The translations under genes were made by a program, and so were the position numbers. From the IMG/VR virus record IMGVR_UViG_3300031772_007968, positions 1 to 55,946 of that record: DNA of 55,946 nt; one strand, given 5' to 3'. This DNA is from a virus. Lineage: Duplodnaviria; Caudoviricetes. A model generated the notes under the pieces. The model had not been told where the DNA came from. It searched no databases and was given only the letters and a program-made list of their open reading frames with translations. Each line of letters starts with the position of its first letter. Position 1 is the first letter of the stretch. Positions 1 to 55,946 of the stretch are shown one piece after another.

Positions 1-2192
1 GAACTGGCCGAACTGTGGGAGCTTGGGGATGACAAACTTGATACGCTAGAACTGGATGAGCTGACGGACGAACTTGAGCTCGAACTCGATGAGCTGGAAG
101 AAACGCTGGAGCTCGAACTGGACGAGCTGACAGAACTCGATGAACTGGAACTCGAGCTCGAACTAGACGAGCTGACGGACGAACTGGAGCTGGAACTTGA
201 GGAGACGCTGGAGCTCGAAGAGGACGAACTGCTGGAGACGCTGGAGCTGGAAGAAGACGAACTGCTGGAAATGCTGGAGCTGGAACTTGAGGAACTGACC
301 GAGCTCGAACTGGAACTGGAACTGGAAGATGAGCTTGAGCTGGACGAGCTGACGGACGAACTGGAGCTCGACGATGACGAACTGACTGAGGAACTGGAAC
401 TGGATGACGAACTTCCGGACGAACTTGAGCTCTGTGACGAGCTGGAACTGCTTGAGCTTGACGACGAGCTGGAACTGCTGGACGACGAAGTTGAGCTTCC
501 TGGCGACGGGGTTGTCTTCACGACAAACACAAGGCTTCCGAACCCGCTCCACTTCACGTCGAAGAACTCCGCCCCGGCGCTCCGGGTTATCGTCTCTCCG
601 ACGAACGTGAAGACGTGTCGTCCGCCTTGGGCGTCGTCGGCGTCCCAGACGAACGACCCGCCCTCGTTGGCGACTTGGAAGTTGACGAAGTTCTTGACGA
701 CATATCCGGTGGTTCCTTCGCCCCCCGTGTAACGGACGCTGCACGTCGAACAGAGGAGATTGACTTCTTCGTCGGGGGCCAAGTCATAATGGCACAGGCT
801 GGACGACGATTCGGAGGACGGGGTTGAGGACGACTCGGAGGACTGGCTTGATGACGACGCCGACGACAGGGACGACTGGCTTGACGACGACACCGAGGAC
901 TGGCTGCTGCTTGTCGGAAGGGCATGCGTGCTGGAGCTTTCCGACGACTGGCTTGAGCTTGTCGGAAGGGCATGCGTGCTGGAGCTTGACGACGCGCTGG
1001 ACAGGGACGAACCGGAGCTGCTGGTGGACATGGCATGCGTGCTGGAGCTTGACGACGATCCCGATGAGCTTGAGCTCGTCGTCATAACCAGCGTGCTGGA
1101 TGATGCGGACGAGCTCGACGAGCTTGACTCGAATTCCGGGTCGGAGCCTTCCGCGACATACAGAGACCCTGAGACGTTGCACGCGACGCCGATGACGTAG
1201 TTAGGCGACCCCGTCCACGTCCTGATCGTCCCCGGGACGCCGTTTTTGTTTATCCTCAAAAGCCTGCTCTTGACGGAGGGCGGCGGATCGTAGTCTATGA
1301 CATAAAAGTCTCCGCTTGGATCCACGTCGCAATACTTCAACGTCTGGTAGGTGCTTGTCCATGCGTCCCCGATGTGCCATCCAGTGGCTCCGCTCCCCGA
1401 AAAGTGGTGGACATACCAGTCGGAGGTGATGGTCTTCACCTTGTGGTTGCCGCTGTCGGTGACAAACGTCCGACCCGAGCGGTCGCATGCCACGCCGTAG
1501 GGTTTCCTGAAGCGGGCCGCGTTCCCCATGCCTATCACGTCTCCTGGGATCCCGTCTCCGGCTACCGTGTGGACCCATTCGCCAGTTATGATCCTGACGG
1601 CGTGGTTCTTGGTGTCAGCCACCCAGACGTTCCCAGACGGGTCAACCGCCACGTCATAGGGGCTGCGGAACATGGCCAAATCACCCAGACCGGATGATGA
1701 CGAACTTGATCCCGGCTCGGCTGGGATATACCACGGCTTCCACACATACCCGTCAACGAATCCAGCGAGGCCAGTCGGGTCGCCAGCCAGGAGGCTGACG
1801 TTCCTGTTTGAGTCAATCTTCCGGATCTGGTTGTTGCCGACGTCGGCAACATAGACGTTGCCCGACCGGTCGCATGCCACTCCACCCGGATCCTTGAACC
1901 GTGCGTTGTATGCCGTGACCACCGACATTCCGTTGTTGCCCCAGACGCCAGCCTTGCCGGCATATGTTGACACCCTACCCGAGGGCTCGATCTTGAGTAT
2001 GATGTGTTTGACGGAATCGGAACAGTATATGTTGCCGGACGGGTCAACGGCCACTCCGCACAGGGCAACGCTCCCTCCGACATATCCGCCCTTGCCGTTG
2101 AGGAGATCGTTTTCGCCAAGGATTATGCTTCCGGAGTTGCCCACTGAGGACACATAACCCTTCTCATATCTTGTCAATCTGTTGAAAGCCAT
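1..2192 (-). CDS. NHL-repeat (beta-propeller) protein with long poly-Ser tracts; truncated at the left window edge; absent from the ORF track
   Basis: Manual translation from ATG 2192 (MAFNRLTRYEKG...) stays open to position 1. NHL repeats: GVAVDPSGNIYCSD, PGGVACDRSGNVYVADVGNNQIRKI, PYDVAVDPSGNVWVADTKNHAVR, PYGVACDRSGRTFVTDSGNHKVK. Ser-rich blocks lie at ~790-1130 and 1-500. Confidence 0.88.
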   Translation of the reverse strand, partial: MAFNRLTRYEKGYVSSVGNSGSIILGENDLLNGKGGYVGGSVALCGVAVDPSGNIYCSDSVKHIILKIEPSGRVSTYAGKAGVWGNNGMSVVTAYNARFKDPGGVACDRSGNVYVADVGNNQIRKIDSNRNVSLLAGDPTGLAGFVDGYVWKPWYIPAEPGSSSSSSGLGDLAMFRSPYDVAVDPSGNVWVADTKNHAVRIITGEWVHTVAGDGIPGDVIGMGNAARFRKPYGVACDRSGRTFVTDSGNHKVKTITSDWYVHHFSGSGATGWHIGDAWTSTYQTLKYCDVDPSGDFYVIDYDPPPSVKSRLLRINKNGVPGTIRTWTGSPNYVIGVACNVSGSLYVAEGSDPEFESSSSSSSASSSTLVMTTSSSSSGSSSSSSTHAMSTSSSGSSLSSASSSSSTHALPTSSSQSSESSSTHALPTSSSQSSVSSSSQSSLSSASSSSQSSESSSTPSSESSSSLCHYDLAPDEEVNLLCSTCSVRYTGGEGTTGYVVKNFVNFQVANEGGSFVWDADDAQGGRHVFTFVGETITRSAGAEFFDVKWSGFGSLVFVVKTTPSPGSSTSSSSSSSSSSSSSSSSSSQSSSSSGSSSSSSSSSVSSSSSSSSSSVSSSSSSSSSSSSSSSSSVSSSSSSSSISSSSSSSSSSVSSSSSSSSSSVSSSSSSSSSVSSSSSSSSSSSSSSVSSSSSSSSVSSSSSSSSSSSSVSSSSSSVSSLSSPSSHSSAS

Positions 2193-2201
2193 AGCGGTCC
2201 A

Positions 2202-2290
2202 TTGCTGTTTAATGACTTTCTTCTTGGGAAGGGGGCTAAAACCCTTTGCTGTTTAATGACTTTCTTCTTGGGAAGGGGGCTAAAACCCTT
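2202..2290. repeat. Perfect 44-bp tandem duplication upstream of the NHL/poly-Ser gene
   Basis: ttgctgtttaatgactttcttcttgggaagggggctaaaaccct at 2202-2245 and 2246-2289. Confidence 0.95.
2219..2290 (-). promoter_or_regulatory. Two copies of the AAGG-N19-GAAGA promoter-like motif
   Basis: Minus strand AAGG 2290-2287 with GAAGA 2267-2263; second copy 2246-2219; upstream of ATG 2192. Confidence 0.6.
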
Positions 2291-2352
2291 GATGCGGCAA
2301 TGCAAACATAAACGATGGGAGCGACTCCAGAGGAATGGCCATGGGACGGTTT

Positions 2353-4431
2353 TCAGTCGTACAACGGGATTTCTTGGTATCCCATAAGGCTGCTTCCCCT
2401 CGACATGTAGTCGTAGGTCTTGGGGAGATGCCTCATTATGACGGCTGGATCGAAGCCGCAACGGCTGATGTTGCCTATCCCGCCGTGATACGACGCGAGC
2501 ATCAGGGGAACCTGGTCGGTCTTCCATTTGTCCCTGTTGGCGTCGAGGAAAGTCTTGATGTCCACGAGGTACTGTTGGCCGAACATCCTGTTGACCTTGC
2601 TGTCAAACCGGTATTTATTCCATGGGTACTTGCCGGCAAAATGCTTTCGGTTCAGTTCGTTCCACGTGGGCTCCATCAGCTGCATGTCGCCCGCGGCGCC
2701 TTTTGAGCTGACTTGCTTCCTCGGGTCGTATTCCAATGACAGAACGGTATTGAGGAGCTCTTGTGTCACATTGGTTGACTTCGGTTCTCCTTCCGCCTTG
2801 GCTGGCTCATACCAGCGTCTCGGTCTCGACTCGACGCTCTTTGCCGGAGGCTTGGGGGCCAACTGGGCTGGCTTACCGAAAGACCTTTGCTTCGCCGCCT
2901 CCGTTTCCGCGGCTATCATCGTCTTGAGGTCGTCAAGGCTCTTGCGCATGATGAGGATATCGGCGTCCCTTTGCAGATCGAGGTTCTGTGCAACCTCGCT
3001 TCCGGACACCCCAAACGACCTCATGGCCGTCGGCAGCGTCATCATCCCCATCATCACGGAAAGGAACATCATGACGATCGCCTTCTTCTTGTCGGACCAG
3101 TCGGCCGTCTTGACAAGCGCGGCAATCGTTCCAGGGAACGATCCGAAGACATCGGTTCCGCTCATTTCTTCCTGCATTTCCGTCAGCATTTCCACGGCTC
3201 TCTCGTTGCTGCCCATCTCGTGCATTGCTTTGGCGAAGGCCAAGAAACGTTCGTCTGCGGATCCTTCCAGACCATGCGATTCGATTACCGGGAAGATAAC
3301 ATCATAAGCTGGCACAGAAAAGTCCAAATTTCCGGTAAAGGCCATTATACTGTCTGACTTCCACGACACTGGATTGCGTATGAAGTCATCAGCCATAAGA
3401 TCGAAGACCTGCTTGGAGCCAGTTGAGGCAAGGGCAAGTCTGAGCTTGGAGGCGGCCGATGGGTGGGACAGGGGATCCTCCATCAGCTTCCTGTAGAGCT
3501 TGACCCTTTCCATTTCGGAGAGGGACGGGTTTTCAGCCATACCAACGACGGCGTGTTCAAGAATGGAGGCGGCATCCTCTGTAAGGATGTCTTCCGAACA
3601 CGACAGGATCGCCTGAATCGCCTCAATGTTGGTGAAGCTTCCCATCGTAGCCTTCATGGAGAGGAGTTTGTTCCTGACATAGCTCGGTGCCGGCTGGGTT
3701 TGGCTCTCTGGAAGGCCACGTCCAAAGACGGCGGTTGGATTGTAGGCTATGGCTACAAGGGAGTCGGGATGATATTTCGTGGATTCCAAGAGCGCAGGTA
3801 TCGGGTTGGATCTCCATCCGTTCTTCATGGCGGCCTTACCGATTACGATGCCGCTGTTGTTGTTGTTCCAGACCATGCCGTAGGTCCCCTCCAATTCCTT
3901 CATTTGTGCCAAAAACATGCGGAAAATCCCAGTACCCTCAGCTCCTCGCCACCGCTCCGGCAGCAGACCGTATTGCTGTGCTATCGCGTCAACAACGGGA
4001 AGGGGAGTTCCGTTGGTCATGAACATATAGGCCGCCATCCCCGCCGAATCGTCTGAAAGGGCTATAGCCTGCAGTGCGGACTCGTCGGAATGGTCGCAGC
4101 TTCCGGTTCGGTCACAATGACTCAGTATCTCCTTCAGCAGCGCCAGGAGAGCACCTCGGTCAAGGTTGGACATATTCTGCCTGATTAGCTTCAATGAGGC
4201 CTTTGTGAGTTCCGGAACGTCGGCTACGGATTGTTCTCGGTACAGGTTGATGAACAGCTTCAGAGCCTCCCTCGGCGGCCAAGAATACGAAGACACGTGG
4301 CCAACAACGTCCCTTGTGACAGATGGGGAGTTCCTCGCCATCTCCACAAGCTGGCTTGGGGTTTTGCCTGCGAATCTGCTTGAAAGCACCGTGATTTTCA
4401 TAGACAATGAACCGGAAATGAGAACCGCCAC
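2353..4431 (-). CDS. Large protein with C-terminal lytic transglycosylase (SLT) domain, probably virion-associated
   Basis: SLT motifs LSLEY...SSKGAAGDMQLMEPTW...MLASYHGGIGN; internal hydrophobic helix AIVMMFLSVMMGMM; start may be ATG 4401. Confidence 0.8.
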   Translation of the reverse strand: MAVLISGSLSMKITVLSSRFAGKTPSQLVEMARNSPSVTRDVVGHVSSYSWPPREALKLFINLYREQSVADVPELTKASLKLIRQNMSNLDRGALLALLKEILSHCDRTGSCDHSDESALQAIALSDDSAGMAAYMFMTNGTPLPVVDAIAQQYGLLPERWRGAEGTGIFRMFLAQMKELEGTYGMVWNNNNSGIVIGKAAMKNGWRSNPIPALLESTKYHPDSLVAIAYNPTAVFGRGLPESQTQPAPSYVRNKLLSMKATMGSFTNIEAIQAILSCSEDILTEDAASILEHAVVGMAENPSLSEMERVKLYRKLMEDPLSHPSAASKLRLALASTGSKQVFDLMADDFIRNPVSWKSDSIMAFTGNLDFSVPAYDVIFPVIESHGLEGSADERFLAFAKAMHEMGSNERAVEMLTEMQEEMSGTDVFGSFPGTIAALVKTADWSDKKKAIVMMFLSVMMGMMTLPTAMRSFGVSGSEVAQNLDLQRDADILIMRKSLDDLKTMIAAETEAAKQRSFGKPAQLAPKPPAKSVESRPRRWYEPAKAEGEPKSTNVTQELLNTVLSLEYDPRKQVSSKGAAGDMQLMEPTWNELNRKHFAGKYPWNKYRFDSKVNRMFGQQYLVDIKTFLDANRDKWKTDQVPLMLASYHGGIGNISRCGFDPAVIMRHLPKTYDYMSRGSSLMGYQEIPLYD

Positions 4432-4518
4432 TGGATATTCTTTCCTTCACAGCACGCCTTATTCCTCCGAAGTGACCCCCAGCCATGCAAGTCCGGTGCG
4501 GTTTAACCCGACAGGCTG

Positions 4519-4524
4519 TATAAT
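4519..4524 (+). promoter_or_regulatory. sigma70-like -10 box (TGTATAAT)
   Basis: TATAAT in the divergent intergenic gap before 4565. Confidence 0.5.
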
Positions 4525-4564
4525 GCGTGCGAGACGTTTTATTTCATCCGCTTTGGAGAAAACG

Positions 4565-5068
4565 ATGAACAAACTGTGCAAGCAGCCGAGTATGAGGGAC
4601 ATTTTGTCGAAGGTCGTTAAGTCGGCGGCGAAAATCAGGGTGGAGGACGTCAGCCCTAACGGAGACGTCGTCTTTTCCGCCAACCTTGACGATCTGGGGA
4701 TAACGCAGAACGACCTGAAGCACCCCATTCTCAGAACGAGGTTCTTCGTGAACTTCGTCGGGGAGCTTTTTGTCCGAAACAACGTCGAGACGTTTGCGGG
4801 CATACTCACCGGATTCGACCCCAAGCTCTATGACAAGATCATCTGCAACTGCAAGCACACAGACTTCGGGATGAGCGTCAACAACGCCGAAAGGCTGGCG
4901 AGGTGGCAGATGCACATTTCTCTCGTCCAGCAGATACTCACCGAGGACTACGACCGCGTCCTCGAATGCATACCTCAGACGGCCGGGTCGGCGGGTTTGA
5001 CGGGCATGGCAAAATCCGAGACGATAGCCGAGGAAGAGGAAGTCAGCTCCGAGGAGGACGATGAATGA
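4565..5068 (+). CDS. Hypothetical protein with acidic C-terminus
   Basis: 3' part of ORF 4166-5068; GGAG RBS before ATG 4565 avoids overlap with the SLT gene; ATGA overlap with the next gene. Confidence 0.7.
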   Translation: MNKLCKQPSMRDILSKVVKSAAKIRVEDVSPNGDVVFSANLDDLGITQNDLKHPILRTRFFVNFVGELFVRNNVETFAGILTGFDPKLYDKIICNCKHTDFGMSVNNAERLARWQMHISLVQQILTEDYDRVLECIPQTAGSAGLTGMAKSETIAEEEEVSSEEDDE

Positions 5069-6255
5069 CCGCCGACGCAAACGACGCCCCACAACAGCAA
5101 GCGTTGACTTCGAGCGAATGGCCCAGGATCAGCCTGAAGAAGCTTGAGATCGTCAACTTCGGCAAACACAAAAACGTCGTCGTCGACTTCACGCACCATG
5201 GAGGGGTTATGGGGCTGGCGTGCCTTGTCGGGCCGAACGGGACTGGCAAGACCACGATCCTGAACGCCGTCCAGAACTTGTGCTCCAACTTTTCGGAATA
5301 CGACGAGCAGAGATATTTCGGCCTCATGTGCAAGTCGGTGCACGACGTGACGAACATGACTCCCGTTCAGCTTCTGAAGCTCAGGGAAGAGCCGCACATG
5401 ATGCTCAGGGGGACGTTCCAAATCGTCTCTGGAAACGAGTCCGGAACATATACCGTCGAACTGAACCAGATCCGGCCGGTGTCAACGCACCCAGAGTTCG
5501 TCCACGCAAGGATAATCAACTACTGCTTTTACGCTCGGTTCGACATGGAGCTGCACATGTTCCAGCTCAAGAGGAGCAGATGGCCGGCATTCAAGGAGCT
5601 CTTCTCCACCATTACCGGCTTCCCAGTCGAGGAGGACGACACTATCTTCAGCATGAGCTCCGACAGCAACTTCGAAAAGTCCCTGAAGGAATATGTTATG
5701 GGGTTCAGGATCAGGAAGGGCAACGACGTGTTCACGCAACGTCAGTGCAGTTCCGGCGAGAGGAAGATAGCCAAGTGCTTCTCCACGATCCTCAACAAGG
5801 ACATCCCGCCGTCCATCATCCTCATTGACAACGCCACGATGCATGTCGAGGTCGGACGCCACATTTCAGTCATCGAGAGTCTGGAGAAGTGCTTCCCTGA
5901 GAGCCAGATCATCGCCACCTGCCATAGCGTCCCGGTCGCGAAGTCCCTGCCGAGGAGGGAAAGGCTTATGGATATGAGGTTCCTGGATACCCCCCAGTGG
6001 ATCAGGGACGAGCCTTGGCGGCTCAGGCTGATTGACGACGTTTCCGAGACAGTGGAGAGGCTCCGCAACGCTGGCATGGGACAAAAGGCGGACGAGGGGT
6101 CTGCCATCCTTGCGTCGTTGCAGTCGGCTCCGACATGCGACACCGTCTACGACGACTTTGTCAAGCCGTCCTGCGAATTCCTGTCACAAGCCCCCTTCCT
6201 GCTTATGGAGGACCTCCATTCCACACCTCTCCCGAAACTTGGCCGCATTGTCTGA
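5065..6255 (+). CDS. ABC-class ATPase (AAA_15/AAA_21, SbcC-like head)
   Basis: N-terminal LKKLEIVNFG, Walker A GPNGTGKT, signature CSSGE, Walker B variant IILIDN, switch ATCHS. Confidence 0.85.
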   Translation: MTADANDAPQQQALTSSEWPRISLKKLEIVNFGKHKNVVVDFTHHGGVMGLACLVGPNGTGKTTILNAVQNLCSNFSEYDEQRYFGLMCKSVHDVTNMTPVQLLKLREEPHMMLRGTFQIVSGNESGTYTVELNQIRPVSTHPEFVHARIINYCFYARFDMELHMFQLKRSRWPAFKELFSTITGFPVEEDDTIFSMSSDSNFEKSLKEYVMGFRIRKGNDVFTQRQCSSGERKIAKCFSTILNKDIPPSIILIDNATMHVEVGRHISVIESLEKCFPESQIIATCHSVPVAKSLPRRERLMDMRFLDTPQWIRDEPWRLRLIDDVSETVERLRNAGMGQKADEGSAILASLQSAPTCDTVYDDFVKPSCEFLSQAPFLLMEDLHSTPLPKLGRIV

Positions 6256-6270
6256 TGCCGGCCGGTATGG

Positions 6271-6298
6271 AAGGGATTTGGGGTATAATACGCGAAGA
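6271..6298 (+). promoter_or_regulatory. AAGG-N19-GAAGA motif with overlapping TATAAT (6284-6289)
   Basis: Read directly, upstream of ATG 6324. Confidence 0.55.
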
Positions 6299-6323
6299 AT
6301 CAAGAAGCGGAGCTTTACTGACT

Positions 6324-7652
6324 ATGTTCATAACCGTGGCCAAAACAGATGGCGGATATGTGTTCGCGGCCGGAGACAATCCTTCCGACGAACCCGGAGC
6401 GTTCTTCCAGTCGCAGGAAGACTTCTTCCTTGTGAACGGACTGCCGTCGACCTATGGAACCTACGGTGAGGCTCACGCCTATGCTCACAGGCTTGTCAGA
6501 TCCATGCCGTCAATAGTCATGGCGAAAAAGGCATGGCATTACCGAACCGCCATCGAAAGCACCCCCATCCTTCTGGGATCCGAGGAGAATACCGTTTCCC
6601 TCTACAACGACCAGGTCAACATCGTCGGTGAGCGCGTTACCGATTGGAAATCAATGGATCCTGAGGATCAGGAGAAGGAGGGCGAGATATTGGCCAGCGA
6701 GATGGACGGGATCGTCGCCAACATAGAAAGCGTCCTTCAGCAGGTCGAGGAAGACGAGAACACCGAAGAGCTTGCAGACCTTGTGGAAAAAATCAAGGAC
6801 ATGAGGAAGCAGGTCACCGGGGAAGACCCCGACGAAGAGGGCAAGGAAAACGGGGAACTGTCCCTGCCTGAACTTCCCGAGGCGATGCCGGCGGCGGCCA
6901 TTCCGCCTGCCGGTTTGGGTTCGACTGGAAGCGTGAAACAGTCATGTTCCTGCGGACACCAAGCCATACGCGACGGCTTGGCAGAGTCCGCCGTCAGGGC
7001 GTTCGCGGAGGCGGCTATGTGCGCCGTGCAGCCAGCCCACCCCGAAGTCTTCGTTGGGCTGGCGACAAGGCATCCAGACGGCGGATACGAAGTCGGCCTT
7101 TCGGAGCCGGTTGACGGTGGCGTGAGGGATGTTGTTTCACTCCAGTTCGACGACAGGCTGCTGCTGAAGAGGATCGTGCCGTCACAGTCCACCCACAAAA
7201 GGTGCTCATACGGGTCGGCCGAATTCCTTGAAAAATATTGGGAGCCAGTCGTTTCGGCGGTTGGACACGTCCTTATCGGCGACGCGGACGCCGTTGCCGT
7301 ACCGGCCTTTTCGGGATCGGGATGCGGCGACATGATGGCTTTCAAGGTCTCGGACGGATCGGAATGCCGCATCAGGGTGTCGCCATCCAATGACGGCGCG
7401 TCTTGGTTCGCATCGGAAACGAACGGCGCCAAAACGGCCTCGTCTAGGTTCAAGGATGGCGATCTCAAGCCCGACGAGACGCAGGTCAGGTGCACCAACA
7501 GGGATTTGCCGACATACTATGGAAGAACCGGGACGGTCAGAAAAGTCGCCCCGAAAAGGGATTACGCAGATGTCACAGTTGACTTCATGAGGGGCCTGGG
7601 AGAAGTTGTCCTCACCGACAAGGACATAGAGATTTCACCCATGCCGTCTTGA
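6324..7652 (+). CDS. Hypothetical protein with acidic helical region and possible C-terminal SH3/KOW-like barrel
   Basis: ORF 6135-7652, start refined to ATG 6324 (GGAG upstream); YYGRTGTVRKV...VTVDF at the C-terminus. Confidence 0.7.
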   Translation: MFITVAKTDGGYVFAAGDNPSDEPGAFFQSQEDFFLVNGLPSTYGTYGEAHAYAHRLVRSMPSIVMAKKAWHYRTAIESTPILLGSEENTVSLYNDQVNIVGERVTDWKSMDPEDQEKEGEILASEMDGIVANIESVLQQVEEDENTEELADLVEKIKDMRKQVTGEDPDEEGKENGELSLPELPEAMPAAAIPPAGLGSTGSVKQSCSCGHQAIRDGLAESAVRAFAEAAMCAVQPAHPEVFVGLATRHPDGGYEVGLSEPVDGGVRDVVSLQFDDRLLLKRIVPSQSTHKRCSYGSAEFLEKYWEPVVSAVGHVLIGDADAVAVPAFSGSGCGDMMAFKVSDGSECRIRVSPSNDGASWFASETNGAKTASSRFKDGDLKPDETQVRCTNRDLPTYYGRTGTVRKVAPKRDYADVTVDFMRGLGEVVLTDKDIEISPMPS

Positions 7653-7669
7653 AGCCGAGCCAGCGTCCC

Positions 7670-8536
7670 ATGAAAAAGCTTTTCAAACTCCCGATCTCGG
7701 AGGCACTGCCCACGTTCGTCAGGGATCTTGACGACGGTGTTGTGGCCATAGCATATTCCAAGGAGACCGGCGACCTCCTGTCGGCCAATTTCGCCGACAG
7801 GTCAGTCAGGTTCTGCCTCAAGGACGACAGGATTCTCTTTAGGGTTCCCAGACCGGGGAAGCCTAACGGGTTGTGCGTGTCGGCGGACGGGTTCTCGGCC
7901 ATCGTCAGGGATGACTTGGGCAGGGTCGCTTGGGAAGTCGGCATCGTCACGACCGTTGTCAGGCCGCTTGCCGGCAAGAGGGGCGTTGACGCCTTTTCCG
8001 GCAGGTACAAGCAGGATGACGTTCCGGTTGACAGGATGAACGGGATATGCCAGATCCCCGGTGCCGTTCTTGTAACGGCCGACGACTCGCATTGCCTGTT
8101 CGCGGTGTGCGAAGACAGTGCGGTCAGGCTTGTCGGAGGGAACGGAACAAGGGGATTTTCCATAGCCCCATCCCTCCAGACATCCATGTTGGATTCCCCA
8201 GGCGGAGTGTGCGTTATGTCAAACAAGCTCCTTTGCGTATGCGATTCGGGCAACGCCGCGATCCGCGTCGTCAACCCGTCGGGGATGGGGCATGTCCGCG
8301 TCTTCGGCAATCCCATGCAGAAATCGAAATCTGACGGCGACGCCGCTACGGCCAGGATGGTCAGGCCAGAGGGCATATGTGCCATAGACGGCAAGGCGGC
8401 TTTTATAGACTGCGGGAACAGCATCCGCCTTCTTGACCCCAACGCCCAACTCTTACGGACGCTTTATGAGTCAAAAGGCAGGATCGGATCGGTGGCCTGC
8501 TCTCAGAACGAGATATATTTCACGGAGTCCGCATGA
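7670..8536 (+). CDS. Degenerate NHL/beta-propeller protein
   Basis: PNGLCVS, LDSPGGVCV...VCDSGNAAIRVV, RPEGICA...FIDCGNSIR; ATGA overlap with the terminase. Confidence 0.65.
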   Translation: MKKLFKLPISEALPTFVRDLDDGVVAIAYSKETGDLLSANFADRSVRFCLKDDRILFRVPRPGKPNGLCVSADGFSAIVRDDLGRVAWEVGIVTTVVRPLAGKRGVDAFSGRYKQDDVPVDRMNGICQIPGAVLVTADDSHCLFAVCEDSAVRLVGGNGTRGFSIAPSLQTSMLDSPGGVCVMSNKLLCVCDSGNAAIRVVNPSGMGHVRVFGNPMQKSKSDGDAATARMVRPEGICAIDGKAAFIDCGNSIRLLDPNAQLLRTLYESKGRIGSVACSQNEIYFTESA

Positions 8537-10278
8537 AGACCGGCAAACGACCGCAGAAAAACAAGACGTTGTCGCCCAAGGGTACGATCCGCGACGCCAT
8601 AGCCGAACTGAAGGTGTCGCACGGGCTTGTTGAGCAGGCGTCGTCGTCCGACGACATCGTGGACATCGTCAAGTTCTGCGAACGTCCCGACCTGCTGAAC
8701 CTTCCTGCCAACAACCTGAACCTGTTCATATCGCAACGGGTGGTTCTAAAGTGTCTGTATTTGGGGTCAAGGGGCAACGAGGATCTTCAACTCACCGACG
8801 AGGAGGTGCAGTGGCTAAAAGACAAGAAACAGGACAACGTCCTCAAGATGCTTCATGATCGGTCGAAGGGCGGCGTGAGAAGGAGGGTGTCTGAGCTGAC
8901 GCTGGTTCTCGGGCGGAGAGCCAGCAAGACCGTGATAGCCAGCATCATTTCGGCGTACGAGGTCTACAAGCTGCTCAAGGTCGGCAAAGGCGACCCGTAC
9001 AATTTTTACGGCATAGCCTACGACGAGGAAATCGCCATCTTGAACGTGGCGACGTCCCGCAAACAGGCCGGAAGGTTGTTCGCTCAGATCAAGGCCAGGC
9101 TCAGGAACAGCCCATTCTTCCGAGAGAAGATAGCCAAGGTTACTTCCGACGAAATCAGGCTCTATACTGACATCGACTTGAGGAAGCTGAAGGAGTCCGA
9201 AGACACCGTGCCCGTCGAGGGATCGGTTGTGATTGTGTGCGGACACTCCAATCCTGACTCCCTGCGCGGTTACACCGTGATATGCCTCATCTTCGACGAG
9301 CTTGCGTTCTACGACGAGTCCGAGAAGATCTCCGGAACAGACTTCTATGAGGCTCTGGCACCGTCGGTGCACGATTTCGCATCGCGCGGCGACGGCCTGA
9401 TCGTGGAGATATCGACCCCCGGCCCGAAGACGGGGATATTCTACAAGCTTTGGAAGAACAGCTTCGAGGTCGACGGGATGATGTCGTTCAAGATGGCGAC
9501 ATGGGACTTCAACCCGAACAAGCCGTATGACGACCCAGAACTCACAAAGTTCAGGAAGTTGGATCCCGACGGGTTTGATGTCGAGTTCGGAGCCGAATGG
9601 CCAGAGGGGGGCGTGTACGGCATCTATTTCCCGGAGGAGCTCCTGGCCAAGACGTTGAAGATTGATCTGGCTCCTGAAACCGAACCTGTCTTCGGATGCG
9701 AATACTATATGCACGTCGACCCAGGCCTGTCGGCAGACAGGTACTGCGTCGCCATAGTTAGGAAAACGGTATACCACGACTCTGGTGGAAACCTGTCACC
9801 GAGGGTGATTCTCGCCATGACCAAGGCATATGATCCCGAGAGCCAGGGCGTTGGCCTTAACTATGAGAAGATTGAAGCCGACCTCCTCGACATGTGCCGA
9901 AAGTTCAATCCCATCCTTGTAACCTTCGACCAGTGGAACTCGATTGGGAGCCTTCAGATGCTCCAGAGGAACGGCTTCAACACAAGGCAGACGACCTTCA
10001 ACCGAGGCTACAAGAACAGGATATACCAGAACCTGAAGGATCTCATGGCCAAGCCAGAGCTGGGCCTGTGGCTCTATGACGACCAGCTGTTGATGACGGA
10101 GCTCAGGAACCTGAAATACCGGCCTACGGCCAGGGGGATGAGCATCGGAGCCGACAAGAGGGGTGACTGCCCTACCGACGACATGGCAGACTGCCTCGCC
10201 GGGGCGGCATTCATGGCCTCCGGCCACCATCACGCTAGGCTCCCTGAGGTCCTGACCGTCTATACCGGGATGCGATAA
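8533..10278 (+). CDS. terL: Terminase large subunit
   Basis: Walker A LGRRASKT, Walker B LIFDELA, motif III EISTP, RNase H-like MHVDPG, VTFDQWNS and DDMADCLA. Confidence 0.92.
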   Translation: MKTGKRPQKNKTLSPKGTIRDAIAELKVSHGLVEQASSSDDIVDIVKFCERPDLLNLPANNLNLFISQRVVLKCLYLGSRGNEDLQLTDEEVQWLKDKKQDNVLKMLHDRSKGGVRRRVSELTLVLGRRASKTVIASIISAYEVYKLLKVGKGDPYNFYGIAYDEEIAILNVATSRKQAGRLFAQIKARLRNSPFFREKIAKVTSDEIRLYTDIDLRKLKESEDTVPVEGSVVIVCGHSNPDSLRGYTVICLIFDELAFYDESEKISGTDFYEALAPSVHDFASRGDGLIVEISTPGPKTGIFYKLWKNSFEVDGMMSFKMATWDFNPNKPYDDPELTKFRKLDPDGFDVEFGAEWPEGGVYGIYFPEELLAKTLKIDLAPETEPVFGCEYYMHVDPGLSADRYCVAIVRKTVYHDSGGNLSPRVILAMTKAYDPESQGVGLNYEKIEADLLDMCRKFNPILVTFDQWNSIGSLQMLQRNGFNTRQTTFNRGYKNRIYQNLKDLMAKPELGLWLYDDQLLMTELRNLKYRPTARGMSIGADKRGDCPTDDMADCLAGAAFMASGHHHARLPEVLTVYTGMR

Positions 10279-10299
10279 AAGGAATTTCCTCGGCTTTGG

Positions 10300-10327
10300 A
10301 AGGGAAAGACGACAGGATCGCAGAACA
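10300..10327 (+). promoter_or_regulatory. AAGG-N19-GAACA motif
   Basis: Intergenic, upstream of 10382. Confidence 0.6.
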
Positions 10328-10381
10328 AATAACACAAGTAACCATGGTTTAATAACCCCCGTTAGGGGATGATCCGGAGAT

Positions 10382-11377
10382 ATGAAAATGATCACATTCA
10401 ACCTGAAGAAGTATCTTGAGCATGTCGCTGCGAAGAAAAGCGACAAAGGCGTCGTACACACCGAACTGCAGCTGAGGGAGAAGAAGCCCGTTATGGACAC
10501 CCCGACGCAGGTCACCGAAGTCCAGCTGGACAAGGATCGCGTCAATGGCGACGCCAAGCTCATGGAGGCGAGGCTGGAGAAGGTCAGGACTGGGTCGGCC
10601 GAAAGCCTGACCGAAGGTCTGTTGGACGACAGCAAGAGCAAGCTGGTTCAACACAGGAACAGCGAAGCCTCGGCGGGTAACATCGGCAAGTTGGAAGAGA
10701 AGCGGCTTGCTGGCGAAACCATGGAGAAGGAAAAGTATGAAGCCGCCTCGACAACCGAGAAGGACGGCCAATATCCGCTCGTGAAGGGCAAGGACGGCCT
10801 CAGGACCGCCGGAACCAAGACAGCCATCTATTCTCCGACGTGGCACACCAACATCGAGGACTTCCCCATCGAAGAAGAGACTGAGGGAAGGGACGCACCC
10901 GTCATCGCTCCGAGGTCGCTCGGCAAGCAGGACGTTGCTGATGTCGTGCAGGAATTCCTTCCCGAGCAGGAAGGCGGCTTCAACCTCGAGGACTTCGACA
11001 TCGGCTATACCGGGAAGGAAGGAAATCCGCGCGAAGAGGAAATGATCGAGGAGGTTCCGGATGTCGGGACAGCCACCGAAAGGGAGCTTGATCAGATCGG
11101 CAGAGAAGAGGGCGTGGAGGAATCTCCTGACGAATCCCTTTTCGATCTTGGCAACATCAACGTCTTCGATGCGGGCGGAACCAACATGGTTCAAGTCGAT
11201 TCGTCGTTCGATCCAATGGCCTTCAAGAACGCGAACGAAGCCCAAAAGCGTTCGGTCATATGGCTGAAGAGCCAGTTCCCCGAACTTTCGCTCAAGGCCA
11301 TCAGCGGCAACATGGTTCTGGACTTCAAAAAAGGCAAGCTGACGCTTGTTGTTCCCGAAGCCGTTCTCAAGCGTTGA
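10382..11377 (+). CDS. Putative internal head protein
   Basis: N-terminus MKMITFNLKKYL; repeats HTELQL, VTEVQL, LMEARL, LTEGLL; acidic C-terminal half; GGAG RBS. Confidence 0.75.
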   Translation: MKMITFNLKKYLEHVAAKKSDKGVVHTELQLREKKPVMDTPTQVTEVQLDKDRVNGDAKLMEARLEKVRTGSAESLTEGLLDDSKSKLVQHRNSEASAGNIGKLEEKRLAGETMEKEKYEAASTTEKDGQYPLVKGKDGLRTAGTKTAIYSPTWHTNIEDFPIEEETEGRDAPVIAPRSLGKQDVADVVQEFLPEQEGGFNLEDFDIGYTGKEGNPREEEMIEEVPDVGTATERELDQIGREEGVEESPDESLFDLGNINVFDAGGTNMVQVDSSFDPMAFKNANEAQKRSVIWLKSQFPELSLKAISGNMVLDFKKGKLTLVVPEAVLKR

Positions 11378-11936
11378 ACAGGTCGGGTTCTTCCGCATCC
11401 TGACGGGTAGCCGGTATAGCTATCTCCACGCTGAAGCTCGGTATGCCTAACCTCCGGCACACCGTTTCAACCGTCTTCGACCCCGCACACGGGTCATATA
11501 CCGTACCGTATCCCGGATAGTGGTTCAAGATCAGCCTCTCTATGAGGCTTTCTGGCTTCTTCCACTGGTGTTCCGCATTTGATATCAGGCAGTCTGTGAA
11601 TATCCCAGTGCGGTTCGACCAATGCAACTCCTTGTGAAACTTCACGAACCAAAATGTGATGGCTTCCACAAAACGGCTGTAATGCCTTGACGAGTTTTTT
11701 GTGGAGACTGGCTTGACCCAGTAGCCCAGCTGGTGGGGGCGGTTTGTCAGGCCCACCAGATCCTCGGGGTACATGAAGATGCACGACGGCATGTTGCGGG
11801 AGATGGCAAGATCAATGATGTCGTGCACCATCTTTGTGTTGTAGACTGGATCTGCTATCATGAGGGTGGTGTCGGCGGGAGGGGGGTTGACCCTGAAGTC
11901 CCCGTTCACAAACGTGTGTGCAGATCCTTTATCCAT
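11367..11936 (-). CDS. Minimal beta-class N4/N6 DNA methyltransferase
   Basis: DPVY (DPPY variant), HQWKKPESLIERLI, VYDPCAGS; ATG 11936 lies 7 nt after a minus-strand TATAAT (11949-11944). Confidence 0.75.
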   Translation of the reverse strand: MDKGSAHTFVNGDFRVNPPPADTTLMIADPVYNTKMVHDIIDLAISRNMPSCIFMYPEDLVGLTNRPHQLGYWVKPVSTKNSSRHYSRFVEAITFWFVKFHKELHWSNRTGIFTDCLISNAEHQWKKPESLIERLILNHYPGYGTVYDPCAGSKTVETVCRRLGIPSFSVEIAIPATRQDAEEPDLFNA

Positions 11937-11943
11937 GGGGTTG

Positions 11944-11987
11944 ATTATACACGGTGTCACGATTTTTCAGCCATCTAGTTGTATAAT
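11944..11987. promoter_or_regulatory. Divergent pair of TATAAT -10 boxes
   Basis: Minus 11949-11944 and plus 11982-11987, between divergent genes. Confidence 0.55.
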
Positions 11988-12014
11988 CCCGATCAAACCA
12001 TTAGGAGGTGTTCG

Positions 12015-12536
12015 ATGGATGCCAAAAGCGGAAAAGTAGAGATACGGAACCTAACCAAAAGCGGGATCATGATCAACAGCCTGAAGCTGGTCATCCCGCC
12101 CGAAGGAGCCATAATCAGGAACTCGGCAGATGGGGACGACCCAGATGTTGTAGGCCTGGTCAACATGGGTATGCTGTTGGTTGGCGAACCACGTCCGAAA
12201 ACCACGAAACCGCCCGCCCAACAGGTGGAGAAAAAGGCCGAAGAGGAAAAGAATCCGGCCGACGAAGAAGCTGATCAGCCTTTCAACCACGAGAGCACGA
12301 CAGCAAGCGCTGGCGACCAGATGGGCAGGGAGGCCACCATAATGGATCACGGTCAGGCGGTCAGGACAAAGATGAACCCCGGTTTGCACAACACGTCGCA
12401 GCCTCGGTTCATAGACGAGCCACCCGCTCCCGAAGCCAAACAGGAAACCAAGAGCGAAGGCAAAAAAGATGTCTCCGCCCCGCCCGCCGAAGAGGACGGG
12501 GGAAAACATCCGGCCTTCATAGAGATCGGTCGGTGA
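12015..12536 (+). CDS. Hypothetical protein
   Basis: AGGAGG RBS before ATG 12015; small N-terminal beta domain, then Pro/Glu-rich. Confidence 0.75.
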   Translation: MDAKSGKVEIRNLTKSGIMINSLKLVIPPEGAIIRNSADGDDPDVVGLVNMGMLLVGEPRPKTTKPPAQQVEKKAEEEKNPADEEADQPFNHESTTASAGDQMGREATIMDHGQAVRTKMNPGLHNTSQPRFIDEPPAPEAKQETKSEGKKDVSAPPAEEDGGKHPAFIEIGR

Positions 12537-12590
12537 GTTGTAGGGACGCCTCTTGTGACTGGAGTATGTGCCGATCCGTTGGGGTCTGGC

Positions 12591-12618
12591 AAGGGTTTCG
12601 CTCAGTTCTCTGAGAAAA
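12591..12618 (+). promoter_or_regulatory. AAGG-N19-GAAAA motif
   Basis: Upstream of the refined start at 12652. Confidence 0.5.
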
Positions 12619-12651
12619 ACAATTCAGGAAATTGTGATCGGAGAACGACAC

Positions 12652-13701
12652 TTGAATTACAAAACAGCATGGACTTTTACTCCGTTCGAGGGCAAGGATC
12701 TGAACCCCACCACCGAAAGGTCCAGAGCCGTCCCCGCATTCGGCGGAACTGACCTCATCCAGGATATCATCAATTTCAACAGGGGGAAAACGGTTGACGT
12801 CCACAGCCGCGGCCAGTGGGCGGAAGACAGGCAGACCCACAACAAGGACGTTGATAAGGCATATCGCGAGGAAGGCGACGAATATACCATCACAAAAAGG
12901 CTTCAGGAAAAGCGCAACCGCGACTCCACAAACGATGCGAAACCAACCGAGGAATTGTGGGTGGCCCATATGCCCGGCGGCAAGGATATGGTCTTCCCGA
13001 GCCACGAGGTCGCCATAGAGGAATTGCGAAAGAGGAAACTGCCCGTCAGGATACTCGAAAGGCGATTCGCACAGGTTATTTCAGGAACCGACATCATCGG
13101 AGCGGCTCTGCAGTCGTGCGTCATGATCAGGTCGTCGGTCGGCGAGTCCACCGAAATCGGAGCCGGCTTCTGCCTCGGTGGAGGAATATTTGTGACATGC
13201 GCACATGTCGTCCAAAGGTACGACAAGTTCAACATGCCCAAGGGAAGCCCCGAAAACCGCGGAGCCGTCAGCGTCGGTCGTGAGAACCAAGCGGAACCGG
13301 CCGAGATCGTCCATATCGATTACCAGAAGGACATCGCGATACTGAAGTCGGCAATGGCCTCTGAGGCCTTGTACCTCGGGGACAGTTCGCAGCTCCAGCA
13401 GGGGGACAGGGTTTTCGCCGTGGGCAGCCCAAGGGGGTTCGAGAACAACGTTTCGGACGGTATAATCAGCGGGTTGGACAGGTCGGTGTTCTGGTACGAG
13501 GGCGCTCCGAGGTATATCTTCACGGACGCTCAGGTTCTTCCCGGCAATTCCGGAGGGCCGCTCCTGACGTACAACGACGGTAAGGTGGTTGGAATGGTGT
13601 CCATGATAGTCGGTTCCGACAAGGGACTGTACGGGCTCAACGCCGCCATCCCCGCCAGCTACATAGCGAAAATCTTGAAGGAACTTGGGCTTTCGAAGTA
13701 G
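12652..13701 (+). CDS. Trypsin-like (S1C/HtrA-type, PDZ-less) serine protease with N-terminal extension
   Basis: Catalytic triad motifs TCAHVV, DIAIL, PGNSGGP; in-frame TTG 12652 with GGAG RBS. Confidence 0.9.
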   Translation: MNYKTAWTFTPFEGKDLNPTTERSRAVPAFGGTDLIQDIINFNRGKTVDVHSRGQWAEDRQTHNKDVDKAYREEGDEYTITKRLQEKRNRDSTNDAKPTEELWVAHMPGGKDMVFPSHEVAIEELRKRKLPVRILERRFAQVISGTDIIGAALQSCVMIRSSVGESTEIGAGFCLGGGIFVTCAHVVQRYDKFNMPKGSPENRGAVSVGRENQAEPAEIVHIDYQKDIAILKSAMASEALYLGDSSQLQQGDRVFAVGSPRGFENNVSDGIISGLDRSVFWYEGAPRYIFTDAQVLPGNSGGPLLTYNDGKVVGMVSMIVGSDKGLYGLNAAIPASYIAKILKELGLSK

Positions 13702-13705
13702 AATG
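13678..13705 (+). promoter_or_regulatory. AAGG-N19-GAATG motif
   Basis: Overlaps the protease stop codon; upstream of 13756. Confidence 0.6.
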
Positions 13706-13755
13706 AGTGTTTTAAGCCCCCGTGCGGGGGACGATCCACAATAAGGAGTTACAAA

Positions 13756-14310
13756 ATGAGCGGAAGCGTAACAACGGCGACGCAATTCACGAAACAACAT
13801 CTCATTGTCCAAGCTCTGGAGGCTGTCTGCCCCGAATGGGCTGGGAAAATTGAGATCAGGCAGGAAAACCAGAACCCCAACTCCCTGACCATGAAGACCT
13901 ACCATGGCACCGCGAAGGCGGATGTTGTCATCCGAAGCGGGAACATGCAGGGTCAGAACCAGGCCGAAAGGGGATTCGCCGACATGGGTCTCAGGCTTGA
14001 CCAGAACACGGGGTCATATGTCTGGGACATCAGCGACGTCGACAGAGGGACATACCAGAGCCAAAACCTCAACGAGACGTATGGCAAATACGGACAGGAG
14101 TTCGAGGGAGAGGTCGCATCAGCATATGCGGCTCTGGATCTCGCCGAACAGTGCGCCGCAAGGGGTGCGAGGGCTGTCAGCCCGATCGGTGTAGTCCCCG
14201 GGGAATATGTCGCGTCGGAACACGCTGGCAAGACCTGCTTCGGGGTGCTGATGGAGATCGACGAGGATCAGCTCAGGCAGATGGGCATTGCGGTACCAGC
14301 GGCACGGTAA
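13756..14310 (+). CDS. DUF1257 (Ycf35-like) protein
   Basis: MS...TQF...IVQALE, ADVVIR, FADMGL...GSYVWDISD resemble DUF1257; TAAGGAG RBS. Confidence 0.6.
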   Translation: MSGSVTTATQFTKQHLIVQALEAVCPEWAGKIEIRQENQNPNSLTMKTYHGTAKADVVIRSGNMQGQNQAERGFADMGLRLDQNTGSYVWDISDVDRGTYQSQNLNETYGKYGQEFEGEVASAYAALDLAEQCAARGARAVSPIGVVPGEYVASEHAGKTCFGVLMEIDEDQLRQMGIAVPAAR

Positions 14311-14337
14311 CAAGCGAAAAATGACAGGAGAACGCTC

Positions 14338-14571
14338 ATGAAGGTAACAAGCCTCAACAAGATGGCCGGAAGGAAGATCCAATTTTTCATTGTCGGCTAC
14401 CCCAACCTGGAAGCGAAGGCGGAAATGGTGAAGGGCCAGCAGCTTGGCAACTCGTGCCACAAGATACTGAGCACCATAGTCCCAGGGGTGAAGAAGGATC
14501 GGACGTCGTTCAACGACGGCCGGCCCGACGACCTCGAGTTCGAGCAGCACGAACAGCAGAGCCGAGCCTAA
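14338..14571 (+). CDS. Small DUF2997-like protein
   Basis: 77 aa directly after DUF1257; G-x-SC motif and Glu/Gln-rich tail; AGGAG RBS. Confidence 0.45.
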   Translation: MKVTSLNKMAGRKIQFFIVGYPNLEAKAEMVKGQQLGNSCHKILSTIVPGVKKDRTSFNDGRPDDLEFEQHEQQSRA

Positions 14572-14605
14572 CGGCCTCGACTTGTGAACATGTTGCGTAA
14601 GCCCA

Positions 14606-14653
14606 GAAGGGGCCTCCTAGGCCAGGAATCCGGTCTGGAGGCCCCTTTCCTTT
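14606..14653 (+). terminator. Hairpin, likely terminator
   Basis: aaggggcctcc...ggaggcccctt inverted repeat followed by a pyrimidine run. Confidence 0.6.
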
Positions 14654-14656
14654 CCA

Positions 14657-14684
14657 AAGGGAAAAACCGTTCCAACGGGGAATA
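14657..14684 (+). promoter_or_regulatory. AAGG-N19-GAATA motif, possibly leaderless
   Basis: ATG 14692 lies 7 nt after the motif with no SD. Confidence 0.7.
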
Positions 14685-14691
14685 ACACTTT

Positions 14692-17600
14692 ATGGCCGAA
14701 ATAGGTTTCAACACTTTTTTGCAGATGAAGGATCAGCTCCGCTGGTCGCGCGTCTCCCAGTGGGTCAAAGGACAGGGTGCCGTCAAGCACCTCATTTGGA
14801 AGGCGTTCAAGGTGACCGAGGGCAAGGTCGTCGACATTCCCCTGTTTTTCGCCTATGTCAATGTGAATTCGGCCACCAACAAGGCATCCGTTGCCTTGGC
14901 CGCGAATGTGCGTTTTGACCCAAGGGGATCTGGACAGCAGGTGATAGACTCCTTCCCGATAGGGGACATCGGATTGTTCGACGACCTGTTCGTCAAAGAA
15001 ATACTCTCCGACCGATATGGTATGAAGGAGGTTGACTTCTCCTTGACACCCGTCGGAATCGACACAAGAGTTCCCGTCGAGAACATAGTCAGGAGAACTT
15101 TCCTGGTCAACAAAACCAACAAGACTATCACCAACGTCTACCTGAGGAAGATCTCATATTCCAACGGCCGCGTCTCATACCGTGTGGAGACCGTATCGGT
15201 CAGCATGGTGATCGGCATTGCCAAGGGGGCAGAACCACAGAGGATCAAGCCTCAGGTACAATCCATACGCGAAGGCATGGACGACTTCGACAGAACCGTC
15301 AGGCAGTTCAAGTCGGTTGGCTATGAGGAAAGCGCAGAATCTCCAGAGGGGGCGAATGAGGCGAACTGGGACTTCGGTCTGAACCTTCCGCGTGGCATGG
15401 CCGAAGGGATAAGAAGGGTTCTTGGCAAGCAGGATCTCTCCACGGAAAACGAAAAGTTGGAAAACCTGTTGGCCGACCTTCCACAAAATGAAGACCGCAT
15501 ACCCGTTGCCGCTGCGGCGGCGTTCGAAAAAACATCGCAGAATGGATCAATCTCCCAATGGTACAGCGGCCCGATTCCGGATCCATCCGTGCTCGAAAGA
15601 TATGTCGGCACCCCGTCCGTAGAGGCTTCTCAGATCAAAGGAATGTTCGGTGGCGTCGACGAGGCTATATCCCTCGTCAACCAATATAACTCCTCGCTGT
15701 TGTCCAATATCGCCTTCATCTACAATTTCGCGACTTCTGGGGCATACGGTGTGTATCTGTCCGCACTCGACACCAAGATTAAGCATGCTGAGGTCAAGGA
15801 CGCCATGCGCGGCGAAGGATATGCCATCGAGGAAATGCCCAACGGCTCCTTCACTGCGTCACACCCCAAGAAGTCCGAGAAGGAGATCTCCGACGAAATG
15901 AAGAGGCACTATCAGGAGGTTGCCAACATGGGTGGAACAACCTTCGGGATCAACATGAACAAGGTCATGGATGCCGCCAGAAAGGACATAGGGGAGTCGC
16001 AGGGTATGACCCAGGACGACTGGTATGACATAGCCACAATGCATTTGGCCTCCACAATGGTTCATGAAGCAACTCACGCCAAGGGCGCCCAAAGTGAGGG
16101 GCCGGCTGAGTCTGCCGAGTCCAATTTCCTCCAGTGGATACTTCCGAAGATCAATGAGAAGAGACTGCAGAGGTTTAGAGCCGAAGGCAAGGAGGACCAG
16201 TTCGCACCGCTGTTGGTCAACCCCATGGCTCGCAGGGCTTCGTTCGAGAAGTCGGCTCAGTACGGAGCCCAGTTCATCACCCAGATCCCGCATTCGGGAG
16301 TCGGGCCTGCTCCTTGGGTGGGAACGATGTGGGATGCCGGAGGCGGGCCGATTGAATCCATGTTGGAAGGCGGACGTGCGGCCGGAGACTTCCACAAGCA
16401 CAACTCGATTGAAAAGCAGATGGCGACCATACGCGAAAAAAGGAATCCTGGGAAAGTCACAGCTTCTGACACCTATGAGGATCTGCTTGGCAAGGACAGG
16501 CAGCCGGTTGACGCATACAGTCACATCGAGACCCTCATGGAGGGCAGGCGCGAGCGCCCGCTCATCCTCCCAGTCAGGACGGCCGAGTCGGTTGGCGGGA
16601 TCATGAAAATCGCATACATGTTCGACAGGGACGGATCGTGTTTCGGATGGATGAACAACCTCGATCTGCCCATGGACGACCGCATGATGCCGTGGCCGAC
16701 ATCCAAGGAAGCTCTGATGTTCGACTGGGACAAGGTCAGGGAGCAGCCCAGGTACAATCCAGAATACGATCCGATGGGGATCTACTCGCGGTGGAAGGAG
16801 CCGAGGTTCGAGCCCGAATTGTGGGACAGGATGCTTGACGAGAGGCCGGTGTTCATGACTTCGCCAGCGAGAAGATTCGCATCGTCTGACGACGGCGACG
16901 GCAAACTTCACACCGGCATCATGGCGGCGATCCTCCTGTCGGCCTACAGGGCCATCCAAACTGGGATGATGAGGGGAACGAGGTTCATAAGCCCCAAAAC
17001 GATGACGGAAGCCATCAAGAAGTTTTACGGCTCCGACGGCGACCTGAAGGTGTGCGTCTTCGACGGGCCGCAGGGACACGACTCGGTGTGGGTCGTTAAG
17101 ACCTCCATCCCAGACGGGAAGATTGAGCTGGCTGACAAGTTCCTGGCAAGGAAGAATTTTGATCCGGTTTCAGAGGCTGTCTGCGACTATGTCTGCGGTT
17201 TGTCGTCATCGAAACGCCGTGCCATCAAGAGAATCATGGACTCGGTCTGCGGCCTGTCCAAGAAATGCGGCTTGTCCGACATCATGGCTTTCGGGGACTT
17301 CCCGATGGCCACGTATCTTGGCGACCCGCTCTTCTATGTGGGGGAAATCGAATTCGCCGGGTCTGACCCCGACCGCTGCGTCAAACTCGGCGAGCTTGTC
17401 GCAAAAGACCTTGGCGCGAAGGTCACGAACATCGGGCAGGATCCGTTCAGGCTGTCATGGGAATGGTCCGGCATCAGGTGCGGGTTCGACGGCGAGAGAA
17501 GCCTTGACGACGGGATGAAGGCTGTTTCAGACAGCGTTTCAAACCCCTCGCGGCATATGGCTGGCCTGACGGCAGAGATGCTGTCGTACAATCCGATGGA

Positions 17601-17955
17601 CAGGAAGGTCACGGACGTTTACGGGGTGGCCGACGCCGACCTCAAGGCCAAGACTGCCAGAACGGCTGTCAGCCCAGATGCCGCGCTGAACTGCAAGCCG
17701 TCGTCAGGAATACGAGCGGTAAGGCTCTCCATCAGGAACGGATTCAAGATCGAAGACGGCCTCCTCAGGGCAATCATGGAGCGCATGGACAAGCTGGTGG
17801 GCAGCACGTCGGAGGACGGCGTCTGCATACCGATCGTGGGGGATGTGCTTTCCAGGGATTTGGACAAGATACGAGAGAGCCTTGCGGGGTCTTTGAGGGG
17901 AACTGGGACTATAATCACGGAGGAGCAAAATGCCGACGCCACTAAGACCGAATAA
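14692..17955 (+). CDS. Multidomain protein: HExxH zincin metallopeptidase plus degenerate CCA-adding/poly(A) polymerase-like domain
   Basis: MVHEATHAKG...E..AE; C-terminal AFGDFPMATYLG, LTAEMLSYNP, DVYGVADADLKAKTART, IRAVRLSIRNGFKIE. Confidence 0.7.
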   Translation: MAEIGFNTFLQMKDQLRWSRVSQWVKGQGAVKHLIWKAFKVTEGKVVDIPLFFAYVNVNSATNKASVALAANVRFDPRGSGQQVIDSFPIGDIGLFDDLFVKEILSDRYGMKEVDFSLTPVGIDTRVPVENIVRRTFLVNKTNKTITNVYLRKISYSNGRVSYRVETVSVSMVIGIAKGAEPQRIKPQVQSIREGMDDFDRTVRQFKSVGYEESAESPEGANEANWDFGLNLPRGMAEGIRRVLGKQDLSTENEKLENLLADLPQNEDRIPVAAAAAFEKTSQNGSISQWYSGPIPDPSVLERYVGTPSVEASQIKGMFGGVDEAISLVNQYNSSLLSNIAFIYNFATSGAYGVYLSALDTKIKHAEVKDAMRGEGYAIEEMPNGSFTASHPKKSEKEISDEMKRHYQEVANMGGTTFGINMNKVMDAARKDIGESQGMTQDDWYDIATMHLASTMVHEATHAKGAQSEGPAESAESNFLQWILPKINEKRLQRFRAEGKEDQFAPLLVNPMARRASFEKSAQYGAQFITQIPHSGVGPAPWVGTMWDAGGGPIESMLEGGRAAGDFHKHNSIEKQMATIREKRNPGKVTASDTYEDLLGKDRQPVDAYSHIETLMEGRRERPLILPVRTAESVGGIMKIAYMFDRDGSCFGWMNNLDLPMDDRMMPWPTSKEALMFDWDKVREQPRYNPEYDPMGIYSRWKEPRFEPELWDRMLDERPVFMTSPARRFASSDDGDGKLHTGIMAAILLSAYRAIQTGMMRGTRFISPKTMTEAIKKFYGSDGDLKVCVFDGPQGHDSVWVVKTSIPDGKIELADKFLARKNFDPVSEAVCDYVCGLSSSKRRAIKRIMDSVCGLSKKCGLSDIMAFGDFPMATYLGDPLFYVGEIEFAGSDPDRCVKLGELVAKDLGAKVTNIGQDPFRLSWEWSGIRCGFDGERSLDDGMKAVSDSVSNPSRHMAGLTAEMLSYNPMDRKVTDVYGVADADLKAKTARTAVSPDAALNCKPSSGIRAVRLSIRNGFKIEDGLLRAIMERMDKLVGSTSEDGVCIPIVGDVLSRDLDKIRESLAGSLRGTGTIITEEQNADATKTE

Positions 17956-18958
17956 CAGCGACAACGACCAGTCGGGGTATTTCGACATGAGTCTCGAATC
18001 CCTGCAGTCTTCCATTTTCGCATCGCCGCTTGGCCTAAGGCAGGCTGGGATGCCCGACAAGGTGGCGGACGCCCTTTTCGAGTTCTGGGACAGGAGTTCC
18101 CCCGTGGGAGGAGAGGGGAGCGATGTGGAATTCAAGATCCCCGACGGATATCCCCAGGAAAAGGTGCTTATGCTCAAAACCGAGAACCTCGTTTTCGGGG
18201 ATGCGAACGTCGTCAAACTCACCGAGAAGGCCAAAGCGGCCATCACGACAATGATCCTCGCGGAAGAGAACAACGTCAAGAGGGGAGCAGTGAAGAAACC
18301 CTACAGCGTCCTTTTGGCAGAATCGAAGATGCCCAGGAGGAGTAGGCTGGCTTTCGCGTCGGTTGACCTGACGGGAAAGACTGCTCAAGGGACAAACCTC
18401 GTTGTCCGAGCCGACACCAGCACATCTCCGAACGCCCCCCTTCCCGCCGACAAGATGCCGAACAGCAGAACGACATTTGTGTGGTCGCAGAGGGTTACTT
18501 ACACCGACGGGTCGTCGAACAAACAGTATATCGTAAGGGTGTACGAATATGACGACGGGACATATGGTGTGGTGGCCTTCAACGGGCGCATAGGACACGG
18601 TCTTGCCGTGCAGCCGAAGGGGATGTTCAGGAACCGTGGCGTGGCTGAAAGCCTTGCCGAGGAAGTAGTGAACTCGAAACTCGCCAAGGGCTACCGACGG
18701 GAAGGCGACAACATGCAGGCGCCAGGCCGGCCTTACGTGATTGACGCCGCAAGAGGACGTAGTGAACGTCCGCGCGACCTCGGAGTTTCGCCAGCCATCA
18801 CCCCCGACAGGACGAGAGTCGCCCCGGCCCGGCCCCGTGCAAAGCCCGTTCCGAAGCCGGAGCCGGAATACAACATTGACAAGGTGCTGAGGGAATGGAA
18901 GCCGGCTGACATTTCTGAACTTACAGGTGATGACGATGACACGCCAGTCTTTTCATAA
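17930..18958 (+). CDS. WGR-domain protein
   Basis: GSSNKQYIVRV...YGVVAFNGRIG...AEEVVNSKLAKGY; GGAGGAG RBS; TATAAT at 17910. Confidence 0.8.
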   Translation: MPTPLRPNNSDNDQSGYFDMSLESLQSSIFASPLGLRQAGMPDKVADALFEFWDRSSPVGGEGSDVEFKIPDGYPQEKVLMLKTENLVFGDANVVKLTEKAKAAITTMILAEENNVKRGAVKKPYSVLLAESKMPRRSRLAFASVDLTGKTAQGTNLVVRADTSTSPNAPLPADKMPNSRTTFVWSQRVTYTDGSSNKQYIVRVYEYDDGTYGVVAFNGRIGHGLAVQPKGMFRNRGVAESLAEEVVNSKLAKGYRREGDNMQAPGRPYVIDAARGRSERPRDLGVSPAITPDRTRVAPARPRAKPVPKPEPEYNIDKVLREWKPADISELTGDDDDTPVFS

Positions 18959-19373
18959 AAGGGCCGCCAAGCCTCCGTCTTCAGATTCCCTCTCAATGAG
19001 AGCTTTCGACAAGAGGGAAAAACACGAGGATAATTTTGTACTGAAGGCGTTCGCGAATGAGGAGGGGCAACCCGACAGCTTTGTCATGAGGGCTTTTGAC
19101 AGGTTCTCGAAGTCTGATTTTTCGTCAAGGGCTTTCGACAGTTACGACAGGGAGACAGGCAAGCCAACCGAAACCAGGGCGGTGCTGTCGGTGCGGATTC
19201 CGCCACACATGAGGAAGGCGGATGTTCTGAAGGCGGTTGTCGCAAGGCTGCCTGTCGGATCCCGTGCGGGGATGTCGGGATCGATGCTCATGACGGTCGA
19301 GTGCGACAAGAGGGAAGTCGGGAACGCCACCGACGTTCTTGGGTCGTCAGGTTTGCATTGGCAGGAGGAATAG
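18927..19373 (+). CDS. Hypothetical protein with short (R/K)AF(D) repeats
   Basis: SLSMRAFDK, FVLKAF, FVMRAFDR, FSSRAFDS; start uncertain. Confidence 0.6.
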   Translation: MMTMTRQSFHKRAAKPPSSDSLSMRAFDKREKHEDNFVLKAFANEEGQPDSFVMRAFDRFSKSDFSSRAFDSYDRETGKPTETRAVLSVRIPPHMRKADVLKAVVARLPVGSRAGMSGSMLMTVECDKREVGNATDVLGSSGLHWQEE

Positions 19374-20078
19374 ATGCCAGTAATCAGGGCAGAGGTTGCA
19401 AGGCGGCATGATGAGCTTTCAGCGGGCCTGATGTGTCGAAAACGCCTGTCGAAGGACGCCGGGATGCTTTTCATCTTCGGATCAGAGAAGCCGCTGTCGT
19501 TCTGGATGGCCAACACTTATATCCCACTCCAGATAGCGTTCATCCGTGGAGACGGAACCGTGGGGCAGATAGAGAGTATGGTGCCGCTCAGCACCAAAGC
19601 CGTACGGTCATCGGAGTCATACAAGTACGCCCTTGAGGTCAATGACGGATGGTTCGAGAAGAACAACGTCAAGGTGGGGGCGAAGGTTGAGGCCCCGTTC
19701 CTTGGCATGGAGCAAGGCGCCCCAGTGGGTCAACAGCCCCAACAGCCCCAACAGCCCCAGATGACCATAGAGCAGTCTTTCAAGGACATCCTCAAGGCCG
19801 TTGACGAAACAGGGAGCAAAGTCATCGTCGAATATTCTCCGAAGGAGGGGACCGACCCGATCATCAGGGCGGTCGAGACCCCCATAGTCTTCGGCGACAC
19901 CGCCGACGGCGACACTGACGGGCTTGCCACCGTATGGGACTCTGGAAAGGCCAGATATACCAGTTTCATCATAGACAACATTCTTTCAATCAAGGATCTC
20001 AACGGGAACCCCATCACGTCCTCCGAGCAACTGAGGACGGCGGCGAATGCAGGAAAAGGCCGTCTTGTGACCGAATGA
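19374..20078 (+). CDS. DUF192 domain fused to a WYL-like domain
   Basis: GLMCR...GMLFIF...FWMANTYIPLQIAFI...ALEVNDGWF; C-terminal VEYS...RAVET...VWD...YTSFIIDNI. Confidence 0.8.
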   Translation: MPVIRAEVARRHDELSAGLMCRKRLSKDAGMLFIFGSEKPLSFWMANTYIPLQIAFIRGDGTVGQIESMVPLSTKAVRSSESYKYALEVNDGWFEKNNVKVGAKVEAPFLGMEQGAPVGQQPQQPQQPQMTIEQSFKDILKAVDETGSKVIVEYSPKEGTDPIIRAVETPIVFGDTADGDTDGLATVWDSGKARYTSFIIDNILSIKDLNGNPITSSEQLRTAANAGKGRLVTE

Positions 20079-20122
20079 GAGGTGTGTAGACGTTTCGGCT
20101 GACAACCAAAGGAGAACGGAAA

Positions 20123-20509
20123 ATGACATTCAATCTGAAAAAGTACCTTGAGAAGACGGCGAACTACGAGGGTGCACAGGGCTATTTCCTCGGCCAGACG
20201 CGGGCTTGGATCAACTGCACGAAGAGGCATTTGGATGCCGGTTCCACGCCCAACGACGCATGGAACGGATGCCTTGACGAGTACCAGAAGGGCGACGGCT
20301 GCATGTCGTGGGTGAAGAAGTATGCCGCCGACCTTGCTGACGAGCTCCAGAAGAGGGGGCAGATATCCGGCGGGGACTATCAGCTTCAGATGGCTCCGTA
20401 CTGGGACAGAATTGACAAGAAGGTCAAGGCTGGCAAGTCGGTCGGGGAGGCGGTCATGGAGACCCTTGACGAATGCAAAAAGGATGCCGACAAAATACCA
20501 CCCAAGTGA
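20123..20509 (+). CDS. Putative head protein with FNLKK N-terminus
   Basis: MTFNLKKYLEKTAN; AAGGAG RBS; CAGG-N19-GAATG at 20050-20077. Confidence 0.75.
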   Translation: MTFNLKKYLEKTANYEGAQGYFLGQTRAWINCTKRHLDAGSTPNDAWNGCLDEYQKGDGCMSWVKKYAADLADELQKRGQISGGDYQLQMAPYWDRIDKKVKAGKSVGEAVMETLDECKKDADKIPPK

Positions 20510-20512
20510 TCA

Positions 20513-21109
20513 ATGCAGATCGTTCAGATATCTCAGGTCACCAGCAAGAAGAACGTCCGCTCCATTCCGGGGTCGGACGGCAGGCTCCAGTCTGCTGTGA
20601 TGCGCGCCCTTGACGAGATGGAGGAAACCGGAAGGAAGATCCACAACGAGACCAAGCCTTATGCCCCCGGAAAGCCCAGCGGGAGGATGGCTCCAGATTA
20701 CCCGATCCGGTGCATGGACGTATCGATCTCAGCTTCCGCCTCGTCTGCGCCGTCAATAGGCTCCCTGTTTTTCGAGGAGGACGACGCCTCAAAGTCATTT
20801 TGGACGGTCAGCAGGGACGGTGAGCGCGTCAAAATAACGGTCGGGGAACTCTTTCCGAGCGGGAAGTACGACGTGAACCAGATCCGGTCTGACGATTTCG
20901 GAAGGGCTCTGGAGTCCAGGATGCTCAGCCACAGCGGAAGCTTGGACGAGGCGAAGAAGGATTTGACCTCAAAGAATTCCTCGATGCCGTCGTTGGATGT
21001 CTCCTTGGAAAGCGTTCCTGGCAAGCCGATACTCACCGCCGTCTGCGATTCCATCCCGCTGAACGACTACGAGAGGGAAATAACCGACATCCTGAGGGGG
21101 GCTGTGTAA
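20513..21109 (+). CDS. Hypothetical protein
   Basis: 198-aa ORF tightly packed in the operon. Confidence 0.7.
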   Translation: MQIVQISQVTSKKNVRSIPGSDGRLQSAVMRALDEMEETGRKIHNETKPYAPGKPSGRMAPDYPIRCMDVSISASASSAPSIGSLFFEEDDASKSFWTVSRDGERVKITVGELFPSGKYDVNQIRSDDFGRALESRMLSHSGSLDEAKKDLTSKNSSMPSLDVSLESVPGKPILTAVCDSIPLNDYEREITDILRGAV

Positions 21110-21360
21110 TGGGCGTCAAAGCCATAGACGACATCAACACGCCCTTGAAGGACGCCTTGGCCGTCCTCAAAGAGGGCAGGTTGGACAAGGAAATCATACG
21201 CTGCCGAAGGAAGGACGCCGACGCCGTGATCTACACCATCACGAAGGCTTCCATGAACCTGGATTTCCTCAGCTCGAACCTCGCCAGCAGGGGCTACGGC
21301 GATCACAGCCTGCTGGGAAGGCTGAAGGCGGCATTCAGCGGTCTGTTCGGGGGGTTCTAA
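21109..21360 (+). CDS. Hypothetical protein
   Basis: TAATG stop/start coupling. Confidence 0.65.
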   Translation: MGVKAIDDINTPLKDALAVLKEGRLDKEIIRCRRKDADAVIYTITKASMNLDFLSSNLASRGYGDHSLLGRLKAAFSGLFGGF

Positions 21361-21376
21361 AGAAACGTTTTTGTAG

Positions 21377-21404
21377 AAGGGAATGGGGACGGAGGTTGGG
21401 AATA
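21377..21404 (+). promoter_or_regulatory. AAGG-N19-GAATA motif
   Basis: Intergenic, upstream of 21479. Confidence 0.7.
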
Positions 21405-21478
21405 ACAATGAAACGGGCCCGCAGGGGCGGGCGAAAAATGCCGGCAAAAAGCCGGTGCAATCAATAAGGAGAATGCAA

Positions 21479-22123
21479 ATGAAAATGGTTTTCCCTGCTG
21501 GTGGGAAGAGGGTGGAAACGGCTCAGGTGCTGGAAGGCATCGGCGATGAGGAGAAGGCAGTCGTCGTTGACGATCTCGATGCGCAGTTCAACGCCATCAA
21601 GGGTCTTCCCGGATTCGAGAAGGAAGTTGCCGAACTCGAAAAGGACGAAGGCTCTGCGGTGAAGGAGGTCGCTGACCTCGCCGAGAAGGCGAAAGAGGCG
21701 ATCGACGACGTGGTTGACAAGGCGAAGGAAGCCGTCCAGGTTTCCGAGACCGAAGGCAAGGCCGAGAAGAAGGAAGAGAAGGCCGAGGACAAGCCCTGCG
21801 ACAAGAAGGACGACAAGAAGGACGGGGTCGAGGTCGAGGTCGCTCTCGACGAGAAGGCTCCGGACGAGGTCGAAATCGAGGTGAAGGAAGACGGGACAGT
21901 CAACATCCCCGGCGTCAAGGACGTCGACGGGGTCGCGAAGGAAAGCGAAGGCTGTGCCGCCAAGGCGAAGGGCAAGACGGAAAAGGAAGCGGCGAAGGAG
22001 CCCCAGTTCGTCAAGATCTCCATGCTCTCCCCCGAGAACAAGGTTGACCTTGAGAAGTTCTGGAAGGGTATCTTCCCGACCGAGTTCGTGGACGCGATGC
22101 TCAAGAACTACGAGACGAAGTAA
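21479..22123 (+). CDS. Highly charged Lys/Glu-rich putative internal head or scaffold-like protein
   Basis: TAAGGAG RBS; strongly GC3-biased codons; own promoter and terminator. Confidence 0.75.
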   Translation: MKMVFPAGGKRVETAQVLEGIGDEEKAVVVDDLDAQFNAIKGLPGFEKEVAELEKDEGSAVKEVADLAEKAKEAIDDVVDKAKEAVQVSETEGKAEKKEEKAEDKPCDKKDDKKDGVEVEVALDEKAPDEVEIEVKEDGTVNIPGVKDVDGVAKESEGCAAKAKGKTEKEAAKEPQFVKISMLSPENKVDLEKFWKGIFPTEFVDAMLKNYETK

Positions 22124-22140
22124 TTCGTCACAATGTTGGA

Positions 22141-22180
22141 AAAGGGGCCCGATCCGCAAGGATCGGGCCCCTTTGTTTTT
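22141..22180 (+). terminator. Rho-independent terminator
   Basis: aaaggggcccgatcc-GCAA-ggatcgggccccttt followed by gttttt. Confidence 0.9.
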
Positions 22181-22213
22181 CCGGCAAGGTGTCACAAATC
22201 ATTTCTCCAAATA

Positions 22214-22241
22214 AAGGGAAGTTGACCCCCCTCGTGGAATA
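22214..22241 (+). promoter_or_regulatory. AAGG-N19-GAATA motif, possibly leaderless
   Basis: ATG 22249 lies 7 nt after the motif. Confidence 0.7.
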
Positions 22242-22248
22242 TATCTTT

Positions 22249-25200
22249 ATGGCCAACCCCGGCACTGCCGGACTGTCAATAACCGACTGGAGTCGAACAA
22301 TGAAGAAACAGGCTCTGAATCTCTTTAGGACCTACAGGAAAAAAACCGACAAGGATACTACTGAGAGGAAATGGGTACTCAGCGAGGAGGATCTCAAGGA
22401 GGCCAACCCCATCATCGGGAAGATCCTCGGCGTGGCCAAGTACCGCAAGATCATCGACGAACTGAGGAGCAAGGTTCAGACGGCCACGGCGGGCGTGGTC
22501 AACTTCGTTATCGGCAGGGAGACGATGATAGCCGACGCCATCCTCAAGGCGGCCTTCCCTCCTGGATCGGGCATAGTCTACAAGGGCGTTGACGGATACC
22601 AGATCGATTGCAGCAACCCCGCCATGTTCGGCAACCCAACGGAGGCGGTGCACAAGCTTTCCTCGATCCTCAAGGGCGGAGCGAGGATGATCAACATGGA
22701 CGATCTCAAGATCATCAGAGGTCTCCTGCAGGACATTCCCGGGGCGCTGACGGTTTTTGAAGGCGGATCCGGCGGAGCCCCGTCGCGGCCGAACGCAGCT
22801 CCAGCCATAGCGCCGAGAGGCCAGCCTGCCCAGGCCGCTCAACCCGCCCAAGTCAGCCAACTTGAGAACGTCCTGAACCAAATAGCGGTCCTGCTCGGGT
22901 TCCTTGACAAGCTTAGGGACAAGATCCGCGGCACCGACAGGATCAAGGATTCGAAGAACTACCAGTATCTCTGCATGGTGGAAAAGGCCCATACGGACAA
23001 GATCAGGGATCTCCAAACTCAGCTTGTTCCCTATATGGACTGGCTCGGGCAGATTGACGAATATGACGGCACCGGATTCATGGACTTTGAATATGACATG
23101 AGACGGATCGCGACCATCGTAGGTCCCATCATGGATCCGAACGCCCTCTTCAAGAACCTGAGCGACGACCAGCACATTCCTCTTGCGACCATGACGGATG
23201 AGGTAAAGATCAAGGCTCTCATGTCGGCCATGGAGCGGGCGAGCGCCGAACTGTCTCGGGTTGTGACCTCTTCGACTGGCGACATCAAGAAGACTGCCGA
23301 AGAGCTTCTGTCCTTCATCAAGACCGGCGACCCCAAGGAGGCCGCAAAGACCGTAATGACGTCGGGCACGATCGTCAAGGGCAAGGTACAGAAGCTGTTC
23401 CGGGCTCTCAAGGAAACCAACAAGATACTGATTTTGAACAACGTCGATGACGGTCCCCTGGTCTCGCGAGGCCACGAAGGTGCTCAGACGTTCGTCCATT
23501 CTCCGGTGTTTTCGAACGAATTCGTCAACAGGGATGCGAGGAAGCAGCGGTCGGCCGTTCTGGTCAGCAGGGATCCCATAAGGTTCAGGTTCGAGGGGGT
23601 TGAATATGTCACGCTCAGCGACCTTCCCGTTGACGACGAGGAGGCTCAGGCACTGATCGAATACTACAGGGACATGTACCAGGACCTGTTCCGATCAGCC
23701 GGCAAGAAGATCTCCGACGTCCGGATAGGTGCGAGCGACCTCGCCCGAGTCAGACTCGTTCTCCAGGGAAAGTCGCACGAGGCGTCGAAGGGTATTCTCA
23801 ACAACGCCTTTGCCGCCGCCCACAACAAAGAAAAGGGGATCGTCGACGGACAAATGCTTTGGAAGAAGTCGGTTGAGCTCAGCAACAAGATGGTGCAGGA
23901 CGGTGCGGCGGGGCAGTCCAGGACGGGGGAACGTCGCGGCTGCTATATGATGACCCCGAAGAAGACGATGGAGAGATTCATCCGCGACCCCGACACCGCA
24001 TTCGGAAAGCTGGTTGACACGAATAACCGCAGGATCGAGAAGGCCGGCCAGTGGTATGCGAGGCAGGACACCGCCAGGAACGAGCTTTACGACAGGGAAC
24101 AGAAGGGTTCCCTCGACATGGTCACAAGGGCAAAACTGGAAAGAAAGATCGCCAGGTGCGGAGAAGTAGCCAAGTCAAAGCTGGCGAGGATCCCCCACTT
24201 CCTCATCCTTTACGGCCCCGCAGGAAGCGGCAAGTCGTCATACGCTGAAGTGTTCGCTGGCAAATCGAATTTCCAATTCCTTGAGGCGGACTTCGGGTCG
24301 ACCCGCGGAAGCCTCGTTGGCGAAACGGAACAGTGGTCGAAGGCACTCATTGACTCATGGGAGAAGATGGCCAACGTCGTCATCCGGTTGGACGAAATTG
24401 ACGGCCAGATAGTCAGCGGCGAACAGGAGGCTCGGGAAAGCTACAATGCCGCTGTTGTGAAATACCTCCTGAACTTCCTCGAAGTCAAAAAGGACGTCCT
24501 GAGGGAGAGGAACGTGTTCATCATCGCGACGACGAACAACCCACACCGCATCAGGGCTCAGCTCCAGAACAGGGCTACTACCGTCGAAGTTCCTATCCCC
24601 ACGACGAAGGATGGGTATCTGTCGTGGCTCCAGAACGCCGTTCCGAATATCAAGGCGGAGACGGGATCTGGCTTCATCTACGGCGCCGACCCCGAGGACG
24701 ATGCCATCGCATCATCCGAGGACATGTGGAAGGCTACCGAAGAGCTGATGGGGGAAGTACAGCCTGATTATCCGAAAATAGCCGAGGCACTTGTCCCGAC
24801 AGGCATGAACTTCAGAAAGCTTGCGTTCTGGTTCGCCGACGCATGGGACGCCCATATGAGGTTCATCGAGAGCTCCAGGGATGTCATGATCTTCAACAAC
24901 GACAAGGATCGCTTCACCAAGGAGAATCCTGACCACATCGTCAAACAGGCCGACGGCAAGACGAAGATCAAGGCTCCGATGATCGAGGGTTTCCCGTTCA
25001 CGACCGAAAACCTTGTCAAGGCCGCAACTCTGTCGCGGCCCTATCACCTTGACCCGCGCCAGGGTGCCATGAGCCAAGCCGAAAGAAGTTCCGGAGAGGA
25101 ATGCATGATTTCCGACGGCGTCGCAACGCTGGAGTCCCAGTTGGCCCGCGTCTACAACAAGACCGGCGTTAAGGAGGAGGGCGGGCAGATGGCTCTGCCT

Positions 25201-25503
25201 CTGATGGGCGAAGCGGAGACGGAGGAGACCTTGACTGACCTCCTCAGACCGGCCGAACCCAGCACAATGGCGTCGACGGACTATTATTTCGAACAACTTG
25301 TGAAATCTGGCCTCGTTGCCACGCCCCAGAAGAAGGAAGCTCAGGAGGCGGCCGCAAAGGCTCCTGGAATCGAAAAGACTGCTTGGACAGACCCAAGGAC
25401 CGATCCCAAGGTCATAGGCTCGTTCGTCTGGGGAACGGTGATGCTCGCCCCGATCAAGACCAAATTCGGGGCTGGCAAATGGGTCACAATGGAAGGCAAA
25501 TAG
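22249..25503 (+). CDS. Large classical AAA+ ATPase (Ycf46-like architecture)
   Basis: ILYGPAGSGKSS, GSLVGETE, VIRLDEIDG, IATTNNP..I...LQNR; possible degenerate N-terminal AAA module (ILILNNVDD). Confidence 0.85.
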   Translation: MANPGTAGLSITDWSRTMKKQALNLFRTYRKKTDKDTTERKWVLSEEDLKEANPIIGKILGVAKYRKIIDELRSKVQTATAGVVNFVIGRETMIADAILKAAFPPGSGIVYKGVDGYQIDCSNPAMFGNPTEAVHKLSSILKGGARMINMDDLKIIRGLLQDIPGALTVFEGGSGGAPSRPNAAPAIAPRGQPAQAAQPAQVSQLENVLNQIAVLLGFLDKLRDKIRGTDRIKDSKNYQYLCMVEKAHTDKIRDLQTQLVPYMDWLGQIDEYDGTGFMDFEYDMRRIATIVGPIMDPNALFKNLSDDQHIPLATMTDEVKIKALMSAMERASAELSRVVTSSTGDIKKTAEELLSFIKTGDPKEAAKTVMTSGTIVKGKVQKLFRALKETNKILILNNVDDGPLVSRGHEGAQTFVHSPVFSNEFVNRDARKQRSAVLVSRDPIRFRFEGVEYVTLSDLPVDDEEAQALIEYYRDMYQDLFRSAGKKISDVRIGASDLARVRLVLQGKSHEASKGILNNAFAAAHNKEKGIVDGQMLWKKSVELSNKMVQDGAAGQSRTGERRGCYMMTPKKTMERFIRDPDTAFGKLVDTNNRRIEKAGQWYARQDTARNELYDREQKGSLDMVTRAKLERKIARCGEVAKSKLARIPHFLILYGPAGSGKSSYAEVFAGKSNFQFLEADFGSTRGSLVGETEQWSKALIDSWEKMANVVIRLDEIDGQIVSGEQEARESYNAAVVKYLLNFLEVKKDVLRERNVFIIATTNNPHRIRAQLQNRATTVEVPIPTTKDGYLSWLQNAVPNIKAETGSGFIYGADPEDDAIASSEDMWKATEELMGEVQPDYPKIAEALVPTGMNFRKLAFWFADAWDAHMRFIESSRDVMIFNNDKDRFTKENPDHIVKQADGKTKIKAPMIEGFPFTTENLVKAATLSRPYHLDPRQGAMSQAERSSGEECMISDGVATLESQLARVYNKTGVKEEGGQMALPLMGEAETEETLTDLLRPAEPSTMASTDYYFEQLVKSGLVATPQKKEAQEAAAKAPGIEKTAWTDPRTDPKVIGSFVWGTVMLAPIKTKFGAGKWVTMEGK

Positions 25504-25528
25504 GTAAAATGATGGGAGTTGGCGAATA
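25501..25528 (+). promoter_or_regulatory. TAGG-N19-GAATA variant motif
   Basis: Upstream of 25577. Confidence 0.55.
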
Positions 25529-25576
25529 ATAAGCCGTTATGAATTGCAACAACGGCAATGAAGAAGGGGATTCAAG

Positions 25577-26614
25577 ATGAGTACCATCGCAAAGACTTGG
25601 GACAACCACAGCGCTCCGACCTGGTTTGACAGTGTGAAAACAGCCGAAAGTAAGGAGGCTACTGTGCCCTCAAGAGTCGAGGCCTTCCCGAAGGATCTTG
25701 ACGAGGAAGCCATGGTCGCTGAAATGGACTGTGTGGAGAAGTGCGCCTCCGAAGGCCGCCCCTATTTCTACAAGGCCGATTGGCCAGAGGAATCCGTGTC
25801 GCAGCTCAGGGAATTCGCCTGCGCGTGCGGCGTGAAGGCCGAAGCGGCCGACGAAGCCAAAAGCGTCGACGCCGAACCCGAGGCCGAGGAAACCATGTCC
25901 AAGTCCGCCAGCACGGTGACGGCATCTGCCCAAGCGGTTCCGGCTGCCGACATGAGTGTGCTTGTAGGAGATCCGTTCCACCTCGCGGATTTGGCTCCTG
26001 AGACCAGAACTCCGAAGGAAATCAAGGAGGCCCGCAAGGCCGAGAGAATTGCCGAATGGCAGAAGCCCGTTCCCGAGCGCAAGATGGATCATCCTGATGT
26101 GATGATGACCTCCCACGCCATCATCACCGTCCCCGGCGGAGACAAGCCGATGACGAGCAGGGCAGTCGGTGTCGGGCGGGGAGAGAACAGCATCGCATCC
26201 CCCAACGCCATAGGAGAGTTCGCCAAGACCGACGACTCCGGAGAGAAGCTCCATGCGGCGGCCAAACAGCGCGATGCGGCACGCAAGGCCGAGAAGAAAC
26301 TCTGGCAGAAGGAAATGGTCGATAACGCAAAGGAGACTGGTGCGGGGGCGCTTTCGCGCGGATCGGTCTTCATGACTGAGTCCTTGAACGCCCAACCCGG
26401 CCTCAGGGGTGAGGTCTTCCCGACCAAGAGCGAGATCCCAGACCTGACCGCAGGCGAGATGCTCAAGGCCAAGGCCAATGATCACAAGGCGTCCATCAGC
26501 AGGCCCGCCGTCGACAAGAACGCATGGCAGGCCGTCCAGGGAGCGTCAAGGCACGAGATCAGCGAAATTTTCGCCCAGGAGCTTGAAAGCAAGCTGGGCA
26601 TCAAAGCCAAGTAA
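25577..26614 (+). CDS. Hypothetical putative head protein
   Basis: 345 aa; in the operon ahead of the portal; VKTAES and SKSAS motifs. Confidence 0.75.
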   Translation: MSTIAKTWDNHSAPTWFDSVKTAESKEATVPSRVEAFPKDLDEEAMVAEMDCVEKCASEGRPYFYKADWPEESVSQLREFACACGVKAEAADEAKSVDAEPEAEETMSKSASTVTASAQAVPAADMSVLVGDPFHLADLAPETRTPKEIKEARKAERIAEWQKPVPERKMDHPDVMMTSHAIITVPGGDKPMTSRAVGVGRGENSIASPNAIGEFAKTDDSGEKLHAAAKQRDAARKAEKKLWQKEMVDNAKETGAGALSRGSVFMTESLNAQPGLRGEVFPTKSEIPDLTAGEMLKAKANDHKASISRPAVDKNAWQAVQGASRHEISEIFAQELESKLGIKAK

Positions 26615-26625
26615 GGAGCCGAAAA

Positions 26626-28143
26626 ATGGCAAAGTTCTTCACCAGTCCAGGCGACCTCGCCGATTGGGTGCTCGAAGCGGGCTCCCCCGACAAGGCGATT
26701 GACAGGATCGGAAACCTTCCCGGCGTGGAGGCCGGTCGGCGCCTCGACATCGAGGAGACGGTCAAGAGAATATTCTCCAAGGCCGACGCGGCCAACGCCG
26801 CCGAAGTGCTCAACGGGATTCTGGCCGGAGCTGGCATCACCGAGGAGGCGGTAAGGACCGCCGAAGCGAAGGCCGACAAGGCTCAGGCGATCGACGACCT
26901 CAGGAAATCGGGGGTCATCACGTCCGACGAGCATTCCAAGATGATCAAGGAAGCCCAGATCATGAGGCAGCCTGGCGAATACGTCATGCCGCTGCGGTTC
27001 TGCCCGAAGCTCCCCAAGCAGTCCGCTGGCCAGGGGCTCATCAGCACCTACAACTGCAGGCACTACTGCCTCGACAGCATCGTCCTAGACGACGACCCCG
27101 AGAGGGTGTATTGCGCCGAGGCCATGTGGCGCCGCCACGTCATGGACAAGTTCAGCAGGGAATGGAAGGACCGCGAAACCGGACGGTGGGTGGGCGGATA
27201 CATCAACGACAGGTTCCATGTGTTCCCGACAGCTGGGACGCCGGCGAACAAGGACGTTGACACCATGGGCGGCAACCAGATGGAACTCAGGCCAGACGAG
27301 AGGACTCGCATACCGAGGCCGCATCAGTGGTCTACCGAACGCAGGCTGCAGGAGCAGAGGGAAAAGGGTTCTGGGTACGACCTCACCGTGAACACATTCG
27401 GGAAGCAGGTCGTCAAGAAGGCGGCGGCGGACGGCGGGCTCAAGGTTGACACACTGGGGCGCCATGTCGGTTTGGACAAGATCCCGCATATGCCGAAGGC
27501 GGATGTCGTAGGACTCGTCAGCAACGATCCCAAGGACGACGTCTGGCGCTGCCCCAGTTGTTCCGCCGTCAACGTGTGGAGCAACGCGATAGGAGAGGTC
27601 TTCGCTCAGGTGCTCGGCCAAGAGGTCTATTCGCCCTCAGGATCGGCCTTCGACAACGTCTGCGGAAAGTGCCATACGGACTTCGTCAGATGGGACTCGC
27701 CGATACGGGCGGAGGTCTACACCCATGAGCCTCAGAAGAGGCCGCGCAGGACGACGGCAGGTTCCGTGGAAGAGGAGATCATCAACCTGGCTCCTGAGCG
27801 CACCACGCTTTCGGAGAAGGAACACTTTGACGGGGACGACATTGTGAAGGAGGCGTTCACGCTTGCCGTCGATCTCAAGGAACAGGGTTTGGGGAACGAG
27901 GATGCGGCAGTCGAGATGGCCAACAAGCTTTCGATTCCAGTCGCCAAGGCCGTGGCCATGCAGTCAGCCGCCCTCAGGAAGTTCGCCAGCCACGTTTCCG
28001 ACGCATACGAGATGGAAAAGGCTGCGGTTGTGAAGCCCATGGAGGGGAAACCCGCCCCTGCGGTCGTTCCCAGGAAAAGCAAGCTTTCCAAGGCCGTCGA
28101 AGAGGACGCCGCGGAACTGGGCCTAACAGATCCGGCCAAGTGA
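26626..28143 (+). CDS. Hypothetical Cys-rich putative head protein
   Basis: TAAGGAG RBS; FCPKL...NCRHYC...YCAE; CPSC/CGKC. Confidence 0.78.
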   Translation: MAKFFTSPGDLADWVLEAGSPDKAIDRIGNLPGVEAGRRLDIEETVKRIFSKADAANAAEVLNGILAGAGITEEAVRTAEAKADKAQAIDDLRKSGVITSDEHSKMIKEAQIMRQPGEYVMPLRFCPKLPKQSAGQGLISTYNCRHYCLDSIVLDDDPERVYCAEAMWRRHVMDKFSREWKDRETGRWVGGYINDRFHVFPTAGTPANKDVDTMGGNQMELRPDERTRIPRPHQWSTERRLQEQREKGSGYDLTVNTFGKQVVKKAAADGGLKVDTLGRHVGLDKIPHMPKADVVGLVSNDPKDDVWRCPSCSAVNVWSNAIGEVFAQVLGQEVYSPSGSAFDNVCGKCHTDFVRWDSPIRAEVYTHEPQKRPRRTTAGSVEEEIINLAPERTTLSEKEHFDGDDIVKEAFTLAVDLKEQGLGNEDAAVEMANKLSIPVAKAVAMQSAALRKFASHVSDAYEMEKAAVVKPMEGKPAPAVVPRKSKLSKAVEEDAAELGLTDPAK

Positions 28144-28163
28144 CGGCTTCCGCCCCAGGGATG

Positions 28164-28169
28164 TATAAT
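28164..28169 (+). promoter_or_regulatory. TATAAT -10 box ahead of the portal
   Basis: atgTATAATgg in the intergenic gap. Confidence 0.5.
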
Positions 28170-28214
28170 GGCGGCAAGAACCCCTGCGCCGGATGACGGG
28201 GGAACGGAGAAGCC

Positions 28215-31200
28215 ATGGCCGGACAGATAATCACGAGAAACTTGGAAATGACGTTCAAGGCCCTCAGGAGCGGCATGCCCATCCCAGAGATGCCTGAAAC
28301 CCACATCATGTCCCCCGACATGAGCTCATATGCCCCGCCCGTCATGGCCAGCACCGGCAGCGGACTGGTCAAAACGGCCTCAAGCGGCATCATCTACACC
28401 CAGCCCCAGTTCTTCAGCCCCATCCACACCCCCATCAACTGGCAAATCCCGAGCAAGCGCAAGGAGCTGTACCAGTGGTCCCGCTACTATTGGGAAAACG
28501 AGCCCAAGGTTGCCACGGCGATAGAGTTCCTGTCCCGCTTCCCTGTGAATGGGTTCACACATGAGTGCAAGAACAGGCACGTTAAACGCTTCTACGACCA
28601 GTTTGCCAAGGATATCCGCCTCCTGAGGTGGCTCAGGATCATCAGCCACGAGGTGCATCTCTTGGGCGACTGTTTCCCCTTTCTTGAGATCGAATGCCGT
28701 AAGTGCGGCGGAGCGGGATACATCGGCGACCAGACGTGCGAGCACGGCGGTGGATCGTTCAAACGTCTCGTCATCCTCAATCCTGAATATGTCGAGGTGT
28801 ATTCGACCCCGTTGGTTCCCGATCCGGTCATCGCCTTCATCCCCAACGACGAGCTGAGGAACCTCGTCATGCGCCGTGGCCCAGGCCACGAGAAGCTTAC
28901 CGAGGAGCTCCGGAAGCTCATAGGAGCCGGAAAGCCCATCTCCCTCGACAACCGGTGCGTGTCCCACATCAAGTACATGGACAACGGCTACAACCGGTAC
29001 GGCGTCGGAATCGTCCGCAGGCTCTTCCCCATCCTCGCCTACAAGACGAAGCTAATGACGGCCCAGTGGATCGTCGCCGAGCGGCTCATCCTCCCGATCA
29101 AGGTTGTCAAGGTCGGAAGCGAGGAGAGGCCGGCCAGCGCCCAGGACTTGGCCAACGTGCAGGCGCAGCTTGCCCAGACGGCCAACGACCCCAACCTGAC
29201 ACTCGTCACCCACCATGCGTTCGAACTTGATTGGTTCGGTGCTTGCCACGACGACCAAACGGAAGTCCTGACAGAAACAGGGTGGAAGAAATTCACGGAT
29301 GTGACAGTGGGCGAAAAAGTTATGGGATACGATTCCCAAACCGGAACGATGAGCTATCAATTGCCCGAGGCAAGGCAAGAATACGACTACAACGGAACAA
29401 TGGTAACGATTTCTGGCAAACACATGGACGCTTGTGTGACCCCCAATCATACGATGCTTGCCAAGGTCAGAAAATGGAATAACGACAAACTTGGCTATGA
29501 TCATTCTGAATGGTGCAAGATCAGAGCCGACCAAGTTGTAGAAAACACGAAGTTCAAAGTGACGGCTGAATGGATTGGGGCCATCCCCCACGATCTTCCA
29601 TATAAGAAAATCCAGAAATTGTCACATCTCCCGTTGAATAACTATCTGACATTCCTTGGATATTTCCTTTCCGAAGGAGGATTCAAGGTTGACAACGGTG
29701 TAATCAATGCGTTCCACATTTCGCAATCCGAAGGAAGTTATTGTCTTGAGGATATTCGAAGGATAATGGGATTGCTCTCAAACAAGGTTCAAGAATCCAG
29801 GGATGAGAGAAGAGAACTGGCAAACATACAGTTCATAATCAATGACAGCGCGTTTGCAAGGGAACTTGTGACACATACTGGTCTCAAGGCTCACGAAAAG
29901 AGAATCCCAAGATGGGTTCTTGATCTTCCAAAAAGCGAATTGACAATCTTGTTGAATGCCTTGATGGCTGGAGACGGCAATGTAAGATTTTCTCCAAGCA
30001 CGTTGCCGAGGTTCAAATATTCTTCCGTATCTGAAGGACTTGCCGACGATGTATTGGAACTGACATTCAAACTTGGTTACAATTCAAAACTTGCTTTGGA
30101 AAAATCTGACAATCCTGACCACAGGGATATTTATCGCGTCTGCTGGGCATGCGAGTGCATGGAGGCGTCTGGCGGTGAAAGAACCGTCAAGGATAGGAAT
30201 ATTGGAAGAACCGAATATAACGGTAAGGTTTACTGTTTTACTATGCCGACTGGATTTCTTGTAACCCGCCGCAACGGCAAGATCGGCATTCATGGAAATT
30301 CGGGGAAGATTCTCCAAGTCACCGGAGAGTTTGAACTGATCAACCAGGAGATCCTTGACGGTCTCGGGATCAACAAGGCACTGCTTAACGGTGAAGGGCC
30401 CACATATTCGAACGCAGCGATCGGTGTCGAGGTGATGATCGACAAGCTGGAATCATGGCGGCAGGATTTGGCCGAGTGGGTCGAGCAGAAGATCTACCTT
30501 CCGCTTGCCATCATGAAAGGCTTCACCCAGAAGAACGAGTGGGGTGAGGACGAATGGGTGTATCCGCGCCTGAAGTGGAACATCATGCATCTCCGCGACC
30601 AGCAGCAGTATCGGCAGTTCATGCTGCAACTTCACGAGAAGCAGGCCATTTCAACACAGAGGCTTCTGGAATCGTTCGACATCAACTATGACGAAGAGGT
30701 CGAGCTCCTCAGGTATGAACGTGCACAGGGAGCCATTGGAGGCCCGCAGCCTGGAGCCGGCGGTCCTGGGATGGGCGGTGGGTTCGGCGGCGGGGCACCA
30801 GGCGGGATGCCCGACCTCAGCGGCCTCGGCGGCGGCGGGGGGATGCCTCCCATGCCTGAGCTTGGCGGGGCCCCTGGCGGCGGCGGGGCACCTGGCGGGG
30901 CCCCTGGCGGCATGCCCGGCGGCGGGGCTGGCGGGGCGCCCGCTCCTACGGCCGGAGCCAAACTGTCTGCGACAACGGCCAACATACAGGATTTTGGCGG
31001 GAAGGTTCTCAAGGAGAAGACTCGGGGCAAACTTGAGAAACAGAGGCAGAAACTCTTCGAGACCAATTCTGGACCGTCTAGGGATGAGAAGGGCAGGGTG
31101 ATGTTCACTGGTCCCGAAAGGCAGATCATGAAGGAGATCATCGCCTCATCCAGGAGGGGCGACATCAAGCAGCGGATCTTCCCGCAGTACCCGGTCAAGT

Positions 31201-31475
31201 TCGGATCGGAGGAATACACGATTGATTTCGCCATGCCGGACATCAAGCTTGGCGTTGAGGTGGACGGCGAACTTTTCCATTCGACGCCCGAACAGATATC
31301 CTCCGACAGGCAGAGGGATTCCAAACTCTCCTCGCTCGGTTGGACTATGCTAAGGTTCACTGACAGGGAGGTAGACTCCGAGATGAGGCAGGTCATGGAA
31401 ACGGTCATCAAATATGTGACTCAGAAAGAGGCACTTCTGAAAAGTGCATCCGAATCCCAGACTCCCCGAAAGTGA
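28215..31475 (+). CDS. Portal protein with intein, Gly/Pro linker and C-terminal DUF559/Vsr-like nuclease domain
   Basis: Portal-like EPKVATAIEF, LLGDCFPF, LNPEYVEV, SHIK...YGVGIV, EILDGLGINKALL; C-terminal YTIDFA...LGVEVDGELFH...DRQRD...GWTMLRF; lies upstream of protease and MCP. Confidence 0.85.
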   Translation: MAGQIITRNLEMTFKALRSGMPIPEMPETHIMSPDMSSYAPPVMASTGSGLVKTASSGIIYTQPQFFSPIHTPINWQIPSKRKELYQWSRYYWENEPKVATAIEFLSRFPVNGFTHECKNRHVKRFYDQFAKDIRLLRWLRIISHEVHLLGDCFPFLEIECRKCGGAGYIGDQTCEHGGGSFKRLVILNPEYVEVYSTPLVPDPVIAFIPNDELRNLVMRRGPGHEKLTEELRKLIGAGKPISLDNRCVSHIKYMDNGYNRYGVGIVRRLFPILAYKTKLMTAQWIVAERLILPIKVVKVGSEERPASAQDLANVQAQLAQTANDPNLTLVTHHAFELDWFGACHDDQTEVLTETGWKKFTDVTVGEKVMGYDSQTGTMSYQLPEARQEYDYNGTMVTISGKHMDACVTPNHTMLAKVRKWNNDKLGYDHSEWCKIRADQVVENTKFKVTAEWIGAIPHDLPYKKIQKLSHLPLNNYLTFLGYFLSEGGFKVDNGVINAFHISQSEGSYCLEDIRRIMGLLSNKVQESRDERRELANIQFIINDSAFARELVTHTGLKAHEKRIPRWVLDLPKSELTILLNALMAGDGNVRFSPSTLPRFKYSSVSEGLADDVLELTFKLGYNSKLALEKSDNPDHRDIYRVCWACECMEASGGERTVKDRNIGRTEYNGKVYCFTMPTGFLVTRRNGKIGIHGNSGKILQVTGEFELINQEILDGLGINKALLNGEGPTYSNAAIGVEVMIDKLESWRQDLAEWVEQKIYLPLAIMKGFTQKNEWGEDEWVYPRLKWNIMHLRDQQQYRQFMLQLHEKQAISTQRLLESFDINYDEEVELLRYERAQGAIGGPQPGAGGPGMGGGFGGGAPGGMPDLSGLGGGGGMPPMPELGGAPGGGGAPGGAPGGMPGGGAGGAPAPTAGAKLSATTANIQDFGGKVLKEKTRGKLEKQRQKLFETNSGPSRDEKGRVMFTGPERQIMKEIIASSRRGDIKQRIFPQYPVKFGSEEYTIDFAMPDIKLGVEVDGELFHSTPEQISSDRQRDSKLSSLGWTMLRFTDREVDSEMRQVMETVIKYVTQKEALLKSASESQTPRK
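29244..30299 (+). mobile_element. Intein (352 aa) with LAGLIDADG endonuclease
   Basis: Begins FGA|CHDDQTEVLT; block B VTPNH; FLGYFLSEGG and LNALMAGDG; ends TRRNGKIGIHGN|S; visibly AT-richer than flanks. Confidence 0.92.
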
Positions 31476-31526
31476 CTTGTGTTGAGAACCCCGTTACGCA
31501 GTGGAACGATTTCCGGTATCTTTGTG

Positions 31527-31554
31527 AAGGGAAATCCACTGGGGATGGAGAATT
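31527..31554 (+). promoter_or_regulatory. AAGG-N19-GAATT motif
   Basis: Upstream of 31599. Confidence 0.65.
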
Positions 31555-31598
31555 GTGTCACTAGTGGATCCGATTAGTCGTTTTGGAGGCTCAAGATT

Positions 31599-33401
31599 AT
31601 GACTGATGTGGCCTTTTCCAACAGGTTGGCAAAAACCAAATTGGCCGAAAAGCCCATTGTGTGGTCGGAGGCATACACTGACAGGGCAAAATTCCTCAAG
31701 GAGCAGTTTGAGGACGTCGTGGGCGAGGGAAGCTATTTCAGGTTCGAGGGCAGGGACAGTGAAAGTGGGGACGAATATTTCGTCGTAGTAGGCCCCGCAA
31801 GAGTCAAGACTCCGATGGCGATGTTCTTTGCTGGCGTCAGGAAGCTCCCATCAGACTATGCAGCGGGCGGACTCTATTTTGCCGAAATGAAGGAGGCCAT
31901 GGAATATGCCGAGGAGACTTGGGGCGTCTCGAGGCCGAAGAACATGGGATATTTTGACGCATCCGACCTCCGCGGCATAGGCAAGCGTCTGAAGGAATGG
32001 CGCAGCGAAAAGGATGAAGGTTCCGAGAAGGCAGAGGAAGCTTCCACGTCACCGGTTATCGGAACGGGGAAAGATATTCCGGCCGCCAATCCAACCCCCT
32101 CCCAGAGCGTGACGCAGCCTGCTCAAACCACAGTGTCTGAAATCGAGAAGTCGGCCATGGCCGAACGGCGCAAGGGCAGGACGGGCTACCGGTGGTTCGA
32201 TCTCGACAACGTCATCGCGGGGAATTCCGAGTTCGAAAGGGAGTCGGCGACGCAACCCAGTCTCAAGGCCGCCCTGAACGAGGCTCTCAACGAGAGGGCG
32301 AAAAGGCGCATGCAAATCGCCAATTGGTACGGTCCCGAAAACATGGAGGCCGACTTCTACAAGATATGGCTTTCCCACAAGCCCGACGAGGGGACGTACA
32401 TGGTCGCCGTCGGTCCGTATCTCGGCACGCACTACGGTCAGGCCAAGGACAAGTTCTACATGGGTGTCAAGAAGCTCAACTTGGCCGACCAGCACGAGAT
32501 TGACGAGAAGGTCAGGAGCCTGATCGAGGAGTACGCACGCGAATATGGCGTCAGGCTGACGCGAGACGACCTCAATATCCCGCTCGACGACAAGCCCATG
32601 GTGGGCGAAATAACCGTCGGCAGGACGGGGAGACAGAAGATTTATGATTCCAGCAAATGGAAGCAGAACATCCTCGACTATTACGGCGTCGAGGACGGAA
32701 AGGGAGCTGTCTCCAAGCTGAAAGAGGAATATAAGAGGCGCAAGGCCGAATGGAAAACTCAGATGGATGCGGCATACGCCAGGAGCCAAGAGTCAGGAGA
32801 GGCGTTCATGAGCCAACAGCCGCCTCCCCCGAAGGTCGACCTTTCCAAGAGGGCGTACGGCCAGCAGCAGTTCGAGGCCGTATACCGCGAGGACAAGCCC
32901 GCCGAGGTTGAGGGCGAGGAAGCTGTCGTCAAGTTCGGTTTCGACAGCCTGCAGGAGGCGGTCGGAAGGCTTGGAGCCACGATGTGGGAGGGCGTCCCGA
33001 TGTCCGAAGTCCCGCCAACCACCTCAGAGGATCTGACAAATGCAAGGTTGGCACACGAGGAGAGAGTCAGAAGAGGAGAAACTCCCGCAGTATCAGTTCC
33101 TCCGAGAACGGCTCCGTCGAGGATCCCTCATCAGCCAGAGGTAAGAACAGAACCTGCACCGGCCGTTCCGGCTGGGAAACCGCAGGAGGCCAAGGCTCCC
33201 GCCGCAAAACCTCCTGAAAAACCTGTGACAAAGCCTCCGGTGAAAAAAGTGGAGGAAGTTCAGGAAACGGTTGACGTCCCCGACTTTTTCGCAAAGGCCG
33301 TCGAAGGTCTTGTGAAGCTCGCTCAGTCGTTCGACGAAAGGGGGATGCACGACAAGGCCGAAGAGGTGCACCGCATACTGAGGAAACACGTGGATTTCTG
33401 A
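31599..33401 (+). CDS. Hypothetical head-associated protein
   Basis: Between portal and protease; GGAGG RBS; internal duplication YFVVVGP...FFAGVRKL versus YMVAVGP...FYMGVKKL. Confidence 0.8.
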   Translation: MTDVAFSNRLAKTKLAEKPIVWSEAYTDRAKFLKEQFEDVVGEGSYFRFEGRDSESGDEYFVVVGPARVKTPMAMFFAGVRKLPSDYAAGGLYFAEMKEAMEYAEETWGVSRPKNMGYFDASDLRGIGKRLKEWRSEKDEGSEKAEEASTSPVIGTGKDIPAANPTPSQSVTQPAQTTVSEIEKSAMAERRKGRTGYRWFDLDNVIAGNSEFERESATQPSLKAALNEALNERAKRRMQIANWYGPENMEADFYKIWLSHKPDEGTYMVAVGPYLGTHYGQAKDKFYMGVKKLNLADQHEIDEKVRSLIEEYAREYGVRLTRDDLNIPLDDKPMVGEITVGRTGRQKIYDSSKWKQNILDYYGVEDGKGAVSKLKEEYKRRKAEWKTQMDAAYARSQESGEAFMSQQPPPPKVDLSKRAYGQQQFEAVYREDKPAEVEGEEAVVKFGFDSLQEAVGRLGATMWEGVPMSEVPPTTSEDLTNARLAHEERVRRGETPAVSVPPRTAPSRIPHQPEVRTEPAPAVPAGKPQEAKAPAAKPPEKPVTKPPVKKVEEVQETVDVPDFFAKAVEGLVKLAQSFDERGMHDKAEEVHRILRKHVDF

Positions 33402-33413
33402 CGGAGGAAGCAG

Positions 33414-36400
33414 ATGATCGAGAAATATGCCATATGCAGTTTTGTTGACATCGAGAGGATCGAGGGTGGATCCGCCGATCAGCTCATGAGCATGGTGAAG
33501 ACGGCCGCCAACAAGATCAGCATACACGAACACACTCCGTACAAGGATGTGATCGAGGCTGAAATCAAAAAGCATGCGACAGCTCTGTTTTTCAAGGCCA
33601 AGGCCATCGTCGCCGACGAGATGAACACCAACGGCGACTATTTCTCCAAGGAAGAGCTCAAGCGTGCCGCTCAGACGTTCGTCGGGGTTCCGTTCTATAC
33701 GAACCACAACAACAAGGACATCGAGCAGGCTCGCGGGAAGATAATCTTTTCCGAGTGGAACGAGAAGGACAACGCCATCTACGTCATCGCCTTCGTCGAC
33801 AGGGAAGCCTACCCCCACGTGTGCAGGGGCATCGAACAGGACTACATGACCGGCGTCAGCATGGGATGTTCGGTTGAATATTCCGTCTGCAGCATCTGCG
33901 GCCAAAAGGCCGAGAAGGTCGAGGAATACTGCTCCCACATCAAGAATCTCAAGGGCAGGAAGTTCTCCGGAACCGCCAAGGACGTGAGGACGGGGGTCGT
34001 CCGCCAGTTCAAGAACGCCCTCGTCTATGAGGACAACTACGGCGTCAGGTTCATCGAACTGAGCGGAGTCGGCGACCCAGCATGCAGGAGCTGCCACATC
34101 CAGGGCGTATTCGACAACCACGAAGCTCTTCTTCACAAGGCCGCATCCGTCGAGAACAACATCTACATGTATCGAGAGTCGTCCATGGCCAAGGAAGCGA
34201 GCCAGGAGGAGATCCAGCAGCTCCAACAGGCTCTTGCGACGCTTGAACAGATATCAATCGGCCTCATCAAGAACCGACAGAACGTCGAGGTGGAGTTCGC
34301 CAGCGACCTTGTGGCTATCCTTTCCGACCTCCAGAAGTTCACGGACGAACTGGTTGCGGCGGGATACGGACAACTTCAGGGCGCTCCAGCCGTTCCAGGA
34401 ACCGAACCCGTTCCTGGTATGGACTCTGGTGCGACAGCCCTCCCTCCCCCCGCCGCCGGGATGCCGAGTGTGGCTCCCGCAGTCGAATTTGGGTTGCCGT
34501 CTGCCACCCCAATGCCTGCCGTTGAGTCCGCTCCTGCCCCGGCTGCTGCCGTCGGAAGGGTTTCCGGAGCCCCAGGCAGGCCTTCCGTGAACAGGCCGAC
34601 CATGCCCACCCCTCCCGCCAAACCCATGGCTGCTGCGGCGGTCGTCAATTTGATGGCGAAAATAGCTGAAAAGGCCTCCGAAGTGTTTTCCCTTATTTCA
34701 CACTCGGATGCAGGAAAAACCGAAGAAATCAAGGAACAGGAGAGTTCAATGAAGGAAAACGAGAAAATTTCAGCGAATATCACTGAGCATAAGACCAGTT
34801 CAATCACAAACGGAGGATCCGCAATGTCTGATGTGAAAACCGCGGCAAGGACGGAAGCGCCGGAAGTTGTCAATGAGAAGCAGCTCGACACCGGCATCAA
34901 GTATCATCCGAGGACGGATTCGGCCCCGGATCAGGTGACCCAGGCGCAGCTCGAAGCGAAGCGCTCGGGCCAGGAACCCGAGGTTCTGAGCGAGAAGCAG
35001 CTTGATGCGAAGCGCACGGACGGGACTCCGACCGTCGTGACCCAGAAGCAGCTCGATCCCGCCCGCAAGGACGACGAGAAGGATCAGGTGACCCAGGCGC
35101 AGCTCGCGGTCCAGAGGACCGACAAGGAGCTGCAGTCCGTCACCGAGAAGCAGCTTGACGACAAGCCCGCCGACGTGTGGTCCAGGTCGGCCTTTGCGAG
35201 GAAGGCTGTGAAGACCGCCGCCGAGCATCTGGCCTCCGTGGTCAGCGTGCTGGCGAAGGTGGCTGTGAAATGCTCCGCGACTCCCGCCCAGATCAGGACG
35301 GCAGCCGGCGAAATGGTGTCCGGAACCAAGCAGAAGTCTGCCTTCCTCGACGCCATCACCTCGACCGACGCCAAGCCCGAGGCCACCGACACGCTCGACG
35401 TGGCGGCCAGGGCGAAGTATTGGGGCGGAAGGGGCATCACCATCGCATCGGCGACGGCGGCCGACATCATGGACACGGTCCGTTCCGGCCTGAAGTCCCT
35501 TGTCGCATCCGATGAGAAGATCCACCCTGAGACGGTGGCGGACGTTCTCGAAGTCGTCGCCGAAGAGGCGGACAGCGAGAAGGAAATTTCTGCGGCGGTT
35601 GACGCCATGATGGATGCCAAGCAGGCGGACTCCAAGCCAGCCGCATCCGCGAAGGACGACATCCGCAAGGCCCTGAAGACCGACAAGTCCCCGGCGGCGA
35701 AGCCGGAGGCCGTCCAGGCACGGGCTGACGAGCGGAAGAAGATCCTCGCGGCGGTTAGCAAGCCGACCCACAAGATCGAAGCCTCGATGAGCGAAATCGG
35801 AATCACAAGGGAGATGCTCAAGTCCGACGAGAAGGCGGCTCGGAAGCTCATCGTCGGTTTCGCGAAGGGCGCGATGGCCGGACAGAACAAGAAGGTCGCC
35901 GCAGTCACCAACGTGACGATTGACGGCGACGTCATCCAGATCGCGGTCTCGACGGACGAGAGTGCGGCCGAGGTGGAGGTCCCTTTGGCGGGTGAGGGCA
36001 TAGGCCCCGAAGCCGCCCCGAAGGAAGGCGACGTGACGGGCGAGAACCTTGACGCCCTTACGATGCCGCCCCCGGCGGCAGCCGCCCCTGCCCCTGCGGC
36101 CCCCGGACTCGGACTGCCTCCCGCTGAGGCTCCGCTGCCCGTTGCCGGTGCGAAGGTTGAATTGAAGAAGGAAGCCCAGGTCGGCGGAGGCCAGCCCGGA
36201 ACGGCTTCGAACATGCCTTCGGTAGGCGGACCTGGCGATGCAGGAACAGCGGTTCCAGAGCCGCCCCCCGCGATGGACGCCGGACTTGAGTCCTTCACGA
36301 AGGACGAGGCCAAGGGCGAGCTGCCCGAAGCCGGCGAACAGATGATGCCCGGAGCGATCTGCCCGTTCTGCCGCTCGACCGACACGACTGTCGGCCAGGA

Positions 36401-38504
36401 AGGCAGGGAGGCCGGCGTGTTCGAGTGCAACAACTGCGGAGCGGTGTACAGCTACGAGGTTTCCGTCACGGTCCTTAACCCCGAGAACGTCTCGTTCGAG
36501 GAGGAAGGCAAGAAGGGCCCCGAGGGCGAGGGCGAAGTCGAAGAACCCAAGCTCCCCGAAATGCCGGTTGCGGCGGTGGCGAAGCTCGACAAGGTCATGC
36601 TTGAGAAGATCGCCAGCAACGAGAAGAAGTTCGGCCACGTCTGTCCCGCATGCGGGACGGCCGACTGCAAGCCGATCGAACAGGCCGCCGGAAGCACGCG
36701 GTATATCTGCCCGAAGTGCGAAACCGAGGTCAAGAAGGACATCGTCGTCAACAAGGACGACCCCTCCGACACCTATATGAGGATCGCATGGGTCCTGAAG
36801 CCCTCCAAGGTCTCCAAGGTCGGATGCGGCGGATGCAAGAAGGCCGCCAACGAGTTCTCGGCCAGGGTGAAGGTCGCCAAGATGATCCACACGGCCGGAG
36901 TCAACTCGGCGAAGCCCGAGACGGCCTTCCCGATGGCCAACTGCGTCGAGAGGATCGCCAAGAAGTACGGCTCGAACGCCGTCGCGACATTCGGCCCCTG
37001 CAAGGGCAAGCCGCTGACGAAGTGTGTCTGCGACCAGCTTGAGGCGTTCGGCCTCAGGAAGGTGCGGCACCTCGAGAAGCTGGCGTCGGTGTACGCCCAG
37101 CCCGATCCGATGGAGCAGTGCATGAAGGACCACGTGGGCAAGAAGTACACGCAGGCCCAGGCGGAGACGATCTGCAACGCCCTGAAGAAGAAGTACGCCA
37201 CCGAGGCCGACGATAACGGCTTCATCATGGCCTTCGGGGAGTCGAAGGAATTCTCAATCGATGAGTTGAGAATCATGAAAGAAAGGTATGACGCAATGAC
37301 AAAGCAAGCACAGACCGCGGCTCCGGTTGACCTCGACGAGGACATCGGCGCCCCCATGGCTCCCGAGGCACCTGCCGAGGAGTTCGTCACGATCGAGCTG
37401 CCCGCGGATGTCGCCGCCGACGTCCAGGCTCAGCTGACCACGCAGACCGAACAGGCCGCCCCCGAGGCTCCCGCAGGGATCCCCGAGACGCCAGTCGCGG
37501 TCGCGGCCGGATCGGACAAGGCCGTGAAGACGGCCGCCAAGCCCGTCAAGGTTGAGAACATCGAGGGCGAGGTCGAGGCCAAGATCCCGCGCGGCAAGGC
37601 CACGCTGGGCAAGGAAGGCCCCGCCAACATCGACGTCAAGGAAAACAAGCCCAACATCCCCGAAGGCGGAACGAAGGCCAGGATGGGCGGCGAGAGCGAG
37701 AAGAACATCGATGTGAAGGCCGAGCTGCCTGACCTCCCGATCGACAGCTCCCTGATCGGCGGCGAGAAGGAGACCCAGAAGGGCATGCCTGCGGTCAGCG
37801 ACAAGATCAAGGGCACCGTCATCGCCGAGAAGGGCAAGGAACTGACCAAGGAAGCCACCAAGCCCGTCAAGGTCGAGAAGATCGAGGGCGAGGTCGAGGC
37901 TGGCATCCCCCGCGGGAAGGCCACCCTTGGCAAGGAAGGCCCCGACAACGTCGACGTGAAGGAGAACAAGCCCAACATCCCGAGGTCGCCCGAAGGAGCC
38001 CGCATGGGCAACGAGGGGCCCGAGAACATCGATGTGAAGGCAGACCTGCCTGACCTCCCGATCGACAGCGCCACGATGGGCGACGAGGCCAATGTCCAGA
38101 AGGGCATGCCTCCTATCAGTGACAAGATCAAGGGAACGGTCATCGCCGAGAAGCACCAGAAGCATATGGACAAGATCTCGATCGCAAGGTACAAGAAGGC
38201 CTGCCAGGTCGTGTCCAAGCTGGTGGCGCTCGGCAAGGTCGCCGAGTCCGATCACGAGGCCGTCATTGACGACCTGTCGAAGCTCGAGCTCGAAAGGATC
38301 GAGGCGTTCGCCGAGAGGATGTTCCGCTCCGCGTCAGCCCAGCCCCAGAAGCAGTCTGGACCGGTTCTGAGCACCCCGATCGTCCAAGAGGCGTCGTCCT
38401 ACGCGCCCGCGCAGCCGAAGTCCCTGAAGGACCAGCTCGCCGAGGCGTTCACCGTCGGAAGCGACAAGCTGAACGAAGCCATCAGGGAGGACGAGGAGAA
38501 GTAG
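33414..38504 (+). CDS. Prohead (capsid maturation) protease fused to a giant scaffold
   Basis: NTNGDYFSKEEL, PFYTNH, ARGKI, GVSMGC.V.YSVCSIC, FIELSGVGDPA; C-terminal low-complexity, Zn-ribbon and repeat regions; upstream of decoration protein and MCP. Confidence 0.88.
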   Translation: MIEKYAICSFVDIERIEGGSADQLMSMVKTAANKISIHEHTPYKDVIEAEIKKHATALFFKAKAIVADEMNTNGDYFSKEELKRAAQTFVGVPFYTNHNNKDIEQARGKIIFSEWNEKDNAIYVIAFVDREAYPHVCRGIEQDYMTGVSMGCSVEYSVCSICGQKAEKVEEYCSHIKNLKGRKFSGTAKDVRTGVVRQFKNALVYEDNYGVRFIELSGVGDPACRSCHIQGVFDNHEALLHKAASVENNIYMYRESSMAKEASQEEIQQLQQALATLEQISIGLIKNRQNVEVEFASDLVAILSDLQKFTDELVAAGYGQLQGAPAVPGTEPVPGMDSGATALPPPAAGMPSVAPAVEFGLPSATPMPAVESAPAPAAAVGRVSGAPGRPSVNRPTMPTPPAKPMAAAAVVNLMAKIAEKASEVFSLISHSDAGKTEEIKEQESSMKENEKISANITEHKTSSITNGGSAMSDVKTAARTEAPEVVNEKQLDTGIKYHPRTDSAPDQVTQAQLEAKRSGQEPEVLSEKQLDAKRTDGTPTVVTQKQLDPARKDDEKDQVTQAQLAVQRTDKELQSVTEKQLDDKPADVWSRSAFARKAVKTAAEHLASVVSVLAKVAVKCSATPAQIRTAAGEMVSGTKQKSAFLDAITSTDAKPEATDTLDVAARAKYWGGRGITIASATAADIMDTVRSGLKSLVASDEKIHPETVADVLEVVAEEADSEKEISAAVDAMMDAKQADSKPAASAKDDIRKALKTDKSPAAKPEAVQARADERKKILAAVSKPTHKIEASMSEIGITREMLKSDEKAARKLIVGFAKGAMAGQNKKVAAVTNVTIDGDVIQIAVSTDESAAEVEVPLAGEGIGPEAAPKEGDVTGENLDALTMPPPAAAAPAPAAPGLGLPPAEAPLPVAGAKVELKKEAQVGGGQPGTASNMPSVGGPGDAGTAVPEPPPAMDAGLESFTKDEAKGELPEAGEQMMPGAICPFCRSTDTTVGQEGREAGVFECNNCGAVYSYEVSVTVLNPENVSFEEEGKKGPEGEGEVEEPKLPEMPVAAVAKLDKVMLEKIASNEKKFGHVCPACGTADCKPIEQAAGSTRYICPKCETEVKKDIVVNKDDPSDTYMRIAWVLKPSKVSKVGCGGCKKAANEFSARVKVAKMIHTAGVNSAKPETAFPMANCVERIAKKYGSNAVATFGPCKGKPLTKCVCDQLEAFGLRKVRHLEKLASVYAQPDPMEQCMKDHVGKKYTQAQAETICNALKKKYATEADDNGFIMAFGESKEFSIDELRIMKERYDAMTKQAQTAAPVDLDEDIGAPMAPEAPAEEFVTIELPADVAADVQAQLTTQTEQAAPEAPAGIPETPVAVAAGSDKAVKTAAKPVKVENIEGEVEAKIPRGKATLGKEGPANIDVKENKPNIPEGGTKARMGGESEKNIDVKAELPDLPIDSSLIGGEKETQKGMPAVSDKIKGTVIAEKGKELTKEATKPVKVEKIEGEVEAGIPRGKATLGKEGPDNVDVKENKPNIPRSPEGARMGNEGPENIDVKADLPDLPIDSATMGDEANVQKGMPPISDKIKGTVIAEKHQKHMDKISIARYKKACQVVSKLVALGKVAESDHEAVIDDLSKLELERIEAFAERMFRSASAQPQKQSGPVLSTPIVQEASSYAPAQPKSLKDQLAEAFTVGSDKLNEAIREDEEK
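34752..34779 (+). promoter_or_regulatory. Intragenic AAGG-N19-GAATA motif
   Basis: In an AT-richer patch of the protease ORF; GGAGG and in-frame ATG 34824 follow. Confidence 0.7.
34824..38504 (+). CDS. Nested in-frame scaffolding protein (~1226 aa)
   Basis: Own promoter motif, GGAGG RBS (34812-34816), ATG in frame (MSDVKTAART...), stronger GC3 bias downstream. Confidence 0.7.
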   Translation: MSDVKTAARTEAPEVVNEKQLDTGIKYHPRTDSAPDQVTQAQLEAKRSGQEPEVLSEKQLDAKRTDGTPTVVTQKQLDPARKDDEKDQVTQAQLAVQRTDKELQSVTEKQLDDKPADVWSRSAFARKAVKTAAEHLASVVSVLAKVAVKCSATPAQIRTAAGEMVSGTKQKSAFLDAITSTDAKPEATDTLDVAARAKYWGGRGITIASATAADIMDTVRSGLKSLVASDEKIHPETVADVLEVVAEEADSEKEISAAVDAMMDAKQADSKPAASAKDDIRKALKTDKSPAAKPEAVQARADERKKILAAVSKPTHKIEASMSEIGITREMLKSDEKAARKLIVGFAKGAMAGQNKKVAAVTNVTIDGDVIQIAVSTDESAAEVEVPLAGEGIGPEAAPKEGDVTGENLDALTMPPPAAAAPAPAAPGLGLPPAEAPLPVAGAKVELKKEAQVGGGQPGTASNMPSVGGPGDAGTAVPEPPPAMDAGLESFTKDEAKGELPEAGEQMMPGAICPFCRSTDTTVGQEGREAGVFECNNCGAVYSYEVSVTVLNPENVSFEEEGKKGPEGEGEVEEPKLPEMPVAAVAKLDKVMLEKIASNEKKFGHVCPACGTADCKPIEQAAGSTRYICPKCETEVKKDIVVNKDDPSDTYMRIAWVLKPSKVSKVGCGGCKKAANEFSARVKVAKMIHTAGVNSAKPETAFPMANCVERIAKKYGSNAVATFGPCKGKPLTKCVCDQLEAFGLRKVRHLEKLASVYAQPDPMEQCMKDHVGKKYTQAQAETICNALKKKYATEADDNGFIMAFGESKEFSIDELRIMKERYDAMTKQAQTAAPVDLDEDIGAPMAPEAPAEEFVTIELPADVAADVQAQLTTQTEQAAPEAPAGIPETPVAVAAGSDKAVKTAAKPVKVENIEGEVEAKIPRGKATLGKEGPANIDVKENKPNIPEGGTKARMGGESEKNIDVKAELPDLPIDSSLIGGEKETQKGMPAVSDKIKGTVIAEKGKELTKEATKPVKVEKIEGEVEAGIPRGKATLGKEGPDNVDVKENKPNIPRSPEGARMGNEGPENIDVKADLPDLPIDSATMGDEANVQKGMPPISDKIKGTVIAEKHQKHMDKISIARYKKACQVVSKLVALGKVAESDHEAVIDDLSKLELERIEAFAERMFRSASAQPQKQSGPVLSTPIVQEASSYAPAQPKSLKDQLAEAFTVGSDKLNEAIREDEEK
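37539..38153 (+). repeat. Tandem duplication with 321-nt (107-aa) period in the scaffold C-terminus
   Basis: KPVKVE.IEGEVEA.IPRGKATLGKEGP.N.DVKENKPNIP...SDKIKGTVIAEK twice (37539, 37860). Confidence 0.9.
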
Positions 38505-38532
38505 CAGCAACTTGGCACAAGCCAACGGTTTG

Positions 38533-38567
38533 GAAGCCCCGCGGGAAGCCGCGGGGCTTCTTTTTTT
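38533..38567 (+). terminator. Rho-independent terminator
   Basis: gaagccccgcgg-gaag-ccgcggggcttc followed by a T run. Confidence 0.9.
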
Positions 38568-38608
38568 AACCCCCGAACAGAATCGCATCACTTTTTCGAC
38601 ACAAAAGG

Positions 38609-38636
38609 AAGGAATCCGGACCGGTTTCGGAGAATA
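38609..38636 (+). promoter_or_regulatory. AAGG-N19-GAATA motif for the capsid operon (second match AAGG-N19-GAACA at 38711-38738)
   Basis: Follows the terminator and precedes decoration protein and MCP. Confidence 0.7.
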
Positions 38637-38811
38637 GGTAGGTTGTGAAGCCGCCTGTGGCGGCAGACCGAACGACGCGAAGTATCACCGACGGGGAACT
38701 AGGATGGCTCAAGGGACGGCTCAAACGACATTCGAACACTACGGCTGAATGCGGACGCTGGCGGATCCCGAAGCGGTTTTGAGCGAACGAACGAACAACA
38801 AGGAGAAAATC

Positions 38812-39381
38812 ATGGCCTTAGTAGAGAAATATCATGTGGTGGCCGCCATGTACCCCGTCGACAACACGACGTCGGTAAGTGGTGGATCAGCACCGGCCGA
38901 CATCAAGGAAGGCCAGTGGGTCTTCCTGGGAACCGGCGTGCTGGGCGTGCGCAGGGTTGACGCGACGGCAGGGGCGGTTACGAAGGTTCTCGGAGTCGCC
39001 GGCGACACCAAGAGCTCGACAGCCTCCTCCATGCCTGGCGTCAAGACCGGCTGGCAGAACAGGGTGTCGGATGGCTTCAACGAGACGAAGGCCTCGGCGA
39101 AGATCACCGTGTACTACGGCGGCGGCGAGTTCGCCACCGACCAGTTCACGAATGCCGGAACGGCCCTGAACGCGGCCGCGGTCGGCAGCTACCTGAAGGT
39201 TAACACCGACGGGGTGCTGGCTTTCGACCACGCGACTGTCAAGTCGACTTCGACTGTCGCTATGCTGACCAGGGCTGCCGGGGTTTACCCCTCGGGAGTG
39301 CCCGGAACGGACATCAACGGAGACATGGCCCTCGGTGGGGACAACGCGAACACGTACATCGAATTCAAGATGCTGATCTAA
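38812..39381 (+). CDS. Capsid decoration/cement protein (putative)
   Basis: AAGGAG RBS; Gly/Ala/Thr-rich beta protein; GVAGD, KITV..GGGEF.TDQF; immediately before MCP. Confidence 0.7.
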   Translation: MALVEKYHVVAAMYPVDNTTSVSGGSAPADIKEGQWVFLGTGVLGVRRVDATAGAVTKVLGVAGDTKSSTASSMPGVKTGWQNRVSDGFNETKASAKITVYYGGGEFATDQFTNAGTALNAAAVGSYLKVNTDGVLAFDHATVKSTSTVAMLTRAAGVYPSGVPGTDINGDMALGGDNANTYIEFKMLI

Positions 39382-39452
39382 GCATCCAGAGTCCGGTGTG
39401 GAACAGAGTTTGAGCTAACCAGAACAAGGTCACTCAAGCAAGGAGAACGCAA

Positions 39453-40322
39453 ATGTTGGACAAGAAAGCAGTCAATGAAAAGCGGGCAGAGCTCATCGCT
39501 CAGGCGATGGACACTCCCGAAGGTCGTGTCGCGCTCGCACAGGCGATGGTGGAACCGATCCGCAGGGCCCTGGAATACCAGGCGGTCGGCCGCAAGCTTC
39601 TGTTGGTGGACGAGCTGCCGCAAGGCGCCTATGCCCGCTATGAGAAGGACGTCCGCGCTACGGCGTGGGTCGTCTCCCGCAGGGGATCGGTGCCCGACAA
39701 TATCGTCGAAGGCGAGGAAATCCTCGTCCCGACATTCGAGATCGCGGTCAATCCGACCGTCCGTATCTCGGAAGTGAAGGCCCGCCGGTTCTACATCGTG
39801 GACCGCGCCCAGATCAAGGCCAAGGAAGCCATCCAGAAGGAAGAGGACAGCAACATTTTCGCAGCGATCAACACGGCCGTCGCGGCCGTCGCGGCGAACC
39901 TGATCGTGTCCACTGGCGGCGCCCTGAGCATCCAGGCCCTCAACCAGGCCTTCGCCGCGGTCGAGAGCCACGACCTGACAGTCGGCAAAGTCGTTTGCCA
40001 CGCCCTCCGCTATGCGGACATCAGGGCTTGGGGACAGACTGTGTTCGACCAGGCAACGATGAAGGAAGTCCTGACGACCGGACTGTTTGGTCACATCTTC
40101 ACGGCTGACATCCATGTCAGCTCGAGGGTGCCGACCACGTACGTGTTCGTCATGGCCCCCGCCGAGTACGTCGGAGCGTTCCCGGTACGCCAGGACATCA
40201 CGGTCCTGCCCGCGGATGACCCCAAAAAGCTGCGGCTGGGTTGGGTTGTGTACGAGGAGGTGGGCGTCGTGATCGTCAACGACTACGCCATCGCCAGAGT
40301 CGAAGTCAGCGTCGGTTCCTAA
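39453..40322 (+). CDS. Major capsid protein (HK97 fold, compact encapsulin-like type)
   Basis: GRVALAQAMVEPIRRALEYQAVGRKLLLVDELPQGA, VPTFEIAVNP, IQKEED, GWVVYEEVG; synteny, strong RBS and terminator. Confidence 0.88.
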   Translation: MLDKKAVNEKRAELIAQAMDTPEGRVALAQAMVEPIRRALEYQAVGRKLLLVDELPQGAYARYEKDVRATAWVVSRRGSVPDNIVEGEEILVPTFEIAVNPTVRISEVKARRFYIVDRAQIKAKEAIQKEEDSNIFAAINTAVAAVAANLIVSTGGALSIQALNQAFAAVESHDLTVGKVVCHALRYADIRAWGQTVFDQATMKEVLTTGLFGHIFTADIHVSSRVPTTYVFVMAPAEYVGAFPVRQDITVLPADDPKKLRLGWVVYEEVGVVIVNDYAIARVEVSVGS

Positions 40323-40345
40323 TCCGCCGTTGTTCGATTGAAAAT

Positions 40346-40386
40346 AAAAAGAACCTCCGGCAGAAATGCTGGGGGTTCTTTTTTTT
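40346..40386 (+). terminator. Rho-independent terminator after MCP
   Basis: aaaaagaacctccggca-GAAA-tgctgggggttctt followed by a T run. Confidence 0.85.
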
Positions 40387-40392
40387 AATCTA

Positions 40393-40435
40393 TTGACAAT
40401 AAAAAAGAAGGTTAGTTATATTATGGTGTAGAATT
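40393..40435 (+). promoter_or_regulatory. Overlapping sigma70-like (TTGACA 40393, TATATT 40417) and AAGG-N19-GAATT (40408-40435) promoters
   Basis: Read directly, upstream of the endonuclease gene. Confidence 0.6.
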
Positions 40436-40456
40436 AATAAATCAAGGAGATTGTTT

Positions 40457-41437
40457 ATGCCTCCGCCACGGAAAAAAATTGACGAACACAAACTGTATGA
40501 ACAATATGTCATACAACAAAAGTCAACGACTGAAATCGCTAAGGATAGCGAATCGTTATTGGGAATTAAAGTAAGTTCTGCTTTGGTGTATTGGTCTTTG
40601 GTTCGTTACAACATACCCATACGCAACAAATCACAAAGCATTTCTATGGCGAGGTGCACACTAGATCGAAATGAGACCTATATTGATGAAGCCACCATTG
40701 AATGGATTGATGGATTTTTACTTGGCGACGGATCCATTGGTTTTCGAAAGAATGACTTTATGAATGCTAGGTTTTCTATGGGATCTGTAGAAAGGGGGTG
40801 GACTATCTATGCGGTTTCCGGTCTTAAAAAATATCAGCTTTCTAAACCAAAACAATCTGGGGAAGTCTGTACCAGAAGACCCAACCGATCTTGGTTAAGC
40901 TACAGTTTGACTCATCCTGATATTGTCCAGCAAGCAAAACGCTGGTATCCTAATGGCAAAAAAGTAGTTCCTGATGATGTCAGAATCACCCCGACAAGCC
41001 TTTTGCTTTGGTATCTTGGGGACGGCAGCTTCTGTTATGATCCTGAACACAATATCCCACACTTGAGACTTGCAACTTGTGCATTTTCTCCAACCGATAT
41101 AGAGAATATTCTTATCCCCAAATTGGCCGCCTTGGGGTTGGTCTGCTCAAGGGAAAAAAGTAAGAACGACATCGGTATCCTATCGGAGTCAATCGGCCGC
41201 TTTTTCGAGATCGTCGGGCCGAAGTCCCCGATCCCGTGCTACAGCCACAAGTTCAGCATACCCGAGTGGCTCTCCCAGATCCACCTGTGCCAGATCGTGA
41301 AAAACGACAGGGAGAAATGGCGTGCCATCTATTACATCAAGAACGGCCAAGTCGAGTGCTCCAAGAGCCCCGGCGGCCACTTCCTGCTGTTCACCAAGGA
41401 TCAGGCCGACGCCCTGTGCAGGAAACTTGGCAGGTGA
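40457..41437 (+). mobile_element. Free-standing LAGLIDADG homing endonuclease
   Basis: N-terminal HTH-like region; IDGFLLGDGSI and LLWYLGDGS; AT-rich from ~40330 to ~41180. Confidence 0.85.
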
Positions 41438-41443
41438 CCGCAA

Positions 41444-41471
41444 AAGGGTTCGGCCGCCCCGTTTGGGAATA
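41444..41471 (+). promoter_or_regulatory. AAGG-N19-GAATA motif
   Basis: Upstream of 41498. Confidence 0.7.
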
Positions 41472-41497
41472 AATAGGGAGCTTGGAGGCCGGACACC

Positions 41498-42586
41498 ATG
41501 ATAATCACAAGGGCTTTCCCGAATTTTGACGCAGGGATGAAAAAAAAGGCGATGAACAGGGAGTCCATGCTCCCGAACATTGATTTCCTTCCCGACTCGC
41601 ACCTCATGGTCAACGAGGTGATATTCCTGAAGGCCGGAACCAACAGGATCGTCTGGGCGATGGTTGACGGCCCCGGCGGCCAGCCTCGGAGGATATACCT
41701 GTTCACCTATCCCTTTAAGCTGGTGGACATCAACCTGAGCCAGCTCAACGGGAGGACGGTCGGTGAGGCCCGCGTAATGTTCAACGAGGCGATGAGCGAG
41801 GCGTTCGACGCTACGAGGAGGCACATGCCGGCCGAGGCGCTCATGCCCAAACCCGGCGTGCCGGAGGATGTCGAGGTCCCCGAGGGCAAGACCGTCTTTG
41901 ACCGCGAACTGCGCCCGATGGTTCCTGAACTGCCGTCCCCGTCGCTGCAGAGGGCTCAGGCGTCCGCCAAGGACAAGGAGATGGTTCCTGGCGGCAAGTC
42001 GGAGGGCATGACCGTCGAGGACATAGCGAAGCTGCACGGCGTACCGGCCTCAAAGATCGAGGAGCAGATCGAGAAGGGCGTCAAGGTCGAGCTTGAGCAC
42101 ACGCCGGACAGGAAGGTTGCCCGAGAGATAGCGATGGATCACCTTGTCGAGTTCGCGAACTACTACGACATGCTTGAGGCCATGGAGGAGGGCGGGGACT
42201 GCGTCCTCGAATCCCTCAGGAAGTTCGTCAAGGGGACGGGCAAGGACTGGAACTACGTCACCCCCGAGGATCTGCACAAGAAGGGGACGAAGGGGTACCA
42301 CGTCGTTGACATCAGGAAGCCCGAGGACTACGCCAAGGGGCACATCGCCGGGGCTAAGAACATTTTCTGGATGGATCTGCTGGACGAGGCGAACCTCAAG
42401 AAGCTCCCGAAGGACGGAAAGATACTGCTGGTCTGCTATGTCGGCCACACTTCCAGCCAGATGGTGGTCGCGCTGAGGCTCCTGGGATATGACGCCGTCT
42501 CACTGAAGTACGGAATGGGCAAGTCTCCGGTCGAGGGCGTCCCGGTCGCCGGATGGTTGGACTACGGATACGACGTTGTGAAATGA
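41498..42586 (+). CDS. DUF5661-like domain fused to a rhodanese domain
   Basis: QIEKGVKVELEHT...AREIAMDHLVEF.NYYD; VVDIRKPEDYAKGHIAGAKNI...VCYVGHTS. Confidence 0.8.
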   Translation: MIITRAFPNFDAGMKKKAMNRESMLPNIDFLPDSHLMVNEVIFLKAGTNRIVWAMVDGPGGQPRRIYLFTYPFKLVDINLSQLNGRTVGEARVMFNEAMSEAFDATRRHMPAEALMPKPGVPEDVEVPEGKTVFDRELRPMVPELPSPSLQRAQASAKDKEMVPGGKSEGMTVEDIAKLHGVPASKIEEQIEKGVKVELEHTPDRKVAREIAMDHLVEFANYYDMLEAMEEGGDCVLESLRKFVKGTGKDWNYVTPEDLHKKGTKGYHVVDIRKPEDYAKGHIAGAKNIFWMDLLDEANLKKLPKDGKILLVCYVGHTSSQMVVALRLLGYDAVSLKYGMGKSPVEGVPVAGWLDYGYDVVK

Positions 42587-42596
42587 GGGACATACA

Positions 42597-42896
42597 ATGA
42601 AAATATTCAAGCTTGGGAAGGTCGCGCAGGTCATCCATGACGACGGGATCGCCGACGGCGGGGAGCGTTACACCGACGAGGAGATGGATCTGATGGAGGG
42701 CAAGGCGGCTCTCCGAGACCCAGACCGCAAGGTGTCAAGACGGAGGTTCGTCCACGTCCTTTTCGACGACGGACAGGCCATTGGCACAACGATCAACGGC
42801 ACGAAGGACGAAATCGAGTCGTACTACATCGGGCAGGAGTTCGAAAAGTCCGACGAGACGATACACAAGGCGACCAAGGTCGAGTTCATCAGCTGA
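42597..42896 (+). CDS. Hypothetical protein
   Basis: MKIFKLGKVAQ start; TTINGT.DEI..YYIG. Confidence 0.7.
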   Translation: MKIFKLGKVAQVIHDDGIADGGERYTDEEMDLMEGKAALRDPDRKVSRRRFVHVLFDDGQAIGTTINGTKDEIESYYIGQEFEKSDETIHKATKVEFIS

Positions 42897-42908
42897 GGAT
42901 GGTGCGGG

Positions 42909-43322
42909 ATGAGGATATTCAAGCTTTCGGCAATGGACTGCGGCGGCTTCTGGCCGGCGGGCAAGGGCAAGCACCTGGACACACAGATGTTCCCAGAGTG
43001 CAAGAACTGGCCGTCGTACCAGCACAAGGGCAAGAAGAAGACCAAGAAGGCAGACGCCGACGAAGGCCTTCGGACAGAGGCGGCCAAGCTCAGATGCTCC
43101 AACTGCGGTCACCCCGTTCTCAGGAGGCACCGTTCCGGCCGCGAGGGCCTGTATGAGTGCACCGGCTGCGGCCTTGCCGTCAGCACCAACGCCATCCCCT
43201 ATGAGGGGTCGTGGGCCCACAGCGAGGAGGTCAGGAAGCGCGAGGGCAAGCCCATCCCAGGCGCCGAACTGCGCAAGCTCCCCTCGGAGGGGAACATGGG
43301 ATACCCCCCTTCGGCCAAATGA
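42909..43322 (+). CDS. Zn-ribbon protein
   Basis: CSNCG...CTGCG; MRIFKL start. Confidence 0.65.
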   Translation: MRIFKLSAMDCGGFWPAGKGKHLDTQMFPECKNWPSYQHKGKKKTKKADADEGLRTEAAKLRCSNCGHPVLRRHRSGREGLYECTGCGLAVSTNAIPYEGSWAHSEEVRKREGKPIPGAELRKLPSEGNMGYPPSAK

Positions 43323-43383
43323 CCTGCCGCCCCGACAATAACCCGATTTTGCACAATAAACCTCCCAACTTTAGTGTGGAAAT

Positions 43384-44022
43384 ATGGCTTACGTTGAAGA
43401 CAGCCTCGACATGCCGCTGAGGGACGTCCTTGCGGCCATGCAGGAGCGCATCCAGAAGCGGACGACTTATTTCGGCGTCAAGGCTATGAAGAGCCCGATT
43501 GACCACTGGGTCTACCGCGAGCTGATCTGCGAGGCTCGCCCCGACTTCATCGTTGAGATAGGCAACGCATGCGGAGGGAGCACGCTTTCGCTGGCTCACA
43601 CCTGCGACCTGCTGGGGCACGGAAGGGTCGTGGCGGTTGACTTGTCGCACGCCGGAATTCACGAGAGCGTCAGGAGCCACCCCAGGATCAGCTTCGTCGA
43701 AGGCGACGCCTGCTCAAGATTCCCGGAGGTCATGGGGATCGTTGACCCAGGATCCAAGGTTCTTGTCATAGACGACAGCTCGCACACCTTTGCCAACACC
43801 CTGAAGGTCCTGTGGACGTATTCGCCGCTGCTCAAGGTGGGCGACTATTTCATCGTCGAGGACGGCATCTGCCGGCACGGCCTTGATGTCGGGCCGAAAC
43901 CTGGGCCCTACGAGGCCGTAGAGGCGTTTGTGAGGGAGAACCCTGACTATGCCATTGACAGGGATCGGGAGTCGTTTCTCATAACTTGGAACCCGAAGGG
44001 CTATCTGAGGCGGGTGTTCTGA
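43384..44022 (+). CDS. CmcI-family (cephalosporin hydroxylase/rhamnosyl O-methyltransferase-like) SAM methyltransferase
   Basis: KSPID.WVYRELI...PDFIVEIG.A.GGS, VLVIDDSSH, YFIVEDG, TWNPKGYL. Confidence 0.88.
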   Translation: MAYVEDSLDMPLRDVLAAMQERIQKRTTYFGVKAMKSPIDHWVYRELICEARPDFIVEIGNACGGSTLSLAHTCDLLGHGRVVAVDLSHAGIHESVRSHPRISFVEGDACSRFPEVMGIVDPGSKVLVIDDSSHTFANTLKVLWTYSPLLKVGDYFIVEDGICRHGLDVGPKPGPYEAVEAFVRENPDYAIDRDRESFLITWNPKGYLRRVF

Positions 44023-44170
44023 CAGCCTCTTCGACTTCGACTATCGCCACCCTCAGCGGCCTGTACCACGGGCAGTCCCTGTTGTTGGGATGGTGGCTGT
44101 CGTCCACGTCCCTGACGCAGTCAGGACATCTGCCAATGATGCTGTTGACGTACTCTATGGCTGTCACCAT
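43979..44170 (-). CDS. Small Cys/His protein (63 aa)
   Basis: GGAGG RBS; CPDC...HHPNN.DCPWY. Confidence 0.5.
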   Translation of the reverse strand: MVTAIEYVNSIIGRCPDCVRDVDDSHHPNNRDCPWYRPLRVAIVEVEEAVRTPASDSPSGSKL

Positions 44171-44238
44171 GTTCCATCCTCCCCGTCTTATCATTCGACA
44201 GGAACGGTTCCTTACCCTCCCGAATGTATAATGACCCA

Positions 44239-44289
44239 ATGGAACCCCGTAATGCCATCTTGGGCGGCCGATGGGAGGATGTCCTACCA
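44239..44289 (+). pseudogene. Stranded 5' remnant of the DNA methyltransferase
   Basis: MEPRNAILGGRWEDVLP versus MENVIINAKWEDALP (45357); preceded by TATAAT 44227-44232. Confidence 0.65.
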
Positions 44290-44305
44290 ATCCCGGCTCC
44301 ATACA

Positions 44306-44333
44306 GCTCTGTGTGGCTCTGTGTGGCTCTGTG
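44306..44333. repeat. 10-bp tandem repeat (gctctgtgtg, 2.8 copies)
   Basis: Read directly; at the left boundary of the AT-rich insert. Confidence 0.85.
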
Positions 44334-44475
44334 GTGGCAGTCTAGTCAAGACGGTGTCTTGGGCATTGGAAAACTTTAGGTTGTAGACTACCGAACGAAT
44401 ACGTCAGCAATCGGCTATCCAACCAAGAATGGGATATGACGGGCAACAAGGGGGCAATTCATTTTGATCACAAGC

Positions 44476-45114
44476 TTACTGGAAAAGATCAGAATGAGTA
44501 TTGGTAGATTTCTTAAAGGCCGTCCATTCATCTTCTGTCATATCCGCCTTGGCTCTGTTTTCGAACCAAGAGACAAATCTCAAGTTTTCAAGGCAAAAGG
44601 TTCCTCCCTTGCTCCGCGGATGAATGTGGTCTATTGATGGGTAGAGCCATTTGTTTTTGCCGCTGTTTATCCACAATGAATATAACTTTACAAACGAAGG
44701 ATCATTGTAGAATTTGTCTACAAACACCCATCTGTTGATGCTTTGAGATCTGACGGCCTGAATGTGTCTGGTTGTTACTTTGGTCAAGAATATGAGTCGG
44801 TCAAAGTCGGTATATTTAGTGAAATCAATGTCGGTCTTGAGTTTGATGATCATTTGTTCTTGTCTGAAGGCTAATGACATTTTTTTGCCCTTGCTCCACG
44901 GGATCAATCCTTTATGAGCAATGGATATCTTATTGCGAGTCGCTTGACTCATGGGTCTTCTTATGCGGGCGGCCCCGTCTATAGGAATACCATTTTTGAT
45001 AAGGACTCTTTTTATGCTGTGGTGATTGGTTCCAAAATGACTAGCTATCCGACGCAGTGTCCATTTTCCAACATCATAAAGTTCAACGATTTGCTGTTCT
45101 AATGTGATGTTCAT
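44476..45114 (-). mobile_element. HTH-NUMOD3-HNH homing endonuclease
   Basis: TLRRIASHFG; MSQATRNKISIAHKG..PWSKGKKMS; SIDHIHPRSKGG...NLRFVSWFENRAK; AT-rich. Confidence 0.85.
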
Positions 45115-45131
45115 TTTCCCTCAATCTTGGT

Positions 45132-45263
45132 TTAGATAGATGGTTTTCGCTCTTTGTCCCAATATGCCGAATGACATTTTGGACAAAGTACAATTTCACG
45201 CTTTCTAGGAACCCATTTATGGCCGCACCGTTTGCAGTTAACAAATCTAATATTGAATCTCAT
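45132..45263 (-). CDS. 43-aa Zn-ribbon microprotein (not in ORF track)
   Basis: MRFNIRFVNCKRCGHKWVPRKREIVLCPKCHSAYWDKERKPSI; TATAAT 7 nt upstream. Confidence 0.75.
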   Translation of the reverse strand: MRFNIRFVNCKRCGHKWVPRKREIVLCPKCHSAYWDKERKPSI

Positions 45264-45356
45264 ATTCCTTATTATACTCAGTGATTATGATCATATCCTC
45301 TTTTCTAAAAATCTTTTGATACATATTAGCCAGTATCGCTATAATGGTGGGGTAAT

Positions 45357-46157
45357 ATGGAAAACGTAATAATTAACGCAAAATGGGAAGATGCGTTACC
45401 CCACTTACCATCTGGCTCCGTTGATTTGGTATGTATGGATCCTCCTTATGGAGTGACCCCAGCCACATGGGATGTCAGGCCGGATTGGAATCTATTGATG
45501 TCCGAATTGGGCAGAGTGTGCGGTGATACTGGCCAATGCTGGTGTTTTGTCCGGATGCCATGGGCTATGGATGTGTATTTGGCCTCAATATCAAATGGAT
45601 GGGTTTGGGGCCAAGAAATAATCTGGGAGAAACAGAACGCCGGCGGCTGCACCGTTGGTACCTTCAGGAAGGTCCACGAGAACATATGGAACTTCAAGCG
45701 GAAAAACGCCAGGACGTTCAATCTGGAGGCCATACGAGTCCCGAAGACCACCCACGGCGACAAGTCCGTCAAAAGGAGGAAGGACTCGACGACGCAGTTC
45801 CTAGGGGCGAACAACAGCTCATATTCCGACGACGGGATGCGGCTTCCGCGCAGCGTCGTGCGCTGCAGGAACATACACAGATCCGAGGAATCGCTCGGAC
45901 ATCCGACGCAGAAGCCGCTTGACGTGGTGATCCCATTCGTCCTCTATTCTTCGAACCCCGGGGACCTCGTGGTTGACCCGTTCTGCGGGACAGGAACATC
46001 CCTTGTAGCAGCCAAGATGTATGCCAGAAGGTGGATCGGCGTCGAGAACGACCCGCAATGGCTCAAGGTGGCCCAGGAGAGGCTGAATTCGACGGCCGTT
46101 TTGGATCACAAGCCGACGGTCGGGACACAAGGAGAAAGCGACCTTTTTGCCGAATGA
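45357..46157 (+). CDS. Beta-class N4/N6 DNA methyltransferase
   Basis: DPPY, EIIWEK, HPTQKP, VVDPFCGTGT. Confidence 0.92.
   Translation: MENVIINAKWEDALPHLPSGSVDLVCMDPPYGVTPATWDVRPDWNLLMSELGRVCGDTGQCWCFVRMPWAMDVYLASISNGWVWGQEIIWEKQNAGGCTVGTFRKVHENIWNFKRKNARTFNLEAIRVPKTTHGDKSVKRRKDSTTQFLGANNSSYSDDGMRLPRSVVRCRNIHRSEESLGHPTQKPLDVVIPFVLYSSNPGDLVVDPFCGTGTSLVAAKMYARRWIGVENDPQWLKVAQERLNSTAVLDHKPTVGTQGESDLFAE
46129..46156 (+). promoter_or_regulatory. AAGG-N19-GAATG motif
   Basis: At the methyltransferase 3' end, upstream of 46193. Confidence 0.6.
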
Positions 46158-46192
46158 TAGTTTGCGGCATGTGAACCGCAGGAGAAACGTTT

Positions 46193-46465
46193 ATGAAGAA
46201 AATGATCAAGGAAGACGGCAAGGTGGTTCTGACGATGTCGAAGGCCGAATGGGAAAAGATCGGAAAGGACAAGGGATGGGGCATGGAGGCTCAGGAGCTT
46301 GAGAAGAGCGCACAGGCGTCTCCGAAGGCCGAACAGGCTCCCGAAGCCCCGGAAGCTTCGCCTGCGGCAATGGTGGTCTGCAAGGTGTGCAGCTACGCCA
46401 ACAGGCCCGAGGCGTTCGGAGCAGGATCGTGTCCGAAATGCGGATCCACGTTCCTTGACAGGTAA
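46193..46465 (+). CDS. Small Zn-ribbon protein with SKAEWEKIG motif
   Basis: AGGAG RBS; CKVC...CPKCG. Confidence 0.7.
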   Translation: MKKMIKEDGKVVLTMSKAEWEKIGKDKGWGMEAQELEKSAQASPKAEQAPEAPEASPAAMVVCKVCSYANRPEAFGAGSCPKCGSTFLDR

Positions 46466-46776
46466 TGTCCCCCTTGCACGGTGATTCGATGTGGATGGCT
46501 ACTCTCGACGACGGCACTGTCGTGGGGGAACGCGACCGCGGATGGGGTGAAATCCGCAGCCGCGTCGTCCGCCTCAGCCTCGTCTCCAACGGCAGGCAGT
46601 TCAGCCTGCCAGACCGGCAACCCGAATATATGCAGGCTAAGACGGCCAGCGTGCCGCTGGCCGGCGGAGTCGCCGAAATAGAGAGCCGGTGGATCGCATG
46701 CCGCACCGCTGGAGGCTCAGTGGTTAGGCTAAGGGTTGACGAGAAAACCGGCAACGCTTCCATAGAGGTGGAATGA
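46465..46776 (+). CDS. Hypothetical protein
   Basis: Coupled ORF; W.ATLDDGT. Confidence 0.6.
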   Translation: MSPLHGDSMWMATLDDGTVVGERDRGWGEIRSRVVRLSLVSNGRQFSLPDRQPEYMQAKTASVPLAGGVAEIESRWIACRTAGGSVVRLRVDEKTGNASIEVE

Positions 46777-46777
46777 G

Positions 46778-47284
46778 ATGTCCTCTTCCTCAGAATCTTC
46801 GTTCTCTGTGTCGTCTTCGTCGTCGCTCGGCGAACTCGCCGTTACGGTAAGGACGCGAGAATGGGACCCCGTTTCCAAGACGGTGGTGTCGGATGACGCC
46901 TCGGCCGTCTTCTTCGGCCCAGTCGCGCTTCAGTCCAAGAGCCCCATCAGGGTCGTGAACATGGTTGTCGAGGGGGCGTCCCAGGTCGCCAACGTCAAGA
47001 TAGGCCTGACTCGCGTCAACGACGGCAGCTATCCGGTGAACCAGACGTTCTTCATAGGGGTCTTCGACTCCCTTGACGACGTTGTGGAGCCGACCATTCC
47101 GTTCCCTGGTGTCAACTGGCGCGAGCACAACGACGACCCGAACAACATATCGGTCGGCCTGAAAACCGGCTCTCGATTTGAGTCCAAGTTCGTAGCCATC
47201 ATGGAAAAGGCTCCGCCTAGGCCTTGCGGGCCGGTGCGGTGCTCGTTCGAATGGTTCTTCGAATTCGTTTACGAAAAGGAATAG
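46778..47284 (+). CDS. Hypothetical beta-rich protein with N-terminal poly-Ser
   Basis: MSSSSESSFSVSSSSSLG; GAGG RBS. Confidence 0.7.
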   Translation: MSSSSESSFSVSSSSSLGELAVTVRTREWDPVSKTVVSDDASAVFFGPVALQSKSPIRVVNMVVEGASQVANVKIGLTRVNDGSYPVNQTFFIGVFDSLDDVVEPTIPFPGVNWREHNDDPNNISVGLKTGSRFESKFVAIMEKAPPRPCGPVRCSFEWFFEFVYEKE

Positions 47285-47296
47285 GCTGGGCAAGAC

Positions 47297-47767
47297 ATGC
47301 AGAATGAAAAGAACGTGAAAGCTGGAACCGCTCCGAAGACGCTGATTGACACGAGGAAGGAGCAGATCTCGGCCCTGATTCGCATAAGGCCGTGCGAGGC
47401 GGTTTCAGTAGCCAAAAAGCTAGTCGGCGAATATCCCGACGACGATGACGCTCTCGTGCTGTGTCTGAGCACGGCCGCGAAAGCCGAGATGCTGGGTGTT
47501 ACCGGATCGATGTCTGAGGAGCTGAGCGGGCTGGCGCAAAAGGCGTCCGAAAGGCGTTTCTTCAACCCCGACCTGCTGTCGCTGTCGGTCGCCTCCAAGG
47601 TGCTGACTGGCAAGGCTCTGGCATGCGACGACATGGCTCTGCTACGGAGGGCTTATGCCCTTGACCCGCGAATAACGAATGTGACGATGAGGGCTGTGCG
47701 CGACAGGCTGTCCGGAGACGAGCGGAAGGCTGTCGAGGCCATTGTCGGAACGGAGGATGTCTTGTGA
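47297..47767 (+). CDS. Hypothetical helical protein
   Basis: 156-aa ORF in the operon. Confidence 0.65.
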   Translation: MQNEKNVKAGTAPKTLIDTRKEQISALIRIRPCEAVSVAKKLVGEYPDDDDALVLCLSTAAKAEMLGVTGSMSEELSGLAQKASERRFFNPDLLSLSVASKVLTGKALACDDMALLRRAYALDPRITNVTMRAVRDRLSGDERKAVEAIVGTEDVL

Positions 47768-48414
47768 AAATATCGGTGGCGTCAAAAACCGAACTGGATG
47801 CCGTCCAGCTCGCCACGTTTGCCGACTCCATAAGGCTTTCCCGACACGACAACGGCGACGGGATGGACAAGGAGATGTTGCGTCTCATAGACAACCTCCC
47901 GTCCCGCCAGGCCATACTCACAACGATGGACGACGCTGAACTGTCTCTTCTGCAGAGATCCGTCGGATACATATGGCGCAAGCTGACTGGCAAGAGCATC
48001 CAGACCATGGACATGTCGGCGAACCCGTCGTCGAAGACGTTGGACGGCTGTTATTGGATGCTCCCAGGAGGGGTGATGCTCCATGGGTTGAACCATTTCA
48101 GCACCGCCAAGGATCACAGGGACATCATATGCTCCATTCTGGGAATCAACCCGTTCATCTTCGAGCACAAGCTGTCCTCCGACCCAGAGGGCCTCGTCGG
48201 CCTTGTTGTGTCGCATGGCGGCGTCAGGGTCCTTGCCGACAGGAACAAGTCCTCCGTCTACATGCAGGTCAACGAGAAGTCGTGGCCGTGGGCTAGGGAC
48301 AAGGCTCAGCGGATGTATCACAAGAACAAGGTCATCAAGATCCTCGACCTCTCTCAGCCGTACCTCGGCTGGGAATCAGGCGTCTCCGTGATAATCAAGA
48401 GGCCGCGGAGCTGA
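47764..48414 (+). CDS. Hypothetical protein
   Basis: GTGA overlap; GGAGG RBS; YWMLPGG...NHF. Confidence 0.7.
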   Translation: MKISVASKTELDAVQLATFADSIRLSRHDNGDGMDKEMLRLIDNLPSRQAILTTMDDAELSLLQRSVGYIWRKLTGKSIQTMDMSANPSSKTLDGCYWMLPGGVMLHGLNHFSTAKDHRDIICSILGINPFIFEHKLSSDPEGLVGLVVSHGGVRVLADRNKSSVYMQVNEKSWPWARDKAQRMYHKNKVIKILDLSQPYLGWESGVSVIIKRPRS

Positions 48415-48435
48415 CGCGGTTGTATAATCCCCTGC

Positions 48436-49854
48436 ATGGCACCCATGAAGTCCGCATATGAACTGGCCTGGGAAGGCTCCGCTTTGGCCCGGAAGGGCGA
48501 ACGCAACGAGCCTGCCGAGGAGCCCGCAAGCAGATTCGTCGACGACCTGCCCCGCAACTTGTGCGGCTCAAGGAAGGAGATGGACGAGGCGATCAAGGAA
48601 AAGAAGCTTGACGAACTGAAGCAGAAACAGGCTCGCTTGGCCGAACGCGCAATGCTCGACATGGCCAACCATCCGAAGCCTAGGCCTCCCGCTAGGAGCA
48701 AGCTGGAGGTCACCTACGCCGGCCCGTTCCTGTCCAACAGCGGGTTTTCAAGGATGAACAGGGAAATCGCGTTCCGTCTCAGGACGAGGGGCGTCAGGGT
48801 AAAGGTCGAGACAACTGGCGAACAGGAACAGGTGTCCGCCTCCGACGCCAAGATGATCGGAGCCATGACGCGCGAAACGACGTCCGGCAAGGAGCCGAAG
48901 ATCTTCGGCATGACGATCCCGTCGCTAATGGCTCACGGCGGCAGGAAGATACTTTACACCATGGTCGAGAGCTCAAACGCCGTGCACCCCGAATATGCCG
49001 AAAGGGTCAACCTTGGCAGCGAGGCGTGGGTCCCCAGCCAGTACCTCAAGGACATCATGGAACGGAGCGGCGTCAACGTGCCCATCAGCGTCATGCCGCT
49101 GGGCGTCGACCAGAACACGTTCCGTGCCGACACGACTCCGATGCAGCTCCCGCCGTATGTGAAGTCGTTCCGGTTCCTCAGCGTCTTCTGGTGGGGCCTC
49201 AGGAAGGGCTACGACATCCTGCTGAAGGCCTACCTAAGGGAGTTCTCTGCGGATGACGACGTCTCCCTCATCATATCGTCGAAGCTTAACAAGGGGAGGG
49301 CTCCCGAGCCCGACGACATCGTTGAGAAAATCAGGCTGTATGTTCGGGCGTCGAAAAACCCCAACCCGCCTCACGTCATGCTTCAGAACGAGATGCTCAC
49401 CGACGGGCAGCTTGCGTCGCTCTACACGGCCTGCTCGGCCTTCGTCCTCATGTCCAGAGGCGAGGGGTTCGGCCTGCCCATCCTTGAGGCCGCCGCATGC
49501 GGCCTTCCGGTAATCACCACGAACTGCACAGCCCAGTCGTCCTACCTTTCGGCGGACGAGGCGTTCCTCATCGATCCGGAGGGCTACGAGACGAGCGTGG
49601 CGACGGGAGGATCGGCGTCCGACATGGCCAAAAGCTGCAGATGGTACGAGAACCAGCAGTTCCCGATTTTCAGGGACAAAACGATAACCGAACTCGGAAG
49701 GGTCATGAGATCGATCTACGAGGGCAAGTCGCAGGCGACGGCGAAGGCGGCTAAACTCCGCCGAAAGGTCGTTGAGACCATGACTTGGGACGACACGGTT
49801 GACAGGATATTGGAAAGGCTTTCGGAACTTGCTGAAAAGGAGGAACGGAAATGA
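48436..49854 (+). CDS. GT4-family glycosyltransferase
   Basis: WVPSQY, PLGVD, RKGYDILLKAY, SRGEGFGLPILEAAACGLPVITT; TATAAT (48423-48428) 7 nt upstream. Confidence 0.92.
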   Translation: MAPMKSAYELAWEGSALARKGERNEPAEEPASRFVDDLPRNLCGSRKEMDEAIKEKKLDELKQKQARLAERAMLDMANHPKPRPPARSKLEVTYAGPFLSNSGFSRMNREIAFRLRTRGVRVKVETTGEQEQVSASDAKMIGAMTRETTSGKEPKIFGMTIPSLMAHGGRKILYTMVESSNAVHPEYAERVNLGSEAWVPSQYLKDIMERSGVNVPISVMPLGVDQNTFRADTTPMQLPPYVKSFRFLSVFWWGLRKGYDILLKAYLREFSADDDVSLIISSKLNKGRAPEPDDIVEKIRLYVRASKNPNPPHVMLQNEMLTDGQLASLYTACSAFVLMSRGEGFGLPILEAAACGLPVITTNCTAQSSYLSADEAFLIDPEGYETSVATGGSASDMAKSCRWYENQQFPIFRDKTITELGRVMRSIYEGKSQATAKAAKLRRKVVETMTWDDTVDRILERLSELAEKEERK

Positions 49855-50918
49855 ACTGCATGGTGATGTGCGAAATTACGCTGAGCAAGAAGCTGGAGAA
49901 GTTCGTCGAGCCAGGGGAACCGGTATCCATACACATCGACTCGATCCGCGGCAACAGGGGAAGGGGCATGATGAGGATAGTCCTTCCCGAGGGCATCGGC
50001 CCAGCGGCACTTAATTCCGTCGGCGAAACCAGCCTCATATTCAAGGTGGTTTCGGCCGAGGAGGACACTCCCAGCATCGGGTCTGGCCATCCAAACATCA
50101 GCATGTTTAGCGGGTCGGCCAACGTTGACGGAAAATCGGCCCTTGAGAAGAAGATGTTGGCTCATGCGGATGCAGACTCCAGCCTTGGTGATCCTCATCC
50201 GATGAGCAAGGTTCAGCCGCAGCCTCTTCCTCCGGAAGTAAGGCAGCCGAGCCCTCAGGCGCGCGAGCAGCCTGTTGTCGGCGGAATTCCACCAGTCCAA
50301 AGGCCGCAGCCCCAACCCCAGAGGCGGCCGGAGGCGATTGACGACGCAAAAGCCGTGATGTCATACGACGACCTCATGGCGGCGGTCGCCGAGGTTAGGG
50401 ACATTGACAGGGAAGTCGTCGTTCCCAAGGCTGGGATGAGCAAGGAAGCCCGCGAGGCGGCAATATCCGCCTTCAAGAACATCCCAAGGATGTCCACACA
50501 CGTCTATGTCAAGAACCTGCTCAAGAGCTGTCTGGTCATACAGGACATGCCCCTGAGCGAGCAGTCATCCGTCTGCTTCCAGCCGGGCGAGGCGTGCGAC
50601 CTATCTCGCTTCCCAGCCAAGCTGGTCAGGGACAGCAACGACCTGAGATGGTGCATCGAAACCGGCAAGATCGGCTTCTCAACCAGAGCTGAATATGTGA
50701 AGTATTACGAGTCAATGTCCGGCCAGCACGACGACGGGAGGGGCCTCAAGGTCTTCGGGTCGCGGCGCGAAGCCGAAAGGGGAATGGGTATGGGCGACGC
50801 CCCGTCCGTCGAGGACGACGGGAAGACGATAGACGTCGAGGACAGGGACGGGGAGGTGCCTTTCGGGGACGACAGGGGTATGGAAAGCCTCCTGAAGACC
50901 ATGCCGACTCAGAAGTGA
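49851..50918 (+). CDS. Hypothetical protein
   Basis: ATGA overlap; AGGAGG RBS. Confidence 0.75.
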   Translation: MNCMVMCEITLSKKLEKFVEPGEPVSIHIDSIRGNRGRGMMRIVLPEGIGPAALNSVGETSLIFKVVSAEEDTPSIGSGHPNISMFSGSANVDGKSALEKKMLAHADADSSLGDPHPMSKVQPQPLPPEVRQPSPQAREQPVVGGIPPVQRPQPQPQRRPEAIDDAKAVMSYDDLMAAVAEVRDIDREVVVPKAGMSKEAREAAISAFKNIPRMSTHVYVKNLLKSCLVIQDMPLSEQSSVCFQPGEACDLSRFPAKLVRDSNDLRWCIETGKIGFSTRAEYVKYYESMSGQHDDGRGLKVFGSRREAERGMGMGDAPSVEDDGKTIDVEDRDGEVPFGDDRGMESLLKTMPTQK

Positions 50919-50965
50919 TTGCCGCCTAGGGCATAAGACGGGGTCGTCTAACCTGAAAGTTGAAA

Positions 50966-50993
50966 AAGGTTTGACGGCCCCTTTTCGTGAATA
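50966..50993 (+). promoter_or_regulatory. AAGG-N19-GAATA motif
   Basis: Upstream of 51052. Confidence 0.7.
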
Positions 50994-51051
50994 AGAGGGG
51001 AGAAGAACCGTTCCGTTTGAGCTGCGGTCTTATGAAAACAAGGAGTTGGCC

Positions 51052-51798
51052 ATGTCGATAAATTTCTATCCCGACAGCGTTGTGAAAATGAGGACCCACG
51101 TCGTCGACAAGCTTCAGAAGCCCGACGTGCTGTATTCGTTCAGGGGGATGCAGGACATCACCGCGACCCCGCTCAACGTGACATGCTGGAGTCCGAGGAG
51201 CTGGGAGATCAGGCGCGTGAGCCTGCATTTCAGCAACGCCGTCGCGAAGACGTATCTCGGCGCCATCGCCATAGATGCGGGGGTTGTCACCGGAAAGAAC
51301 GACACCATATGGTTCAGGCCGAACACAACCGGATCCCAGAACATCGTCCTGAACCAGGGCGTCTACACCGGCACGACGCTGGCGGCCGAACTGAAGGCCA
51401 GGTTGGACGCCAACGCCGCATTCGTCGCACAGGGCGCAACTCCGTTCACGGTCAGCTACGCCGCGTCGACCGGCCTCTTCACAATAACGGCGAACGGAGG
51501 GAAGACGTTCTCATATGACAACGTCAATGTCACAGTCCCCATGAACCGCAACAGCAGGGCCGGGAACCTGTTCGGCCTAACCGCGGATGTTGGCCCGGCG
51601 GCATCCATCACCAGCGACACCCCCGTGATGGGTCTCGGGCAGCTGACAGGATACATAGTCGGTTCAGCCTCAACCGACACTGACATCGTGGCAACGGATG
51701 TTGTCTCGATGACGGTTGACAACGCTTTCGTGCTGACAGCAAACACCGTCGCAGCAACGGTCGCATACGAGGTGGTCTACAAGGTTCTGGACGTTTAA
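51052..51798 (+). CDS. Putative virion structural protein (Thr/Val/Gly-rich beta protein)
   Basis: AAGGAG RBS; GVYTGTTLAAELKARL...FTVSY..STGLFTIT. Confidence 0.65.
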   Translation: MSINFYPDSVVKMRTHVVDKLQKPDVLYSFRGMQDITATPLNVTCWSPRSWEIRRVSLHFSNAVAKTYLGAIAIDAGVVTGKNDTIWFRPNTTGSQNIVLNQGVYTGTTLAAELKARLDANAAFVAQGATPFTVSYAASTGLFTITANGGKTFSYDNVNVTVPMNRNSRAGNLFGLTADVGPAASITSDTPVMGLGQLTGYIVGSASTDTDIVATDVVSMTVDNAFVLTANTVAATVAYEVVYKVLDV

Positions 51799-51820
51799 CG
51801 CGAGATCGGAAGACAGCGCT

Positions 51821-52810
51821 ATGACTTTGGACTCCTTTGAGGAACAGTATCGGAGCTTCTTCGACAGGGCTCCCGCGATGATATGGCACGTCAGGGAAGA
51901 CGGGGTCATCATCCGAGCCAATCCGGCCGCCCTGTCAACGTTCCAGATGCAGGCATCCGAGGTGGAGGGGCACAACATCTGCGACATATTCATCCCAGGG
52001 GAGACCGAATTCTGCGGCAACTACAGGATGGTCCTCGAAACGGGGGAGGCGGCTCAGGGAGGGGTCGAACTTGTGAAGGCGTCCAACGGGACCGAAAAAT
52101 GGGTCATGTCCAGCATGGCTCCCTACAAGACCGAGAACGGGGCCGTTGTAGCCATCTGCATATTCGCGGTTGACCTTACGGAGCAGAAAACCGCCGAATG
52201 CAAGCTCAGGAAGAGCAGCAGGTCGCTTGAAAAGGCCAATAGGATCCTCAGGCTGGAATCCAACCTGTCAAGGGCCATACTCGAGGAGGATTTCGTTGAC
52301 GTCCACGAGACCCTTGAGGATGTCGGAACGAAACTCGGCTTGAATTCGGCGTTCCTGTACCGGATGGAACGGAATGACGCCATCCTGTCGTGTTATTGGG
52401 AGACTACCGGGCTGAGGCAGTTCCCCGAACGCATCAGCCTTGGAGAATCGGCAAGAGGGGTGCTCGACTGGACGATCGACGGCAAGCCGGTGTGGGGCAA
52501 GCCAGCCAAGCTTCCCGCGGAGGTCAAGCCCCTGATCACCCCCGAAATCGAGGGGATAGTCGGCACGGCCGTCCTCATACCGATAGCGTTCCCAGACGAC
52601 AGCCTCTGCGTGATGGGCTTCGGCACCGTCAACGGACGCTACTGGAGCGAGGAGGAGGTCAAGGCTCTGTACGGCCTTGGAAGGCTGATAGCCCTGCTTG
52701 TCAAGGCGTCCCAGAGGAACCGAGAGATGCTTTCGATGATGACGAGCAAGTTTTCCGAAATATCTAGCATTTTGGAGGCTGTCAAGCCGGTGCACGAATA
52801 TGCTGAGTAA
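51821..52810 (+). CDS. PAS-GAF sensor protein without output domain
   Basis: EQYRSFFDRAP.MIW...DG.IIRANPA, PAC ...AVDLTEQK.AE, GAF ...MGFG...RYWSEEEV..L. Confidence 0.82.
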   Translation: MTLDSFEEQYRSFFDRAPAMIWHVREDGVIIRANPAALSTFQMQASEVEGHNICDIFIPGETEFCGNYRMVLETGEAAQGGVELVKASNGTEKWVMSSMAPYKTENGAVVAICIFAVDLTEQKTAECKLRKSSRSLEKANRILRLESNLSRAILEEDFVDVHETLEDVGTKLGLNSAFLYRMERNDAILSCYWETTGLRQFPERISLGESARGVLDWTIDGKPVWGKPAKLPAEVKPLITPEIEGIVGTAVLIPIAFPDDSLCVMGFGTVNGRYWSEEEVKALYGLGRLIALLVKASQRNREMLSMMTSKFSEISSILEAVKPVHEYAE

Positions 52811-53525
52811 CAATGACGTCCAGCTTTTTTACAGGCTTTTGGATTCGCTGGGAAGTTCCCTCAAGGAGCTCGCGGTCAAGTACGAGCTTCTGGTCAGGGC
52901 TTCCGACGGTAACGCCAAGGGCACGGCCGACCTGTCCAAGGATGTCGCCGGGCTCGAGCGGTCATTCGACAGGATAGAGGGATCCCTCGGTGAGTCGAAG
53001 GAAAAAATATCGTCGGGGTTTGCCGCTGTCGAGAAGGCGATCGAGAAATGCAACAACGACATATCGGAAATAAAGGAGGTGGCGACAAGGATATACAGTT
53101 CCGGCGAAATCAGGTCCCAACAGATCTCCGAGATCGTAAGCACGATCAGGCACCTTGACGGCCATATGGACGGGTACAACGAGATGCTCGGGAAAATAGA
53201 CGGGAAGGTCGGGGACGCAAGCGGGGTTGCTGGTGAGATGAAGGCCGTCCGCCAAGAGCTTGAGCCGGTCATAGCCATGTCGAAGGTTCTGAGGGGCCCG
53301 TTGGAGGCGGCGAAGGAACACCTCAAGAAGCCGGCAACCATCCTTCTGGCTGTTTACGTCCTGTTCGCATCAATAATCGCCTTCTCTAAGATGACTTCGT
53401 GGATATGGGATAGGATCCCTGAGATCAGGAAAGCCAATGTGTCGGCGCATTCGGCAACGAATGCTGTGGTGAATGCGGCGACGAACGCCGCGGTTAGCTC
53501 GAACGTGGTCGCGAGACCCAGATAA
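52800..53525 (+). CDS. Coiled-coil protein with a C-terminal transmembrane helix
   Basis: Heptad-rich; ILLAVYVLFASIIAF; overlaps the PAS-GAF stop. Confidence 0.7.
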   Translation: MLSNNDVQLFYRLLDSLGSSLKELAVKYELLVRASDGNAKGTADLSKDVAGLERSFDRIEGSLGESKEKISSGFAAVEKAIEKCNNDISEIKEVATRIYSSGEIRSQQISEIVSTIRHLDGHMDGYNEMLGKIDGKVGDASGVAGEMKAVRQELEPVIAMSKVLRGPLEAAKEHLKKPATILLAVYVLFASIIAFSKMTSWIWDRIPEIRKANVSAHSATNAVVNAATNAAVSSNVVARPR

Positions 53526-53544
53526 TGACAGTAAGGAGCAGGAA

Positions 53545-54115
53545 AATGACAACGACAACTACTGTGTTCAACCTGAAGAAGGTTCTCGGAAGGGACTTGC
53601 CAGAGGTGCTCGACAGGCGCACCAGGAAATGCCCGCAGTGCGGCGGGGTTGGCTGGGACGACAGCACAGTCCGCGTGGCGAAATGCTGCCGGTGCTCTGG
53701 ATCTGGAATAGTGAAGCTTGCCCAGACCGATCCTCAGCAGCCCGATCCGCCGAACAATGCGGAGGCCGGGGCGGACATCCCTTCCCCAGGGGATCCTGAG
53801 CCTTCGGCGACCACTCCCCCTGTTGACTTCGGCGACACGCTGGCCGACGACGACCTTCTCGGGAACCTCCCGTCGGAAAACGAGATCCCGCCGGAACAGC
53901 TGAAGTCCGACATCGCCGCCATGCTGTCATCCAGCTTCTCACACACGGTAGCGGCAGTCTTTGACCACGTGTCGGGTTTTGACACCGAGATGTCGTCAGA
54001 CAAGAGGGCGAAGTATGCCGGACAGGACCAGCAGATGGCATACTACATCTACCAACGCCTCGACGTGATGACTCCCGAACAGCTCAGGAGCACGTTCAAG
54101 GTCTTCAGGAAATGA
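53545..54115 (+). CDS. Hypothetical protein with FNLKK motif and DnaJ-type CxxCxGxG Zn finger
   Basis: VFNLKKVL; CPQCGGVG...CRCSGSG; VKLAQT. Confidence 0.7.
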
Positions 54116-54119
54116 CCGC

Positions 54120-54377
54120 ATGAAGGTAAGGCTGACAAGAAGCCAGTGGGAAGCAATCGGAATGCAGGCCGACTGGATTGACGCCGGGTTCGGAGCCGAA
54201 AGGTTCAAGTTCTTCAGCGGCCCTGGGGTCTACTGCGTCTGCCCGTGGTGCGGGCACACCAAGGGGTCAGTAAGGATGATGCCATGCGAAAGGCTGACAT
54301 GCCCGCGCTGCGGCAGGGCGAAGATGGAGAAGAAGTACATCAGGGGGAAGGAACAGATGTCCCCGAGGCAGTTCTGA
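54120..54377 (+). CDS. Small Zn-finger protein with TRSQWE motif
   Basis: GPG.YCVCPWCGH...PC...CPRCG. Confidence 0.7.
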   Translation: MKVRLTRSQWEAIGMQADWIDAGFGAERFKFFSGPGVYCVCPWCGHTKGSVRMMPCERLTCPRCGRAKMEKKYIRGKEQMSPRQF

Positions 54378-54378
54378 C

Positions 54379-54984
54379 ATGATGATATTGTCACAAGGGC
54401 AGGTGTCGGTTTGGCTCGAAAAGGCTGCGGCCGCGATCGAGGAGGGCCGCACATTCCCTAGATCCATGCCGTATGCCGGCATACGGGTGGCCCAGTTCGA
54501 GACGCCGGTCGATGACGACCCGCTCGCGGAACTTGAACCGGTTGACCCGAGAGTAGGCAGCGAAGAGGGTGGGAACCTCGCAAGAATGAATGCCCACATT
54601 CTGAGGATGAGGGGTCTGAAGCCAGGCGAAGCGGTCGTCAACCTGTCAGCCCGCAGGCGAGCCATAGGATCGACGGCCAAGAACCGGGCCAACAGGAGCA
54701 TCCACGAGCTGACCAAGAAGCTCTGTGACGCCATCCCACTGAAGGGGATATTCGACGCACTGGTCGCCAACGGGATGATACCGGTTGACGACGACGGCTC
54801 GCAGTGGAGCGGGATGCTGATCGGCGGGCGGGATTGCGGCGACCCGGAAGGAGCCTCCCAGAGGGCGGACATATCCCTAGCGGCGGTGCTGCCGGACTAT
54901 ACCGTGTTCCCCGCGAACGTTATGCTTCACATCTCATGGTGCAAGATCGGCGACAGGTATGAAGTAACCGCATATGTCGGATGA
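54379..54984 (+). CDS. Hypothetical protein
   Basis: 201-aa ORF; LHISW...RYEVTAYVG. Confidence 0.7.
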   Translation: MMILSQGQVSVWLEKAAAAIEEGRTFPRSMPYAGIRVAQFETPVDDDPLAELEPVDPRVGSEEGGNLARMNAHILRMRGLKPGEAVVNLSARRRAIGSTAKNRANRSIHELTKKLCDAIPLKGIFDALVANGMIPVDDDGSQWSGMLIGGRDCGDPEGASQRADISLAAVLPDYTVFPANVMLHISWCKIGDRYEVTAYVG

Positions 54985-55552
54985 GGAGAGCAAAATGGAC
55001 TTGAAAATAACCCCGGTCATCAAGAAGCAGAGAACGAGGGTCGAGGACTTCGAGGTCTGCCCGCACTGCATGGGGGAGATCATGGAGAAGTCCATATACA
55101 TCGATCCCGAGAACTATGTCTATCACCGTCCATGCAAGGACAAGGGGCCGATTGAAAAACTGACCCCCACGCCGTTGACATGGGGAGCCGACGGGGTACT
55201 TCGCGCCGCCAGCAAAAAGCCCGACGGCATAACGAAAAAGGCGGTGATCACCAGGTCGCAGTGGGAAAAGGCTGGCCAAAAGGCCGGATGGCTCAAGACG
55301 GCACAGTATGACGATGACGACGTCACCCTCACCGCCACGTTCAGGGGCTATTTCGATATGAACGTCGCAGGACGAGACTGGGAGTTCGAATACTCCGCAA
55401 AGATCTCAGGTGATCCGGATAGCGACAGGGTCGAGGTCGAACAGCCAGGAGAGATGCCAGACGACCTCTGGGGCCAAGTCTGGGAGCAGATTGAGGACAA
55501 GGCCAGGGAAGTCGCGGAAAACAGGTACCTCCAGAAGGTCAACAAAGCCTGA
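54974..55552 (+). CDS. Hypothetical protein (CPHC...HRPC) with TRSQWE motif
   Basis: 192-aa ORF; alternative start at 54995 with AGGAG RBS. Confidence 0.7.
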   Translation: MSDEESKMDLKITPVIKKQRTRVEDFEVCPHCMGEIMEKSIYIDPENYVYHRPCKDKGPIEKLTPTPLTWGADGVLRAASKKPDGITKKAVITRSQWEKAGQKAGWLKTAQYDDDDVTLTATFRGYFDMNVAGRDWEFEYSAKISGDPDSDRVEVEQPGEMPDDLWGQVWEQIEDKAREVAENRYLQKVNKA

Positions 55553-55575
55553 TCCAGAGGAAGGAGCTTTGAAAC

Positions 55576-55946
55576 ATGCCAGCGGTGATGACAAGGACAA
55601 TGGCCCTCCAGGGCGAGTTCGTCAGGCTGTACTGCGTCTTCGAGCACGACGGCCAACTGTACGACCCGGCCGCTCAGCCGCGGGTCATGATCGTTGACAA
55701 CAACTGGCACCAGGAGTCCAGCTCCTCCAGCACCGCCTCGTCGGCGTCGTCGCTGTCTGAGACCGAGATGTCGACCAGCAGCGGCGGAAGCTCCTTCTCG
55801 TCCAGCGAGTCCAGCGGCCCCGTGTTCGGCCCGTTCTTCGCCCAGAAGGAGAGCACCGGCGTGTGGTTCGTCGACTGGCTGGTTCCGGCCAGCCTAAGCC
55901 CAGGCAACTACTACGACGTCTGGACGTTCAGGTGGGACGGGTCGGG
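55576..55946 (+). CDS. Putative structural protein with internal Ser tract; truncated at the right edge; not in ORF track
   Basis: AAGGAG RBS; MPAVMTRTMALQGEFVRLYCVF...ESSSSSTASSASSLSE...GNYYDVW, open to the window end. Confidence 0.8.
   Translation, partial: MPAVMTRTMALQGEFVRLYCVFEHDGQLYDPAAQPRVMIVDNNWHQESSSSSTASSASSLSETEMSTSSGGSSFSSSESSGPVFGPFFAQKESTGVWFVDWLVPASLSPGNYYDVWTFRWDGS

Follow-up and report, generated by a model that had tools for sequence, protein, structure and literature searches.

Bacteriophages SPO1 (gp28 and gp34) and T4 (gp55) encode sigma factors that redirect the host core polymerase to private promoters of later genes. The SPO1 middle promoter combines AGGAGA with a T-rich -10 element, and the T4 late promoter is a single extended -10 box, TATAAATA, without a -35 element. 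Among host sigma factors, B. subtilis sigmaH has the consensus RnAGGAwWW-N11-12-RnnGAATww, with purines upstream of AGG. A work on Sporomusa describes SigH promoters as having AGGA at -35, GAAT at -10 and a spacer of 17-18 nt, and reports SigH specificity to be similar in Bacillus, Clostridium and Sporomusa (PMC12456013); no consensus is given in PMC3364868. A study that names gp28, gp34 and gp55 places gp28 in a cluster with sigD, sigH and sigI, and describes sporulation-like sigma factors of Bacillota phages (SigF/G/E/K-like) that are reported to be dispensable for lytic growth and to act on sporulation genes of the host (Schwartz et al., 10.1101/2021.11.12.468384). Group 3 jumbo phages are described as lacking sigma factors in a text whose passages on them discuss Bacillus phage G alongside and do not state its group (PMC7824862). 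Our literature searches found no paper on the promoters or expression timing of phage-G-like megaphages (450-550 kb).

Here we analysed a stretch of 55,946 nucleotides (the window) that represents 12% of a phage-G-like jumbo phage with a genome of about 450 kb. Its major capsid protein is 56% identical to that of Bacillus phage G (Donellivirus gee), with which the phage shares a jumbo genome and the structural gene order. The closest complete relative, G001, is syntenic with the window from 462 kb down to 407 kb, and the GC contents are 57% for the window and 39% for G001. Positions 38400-46400 are covered by 16 listed runs, all of them sediment DNA contigs, with no RNA run among them. Along the window a two-box motif, AAGG and, after exactly 19 nt, GAAT, precedes head and virion genes, including those for decoration protein, major capsid protein and protease and large structural ORFs; judged by this gene content alone, the genes would be late ones. 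The sites are probably the virion-gene promoters of a phage-G-like jumbo phage, read by a phage sigmaH-family sigma factor encoded elsewhere in the genome. The proposed arrangement is that of SPO1 and T4, whereas the promoter sequences differ and the sigma factor of the relatives is a SigH-family homologue that matches phage libraries weakly. With the sporulation-like sigma factors of Schwartz et al. it would share the presence of host alternative-sigma homologues on phage genomes, but here a putative cognate promoter set lies on the phage's own structural genes.

The strict motif AAGG-N19-GAAT clearly departs from chance: 12 copies lie on the plus strand and none on the minus strand, against 0-4 (mean 2.1) at the other 19 spacings between 10 and 29 (Poisson P = 2.3e-6; 4.6e-5 corrected for 20 spacings), and AAGG-N19-GAATA occurs seven times against 0-2 at other spacings, which bears out the invariant 19-nt spacing claimed in the original prediction. 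By position, nine strict sites lie between genes or at the edge of one, one (46129) lies within the last 29 nt of the upstream gene and two (14881 and 34752) lie deep within ORFs. The sites are concentrated upstream of genes: nine of the 12 fall wholly within 24 upstream zones, which together cover 4,351 nt or 7.8% of the window (P = 1.8e-8), and the motif led two unbiased dyad scans. When all pairs of 4-mers separated by 12-23 nt were compared in these zones, it came first with nine zones, the next pair reached at most five, and the runners-up were mostly shifted readings of it; an annotation-free scan for spacing-specific dyads was headed by AAGG-N20-AATA (8 against 0.6 expected).

The loose form, AAGG-N19-GAA, has 39 matches on both strands (37 plus, 2 minus), a count reached in none of 100 shuffles (9.8 +/- 3.3), but this contrast is inflated because the plus strand is purine-rich coding sequence, and spacings of the same codon phase (k = 16, 22, 25 and 28) also give high counts. 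Given this same-phase background of 24-28 matches, the loose form alone adds only about 10-12 real sites. The pattern is present at all 19 of the 19 coordinates listed in the original prediction, which we grade as about 10 strong sites, 4-5 supported variants and a weak remainder; about one third of the listed sites are weak variants. A position weight matrix built from 10 sites overfits the spacer columns and was used for ranking only. The sites are as follows (SD, Shine-Dalgarno sequence).

13678..13706, plus strand: strong site, AAGG-N19-GAATGA, overlapping the protease stop; predicted start site 43 nt before ATG 13756, which has an SD.
14657..14685, plus strand: strong site, AAGG-N19-GAATAA, directly after a hairpin; the predicted +1 coincides with the A of ATG 14692, which opens a 1087-aa ORF and is preceded by neither an SD nor another in-frame start.
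14881, plus strand: strict site deep within an ORF.
21377..21405, plus strand: strong site, AAGG-N19-GAATAA; although the first ATG of the ORF is at 21383, translation probably begins at ATG 21473-21485, which AAGGAG precedes.
22214..22242, plus strand: strong site, AAGG-N19-GAATAT, after a terminator and before the gene for a 1084-aa AAA-ATPase protein; translation starts either at ATG 22249, which coincides with the predicted +1 and would make the mRNA leaderless, or at ATG 22300, preceded by GGAG.
31527..31555, plus strand: strong site, AAGG-N19-GAATTG, 37 nt before ATG 31599 (SD GGAGG); the matching place in G001, 436177, has AAGG-N19-GAAA.
38609..38637, plus strand: strong site, AAGG-N19-GAATAG, after a terminator and before the decoration gene (38749) and the major capsid gene (39453).
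40408..40436, plus strand: consensus site, AAGG-N19-GAATTA, after a terminator and before a gene for a LAGLIDADG endonuclease; a sigma-70-type promoter with 11 of 12 matching bases, TTGACA-18-TATATT (40393-40422), overlaps the site, and either may be used.
41444..41472, plus strand: strong site, AAGG-N19-GAATAA, 19 nt before ATG 41498 (SD GGAGG).
46129..46157, plus strand: strong site, AAGG-N19-GAATGA, in the final 29 nt of a methylase gene and 29 nt before ATG 46193 (SD AGGAG).
50966..50994, plus strand: strong site, AAGG-N19-GAATAA, about 50 nt before ATG 51052; the matching place in G001, 408843, has AAGG-N19-GAAA.
25501..25529, plus strand: variant, TAGG-N19-GAATAA, 41 nt before ATG 25577; an identical TAGG-N19-GAATAA precedes the G001 orthologue (440886).
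12591..12619, plus strand: variant, AAGG-N19-GAAAAA, at the 5' end of the protease ORF, whose true start is likely GTG 12634 or TTG 12652; an exact site (450389) precedes the G001 orthologue.
2218..2290, minus strand: two variant copies, AAGG-N19-GAAGAA, with AAGG at 2290 and 2246, within a perfect 44-bp tandem repeat (2202-2290) and preceding an NHL-repeat gene (2192..3); an exact site (273598) lies at the G001 orthologue.
20050..20078, plus strand: possible variant, CAGG-N19-GAATGA, 38 nt before ATG 20123, without positional support in G001; the CAGG site at 444333 in G001 was rejected as its positional orthologue, as it abuts the start codon.
10300..10328, plus strand: possible variant, AAGG-N19-GAACAA, downstream of the terminase stop (10278) and upstream of ATG 10382; no G001 match.
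6271..6299, plus strand: possible, ambiguous variant, AAGG-N19-GAAGAA, just past a stop at 6255; an in-frame ATG with an SD follows 18 nt later, at 6324.
38711..38739, plus strand: weak variant, AAGG-N19-GAACAC; ATG 38749, without an SD, lies 3 nt after the predicted start site.
34752..34780, plus strand: exact site inside a 1696-aa protease-fusion ORF, 37 nt before GGAGG and an in-frame ATG at 34824; it may have arisen by chance or may be an internal promoter from which a nested product is expressed.

Four sites had been described as following terminators or hairpins, and stems are indeed found at 14609-14645 (with a T-rich tail), 22141-22174, 38532-38561 and 40346-40383, ahead of sites 14657, 22214, 38609 and 40408, respectively. 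It is also true of both 14692 and 22249 that the ATG stands 7 nt after GAATA without an SD, the latter with its in-frame alternative. On sequence grounds, ATG 14692 is a candidate start of a leaderless mRNA.

Refinement gave the consensus R-A-AGG-[G/A/T][A/T]-N17-GAAT-A-A. In a profile of 23 sites (10 from the window and 13 from G001), R precedes AAGG in 22, and GAAT is followed by A (16) or T (5) and then by A (18). AGG is invariant in all 23 profile sites, which were picked by the AAGG pattern, and in eight of eight aligned orthologous sites, and C is never found as the fourth -35 base, which is G, A or T. The hexamer GAATAA has two of six bases in common with TATAAT. Since AAGG-N19-GAAT equals AGGn-N18-GAAT, the likeness to Bacillus sigmaH promoters noted earlier extends to all three features of the published form, an AGGA-like -35, GAAT at -10 and an AGGA-to-GAAT distance within 17-18 nt (PMC12456013). 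GAAT is used at one spacing alone, the 17-nt form (k = 18) being found four times against a background of about two, which is no enrichment. The phage sites depart from sigmaH promoters of Bacillota in preceding virion genes, in keeping to a single spacing, in having G or T as well as A at the fourth -35 position and in a -10 element that extends to GAATAA.

The motif is shared with close relatives. On the coding strand of G001, AAGG-N19-GAATA occurs 17 times against 1-7 at other spacings and is absent from the other strand, and the genes after G001 sites include those for a tail tube protein, an NHL-repeat protein and a protease. Six close relatives retain the 38609 site; their spacers have diverged, but their boxes are exact or have a single mismatch. 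When the capsid-operon site was aligned in eight phages, the only bases common to all were AGG and AAT plus a few A's, at a mean column identity of 62%. One-mismatch positional matches in G001 carry little weight, given a background of roughly one such site every 1,050 nt. Enrichment over a control pattern is modest in G004 (10 against 2) and not clear in the distant relatives G002, G003 and G005, in which the SigH-like gene is present (9 against 6, 10 against 7 and 5 against 4); G006-G009, with the closer sigma type, give small counts (6 against 1-4, 1 against 0, 7 against 2 and 2 against 0-1). Unlike the window, the 40-kb structural region of phage G (40.8 kb) has no AAGG-N19-GAAT signal; one phage G gene product, gp3, is annotated as a sigma factor. 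De novo scans for dyads, run on subgroup pools and on 327 zones from 65 more distant loci, found no equivalent motif and yielded only AT-rich noise and conserved SD-start strings. A spacing of 20 in the pooled distant loci (72 against 37-63) was rejected, the matches proving on inspection to be coding.

A sigma70-family gene, which the original prediction had proposed to search for, was not found in the window with PF04542 but is present in the complete relatives, where each of five has one SigH-like gene. The best NCBIfam matches of these proteins are SigH models, and the top five rows for the relatives and for a metagenomic contig, L164, all belong to the SigH group (PRK08295 / TIGR02859); because the scores of 69-112 bits lie far below the curated cut-offs of 208-414, the proteins are SigH-like and not equivalogs. 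A profile of the relatives' sigma factors (A2) has as its best solved structure a 3mzy chain, 'RNA polymerase sigma-H factor' (E = 6.4e-18), and the next sigma structure is ECF sigma-E (0.007). By these comparisons the proteins of the relatives and of L164 appear closer to SigH than to any other sigma class. Matches of the SigH-like protein to phage family libraries are weak (phrog_351, 44 bits; phrog_1740, 29 bits). Viral contigs scanned with the single G001 sigma protein returned that protein alone, a scan with the sigma alignment found no high-GC locus among them, and the tblastn matches listed for the G001 SigH-like protein (E <= 1e-3) included none in phage G. L164 is the high-GC locus found by the metagenome scan. 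Its GC content is 58.6%, its tetranucleotide frequencies correlate with those of the window at r = 0.88, and it carries three genes in G001 order, the last of which encodes the SigH-like sigma; this is nearly identical to the G001 protein in region 2, at an overall identity of 38%. Pieces of L164 occur at at least 99% identity in runs X1-X3 and one at 95-99% in X4, and each of these four runs contains the window. L164 is likely to be of the window's lineage, the link between them being only through composition, co-occurrence (scored without a negative-control run) and synteny with G001. The option of a phage-encoded sigma, raised at the outset, thus gains from the gene in all five complete relatives and from this contig.

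We infer transcription from the sites, its start points and timing, and the identity of the sigma factor from sequence. In the preferred reading each site would pair a -35 element, R-A-AGG-[G/A/T][A/T], with the -10 hexamer GAAT-A-A across a spacer that is not conserved in sequence, the hexamer standing exactly 19 nt from AAGG, and would be read most likely by host core RNA polymerase with a phage sigmaH-family sigma. Transcription would start about 7 nt after the hexamer and give one or two leaderless mRNAs (14692, perhaps 22249), the others having leaders of 19-105 nt with an SD, and terminators before several sites would split the module into separate units. The strand-specific two-box form, placement, conservation and sigmaH resemblance all support a dedicated late promoter read by an alternative sigma factor, as first proposed. 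More tentatively, and with slightly less than even confidence, we suggest that within a subclade of phage-G-like megaphages the phage's own sigmaH-family sigma, its gene adjoining a clamp-loader gene, reads an invariant-spacing AGG...GAATAA promoter for virion genes, including leaderless mRNAs. Promoter specificity would have diverged together with sigma region 2 between subclades, and distant relatives would therefore have the sigma gene without the motif.

Real promoters might instead be read by a co-opted host sigmaH, the phage SigH-like protein, if present, doing something else; we regard this as unlikely. Host sigmaH is active chiefly as cells enter stationary phase, a role that would tie virion production to host state, and an own SigH-like gene in five of five complete relatives would be redundant. 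Phage G, the cultured relative, was recorded on a Bacillus host, which fits a host factor. So does the motif, which equals the cellular SigH form, and the similar specificity reported across Bacillus, Clostridium and Sporomusa could explain its conservation between phages of 39% and 57% GC, but the one strict spacing seen here stands against the 17-18 nt reported (PMC12456013).

Just as doubtful is a different phage factor, either another sigma-70-family protein (RpoD/RpoS-like in G001) or an activator working with host polymerase. G001 does have four sigma-70-family ORFs, the SigH-like one and three others, and across G002-G005 the motif does not track the presence of the SigH-like gene. RpoD-like and FliA-like proteins, however, would be expected to read other boxes, and we know of no other sigma family with AGG and GAAT boxes at this spacing. 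Neither of those other box types is enriched: sigma-70 sites (TTGACA-N16-18-TATAAT) number 13 against 7.7, 5 against 5.1 and 8 against 7.3 in successive thirds of the window, and the FliA-type -10 box GCCGATAA, searched as GCC[AG]AT[AT], occurs 10 times on the plus and 12 times on the minus strand of the window and 100 and 105 times in G001, with no strand or intergenic bias.

That the sites are not promoters, but a by-product of composition or codon usage, a regulator binding site or an RNA-level signal, is very improbable: coding periodicity largely explains the loose form (GAA only) and two exact sites lie inside ORFs, but the motif is specific in spacing and strand and concentrated in intergenic DNA, its boxes are conserved while the spacers have diverged, the boxes are not palindromic, unlike the usual dimeric regulator site, and there is no match to an Rfam family.

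If a phage sigmaH-family sigma does read these promoters, the phage would have taken over the sigmaH class to express its own late genes and not to interfere with the host. The promoter and its candidate cognate sigma would help to annotate operons and locate true gene starts across largely unknown genomes, the promoter definition predicts leaderless genes, and the two would form a compact and probably orthogonal sigma/promoter pair.

Several other promoter classes were considered. A T4-type late promoter (gp55) was rejected, as the enrichment needs two boxes at fixed spacing. SigmaI promoters carry a CCCCC element; a sigmaI-like element was also rejected, C-runs being present in four of 10 window spacers and absent from the 13 G001 sites. 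A GCCAATAA/GCCGATAA box lies about 45 nt before the decoration gene and is conserved in close relatives; a sigma-28/FliA promoter based on it was rejected, as it is not enriched genome-wide. Two separate 11-of-12 sigma-70-type sites are found in the window, at 40393 and 45316.

As judged from sequence, the AAGG-N19-GAAT sites of the window are a real promoter-like regulon of sigmaH form, with a conserved core of about 10–15 sites on virion genes; its probable reader is a SigH-like sigma encoded by the phage. The original prediction of an AAGG-N19-GAA(T)A promoter regulon listed 19 coordinates, and its pattern is present at all 19. The strict pattern (AAGG-N19-GAAT), not the loose form (AAGG-N19-GAA), is the real signal. 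The loose form has 39 matches in the window versus 9.8 ± 3.3 in shuffles, an excess that is overstated because, on the purine-rich coding strand, 24–28 matches are found even at other spacings that keep the codon phase. The strict pattern occurs 12 times on the plus strand and 0 times on the minus strand, versus 0–4 times (mean 2.1) at 19 other spacings (Poisson P = 2.3e-6), and the longer AAGG-N19-GAATA occurs 7 times versus 0–2 at other spacings (P = 2.6e-6).

The enrichment upstream of genes implied by the original prediction is borne out by the placement of the strict sites and by two dyad searches run without assuming the motif, in both of which it was the top dyad. In our own gene model, where intergenic DNA totals 2.8 kb, nine of the 12 strict sites fall between genes or at the edge of one, another lies within the final 29 nt of a gene, and the remaining two are deep inside ORFs. 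Among all 4-mer/N12–23/4-mer dyads in 24 upstream zones (4,351 nt), AAGG-N19-GAAT ranks first, in nine zones; other dyads reach at most five, and most runners-up are shifted readings of it. An annotation-free scan for single-spacing dyads placed AAGG-N20-AATA first (8 versus 0.6 expected), with AAGG-N19-GAAT at 12 versus 2.7. The sites, named by the coordinate of AAGG, stand as follows; G001 is the closest complete relative.

13678, 14657, 21377, 22214, 31527, 38609, 40408, 41444, 46129, 50966: the ten strong sites
25501: TAGG variant; counterpart at G001 440886, likewise TAGG...GAATAA
12591: GAAA variant; counterpart exact, at G001 450389, ahead of the protease orthologue
2246 and 2290, minus strand: GAAG variant pair; counterpart exact, at G001 273598, ahead of the NHL-repeat orthologue
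20050, 10300, 6271, 38711: possible sites
34752: exact match within a 1696-aa ORF, before GGAGG and an in-frame ATG at 34824
14881: exact match in coding sequence, absent from the original list

G001 lends modest support to variants 25501, 12591 and 2246/2290, since a site with one mismatch or none turns up there about once per 1,050 nt. A perfect tandem repeat of 44 bp (2.0 copies, 2202–2290) contains the minus-strand pair and doubles the whole variant promoter before the NHL-repeat gene on that strand. Site 40408 overlaps an 11/12 sigma-70-type promoter, TTGACA-18-TATATT (40393–40422). A chance match is the probable explanation of site 14881 and one of two possible explanations of site 34752, the other being an internal promoter. 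The Shine-Dalgarno (SD) sequence and ATG equivalent to 34824 are kept in G001 (~430520), in frame inside the protease-fusion ORF; the internal start suggests a nested shorter product, perhaps scaffold-like, for which lambda C/Nu3 is a precedent.

The linear, 55,946-bp record has a CheckV completeness of 12%, so the window is one piece of a very large phage genome. Its GC content is ~57% and almost all genes are on the plus strand. They include:

8533–10278: large terminase
12568–13701: trypsin-like protease
28215–31475: portal with inserted endonuclease or intein region
33414–38504: 1696-aa protein with prohead-protease domain
39453–40322: major capsid protein
40451–41437: LAGLIDADG endonuclease
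45357–46157: DNA methylase
48436–49854: glycosyltransferase
51821–52810: PAS-domain protein, 329 aa

Relatives of the capsid protein, which shares 56% identity with gp27 of Bacillus phage G (497.5-kb genome), are encoded on 80 viral contigs, five of which are complete genomes of 461–548 kb. G001 (476 kb, 39% GC) encodes a capsid protein 78% identical to that of the window, and the window is syntenic with its minus strand from 462 kb down to 407 kb.

To describe the anatomy of the sites we used a profile built from 23 of them, 10 from the window and 13 from G001. A purine precedes AAGG in 22 of the 23; the next base is G, A or T, never C, and is followed by A or T. The spacer has no conserved base; its composition is GC-rich at the window sites and AT-rich at those of G001. 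GAAT is followed by A (16 sites) or T (5) and then by A (18), and the -10 hexamer is therefore GAATAA. Sites with TAGG or CAGG in place of AAGG point to AGG as the core of the putative -35 box. Assuming the usual geometry, we took the seventh base after the hexamer as the predicted +1. The A of ATG 14692 falls exactly there, in an ORF with no SD and no earlier in-frame start, as had been proposed for a leaderless mRNA. The same proposal is ambiguous at ATG 22249, where the geometry is identical but a GGAG precedes an in-frame ATG at 22300. The hexamer-to-ATG distance at G001 426545 equals that at both ATGs. At the remaining strong sites the predicted leaders are 19–105 nt long and end in SD sequences; downstream of 21377, the likely gene start is an ATG at 21473–21485 rather than the first ATG of the ORF. 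Sites 14657, 22214, 38609 and 40408 are each immediately preceded by a strong hairpin with a T-rich tail, in agreement with the earlier observation that four sites follow terminators or hairpins.

The coding strand of G001 contains 17 copies of AAGG-N19-GAATA versus 1–7 at other spacings (P = 4e-8); the opposite strand has 0 at this spacing, and a backward-read control pattern occurs 2–3 times. About 13 of the sites are clearly intergenic, eight of them within the 394–451 kb structural block, and the genes downstream include those for a tail tube protein, an NHL-repeat protein and a head protease. Close relatives carry the site of the decoration-capsid operon ~770–830 nt ahead of the capsid gene. 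Five capsid-gene loci (L002, L003, L004, L006 and L010) have it in exact form, and one box is changed in L001 (GAGG for AAGG) and in L009, the G001 locus (TAAT for GAAT). An eight-phage alignment leaves AGG, AAT and a few A's invariant at this site, with a mean column identity of 62%. Across the 11 closest loci the dyad is enriched, with nine zones versus 0.9 expected. The motif is not general to the phage-G-like clade: no signal was found in the structural region of phage G (40.8 kb) or among 65 more distant loci. Whole-genome counts of motif versus control are 9 versus 6 (G002), 10 versus 7 (G003) and 5 versus 4 (G005) in three other complete relatives, with G004 intermediate at 10 versus 2.

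The original prediction described the motif as sigmaH-like, and the published promoter form agrees. SigH motifs in Sporomusa have a -35 AGGA, a -10 GAAT and spacers of 17–18 nt and are described as similar to the B. subtilis and C. difficile motifs (PMC12456013); AAGG-N19-GAAT, rewritten as AGGn-N18-GAAT, matches this form. The sigma gene that the prediction called for was not found in the window, which makes up only an eighth of the whole phage genome. When the SigH-like protein of G001 was used as query, each of the five complete relatives yielded one homologue and no more (35–38% identity); the best NCBIfam matches of these proteins are SigH models, with scores far below the curated cut-offs. 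The SigH-like profile matches solved chain 3mzy ("RNA polymerase sigma-H factor") at E = 6e-18, the next sigma being at 0.007. A further 441 environmental proteins match at E <= 1e-5; the best 120 of these are all at least 52% identical, and several of them carry source names of sporulation-specific or sigma-H factor.

A metagenome scan also found L164, a 3.46-kb contig of 58.6% GC that carries a SigH-like sigma gene. Its tetranucleotide correlation with the window is r = 0.88, compared with -0.08 to 0.64 for six other loci. Its three genes (tube-like protein, DnaX-type clamp loader, SigH-like sigma) are ordered as in G001 at 166.8–163.3 kb, and its sigma is 38% identical to that of G001 overall and nearly identical through region 2. 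Pieces of L164 are present at >=99% identity in three sequencing runs (X1–X3), and one at 95–99% in X4; all four runs checked hold the window. Together, the promoter form, the sigma genes of the relatives and the L164 evidence make a phage-encoded SigH-like sigma the most likely reader of the motif. Host sigmaH is a possible reader, as are other phage sigmas; sigma-70 region 2 matches number 1–4 in each complete relative. A sigma-70-type or FliA-type promoter class was rejected, since sites of neither type are enriched in the window. No Rfam families or tRNAs overlap the sites.

Our literature search found no description of promoters of phage-G-like phages. According to one comparative paper, group 2 jumbo phages encode sigma factors and group 3 phages do not; Bacillus phage G is named in the passage with the group 3 statement, without its group being given there (PMC7824862). 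In the phage sigma factor survey, SPO1 gp28 clusters with sigD, sigH and sigI, and no sigmaH-type phage promoter was seen in the accessible text (10.1101/2021.11.12.468384). The phage-G-like regulon would represent a new instance of an already known strategy.

In both L164 (1196–3191) and G001 (165.3–163.3 kb) the sigma gene directly follows the DnaX-type clamp-loader gene, an adjacency that recalls T4, where late transcription is linked to the sliding clamp. In close relatives (L001–L010) the -10 box of the putative capsid-operon promoter is followed at ~15–20 nt by a conserved A(A/G)TTGGCA box, which opens a ~230-nt leader, and a GCCAATAA/GCCGATAA box lies ~45 nt before the decoration gene; neither box is present in the window. 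The strongest spacing-specific dyads of G001 are tRNA-like GGTT...CCAA pairs and a repeat family with GTAC...TGTG (~25–32 copies). The portal gene of the window (1086 aa) looks like it carries an intein or endonuclease insertion: the portal match spans residues 67–342 and is followed by LAGLIDADG and intein-like matches, the C-terminal part is a DUF559/MTES_1575 endonuclease domain, and the best segment of the G001 portal aligns to residues 1–370 only. The LAGLIDADG homing endonuclease gene forms an insertion (40346–41437) that separates the capsid gene from the gene after it; it has its own terminator and its own 11/12 sigma-70-type promoter match (the one at 40393–40422), and no tblastn match to it was obtained in G001. 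Finally, a low-GC island at 44000–46200 (47% versus 57%) contains a minus-strand NUMOD3/endonuclease VII-like gene (44476–45114) and, before the DNA methylase gene, an 11/12 sigma-70-type promoter match (TTGATA-18-TATAAT, 45316–45345).

What the first reader, a model, noticed from the sequence alone, without database searches (positions are those of the whole stretch)
44227..46157. HNH cassette inserted into a DNA methyltransferase and supplied a replacement 5' end
Seen: a GC-rich stub TATAAT-N6-ATG encoding MEPRNAILGGRWEDVLP ends at 44289. An AT-rich block follows, with an antisense NUMOD3-HNH gene, a Zn-ribbon microprotein, a new TATAAT (45340) and the start MENVIINAKWEDALP. The methyltransferase stays AT-rich until ~45620 and then switches to host-like GC. 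Known: free-standing phage homing endonucleases spread with co-conversion of flanking DNA. Inference: a non-splicing element restored its target gene by carrying a diverged, cleavage-resistant N-terminus, so the methyltransferase is chimeric.
Basis: partly seen in the sequence, partly recalled or inferred. Interest (0 to 1): 0.7.

Follow-up and report, generated by a model that had tools for sequence, protein, structure and literature searches.

The report
Homing-nuclease cassette replacing methyltransferase gene start
A selfish DNA-cutting-enzyme gene has inserted into the start of this phage's DNA methyltransferase gene and keeps that gene readable without splicing, because it brings its own promoter, start codon and a respelled copy of the first 26 codons and leaves the original start behind as a dead stub.

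Summary
Two relatives with uninterrupted alleles (L083, which shares the neighbouring genes, and L082) show that about 1.14 kb of AT-rich foreign DNA (44290 to about 45434) sits inside the 5' end of an N6/N4 DNA methyltransferase gene. The stub (44239-44289) matches their first 17 codons (15/17 residues each; 46/51 and 41/51 bases). The insert carries an antisense HTH-NUMOD3-HNH gene, a 43-aa zinc-ribbon ORF, a strong promoter-like site, a ribosome-binding site and ATG, and replacement codons. Three-way site patterns put the end of the window-specific replacement just before the MDPPY codons (about 45434), not at about 45620. The low-GC3 stretch up to 45620-45700 is shared with the uninterrupted allele L082, so this cassette is not shown to have caused it. 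The HNH belongs to a family that sits next to methyltransferase genes: 66 of 85 relatives' loci have a methyltransferase just downstream, and 25 of 65 tested have a duplicated 5' end. The window is the only case with the HNH on the opposite strand, and it lacks the stop-containing coding gap that most relatives carry at DPPYG. The closest known parallels are the T4 MobA element (HomR) and fungal mitochondrial mORF gene hybrids. This scan has noted the same kind of element on other genomes. Verdict: a new variant of a known kind. Cleavage and homing are untested.

The parts
44227..44232 (+). Original -10-like TATAAT of the methyltransferase gene, kept upstream of the stub
   Evidence: Read directly. 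The same GTATAAT lies upstream of the ATG in L083 and L082 (alignment).
44239..44289 (+). Stub: the original ATG and codons 1-17 of the methyltransferase (MEPRNAILGGRWEDVLP), now cut off from the gene
   Evidence: 46/51 bases identical to L082 and 41/51 to L083; 15/17 residues each. blastn homology to both relatives stops at 44288/44289.
44290..44300 (+). Possible decayed remainder of the old codons around PSGS (shares GGCTCC with 45414-45419); the exact left break lies between 44289 and 44300
   Evidence: Alignment. One base at 44292 is missing in contigs of runs X4 and X10, as expected for an unselected remnant. The match is short and could be chance.
44301..44475 (.). Spacer of unknown origin between the stub and the 3' end of the HNH gene; holds a 10-base tandem repeat x3.2 at 44306-44338
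   Evidence: No match in any fetched locus or elsewhere in the window. TRF score 57. No unusual RNA fold (z 0.35).
44476..45114 (-). HTH-NUMOD3-HNH homing-endonuclease-like gene, 212 aa
   Evidence: Pfam NUMOD3 E 1.4e-5 and HNH E 0.012. PHROG 1035 E 1.6e-11 plus seven 'HNH endonuclease' PHROGs. D162, H163, N177 and N186 are invariant in 13 homologues. Model pLDDT 81.6. The best wide structural match is the HNH enzyme PacI, Z 5.2 over residues 85-212; residues 1-48 match HTH domains at Z about 5.
45132..45263 (-). 43-aa zinc-ribbon ORF (two CxxC pairs) just upstream of the HNH gene on the same strand
   Evidence: ORF. Zinc-ribbon Pfam hits are all below their cut-offs. There is a 50%-identical ORF in L115/L117, about 1.8 kb from their HNH (E 1.5e-10 in a small local database). 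It was not seen elsewhere in the HNH family's loci.
45316..45345 (+). Cassette-borne promoter-like site TTGATA-18-TATAAT, followed by GGTGGGG and the new ATG
   Evidence: Matches 11 of 12. The scan as a whole found no more sites than in shuffled sequence (2 against 2.8), so function is inferred.
45357..45434 (+). Cassette-borne replacement codons 1-26 (MENVIINAKWEDALPHLPSGSVDLVC), which stand in for 28 original codons
   Evidence: Three-way informative sites: in codons 1-15 L082=L083, window differs, at 16 sites against 3+1; in codons 16-30 at 12 against 8+2. The cumulative excess peaks at the codon before ATG GAT CCT CCT TAT. Residues 1-17 are at most 47% identical to any of 38 family members that cover them, of 41 compared. 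GC3 is 0.39.
45435..46157 (+). Resident part of the methyltransferase gene (codons 27-266 and the stop), with DPPY and FCGTGTS motifs intact
   Evidence: 80% identical in DNA to L082 from 45407 on, and 72.6% to L083 from 45438 on into the downstream genes. PF01555 covers residues 22-241.
45435..45700 (+). Older mosaic stretch of low GC3, shared with the uninterrupted allele L082 and unlike L083
   Evidence: Sites where window=L082: 59 against 15 left of 45701, and 47 against 44 right of it (max chi-square 14). GC3 values. Trees. The AU test is not significant.

Best explanation
About 1.14 kb of foreign, AT-rich DNA is inserted in the 5' end of the phage's N6/N4 DNA methyltransferase gene. On the minus strand the insert carries a zinc-ribbon ORF and an HTH-NUMOD3-HNH endonuclease gene. 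On the plus strand, at its right end, it carries a promoter-like site, a ribosome-binding site, an ATG and 26 respelled codons. These run seamlessly into the resident gene just before the catalytic DPPY codons, so the enzyme is made from the cassette's own start without splicing. The original promoter, ATG and first 17 (perhaps 23) codons are left upstream as a dead stub, and the 5-11 original codons between the stub and DPPY were lost. Shown: the insertion, the stub, the replacement and the intact downstream frame. Inferred: the HNH enzyme cuts uninterrupted alleles near the DPPY codons. The break is then repaired from a genome that holds the cassette, with homologous pairing on the right inside the methyltransferase body. 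On the left the join was illegitimate at first entry; afterwards the stub can serve as the left homology arm. The respelled left half of the site would protect the carrier from its own enzyme. The low-GC3 stretch from 45435 to about 45700 is an older mosaic shared with an allele that lacks the cassette.
For: Uninterrupted alleles: window 43000-44288 matches L083 514-1806 (84.8%) and window 45438-47286 matches L083 1844-3732 (72.6%), so 38 bases in L083 stand against 1150 in the window. For L082, 44225-44289 matches 594-658 and 45407-46158 matches 664-1415. Stub identity. Foreign composition. Extent of the replacement. Family habit: of 85 loci that encode relatives of the HNH (74 distinct HNH DNA sequences), 66 have a methyltransferase on the same strand within 950 bases downstream, 72 of the 85 having room for one. 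Of 65 tested, 25 have a direct repeat of the methyltransferase 5' end flanking the HNH at z of 5 or more. In 11 of the 13 repeats I printed, both copies run to the D(P/L)P(Y)(G) codons; in L134 and L167 the upstream copy ends earlier. The cultured Vibrio phage VnaP has a 40-aa 'DNA methylase' stub ending in DLP plus a stop, then a promoter-like stretch, then the HNH. L124 shows the same gap-free solution as the window: stub, HNH, intact replacement 5' end. No Rfam family matches the region. The same cassette junctions occur in contigs of three further runs. The published parallel is an HNH element that encodes a homologous replacement of the target stretch it deletes (MobA HomR; bioRxiv 10.1101/2022.08.31.505936, sections 6 and 12 read).
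Against: No cleavage, homing or methylation data exist. No empty-site allele was seen among contigs of 4 runs at 88% likeness or more. The uninterrupted alleles are only 73-85% identical relatives, so the event is not recent or its direct parent is unsampled. The HNH motif is below Pfam's cut-off and structure matches are weak (Foldseek none at E 0.001 or better; best VIA Z 5.2). The window is the only one of 86 loci with the HNH antisense to the methyltransferase, and no donor with that layout was found. The stub ends 5-11 codons before DPPY, unlike 11 of the 13 relatives I printed. A variant protein (P0121) is frameshifted after residue 153 and loses the HNH motif, so the nuclease may be decaying. 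The right boundary at 45434 rests on about 40 informative sites and could be off by several codons.
Confidence: 0.8

Rival explanations
1. The cassette came in together with a long co-conversion tract, so the whole N-terminal third (to about 45620-45700) is donor DNA. The uninterrupted allele L082 would then be a descendant that lost the cassette and regained the original codons 1-28.
For: Against L083, a breakpoint near codons 88-115 coincides with the GC3 switch. In the tree of residues 18-90 the window and P0002 sit away from L083/P0003/P0004, while for residues 91-245 all three group together. In L082 the switch from L083-like to window-like falls between codons 20 and 28, which is at the cassette site. 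The GC3 of the tract (0.48) is nearer the cassette's than the rest of the gene's.
Against: L082 has the tract without the cassette and with stub-type codons 1-20, which needs an extra loss or recombination event. L083, the supposed original allele, also has low GC3 there (0.51 against 0.71). The AU test does not reject one clade for the three alleles over residues 27-115 (p 0.176). Window-L082 DNA identity in codons 41-80 (78-83%) is like that of the rest of the gene.
Confidence: 0.15
2. The insert is a dead relic. It arrived by illegitimate recombination or as ordinary phage mosaicism that happened to include an HNH gene and a neighbouring methyltransferase 5' end. The HNH neither made the break nor moves the cassette now.
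For: No activity data exist. The layout (antisense HNH plus an extra zinc-ribbon ORF) is unique among 86 loci. No presence/absence polymorphism was seen in 4 runs. A frameshifted HNH variant exists.
Against: The link between this HNH family and methyltransferase 5' ends (66 of 85 loci; 25 of 65 with a flanking duplication) is hard to explain without targeting. The right junction falls at the same DPPY site as in 11 of the 13 relatives I printed. The window's HNH ORF is intact with all invariant family residues.
Confidence: 0.1
3. The cassette-bearing form is ancestral, and L082 and L083 arose from it by deletion.
For: The duplicated 5' ends could in principle recombine. Short shared strings (TACCA, GGCTCC) lie at both ends.
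Against: The 5' ends of both relatives match the stub (80-90% of bases), not the new copy (about 50%), so two independent deletions would have had to cross over at the extreme right edge of a barely homologous repeat. The insert's GC (0.31-0.45) is foreign to a genome of 0.57 GC.
Confidence: 0.03

Closest known systems
MobA element of T4-like phages (HNH homing endonuclease, gene 39/gene 60 split, HomR and the 50-nt bypass). Source: Manning & Atkins, bioRxiv 10.1101/2022.08.31.505936 (abstract, sections 6 and 12 read); Bonocora et al. 2011 is cited there and otherwise recalled.
   Same: An HNH gene of about 1.1 kb sits inside a phage protein-coding gene without an intron or intein. The element deletes a short stretch of the target and encodes a diverged homologous replacement (HomR, 67-81% DNA identity) plus a new translation start for the downstream part. 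The endonuclease decays in some genomes.
   Different: The target is a methyltransferase, not topoisomerase. The insertion is so close to the 5' end that the upstream piece is a useless 17-codon stub, not a functional ORF1 with a C-terminal extension. The window has no bypass cassette. Here the HNH is antisense and the element must bring a promoter. No sequence similarity to T4 gp60.1, one of two annotated remnants of the defective mobA, was found; intact MobA was not compared.
Mobile endonuclease ORFs (mORFs) that make gene hybrids in fungal mitochondria: Glomus atp6, atp9, cox2 and nad3, and Allomyces atp6. Source: Beaudet et al. 2013, PMC3630166 (passages read); Paquin et al. 1994 as cited there.
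   Same: A free-standing endonuclease ORF inserts in a coding gene and carries a foreign copy of the gene's end. That copy is joined in frame to the gene core, and the original end stays behind as an unexpressed duplicate with higher identity to close relatives.
   Different: There the 3' end is replaced, so no promoter or start is needed, and the endonucleases are LAGLIDADG or GIY-YIG in organelles. Here the 5' end, promoter and start are replaced by an HNH element in a phage.
Same-strand members of the same HNH family next to phage methyltransferase genes
   Same: A homologous HNH (35-53% identity), a target in the 5' part of an N6/N4 methyltransferase gene, an upstream stub, and a cassette-borne second copy of the 5' end that reaches the DPPY codons.
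   Different: In all 66 loci with an adjacent methyltransferase, the HNH is on the same strand as the methyltransferase and upstream of the second copy. Of 49 distinct sequence contexts, 47 carry a stop-containing coding gap at DPPYG or DPP, which the window lacks. None has the zinc-ribbon ORF beside the HNH.
Free-standing homing endonucleases of T-even phages with co-conversion of flanking markers (Seg and Mob proteins, 'intronless homing'; recalled, not read here)
   Same: A nuclease gene next to, or inside, the conserved gene that it is presumed to cut, spreading by break repair.
   Different: Those usually lie between genes and leave no duplicated gene end. Here part of the target gene has become part of the element.

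Membership tests
HNH (beta-beta-alpha-Me) homing endonuclease | HNH catalytic motif: a conserved His after a D/E, then Asn, then Asn or His, on a beta-beta-alpha fold | tested here: inconclusive
   Pfam HNH E 0.012 (16.2 bits, cut-off 21.4) and HNH_5 E 0.027. PHROG 1035 E 1.6e-11 and seven HNH PHROGs at E 9e-5 to 8e-3. D162, H163, N177 and N186 are invariant in 13 homologues. The model has strand-strand-helix at 159-191. Best structural match is PacI, Z 5.2, rmsd 4.5, 112 residues. Foldseek finds nothing at E 0.001 or better.
HNH (beta-beta-alpha-Me) homing endonuclease | DNA-binding modules typical of phage homing endonucleases (NUMOD3, HTH) | tested here: met
   NUMOD3 25.3 bits against a cut-off of 20.4. 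Residues 1-48 match HTH domains at Z 4-5 with rmsd 2-3.
HNH (beta-beta-alpha-Me) homing endonuclease | Presence or absence at one site among related genomes | tested here: met
   L083 (same neighbouring genes) and L082 lack the 1.1-kb insert at the same codon. No empty allele was seen at near-identity.
HNH (beta-beta-alpha-Me) homing endonuclease | Site-specific cleavage of the empty allele, and homing | not testable with these tools
   Needs protein and DNA at the bench.
N6/N4 DNA methyltransferase (Pfam PF01555, beta class) | Full-length domain with the DPPY motif and the FxGxG S-adenosylmethionine motif | tested here: met
   PF01555 E 1.2e-28, residues 22-241 against profile positions 1-221 of 221. 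MDPPYG and DPFCGTGTS are present. 40 close homologues are 49-79% identical.
MobA-type element | The element encodes a diverged homologous replacement of the target stretch lost at insertion | tested here: met
   Codons 1-26 at 45357-45434 replace 28 original codons. Codons 1-20 are about 52% identical in DNA to L082.
MobA-type element | A translational bypass cassette interrupts the nuclease's target site | tested here: not met
   The window's frame is continuous through MDPPYGVTPATWD. Relatives do have short stop-containing gaps there.
MobA-type element | The target is split into two functional ORFs with element-encoded tails | tested here: not met
   The upstream piece is 17 original codons followed by 29 unrelated codons. 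It holds no part of the Pfam domain, which starts at residue 22.
MobA-type element | The nuclease is homologous to MobA | tested here: inconclusive
   No similarity to T4 gp60.1, one of two annotated remnants of the defective T4 mobA (BLASTP E 1.1; hhalign probability 0.3%). The second remnant (the 'mobA' CDS) and an intact MobA were not compared.
Mitochondrial mORF gene hybrid | Endonuclease ORF plus a foreign duplicate of a gene terminus joined to the gene core, with the original terminus left as a remnant closer to relatives | tested here: met
   The stub is 80-90% identical in DNA to relatives, the new end about 50%. But the terminus is the 5' one, and the nuclease family and host differ.
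Group I or II intron, or intein | A ribozyme core, or Hint domain splice junctions | tested here: not met
   No Rfam match at E 1 or better in 43900-46300. The HNH is antisense to the gene. The second copy has its own start, so no splicing is needed.

The most novel reading that the evidence does not exclude
The window holds an inverted, gap-free member of a large, apparently undescribed family of HNH homing cassettes that specialise on the DPPY codons of phage DNA methyltransferase genes and carry a spare gene front end. In most members the methyltransferase is interrupted exactly there by a short insert (1-9 bases between the flanking codons as I parsed them) that always begins with a stop codon, and in 14 of 47 contexts shifts the frame. 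In the 34 contexts broken after DPPY(G/S), the flanking codons are both glycine codons in 26. The frame downstream stays open and shows a coding signature. If ribosomes hop over these inserts, this would be a second natural nuclease-linked translational bypass system besides T4 gene 60. The window would then show the alternative route to self-immunity: respelling 26 codons and adding a promoter of its own.
Probability: 0.4. Interest if true: 0.85.

Novelty: new variant of a known kind. Interest (0 to 1): 0.6.

Why it matters
It shows a third way, besides introns and inteins, for a homing endonuclease to live inside a protein-coding gene of a phage without destroying it. The element annexes the gene's promoter, start and first codons, so part of the host gene becomes cargo of the selfish element and the gene becomes a hybrid of two lineages. 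Three consequences follow. Trees built from methyltransferase 5' parts mislead. The short 'DNA methylase' fragments annotated in phage genomes, such as in Vibrio phage VnaP, are explained as stubs. And the junction predicts where the nuclease acts (the DPPY codons), which is directly testable. The wider family offers natural material for studying short-range ribosome hopping. The principle has precedents (MobA HomR, mitochondrial mORFs) and this scan has already met relatives, so the step is moderate, not fundamental.

Tried and rejected
DNA search of the phage collection with 43300-47300 found nothing.

As a result I could not see the contigs of the closest HNH homologues (P0122-P0128, 46-53% identical) or the 150-kb contig that holds P0001. 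No donor with the window's inverted layout was found.

Laying contigs of 4 runs gave no empty-site joint. These are low-depth contigs, so this says nothing about absence.

The spacer 44301-44475 and the intergenic stretch 45264-45356 have no relatives among the fetched loci or elsewhere in the window. No terminal inverted repeats flank the cassette. The 3' flank of the HNH has no unusual fold.

A profile search of solved structures with the HNH alignment gave only chance-level rows. Foldseek gave no match at E 0.001 or better.

The promoter and terminator scan found no more sites than in shuffled sequence. No minus-strand promoter was called for the zinc-ribbon/HNH pair.

The AU test on residues 27-115 did not reject a single clade, and I named that group after seeing the tree.

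Chance similarity of the stub, paralogue decay and an intron were considered and rejected.

Literature: four full-text searches found no description of an HNH cassette that replaces the 5' end of a phage methyltransferase gene. Subscription journals are not covered.
Full report
WHAT IS THERE. The window is a 55,946-base virus record that CheckV estimates at 12% complete. Its GC is about 0.57. Between 44290 and about 45400 the GC falls to 0.31-0.45.

- TATAAT at 44227-44232, six bases, then ATG at 44239, encoding MEPRNAILGGRWEDVLP up to 44289.
- A 212-aa ORF on the minus strand (44476-45114), with Pfam NUMOD3 above its cut-off and HNH below it, and PHROG endonuclease VII and HNH hits.
- A 43-aa ORF with two CxxC pairs on the minus strand (45132-45263).
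- TTGATA-18-TATAAT at 45316-45345, matching 11 of 12.
- A 266-aa N6/N4 DNA methyltransferase at 45357-46157 (PF01555, E 1.2e-28).

THE STUB IS THE ORIGINAL 5' END. A search of 5.8 billion proteins found a tight family of 40 homologues at 49-79% identity. The closest, P0002, begins MELRNAILEGRWEDVLP. One metagenome scan recovered its contig (L082) and a 23.6-kb contig (L083) that shares the window's neighbouring genes.

By blastn, window 43000-44288 matches L083 514-1806 at 84.8%, and window 45438-47286 matches L083 1844-3732 at 72.6%. For L082, 44225-44289 matches 594-658 and 45407-46158 matches 664-1415. Both relatives therefore have one uninterrupted gene where the window has a stub, 1.1 kb of other DNA, and then the rest of the gene.

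The stub equals their first 51 bases at 46/51 (L082) and 41/51 (L083). The conserved GTATAAT upstream is shared as well. The stub and the new 5' end do not register as a DNA repeat (z 0.5), so their relation is shown by the orthologues. This excludes chance and excludes a decayed tandem paralogue. The composition of the insert, and the fact that both relatives carry the stub-type start, argue for insertion here rather than deletion there.

HOW FAR THE REPLACEMENT REACHES. I aligned the three genes by codon and sorted variable sites by which two sequences agree.
- Codons 1-15: L082=L083, window differs, at 16 sites, against 3 and 1 for the other two patterns.
- Codons 16-30: 12 against 8 and 2.
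- After that, window=L082 dominates.

The cumulative excess peaks at the codon before ATG GAT CCT CCT TAT. The window-specific replacement is therefore 45357 to about 45434 (26 codons standing in for 28), give or take a few codons. Residues 1-17 of the new start are at most 47% identical to any of the 38 family members that cover them (41 were compared), although they keep the family's WED-x-LP pattern. The 5-11 original codons between the end of the stub and DPPY are gone. A possible remnant at 44290-44300 shares GGCTCC with 45414-45419, and it varies by one base among runs.

THE LOW-GC STRETCH UP TO ABOUT 45620. The composition change is real: GC3 is 0.48 for codons 18-92 and 0.76 after that. 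But the uninterrupted alleles show it too. The values are 0.56/0.78 in L082, 0.51/0.71 in L083 and 0.64/0.74 in L084. The 14 other alleles that cover both parts show no such drop.

Over residues 18-90 the window is 81% identical to P0002 and at most 62% to all others, including L083. Over residues 91-245 it is 85% identical to both. In trees, the window and P0002 are sisters for residues 18-90 (SH-aLRT 98), with L083 beside P0003 and P0004. For residues 91-245 the three group together. A maximum chi-square breakpoint lies at 45701 (59:15 against 47:44, chi-square 14).

So there is a mosaic boundary, but an allele without the cassette shares it, and the AU test does not reject a single clade for residues 27-115 (p 0.176). 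The simplest reading is an older exchange, possibly a trace of earlier nuclease visits at this hot spot. One hint in its favour is that L082 switches from L083-like to window-like between codons 20 and 28, which is at the cassette site.

THE NUCLEASE FAMILY AND ITS HABIT. Homologues of the HNH protein are 37-53% identical and share invariant D162, H163, N177 and N186. A profile search of 1.84 billion representatives finds 130 clusters at E 1e-30 or better and 425 at E 1e-10 or better. The AlphaFold model (pLDDT 81.6) has an N-terminal HTH and a C-terminal strand-strand-helix unit. Its best wide structural match is the HNH enzyme PacI, and only weakly (Z 5.2).

I fetched 85 loci that encode relatives: 80 viral and 5 from genomes, with 74 distinct HNH DNA sequences.
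- A methyltransferase lies on the same strand within 950 bases downstream in 66 of 85. Of the 85, 72 have that much sequence after the HNH. None has one on the opposite strand.
- In 25 of 65 tested, a direct repeat of the methyltransferase 5' end flanks the HNH gene at z of 5 or more.
- In 11 of the 13 I printed, the upstream copy runs to the D(P/L)P(Y)(G) codons; in L134 and L167 it ends earlier. In those 11 it is followed at once by a stop and a promoter-like stretch before the HNH.

The cultured Vibrio phage VnaP shows the same stub, annotated as a 40-aa 'DNA methylase'. The window's right junction, just before DPPY, thus falls at the family's usual site. Its differences are the antisense HNH, the extra zinc-ribbon ORF (a 50%-identical ORF exists only in L115/L117, not next to their HNH), a shorter stub, and its own promoter for the methyltransferase.

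MECHANISM. Shown: insertion, stub, replacement, intact frame, and the family's link with methyltransferase 5' ends.

Inferred: the nuclease breaks empty alleles near DPPY. The right end pairs with the methyltransferase body of a carrier genome. Synthesis copies the new 5' end, promoter, zinc-ribbon ORF and HNH gene. The left join was illegitimate at first entry, which would explain the unmatched spacer with its 10-base tandem repeat at 44306-44338. From then on the stub can act as the left homology arm. The respelled 26 codons would alter the left half of the site and protect the carrier.

The original promoter now reads into the antisense strand of the HNH gene. Whether that damps the nuclease is speculation.

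WHAT ARGUES FOR CAUTION. There are no functional data. No near-identical empty allele was found. No donor was found. The HNH assignment rests on sub-threshold motif hits plus family conservation. A variant of the protein, frameshifted after residue 153, exists on another contig.

COMPARISON WITH WHAT IS KNOWN. The MobA element of T4-like phages is an HNH gene of about 1.1 kb that inserts in the topoisomerase gene. It deletes 55-75 bases and encodes a diverged homologous replacement (HomR) plus a new start and the 50-base bypass (bioRxiv 10.1101/2022.08.31.505936, sections 6 and 12 read).

Fungal mitochondrial mORFs carry a foreign C-terminal copy of atp6, atp9, cox2 or nad3 and leave the original end as a remnant (PMC3630166, passages read).

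The window's element works like both, but it replaces the 5' end with its promoter and has no bypass. Its nuclease shows no similarity to T4 gp60.1, one of two annotated remnants of the defective mobA. Four literature searches found no description of this arrangement in methyltransferase genes.

This scan's own notes list the same kind of cassette on other genomes. They agree with what I derived independently here, but they are not independent evidence.

SIDE FINDING. In 47 of 49 distinct sequence contexts from the relatives, the methyltransferase frame is broken exactly at DPPYG or DPP. The break is a short insert (1-9 bases between the flanking codons as I parsed them) that always starts with a stop codon (TGA 20, TAG 17, TAA 10). 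Of the 47, 14 are not multiples of three. In the 34 contexts broken after DPPY(G/S), glycine codons flank the insert on both sides in 26. In the 13 broken after DPP, a proline codon precedes the stop and a pyrimidine-pyrimidine-N codon follows it. The 11 codons after the gap vary mostly at third positions (entropy 0.38, 0.26 and 1.45 for positions 1, 2 and 3).

This looks like short-range ribosome hopping of the gene 60 kind, but it is unproven. The contexts are not independent events, and part of the coding signature could predate the invasion.

Noticed in passing
L108-L188 (e.g. L108 3765-3785, L110 1675-1695, L135 3795-3815, L122 3725-3745): In relatives' loci the methyltransferase downstream of the HNH is interrupted exactly at the DPPYG or DPP codons by a short insert (1-9 bases between the flanking codons as parsed). 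The insert always starts with a stop codon. It occurs in 47 of 49 distinct contexts, and 14 of those 47 shift the frame. Glycine codons flank it on both sides in 26. The sequence after the gap shows a coding signature. This suggests ribosome hopping as in T4 gene 60.
   Followed up: partly
L193 2313-3130 (Vibrio phage VnaP, ON212104) and L194 2320-3121 (Pseudoalteromonas phage H101): Cultured phages carry the same HNH family. In VnaP it sits after a 40-aa methylase stub ending in DLP plus a stop, with no intact methyltransferase after it. In H101 a 44-aa ORF (2320-2454) of unchecked identity precedes the HNH, and a complete methyltransferase gene lies further upstream. The VnaP fragment is annotated as 'DNA methylase'.
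   Followed up: partly
window 44588-44674 (minus strand, the A-run encoding GKNKW): Protein P0121 from a 19-kb contig is identical to the HNH over residues 1-153 and then frameshifted, losing the HNH motif. This is either a decaying copy in a sister population or a homopolymer error. Contigs laid show no such indel.
   Followed up: partly
window 40451-41437: A free-standing LAGLIDADG_2 endonuclease ORF (E 2.7e-15) lies in another low-GC kilobase (GC 0.46). This is a second selfish nuclease 3 kb upstream.
   Followed up: partly
window 28215-31475: The 1086-aa ORF carries a LAGLIDADG_3 hit at residues 579-640 (intein-like; the 29-30 kb stretch has GC 0.49) and a C-terminal DUF559/MTES_1575 nuclease domain. 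This agrees with another note of the scan on this window.
   Followed up: no
window 44292: One base is missing in contigs of runs X4 and X10, just after the stub. This is a polymorphism in the presumed non-functional remnant.
   Followed up: no
L082 1-593: Upstream of about 30 bases before its methyltransferase ATG, L082 is unrelated to the window and to L083. The gene therefore sits in different neighbourhoods, as if it moves as a module.
   Followed up: no
P0127 residues 1-55: The called ORF of this HNH homologue starts with a stretch that resembles a methyltransferase N-terminus (...APGSVEF...). It appears to be a stub fused in frame to the nuclease.
   Followed up: no
L143 162-1617, L141 4411-5145, L185 1596-5593: Several phages with this cassette carry two or three tandem methyltransferase paralogues. 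How the other copies escape the nuclease is open.
   Followed up: no
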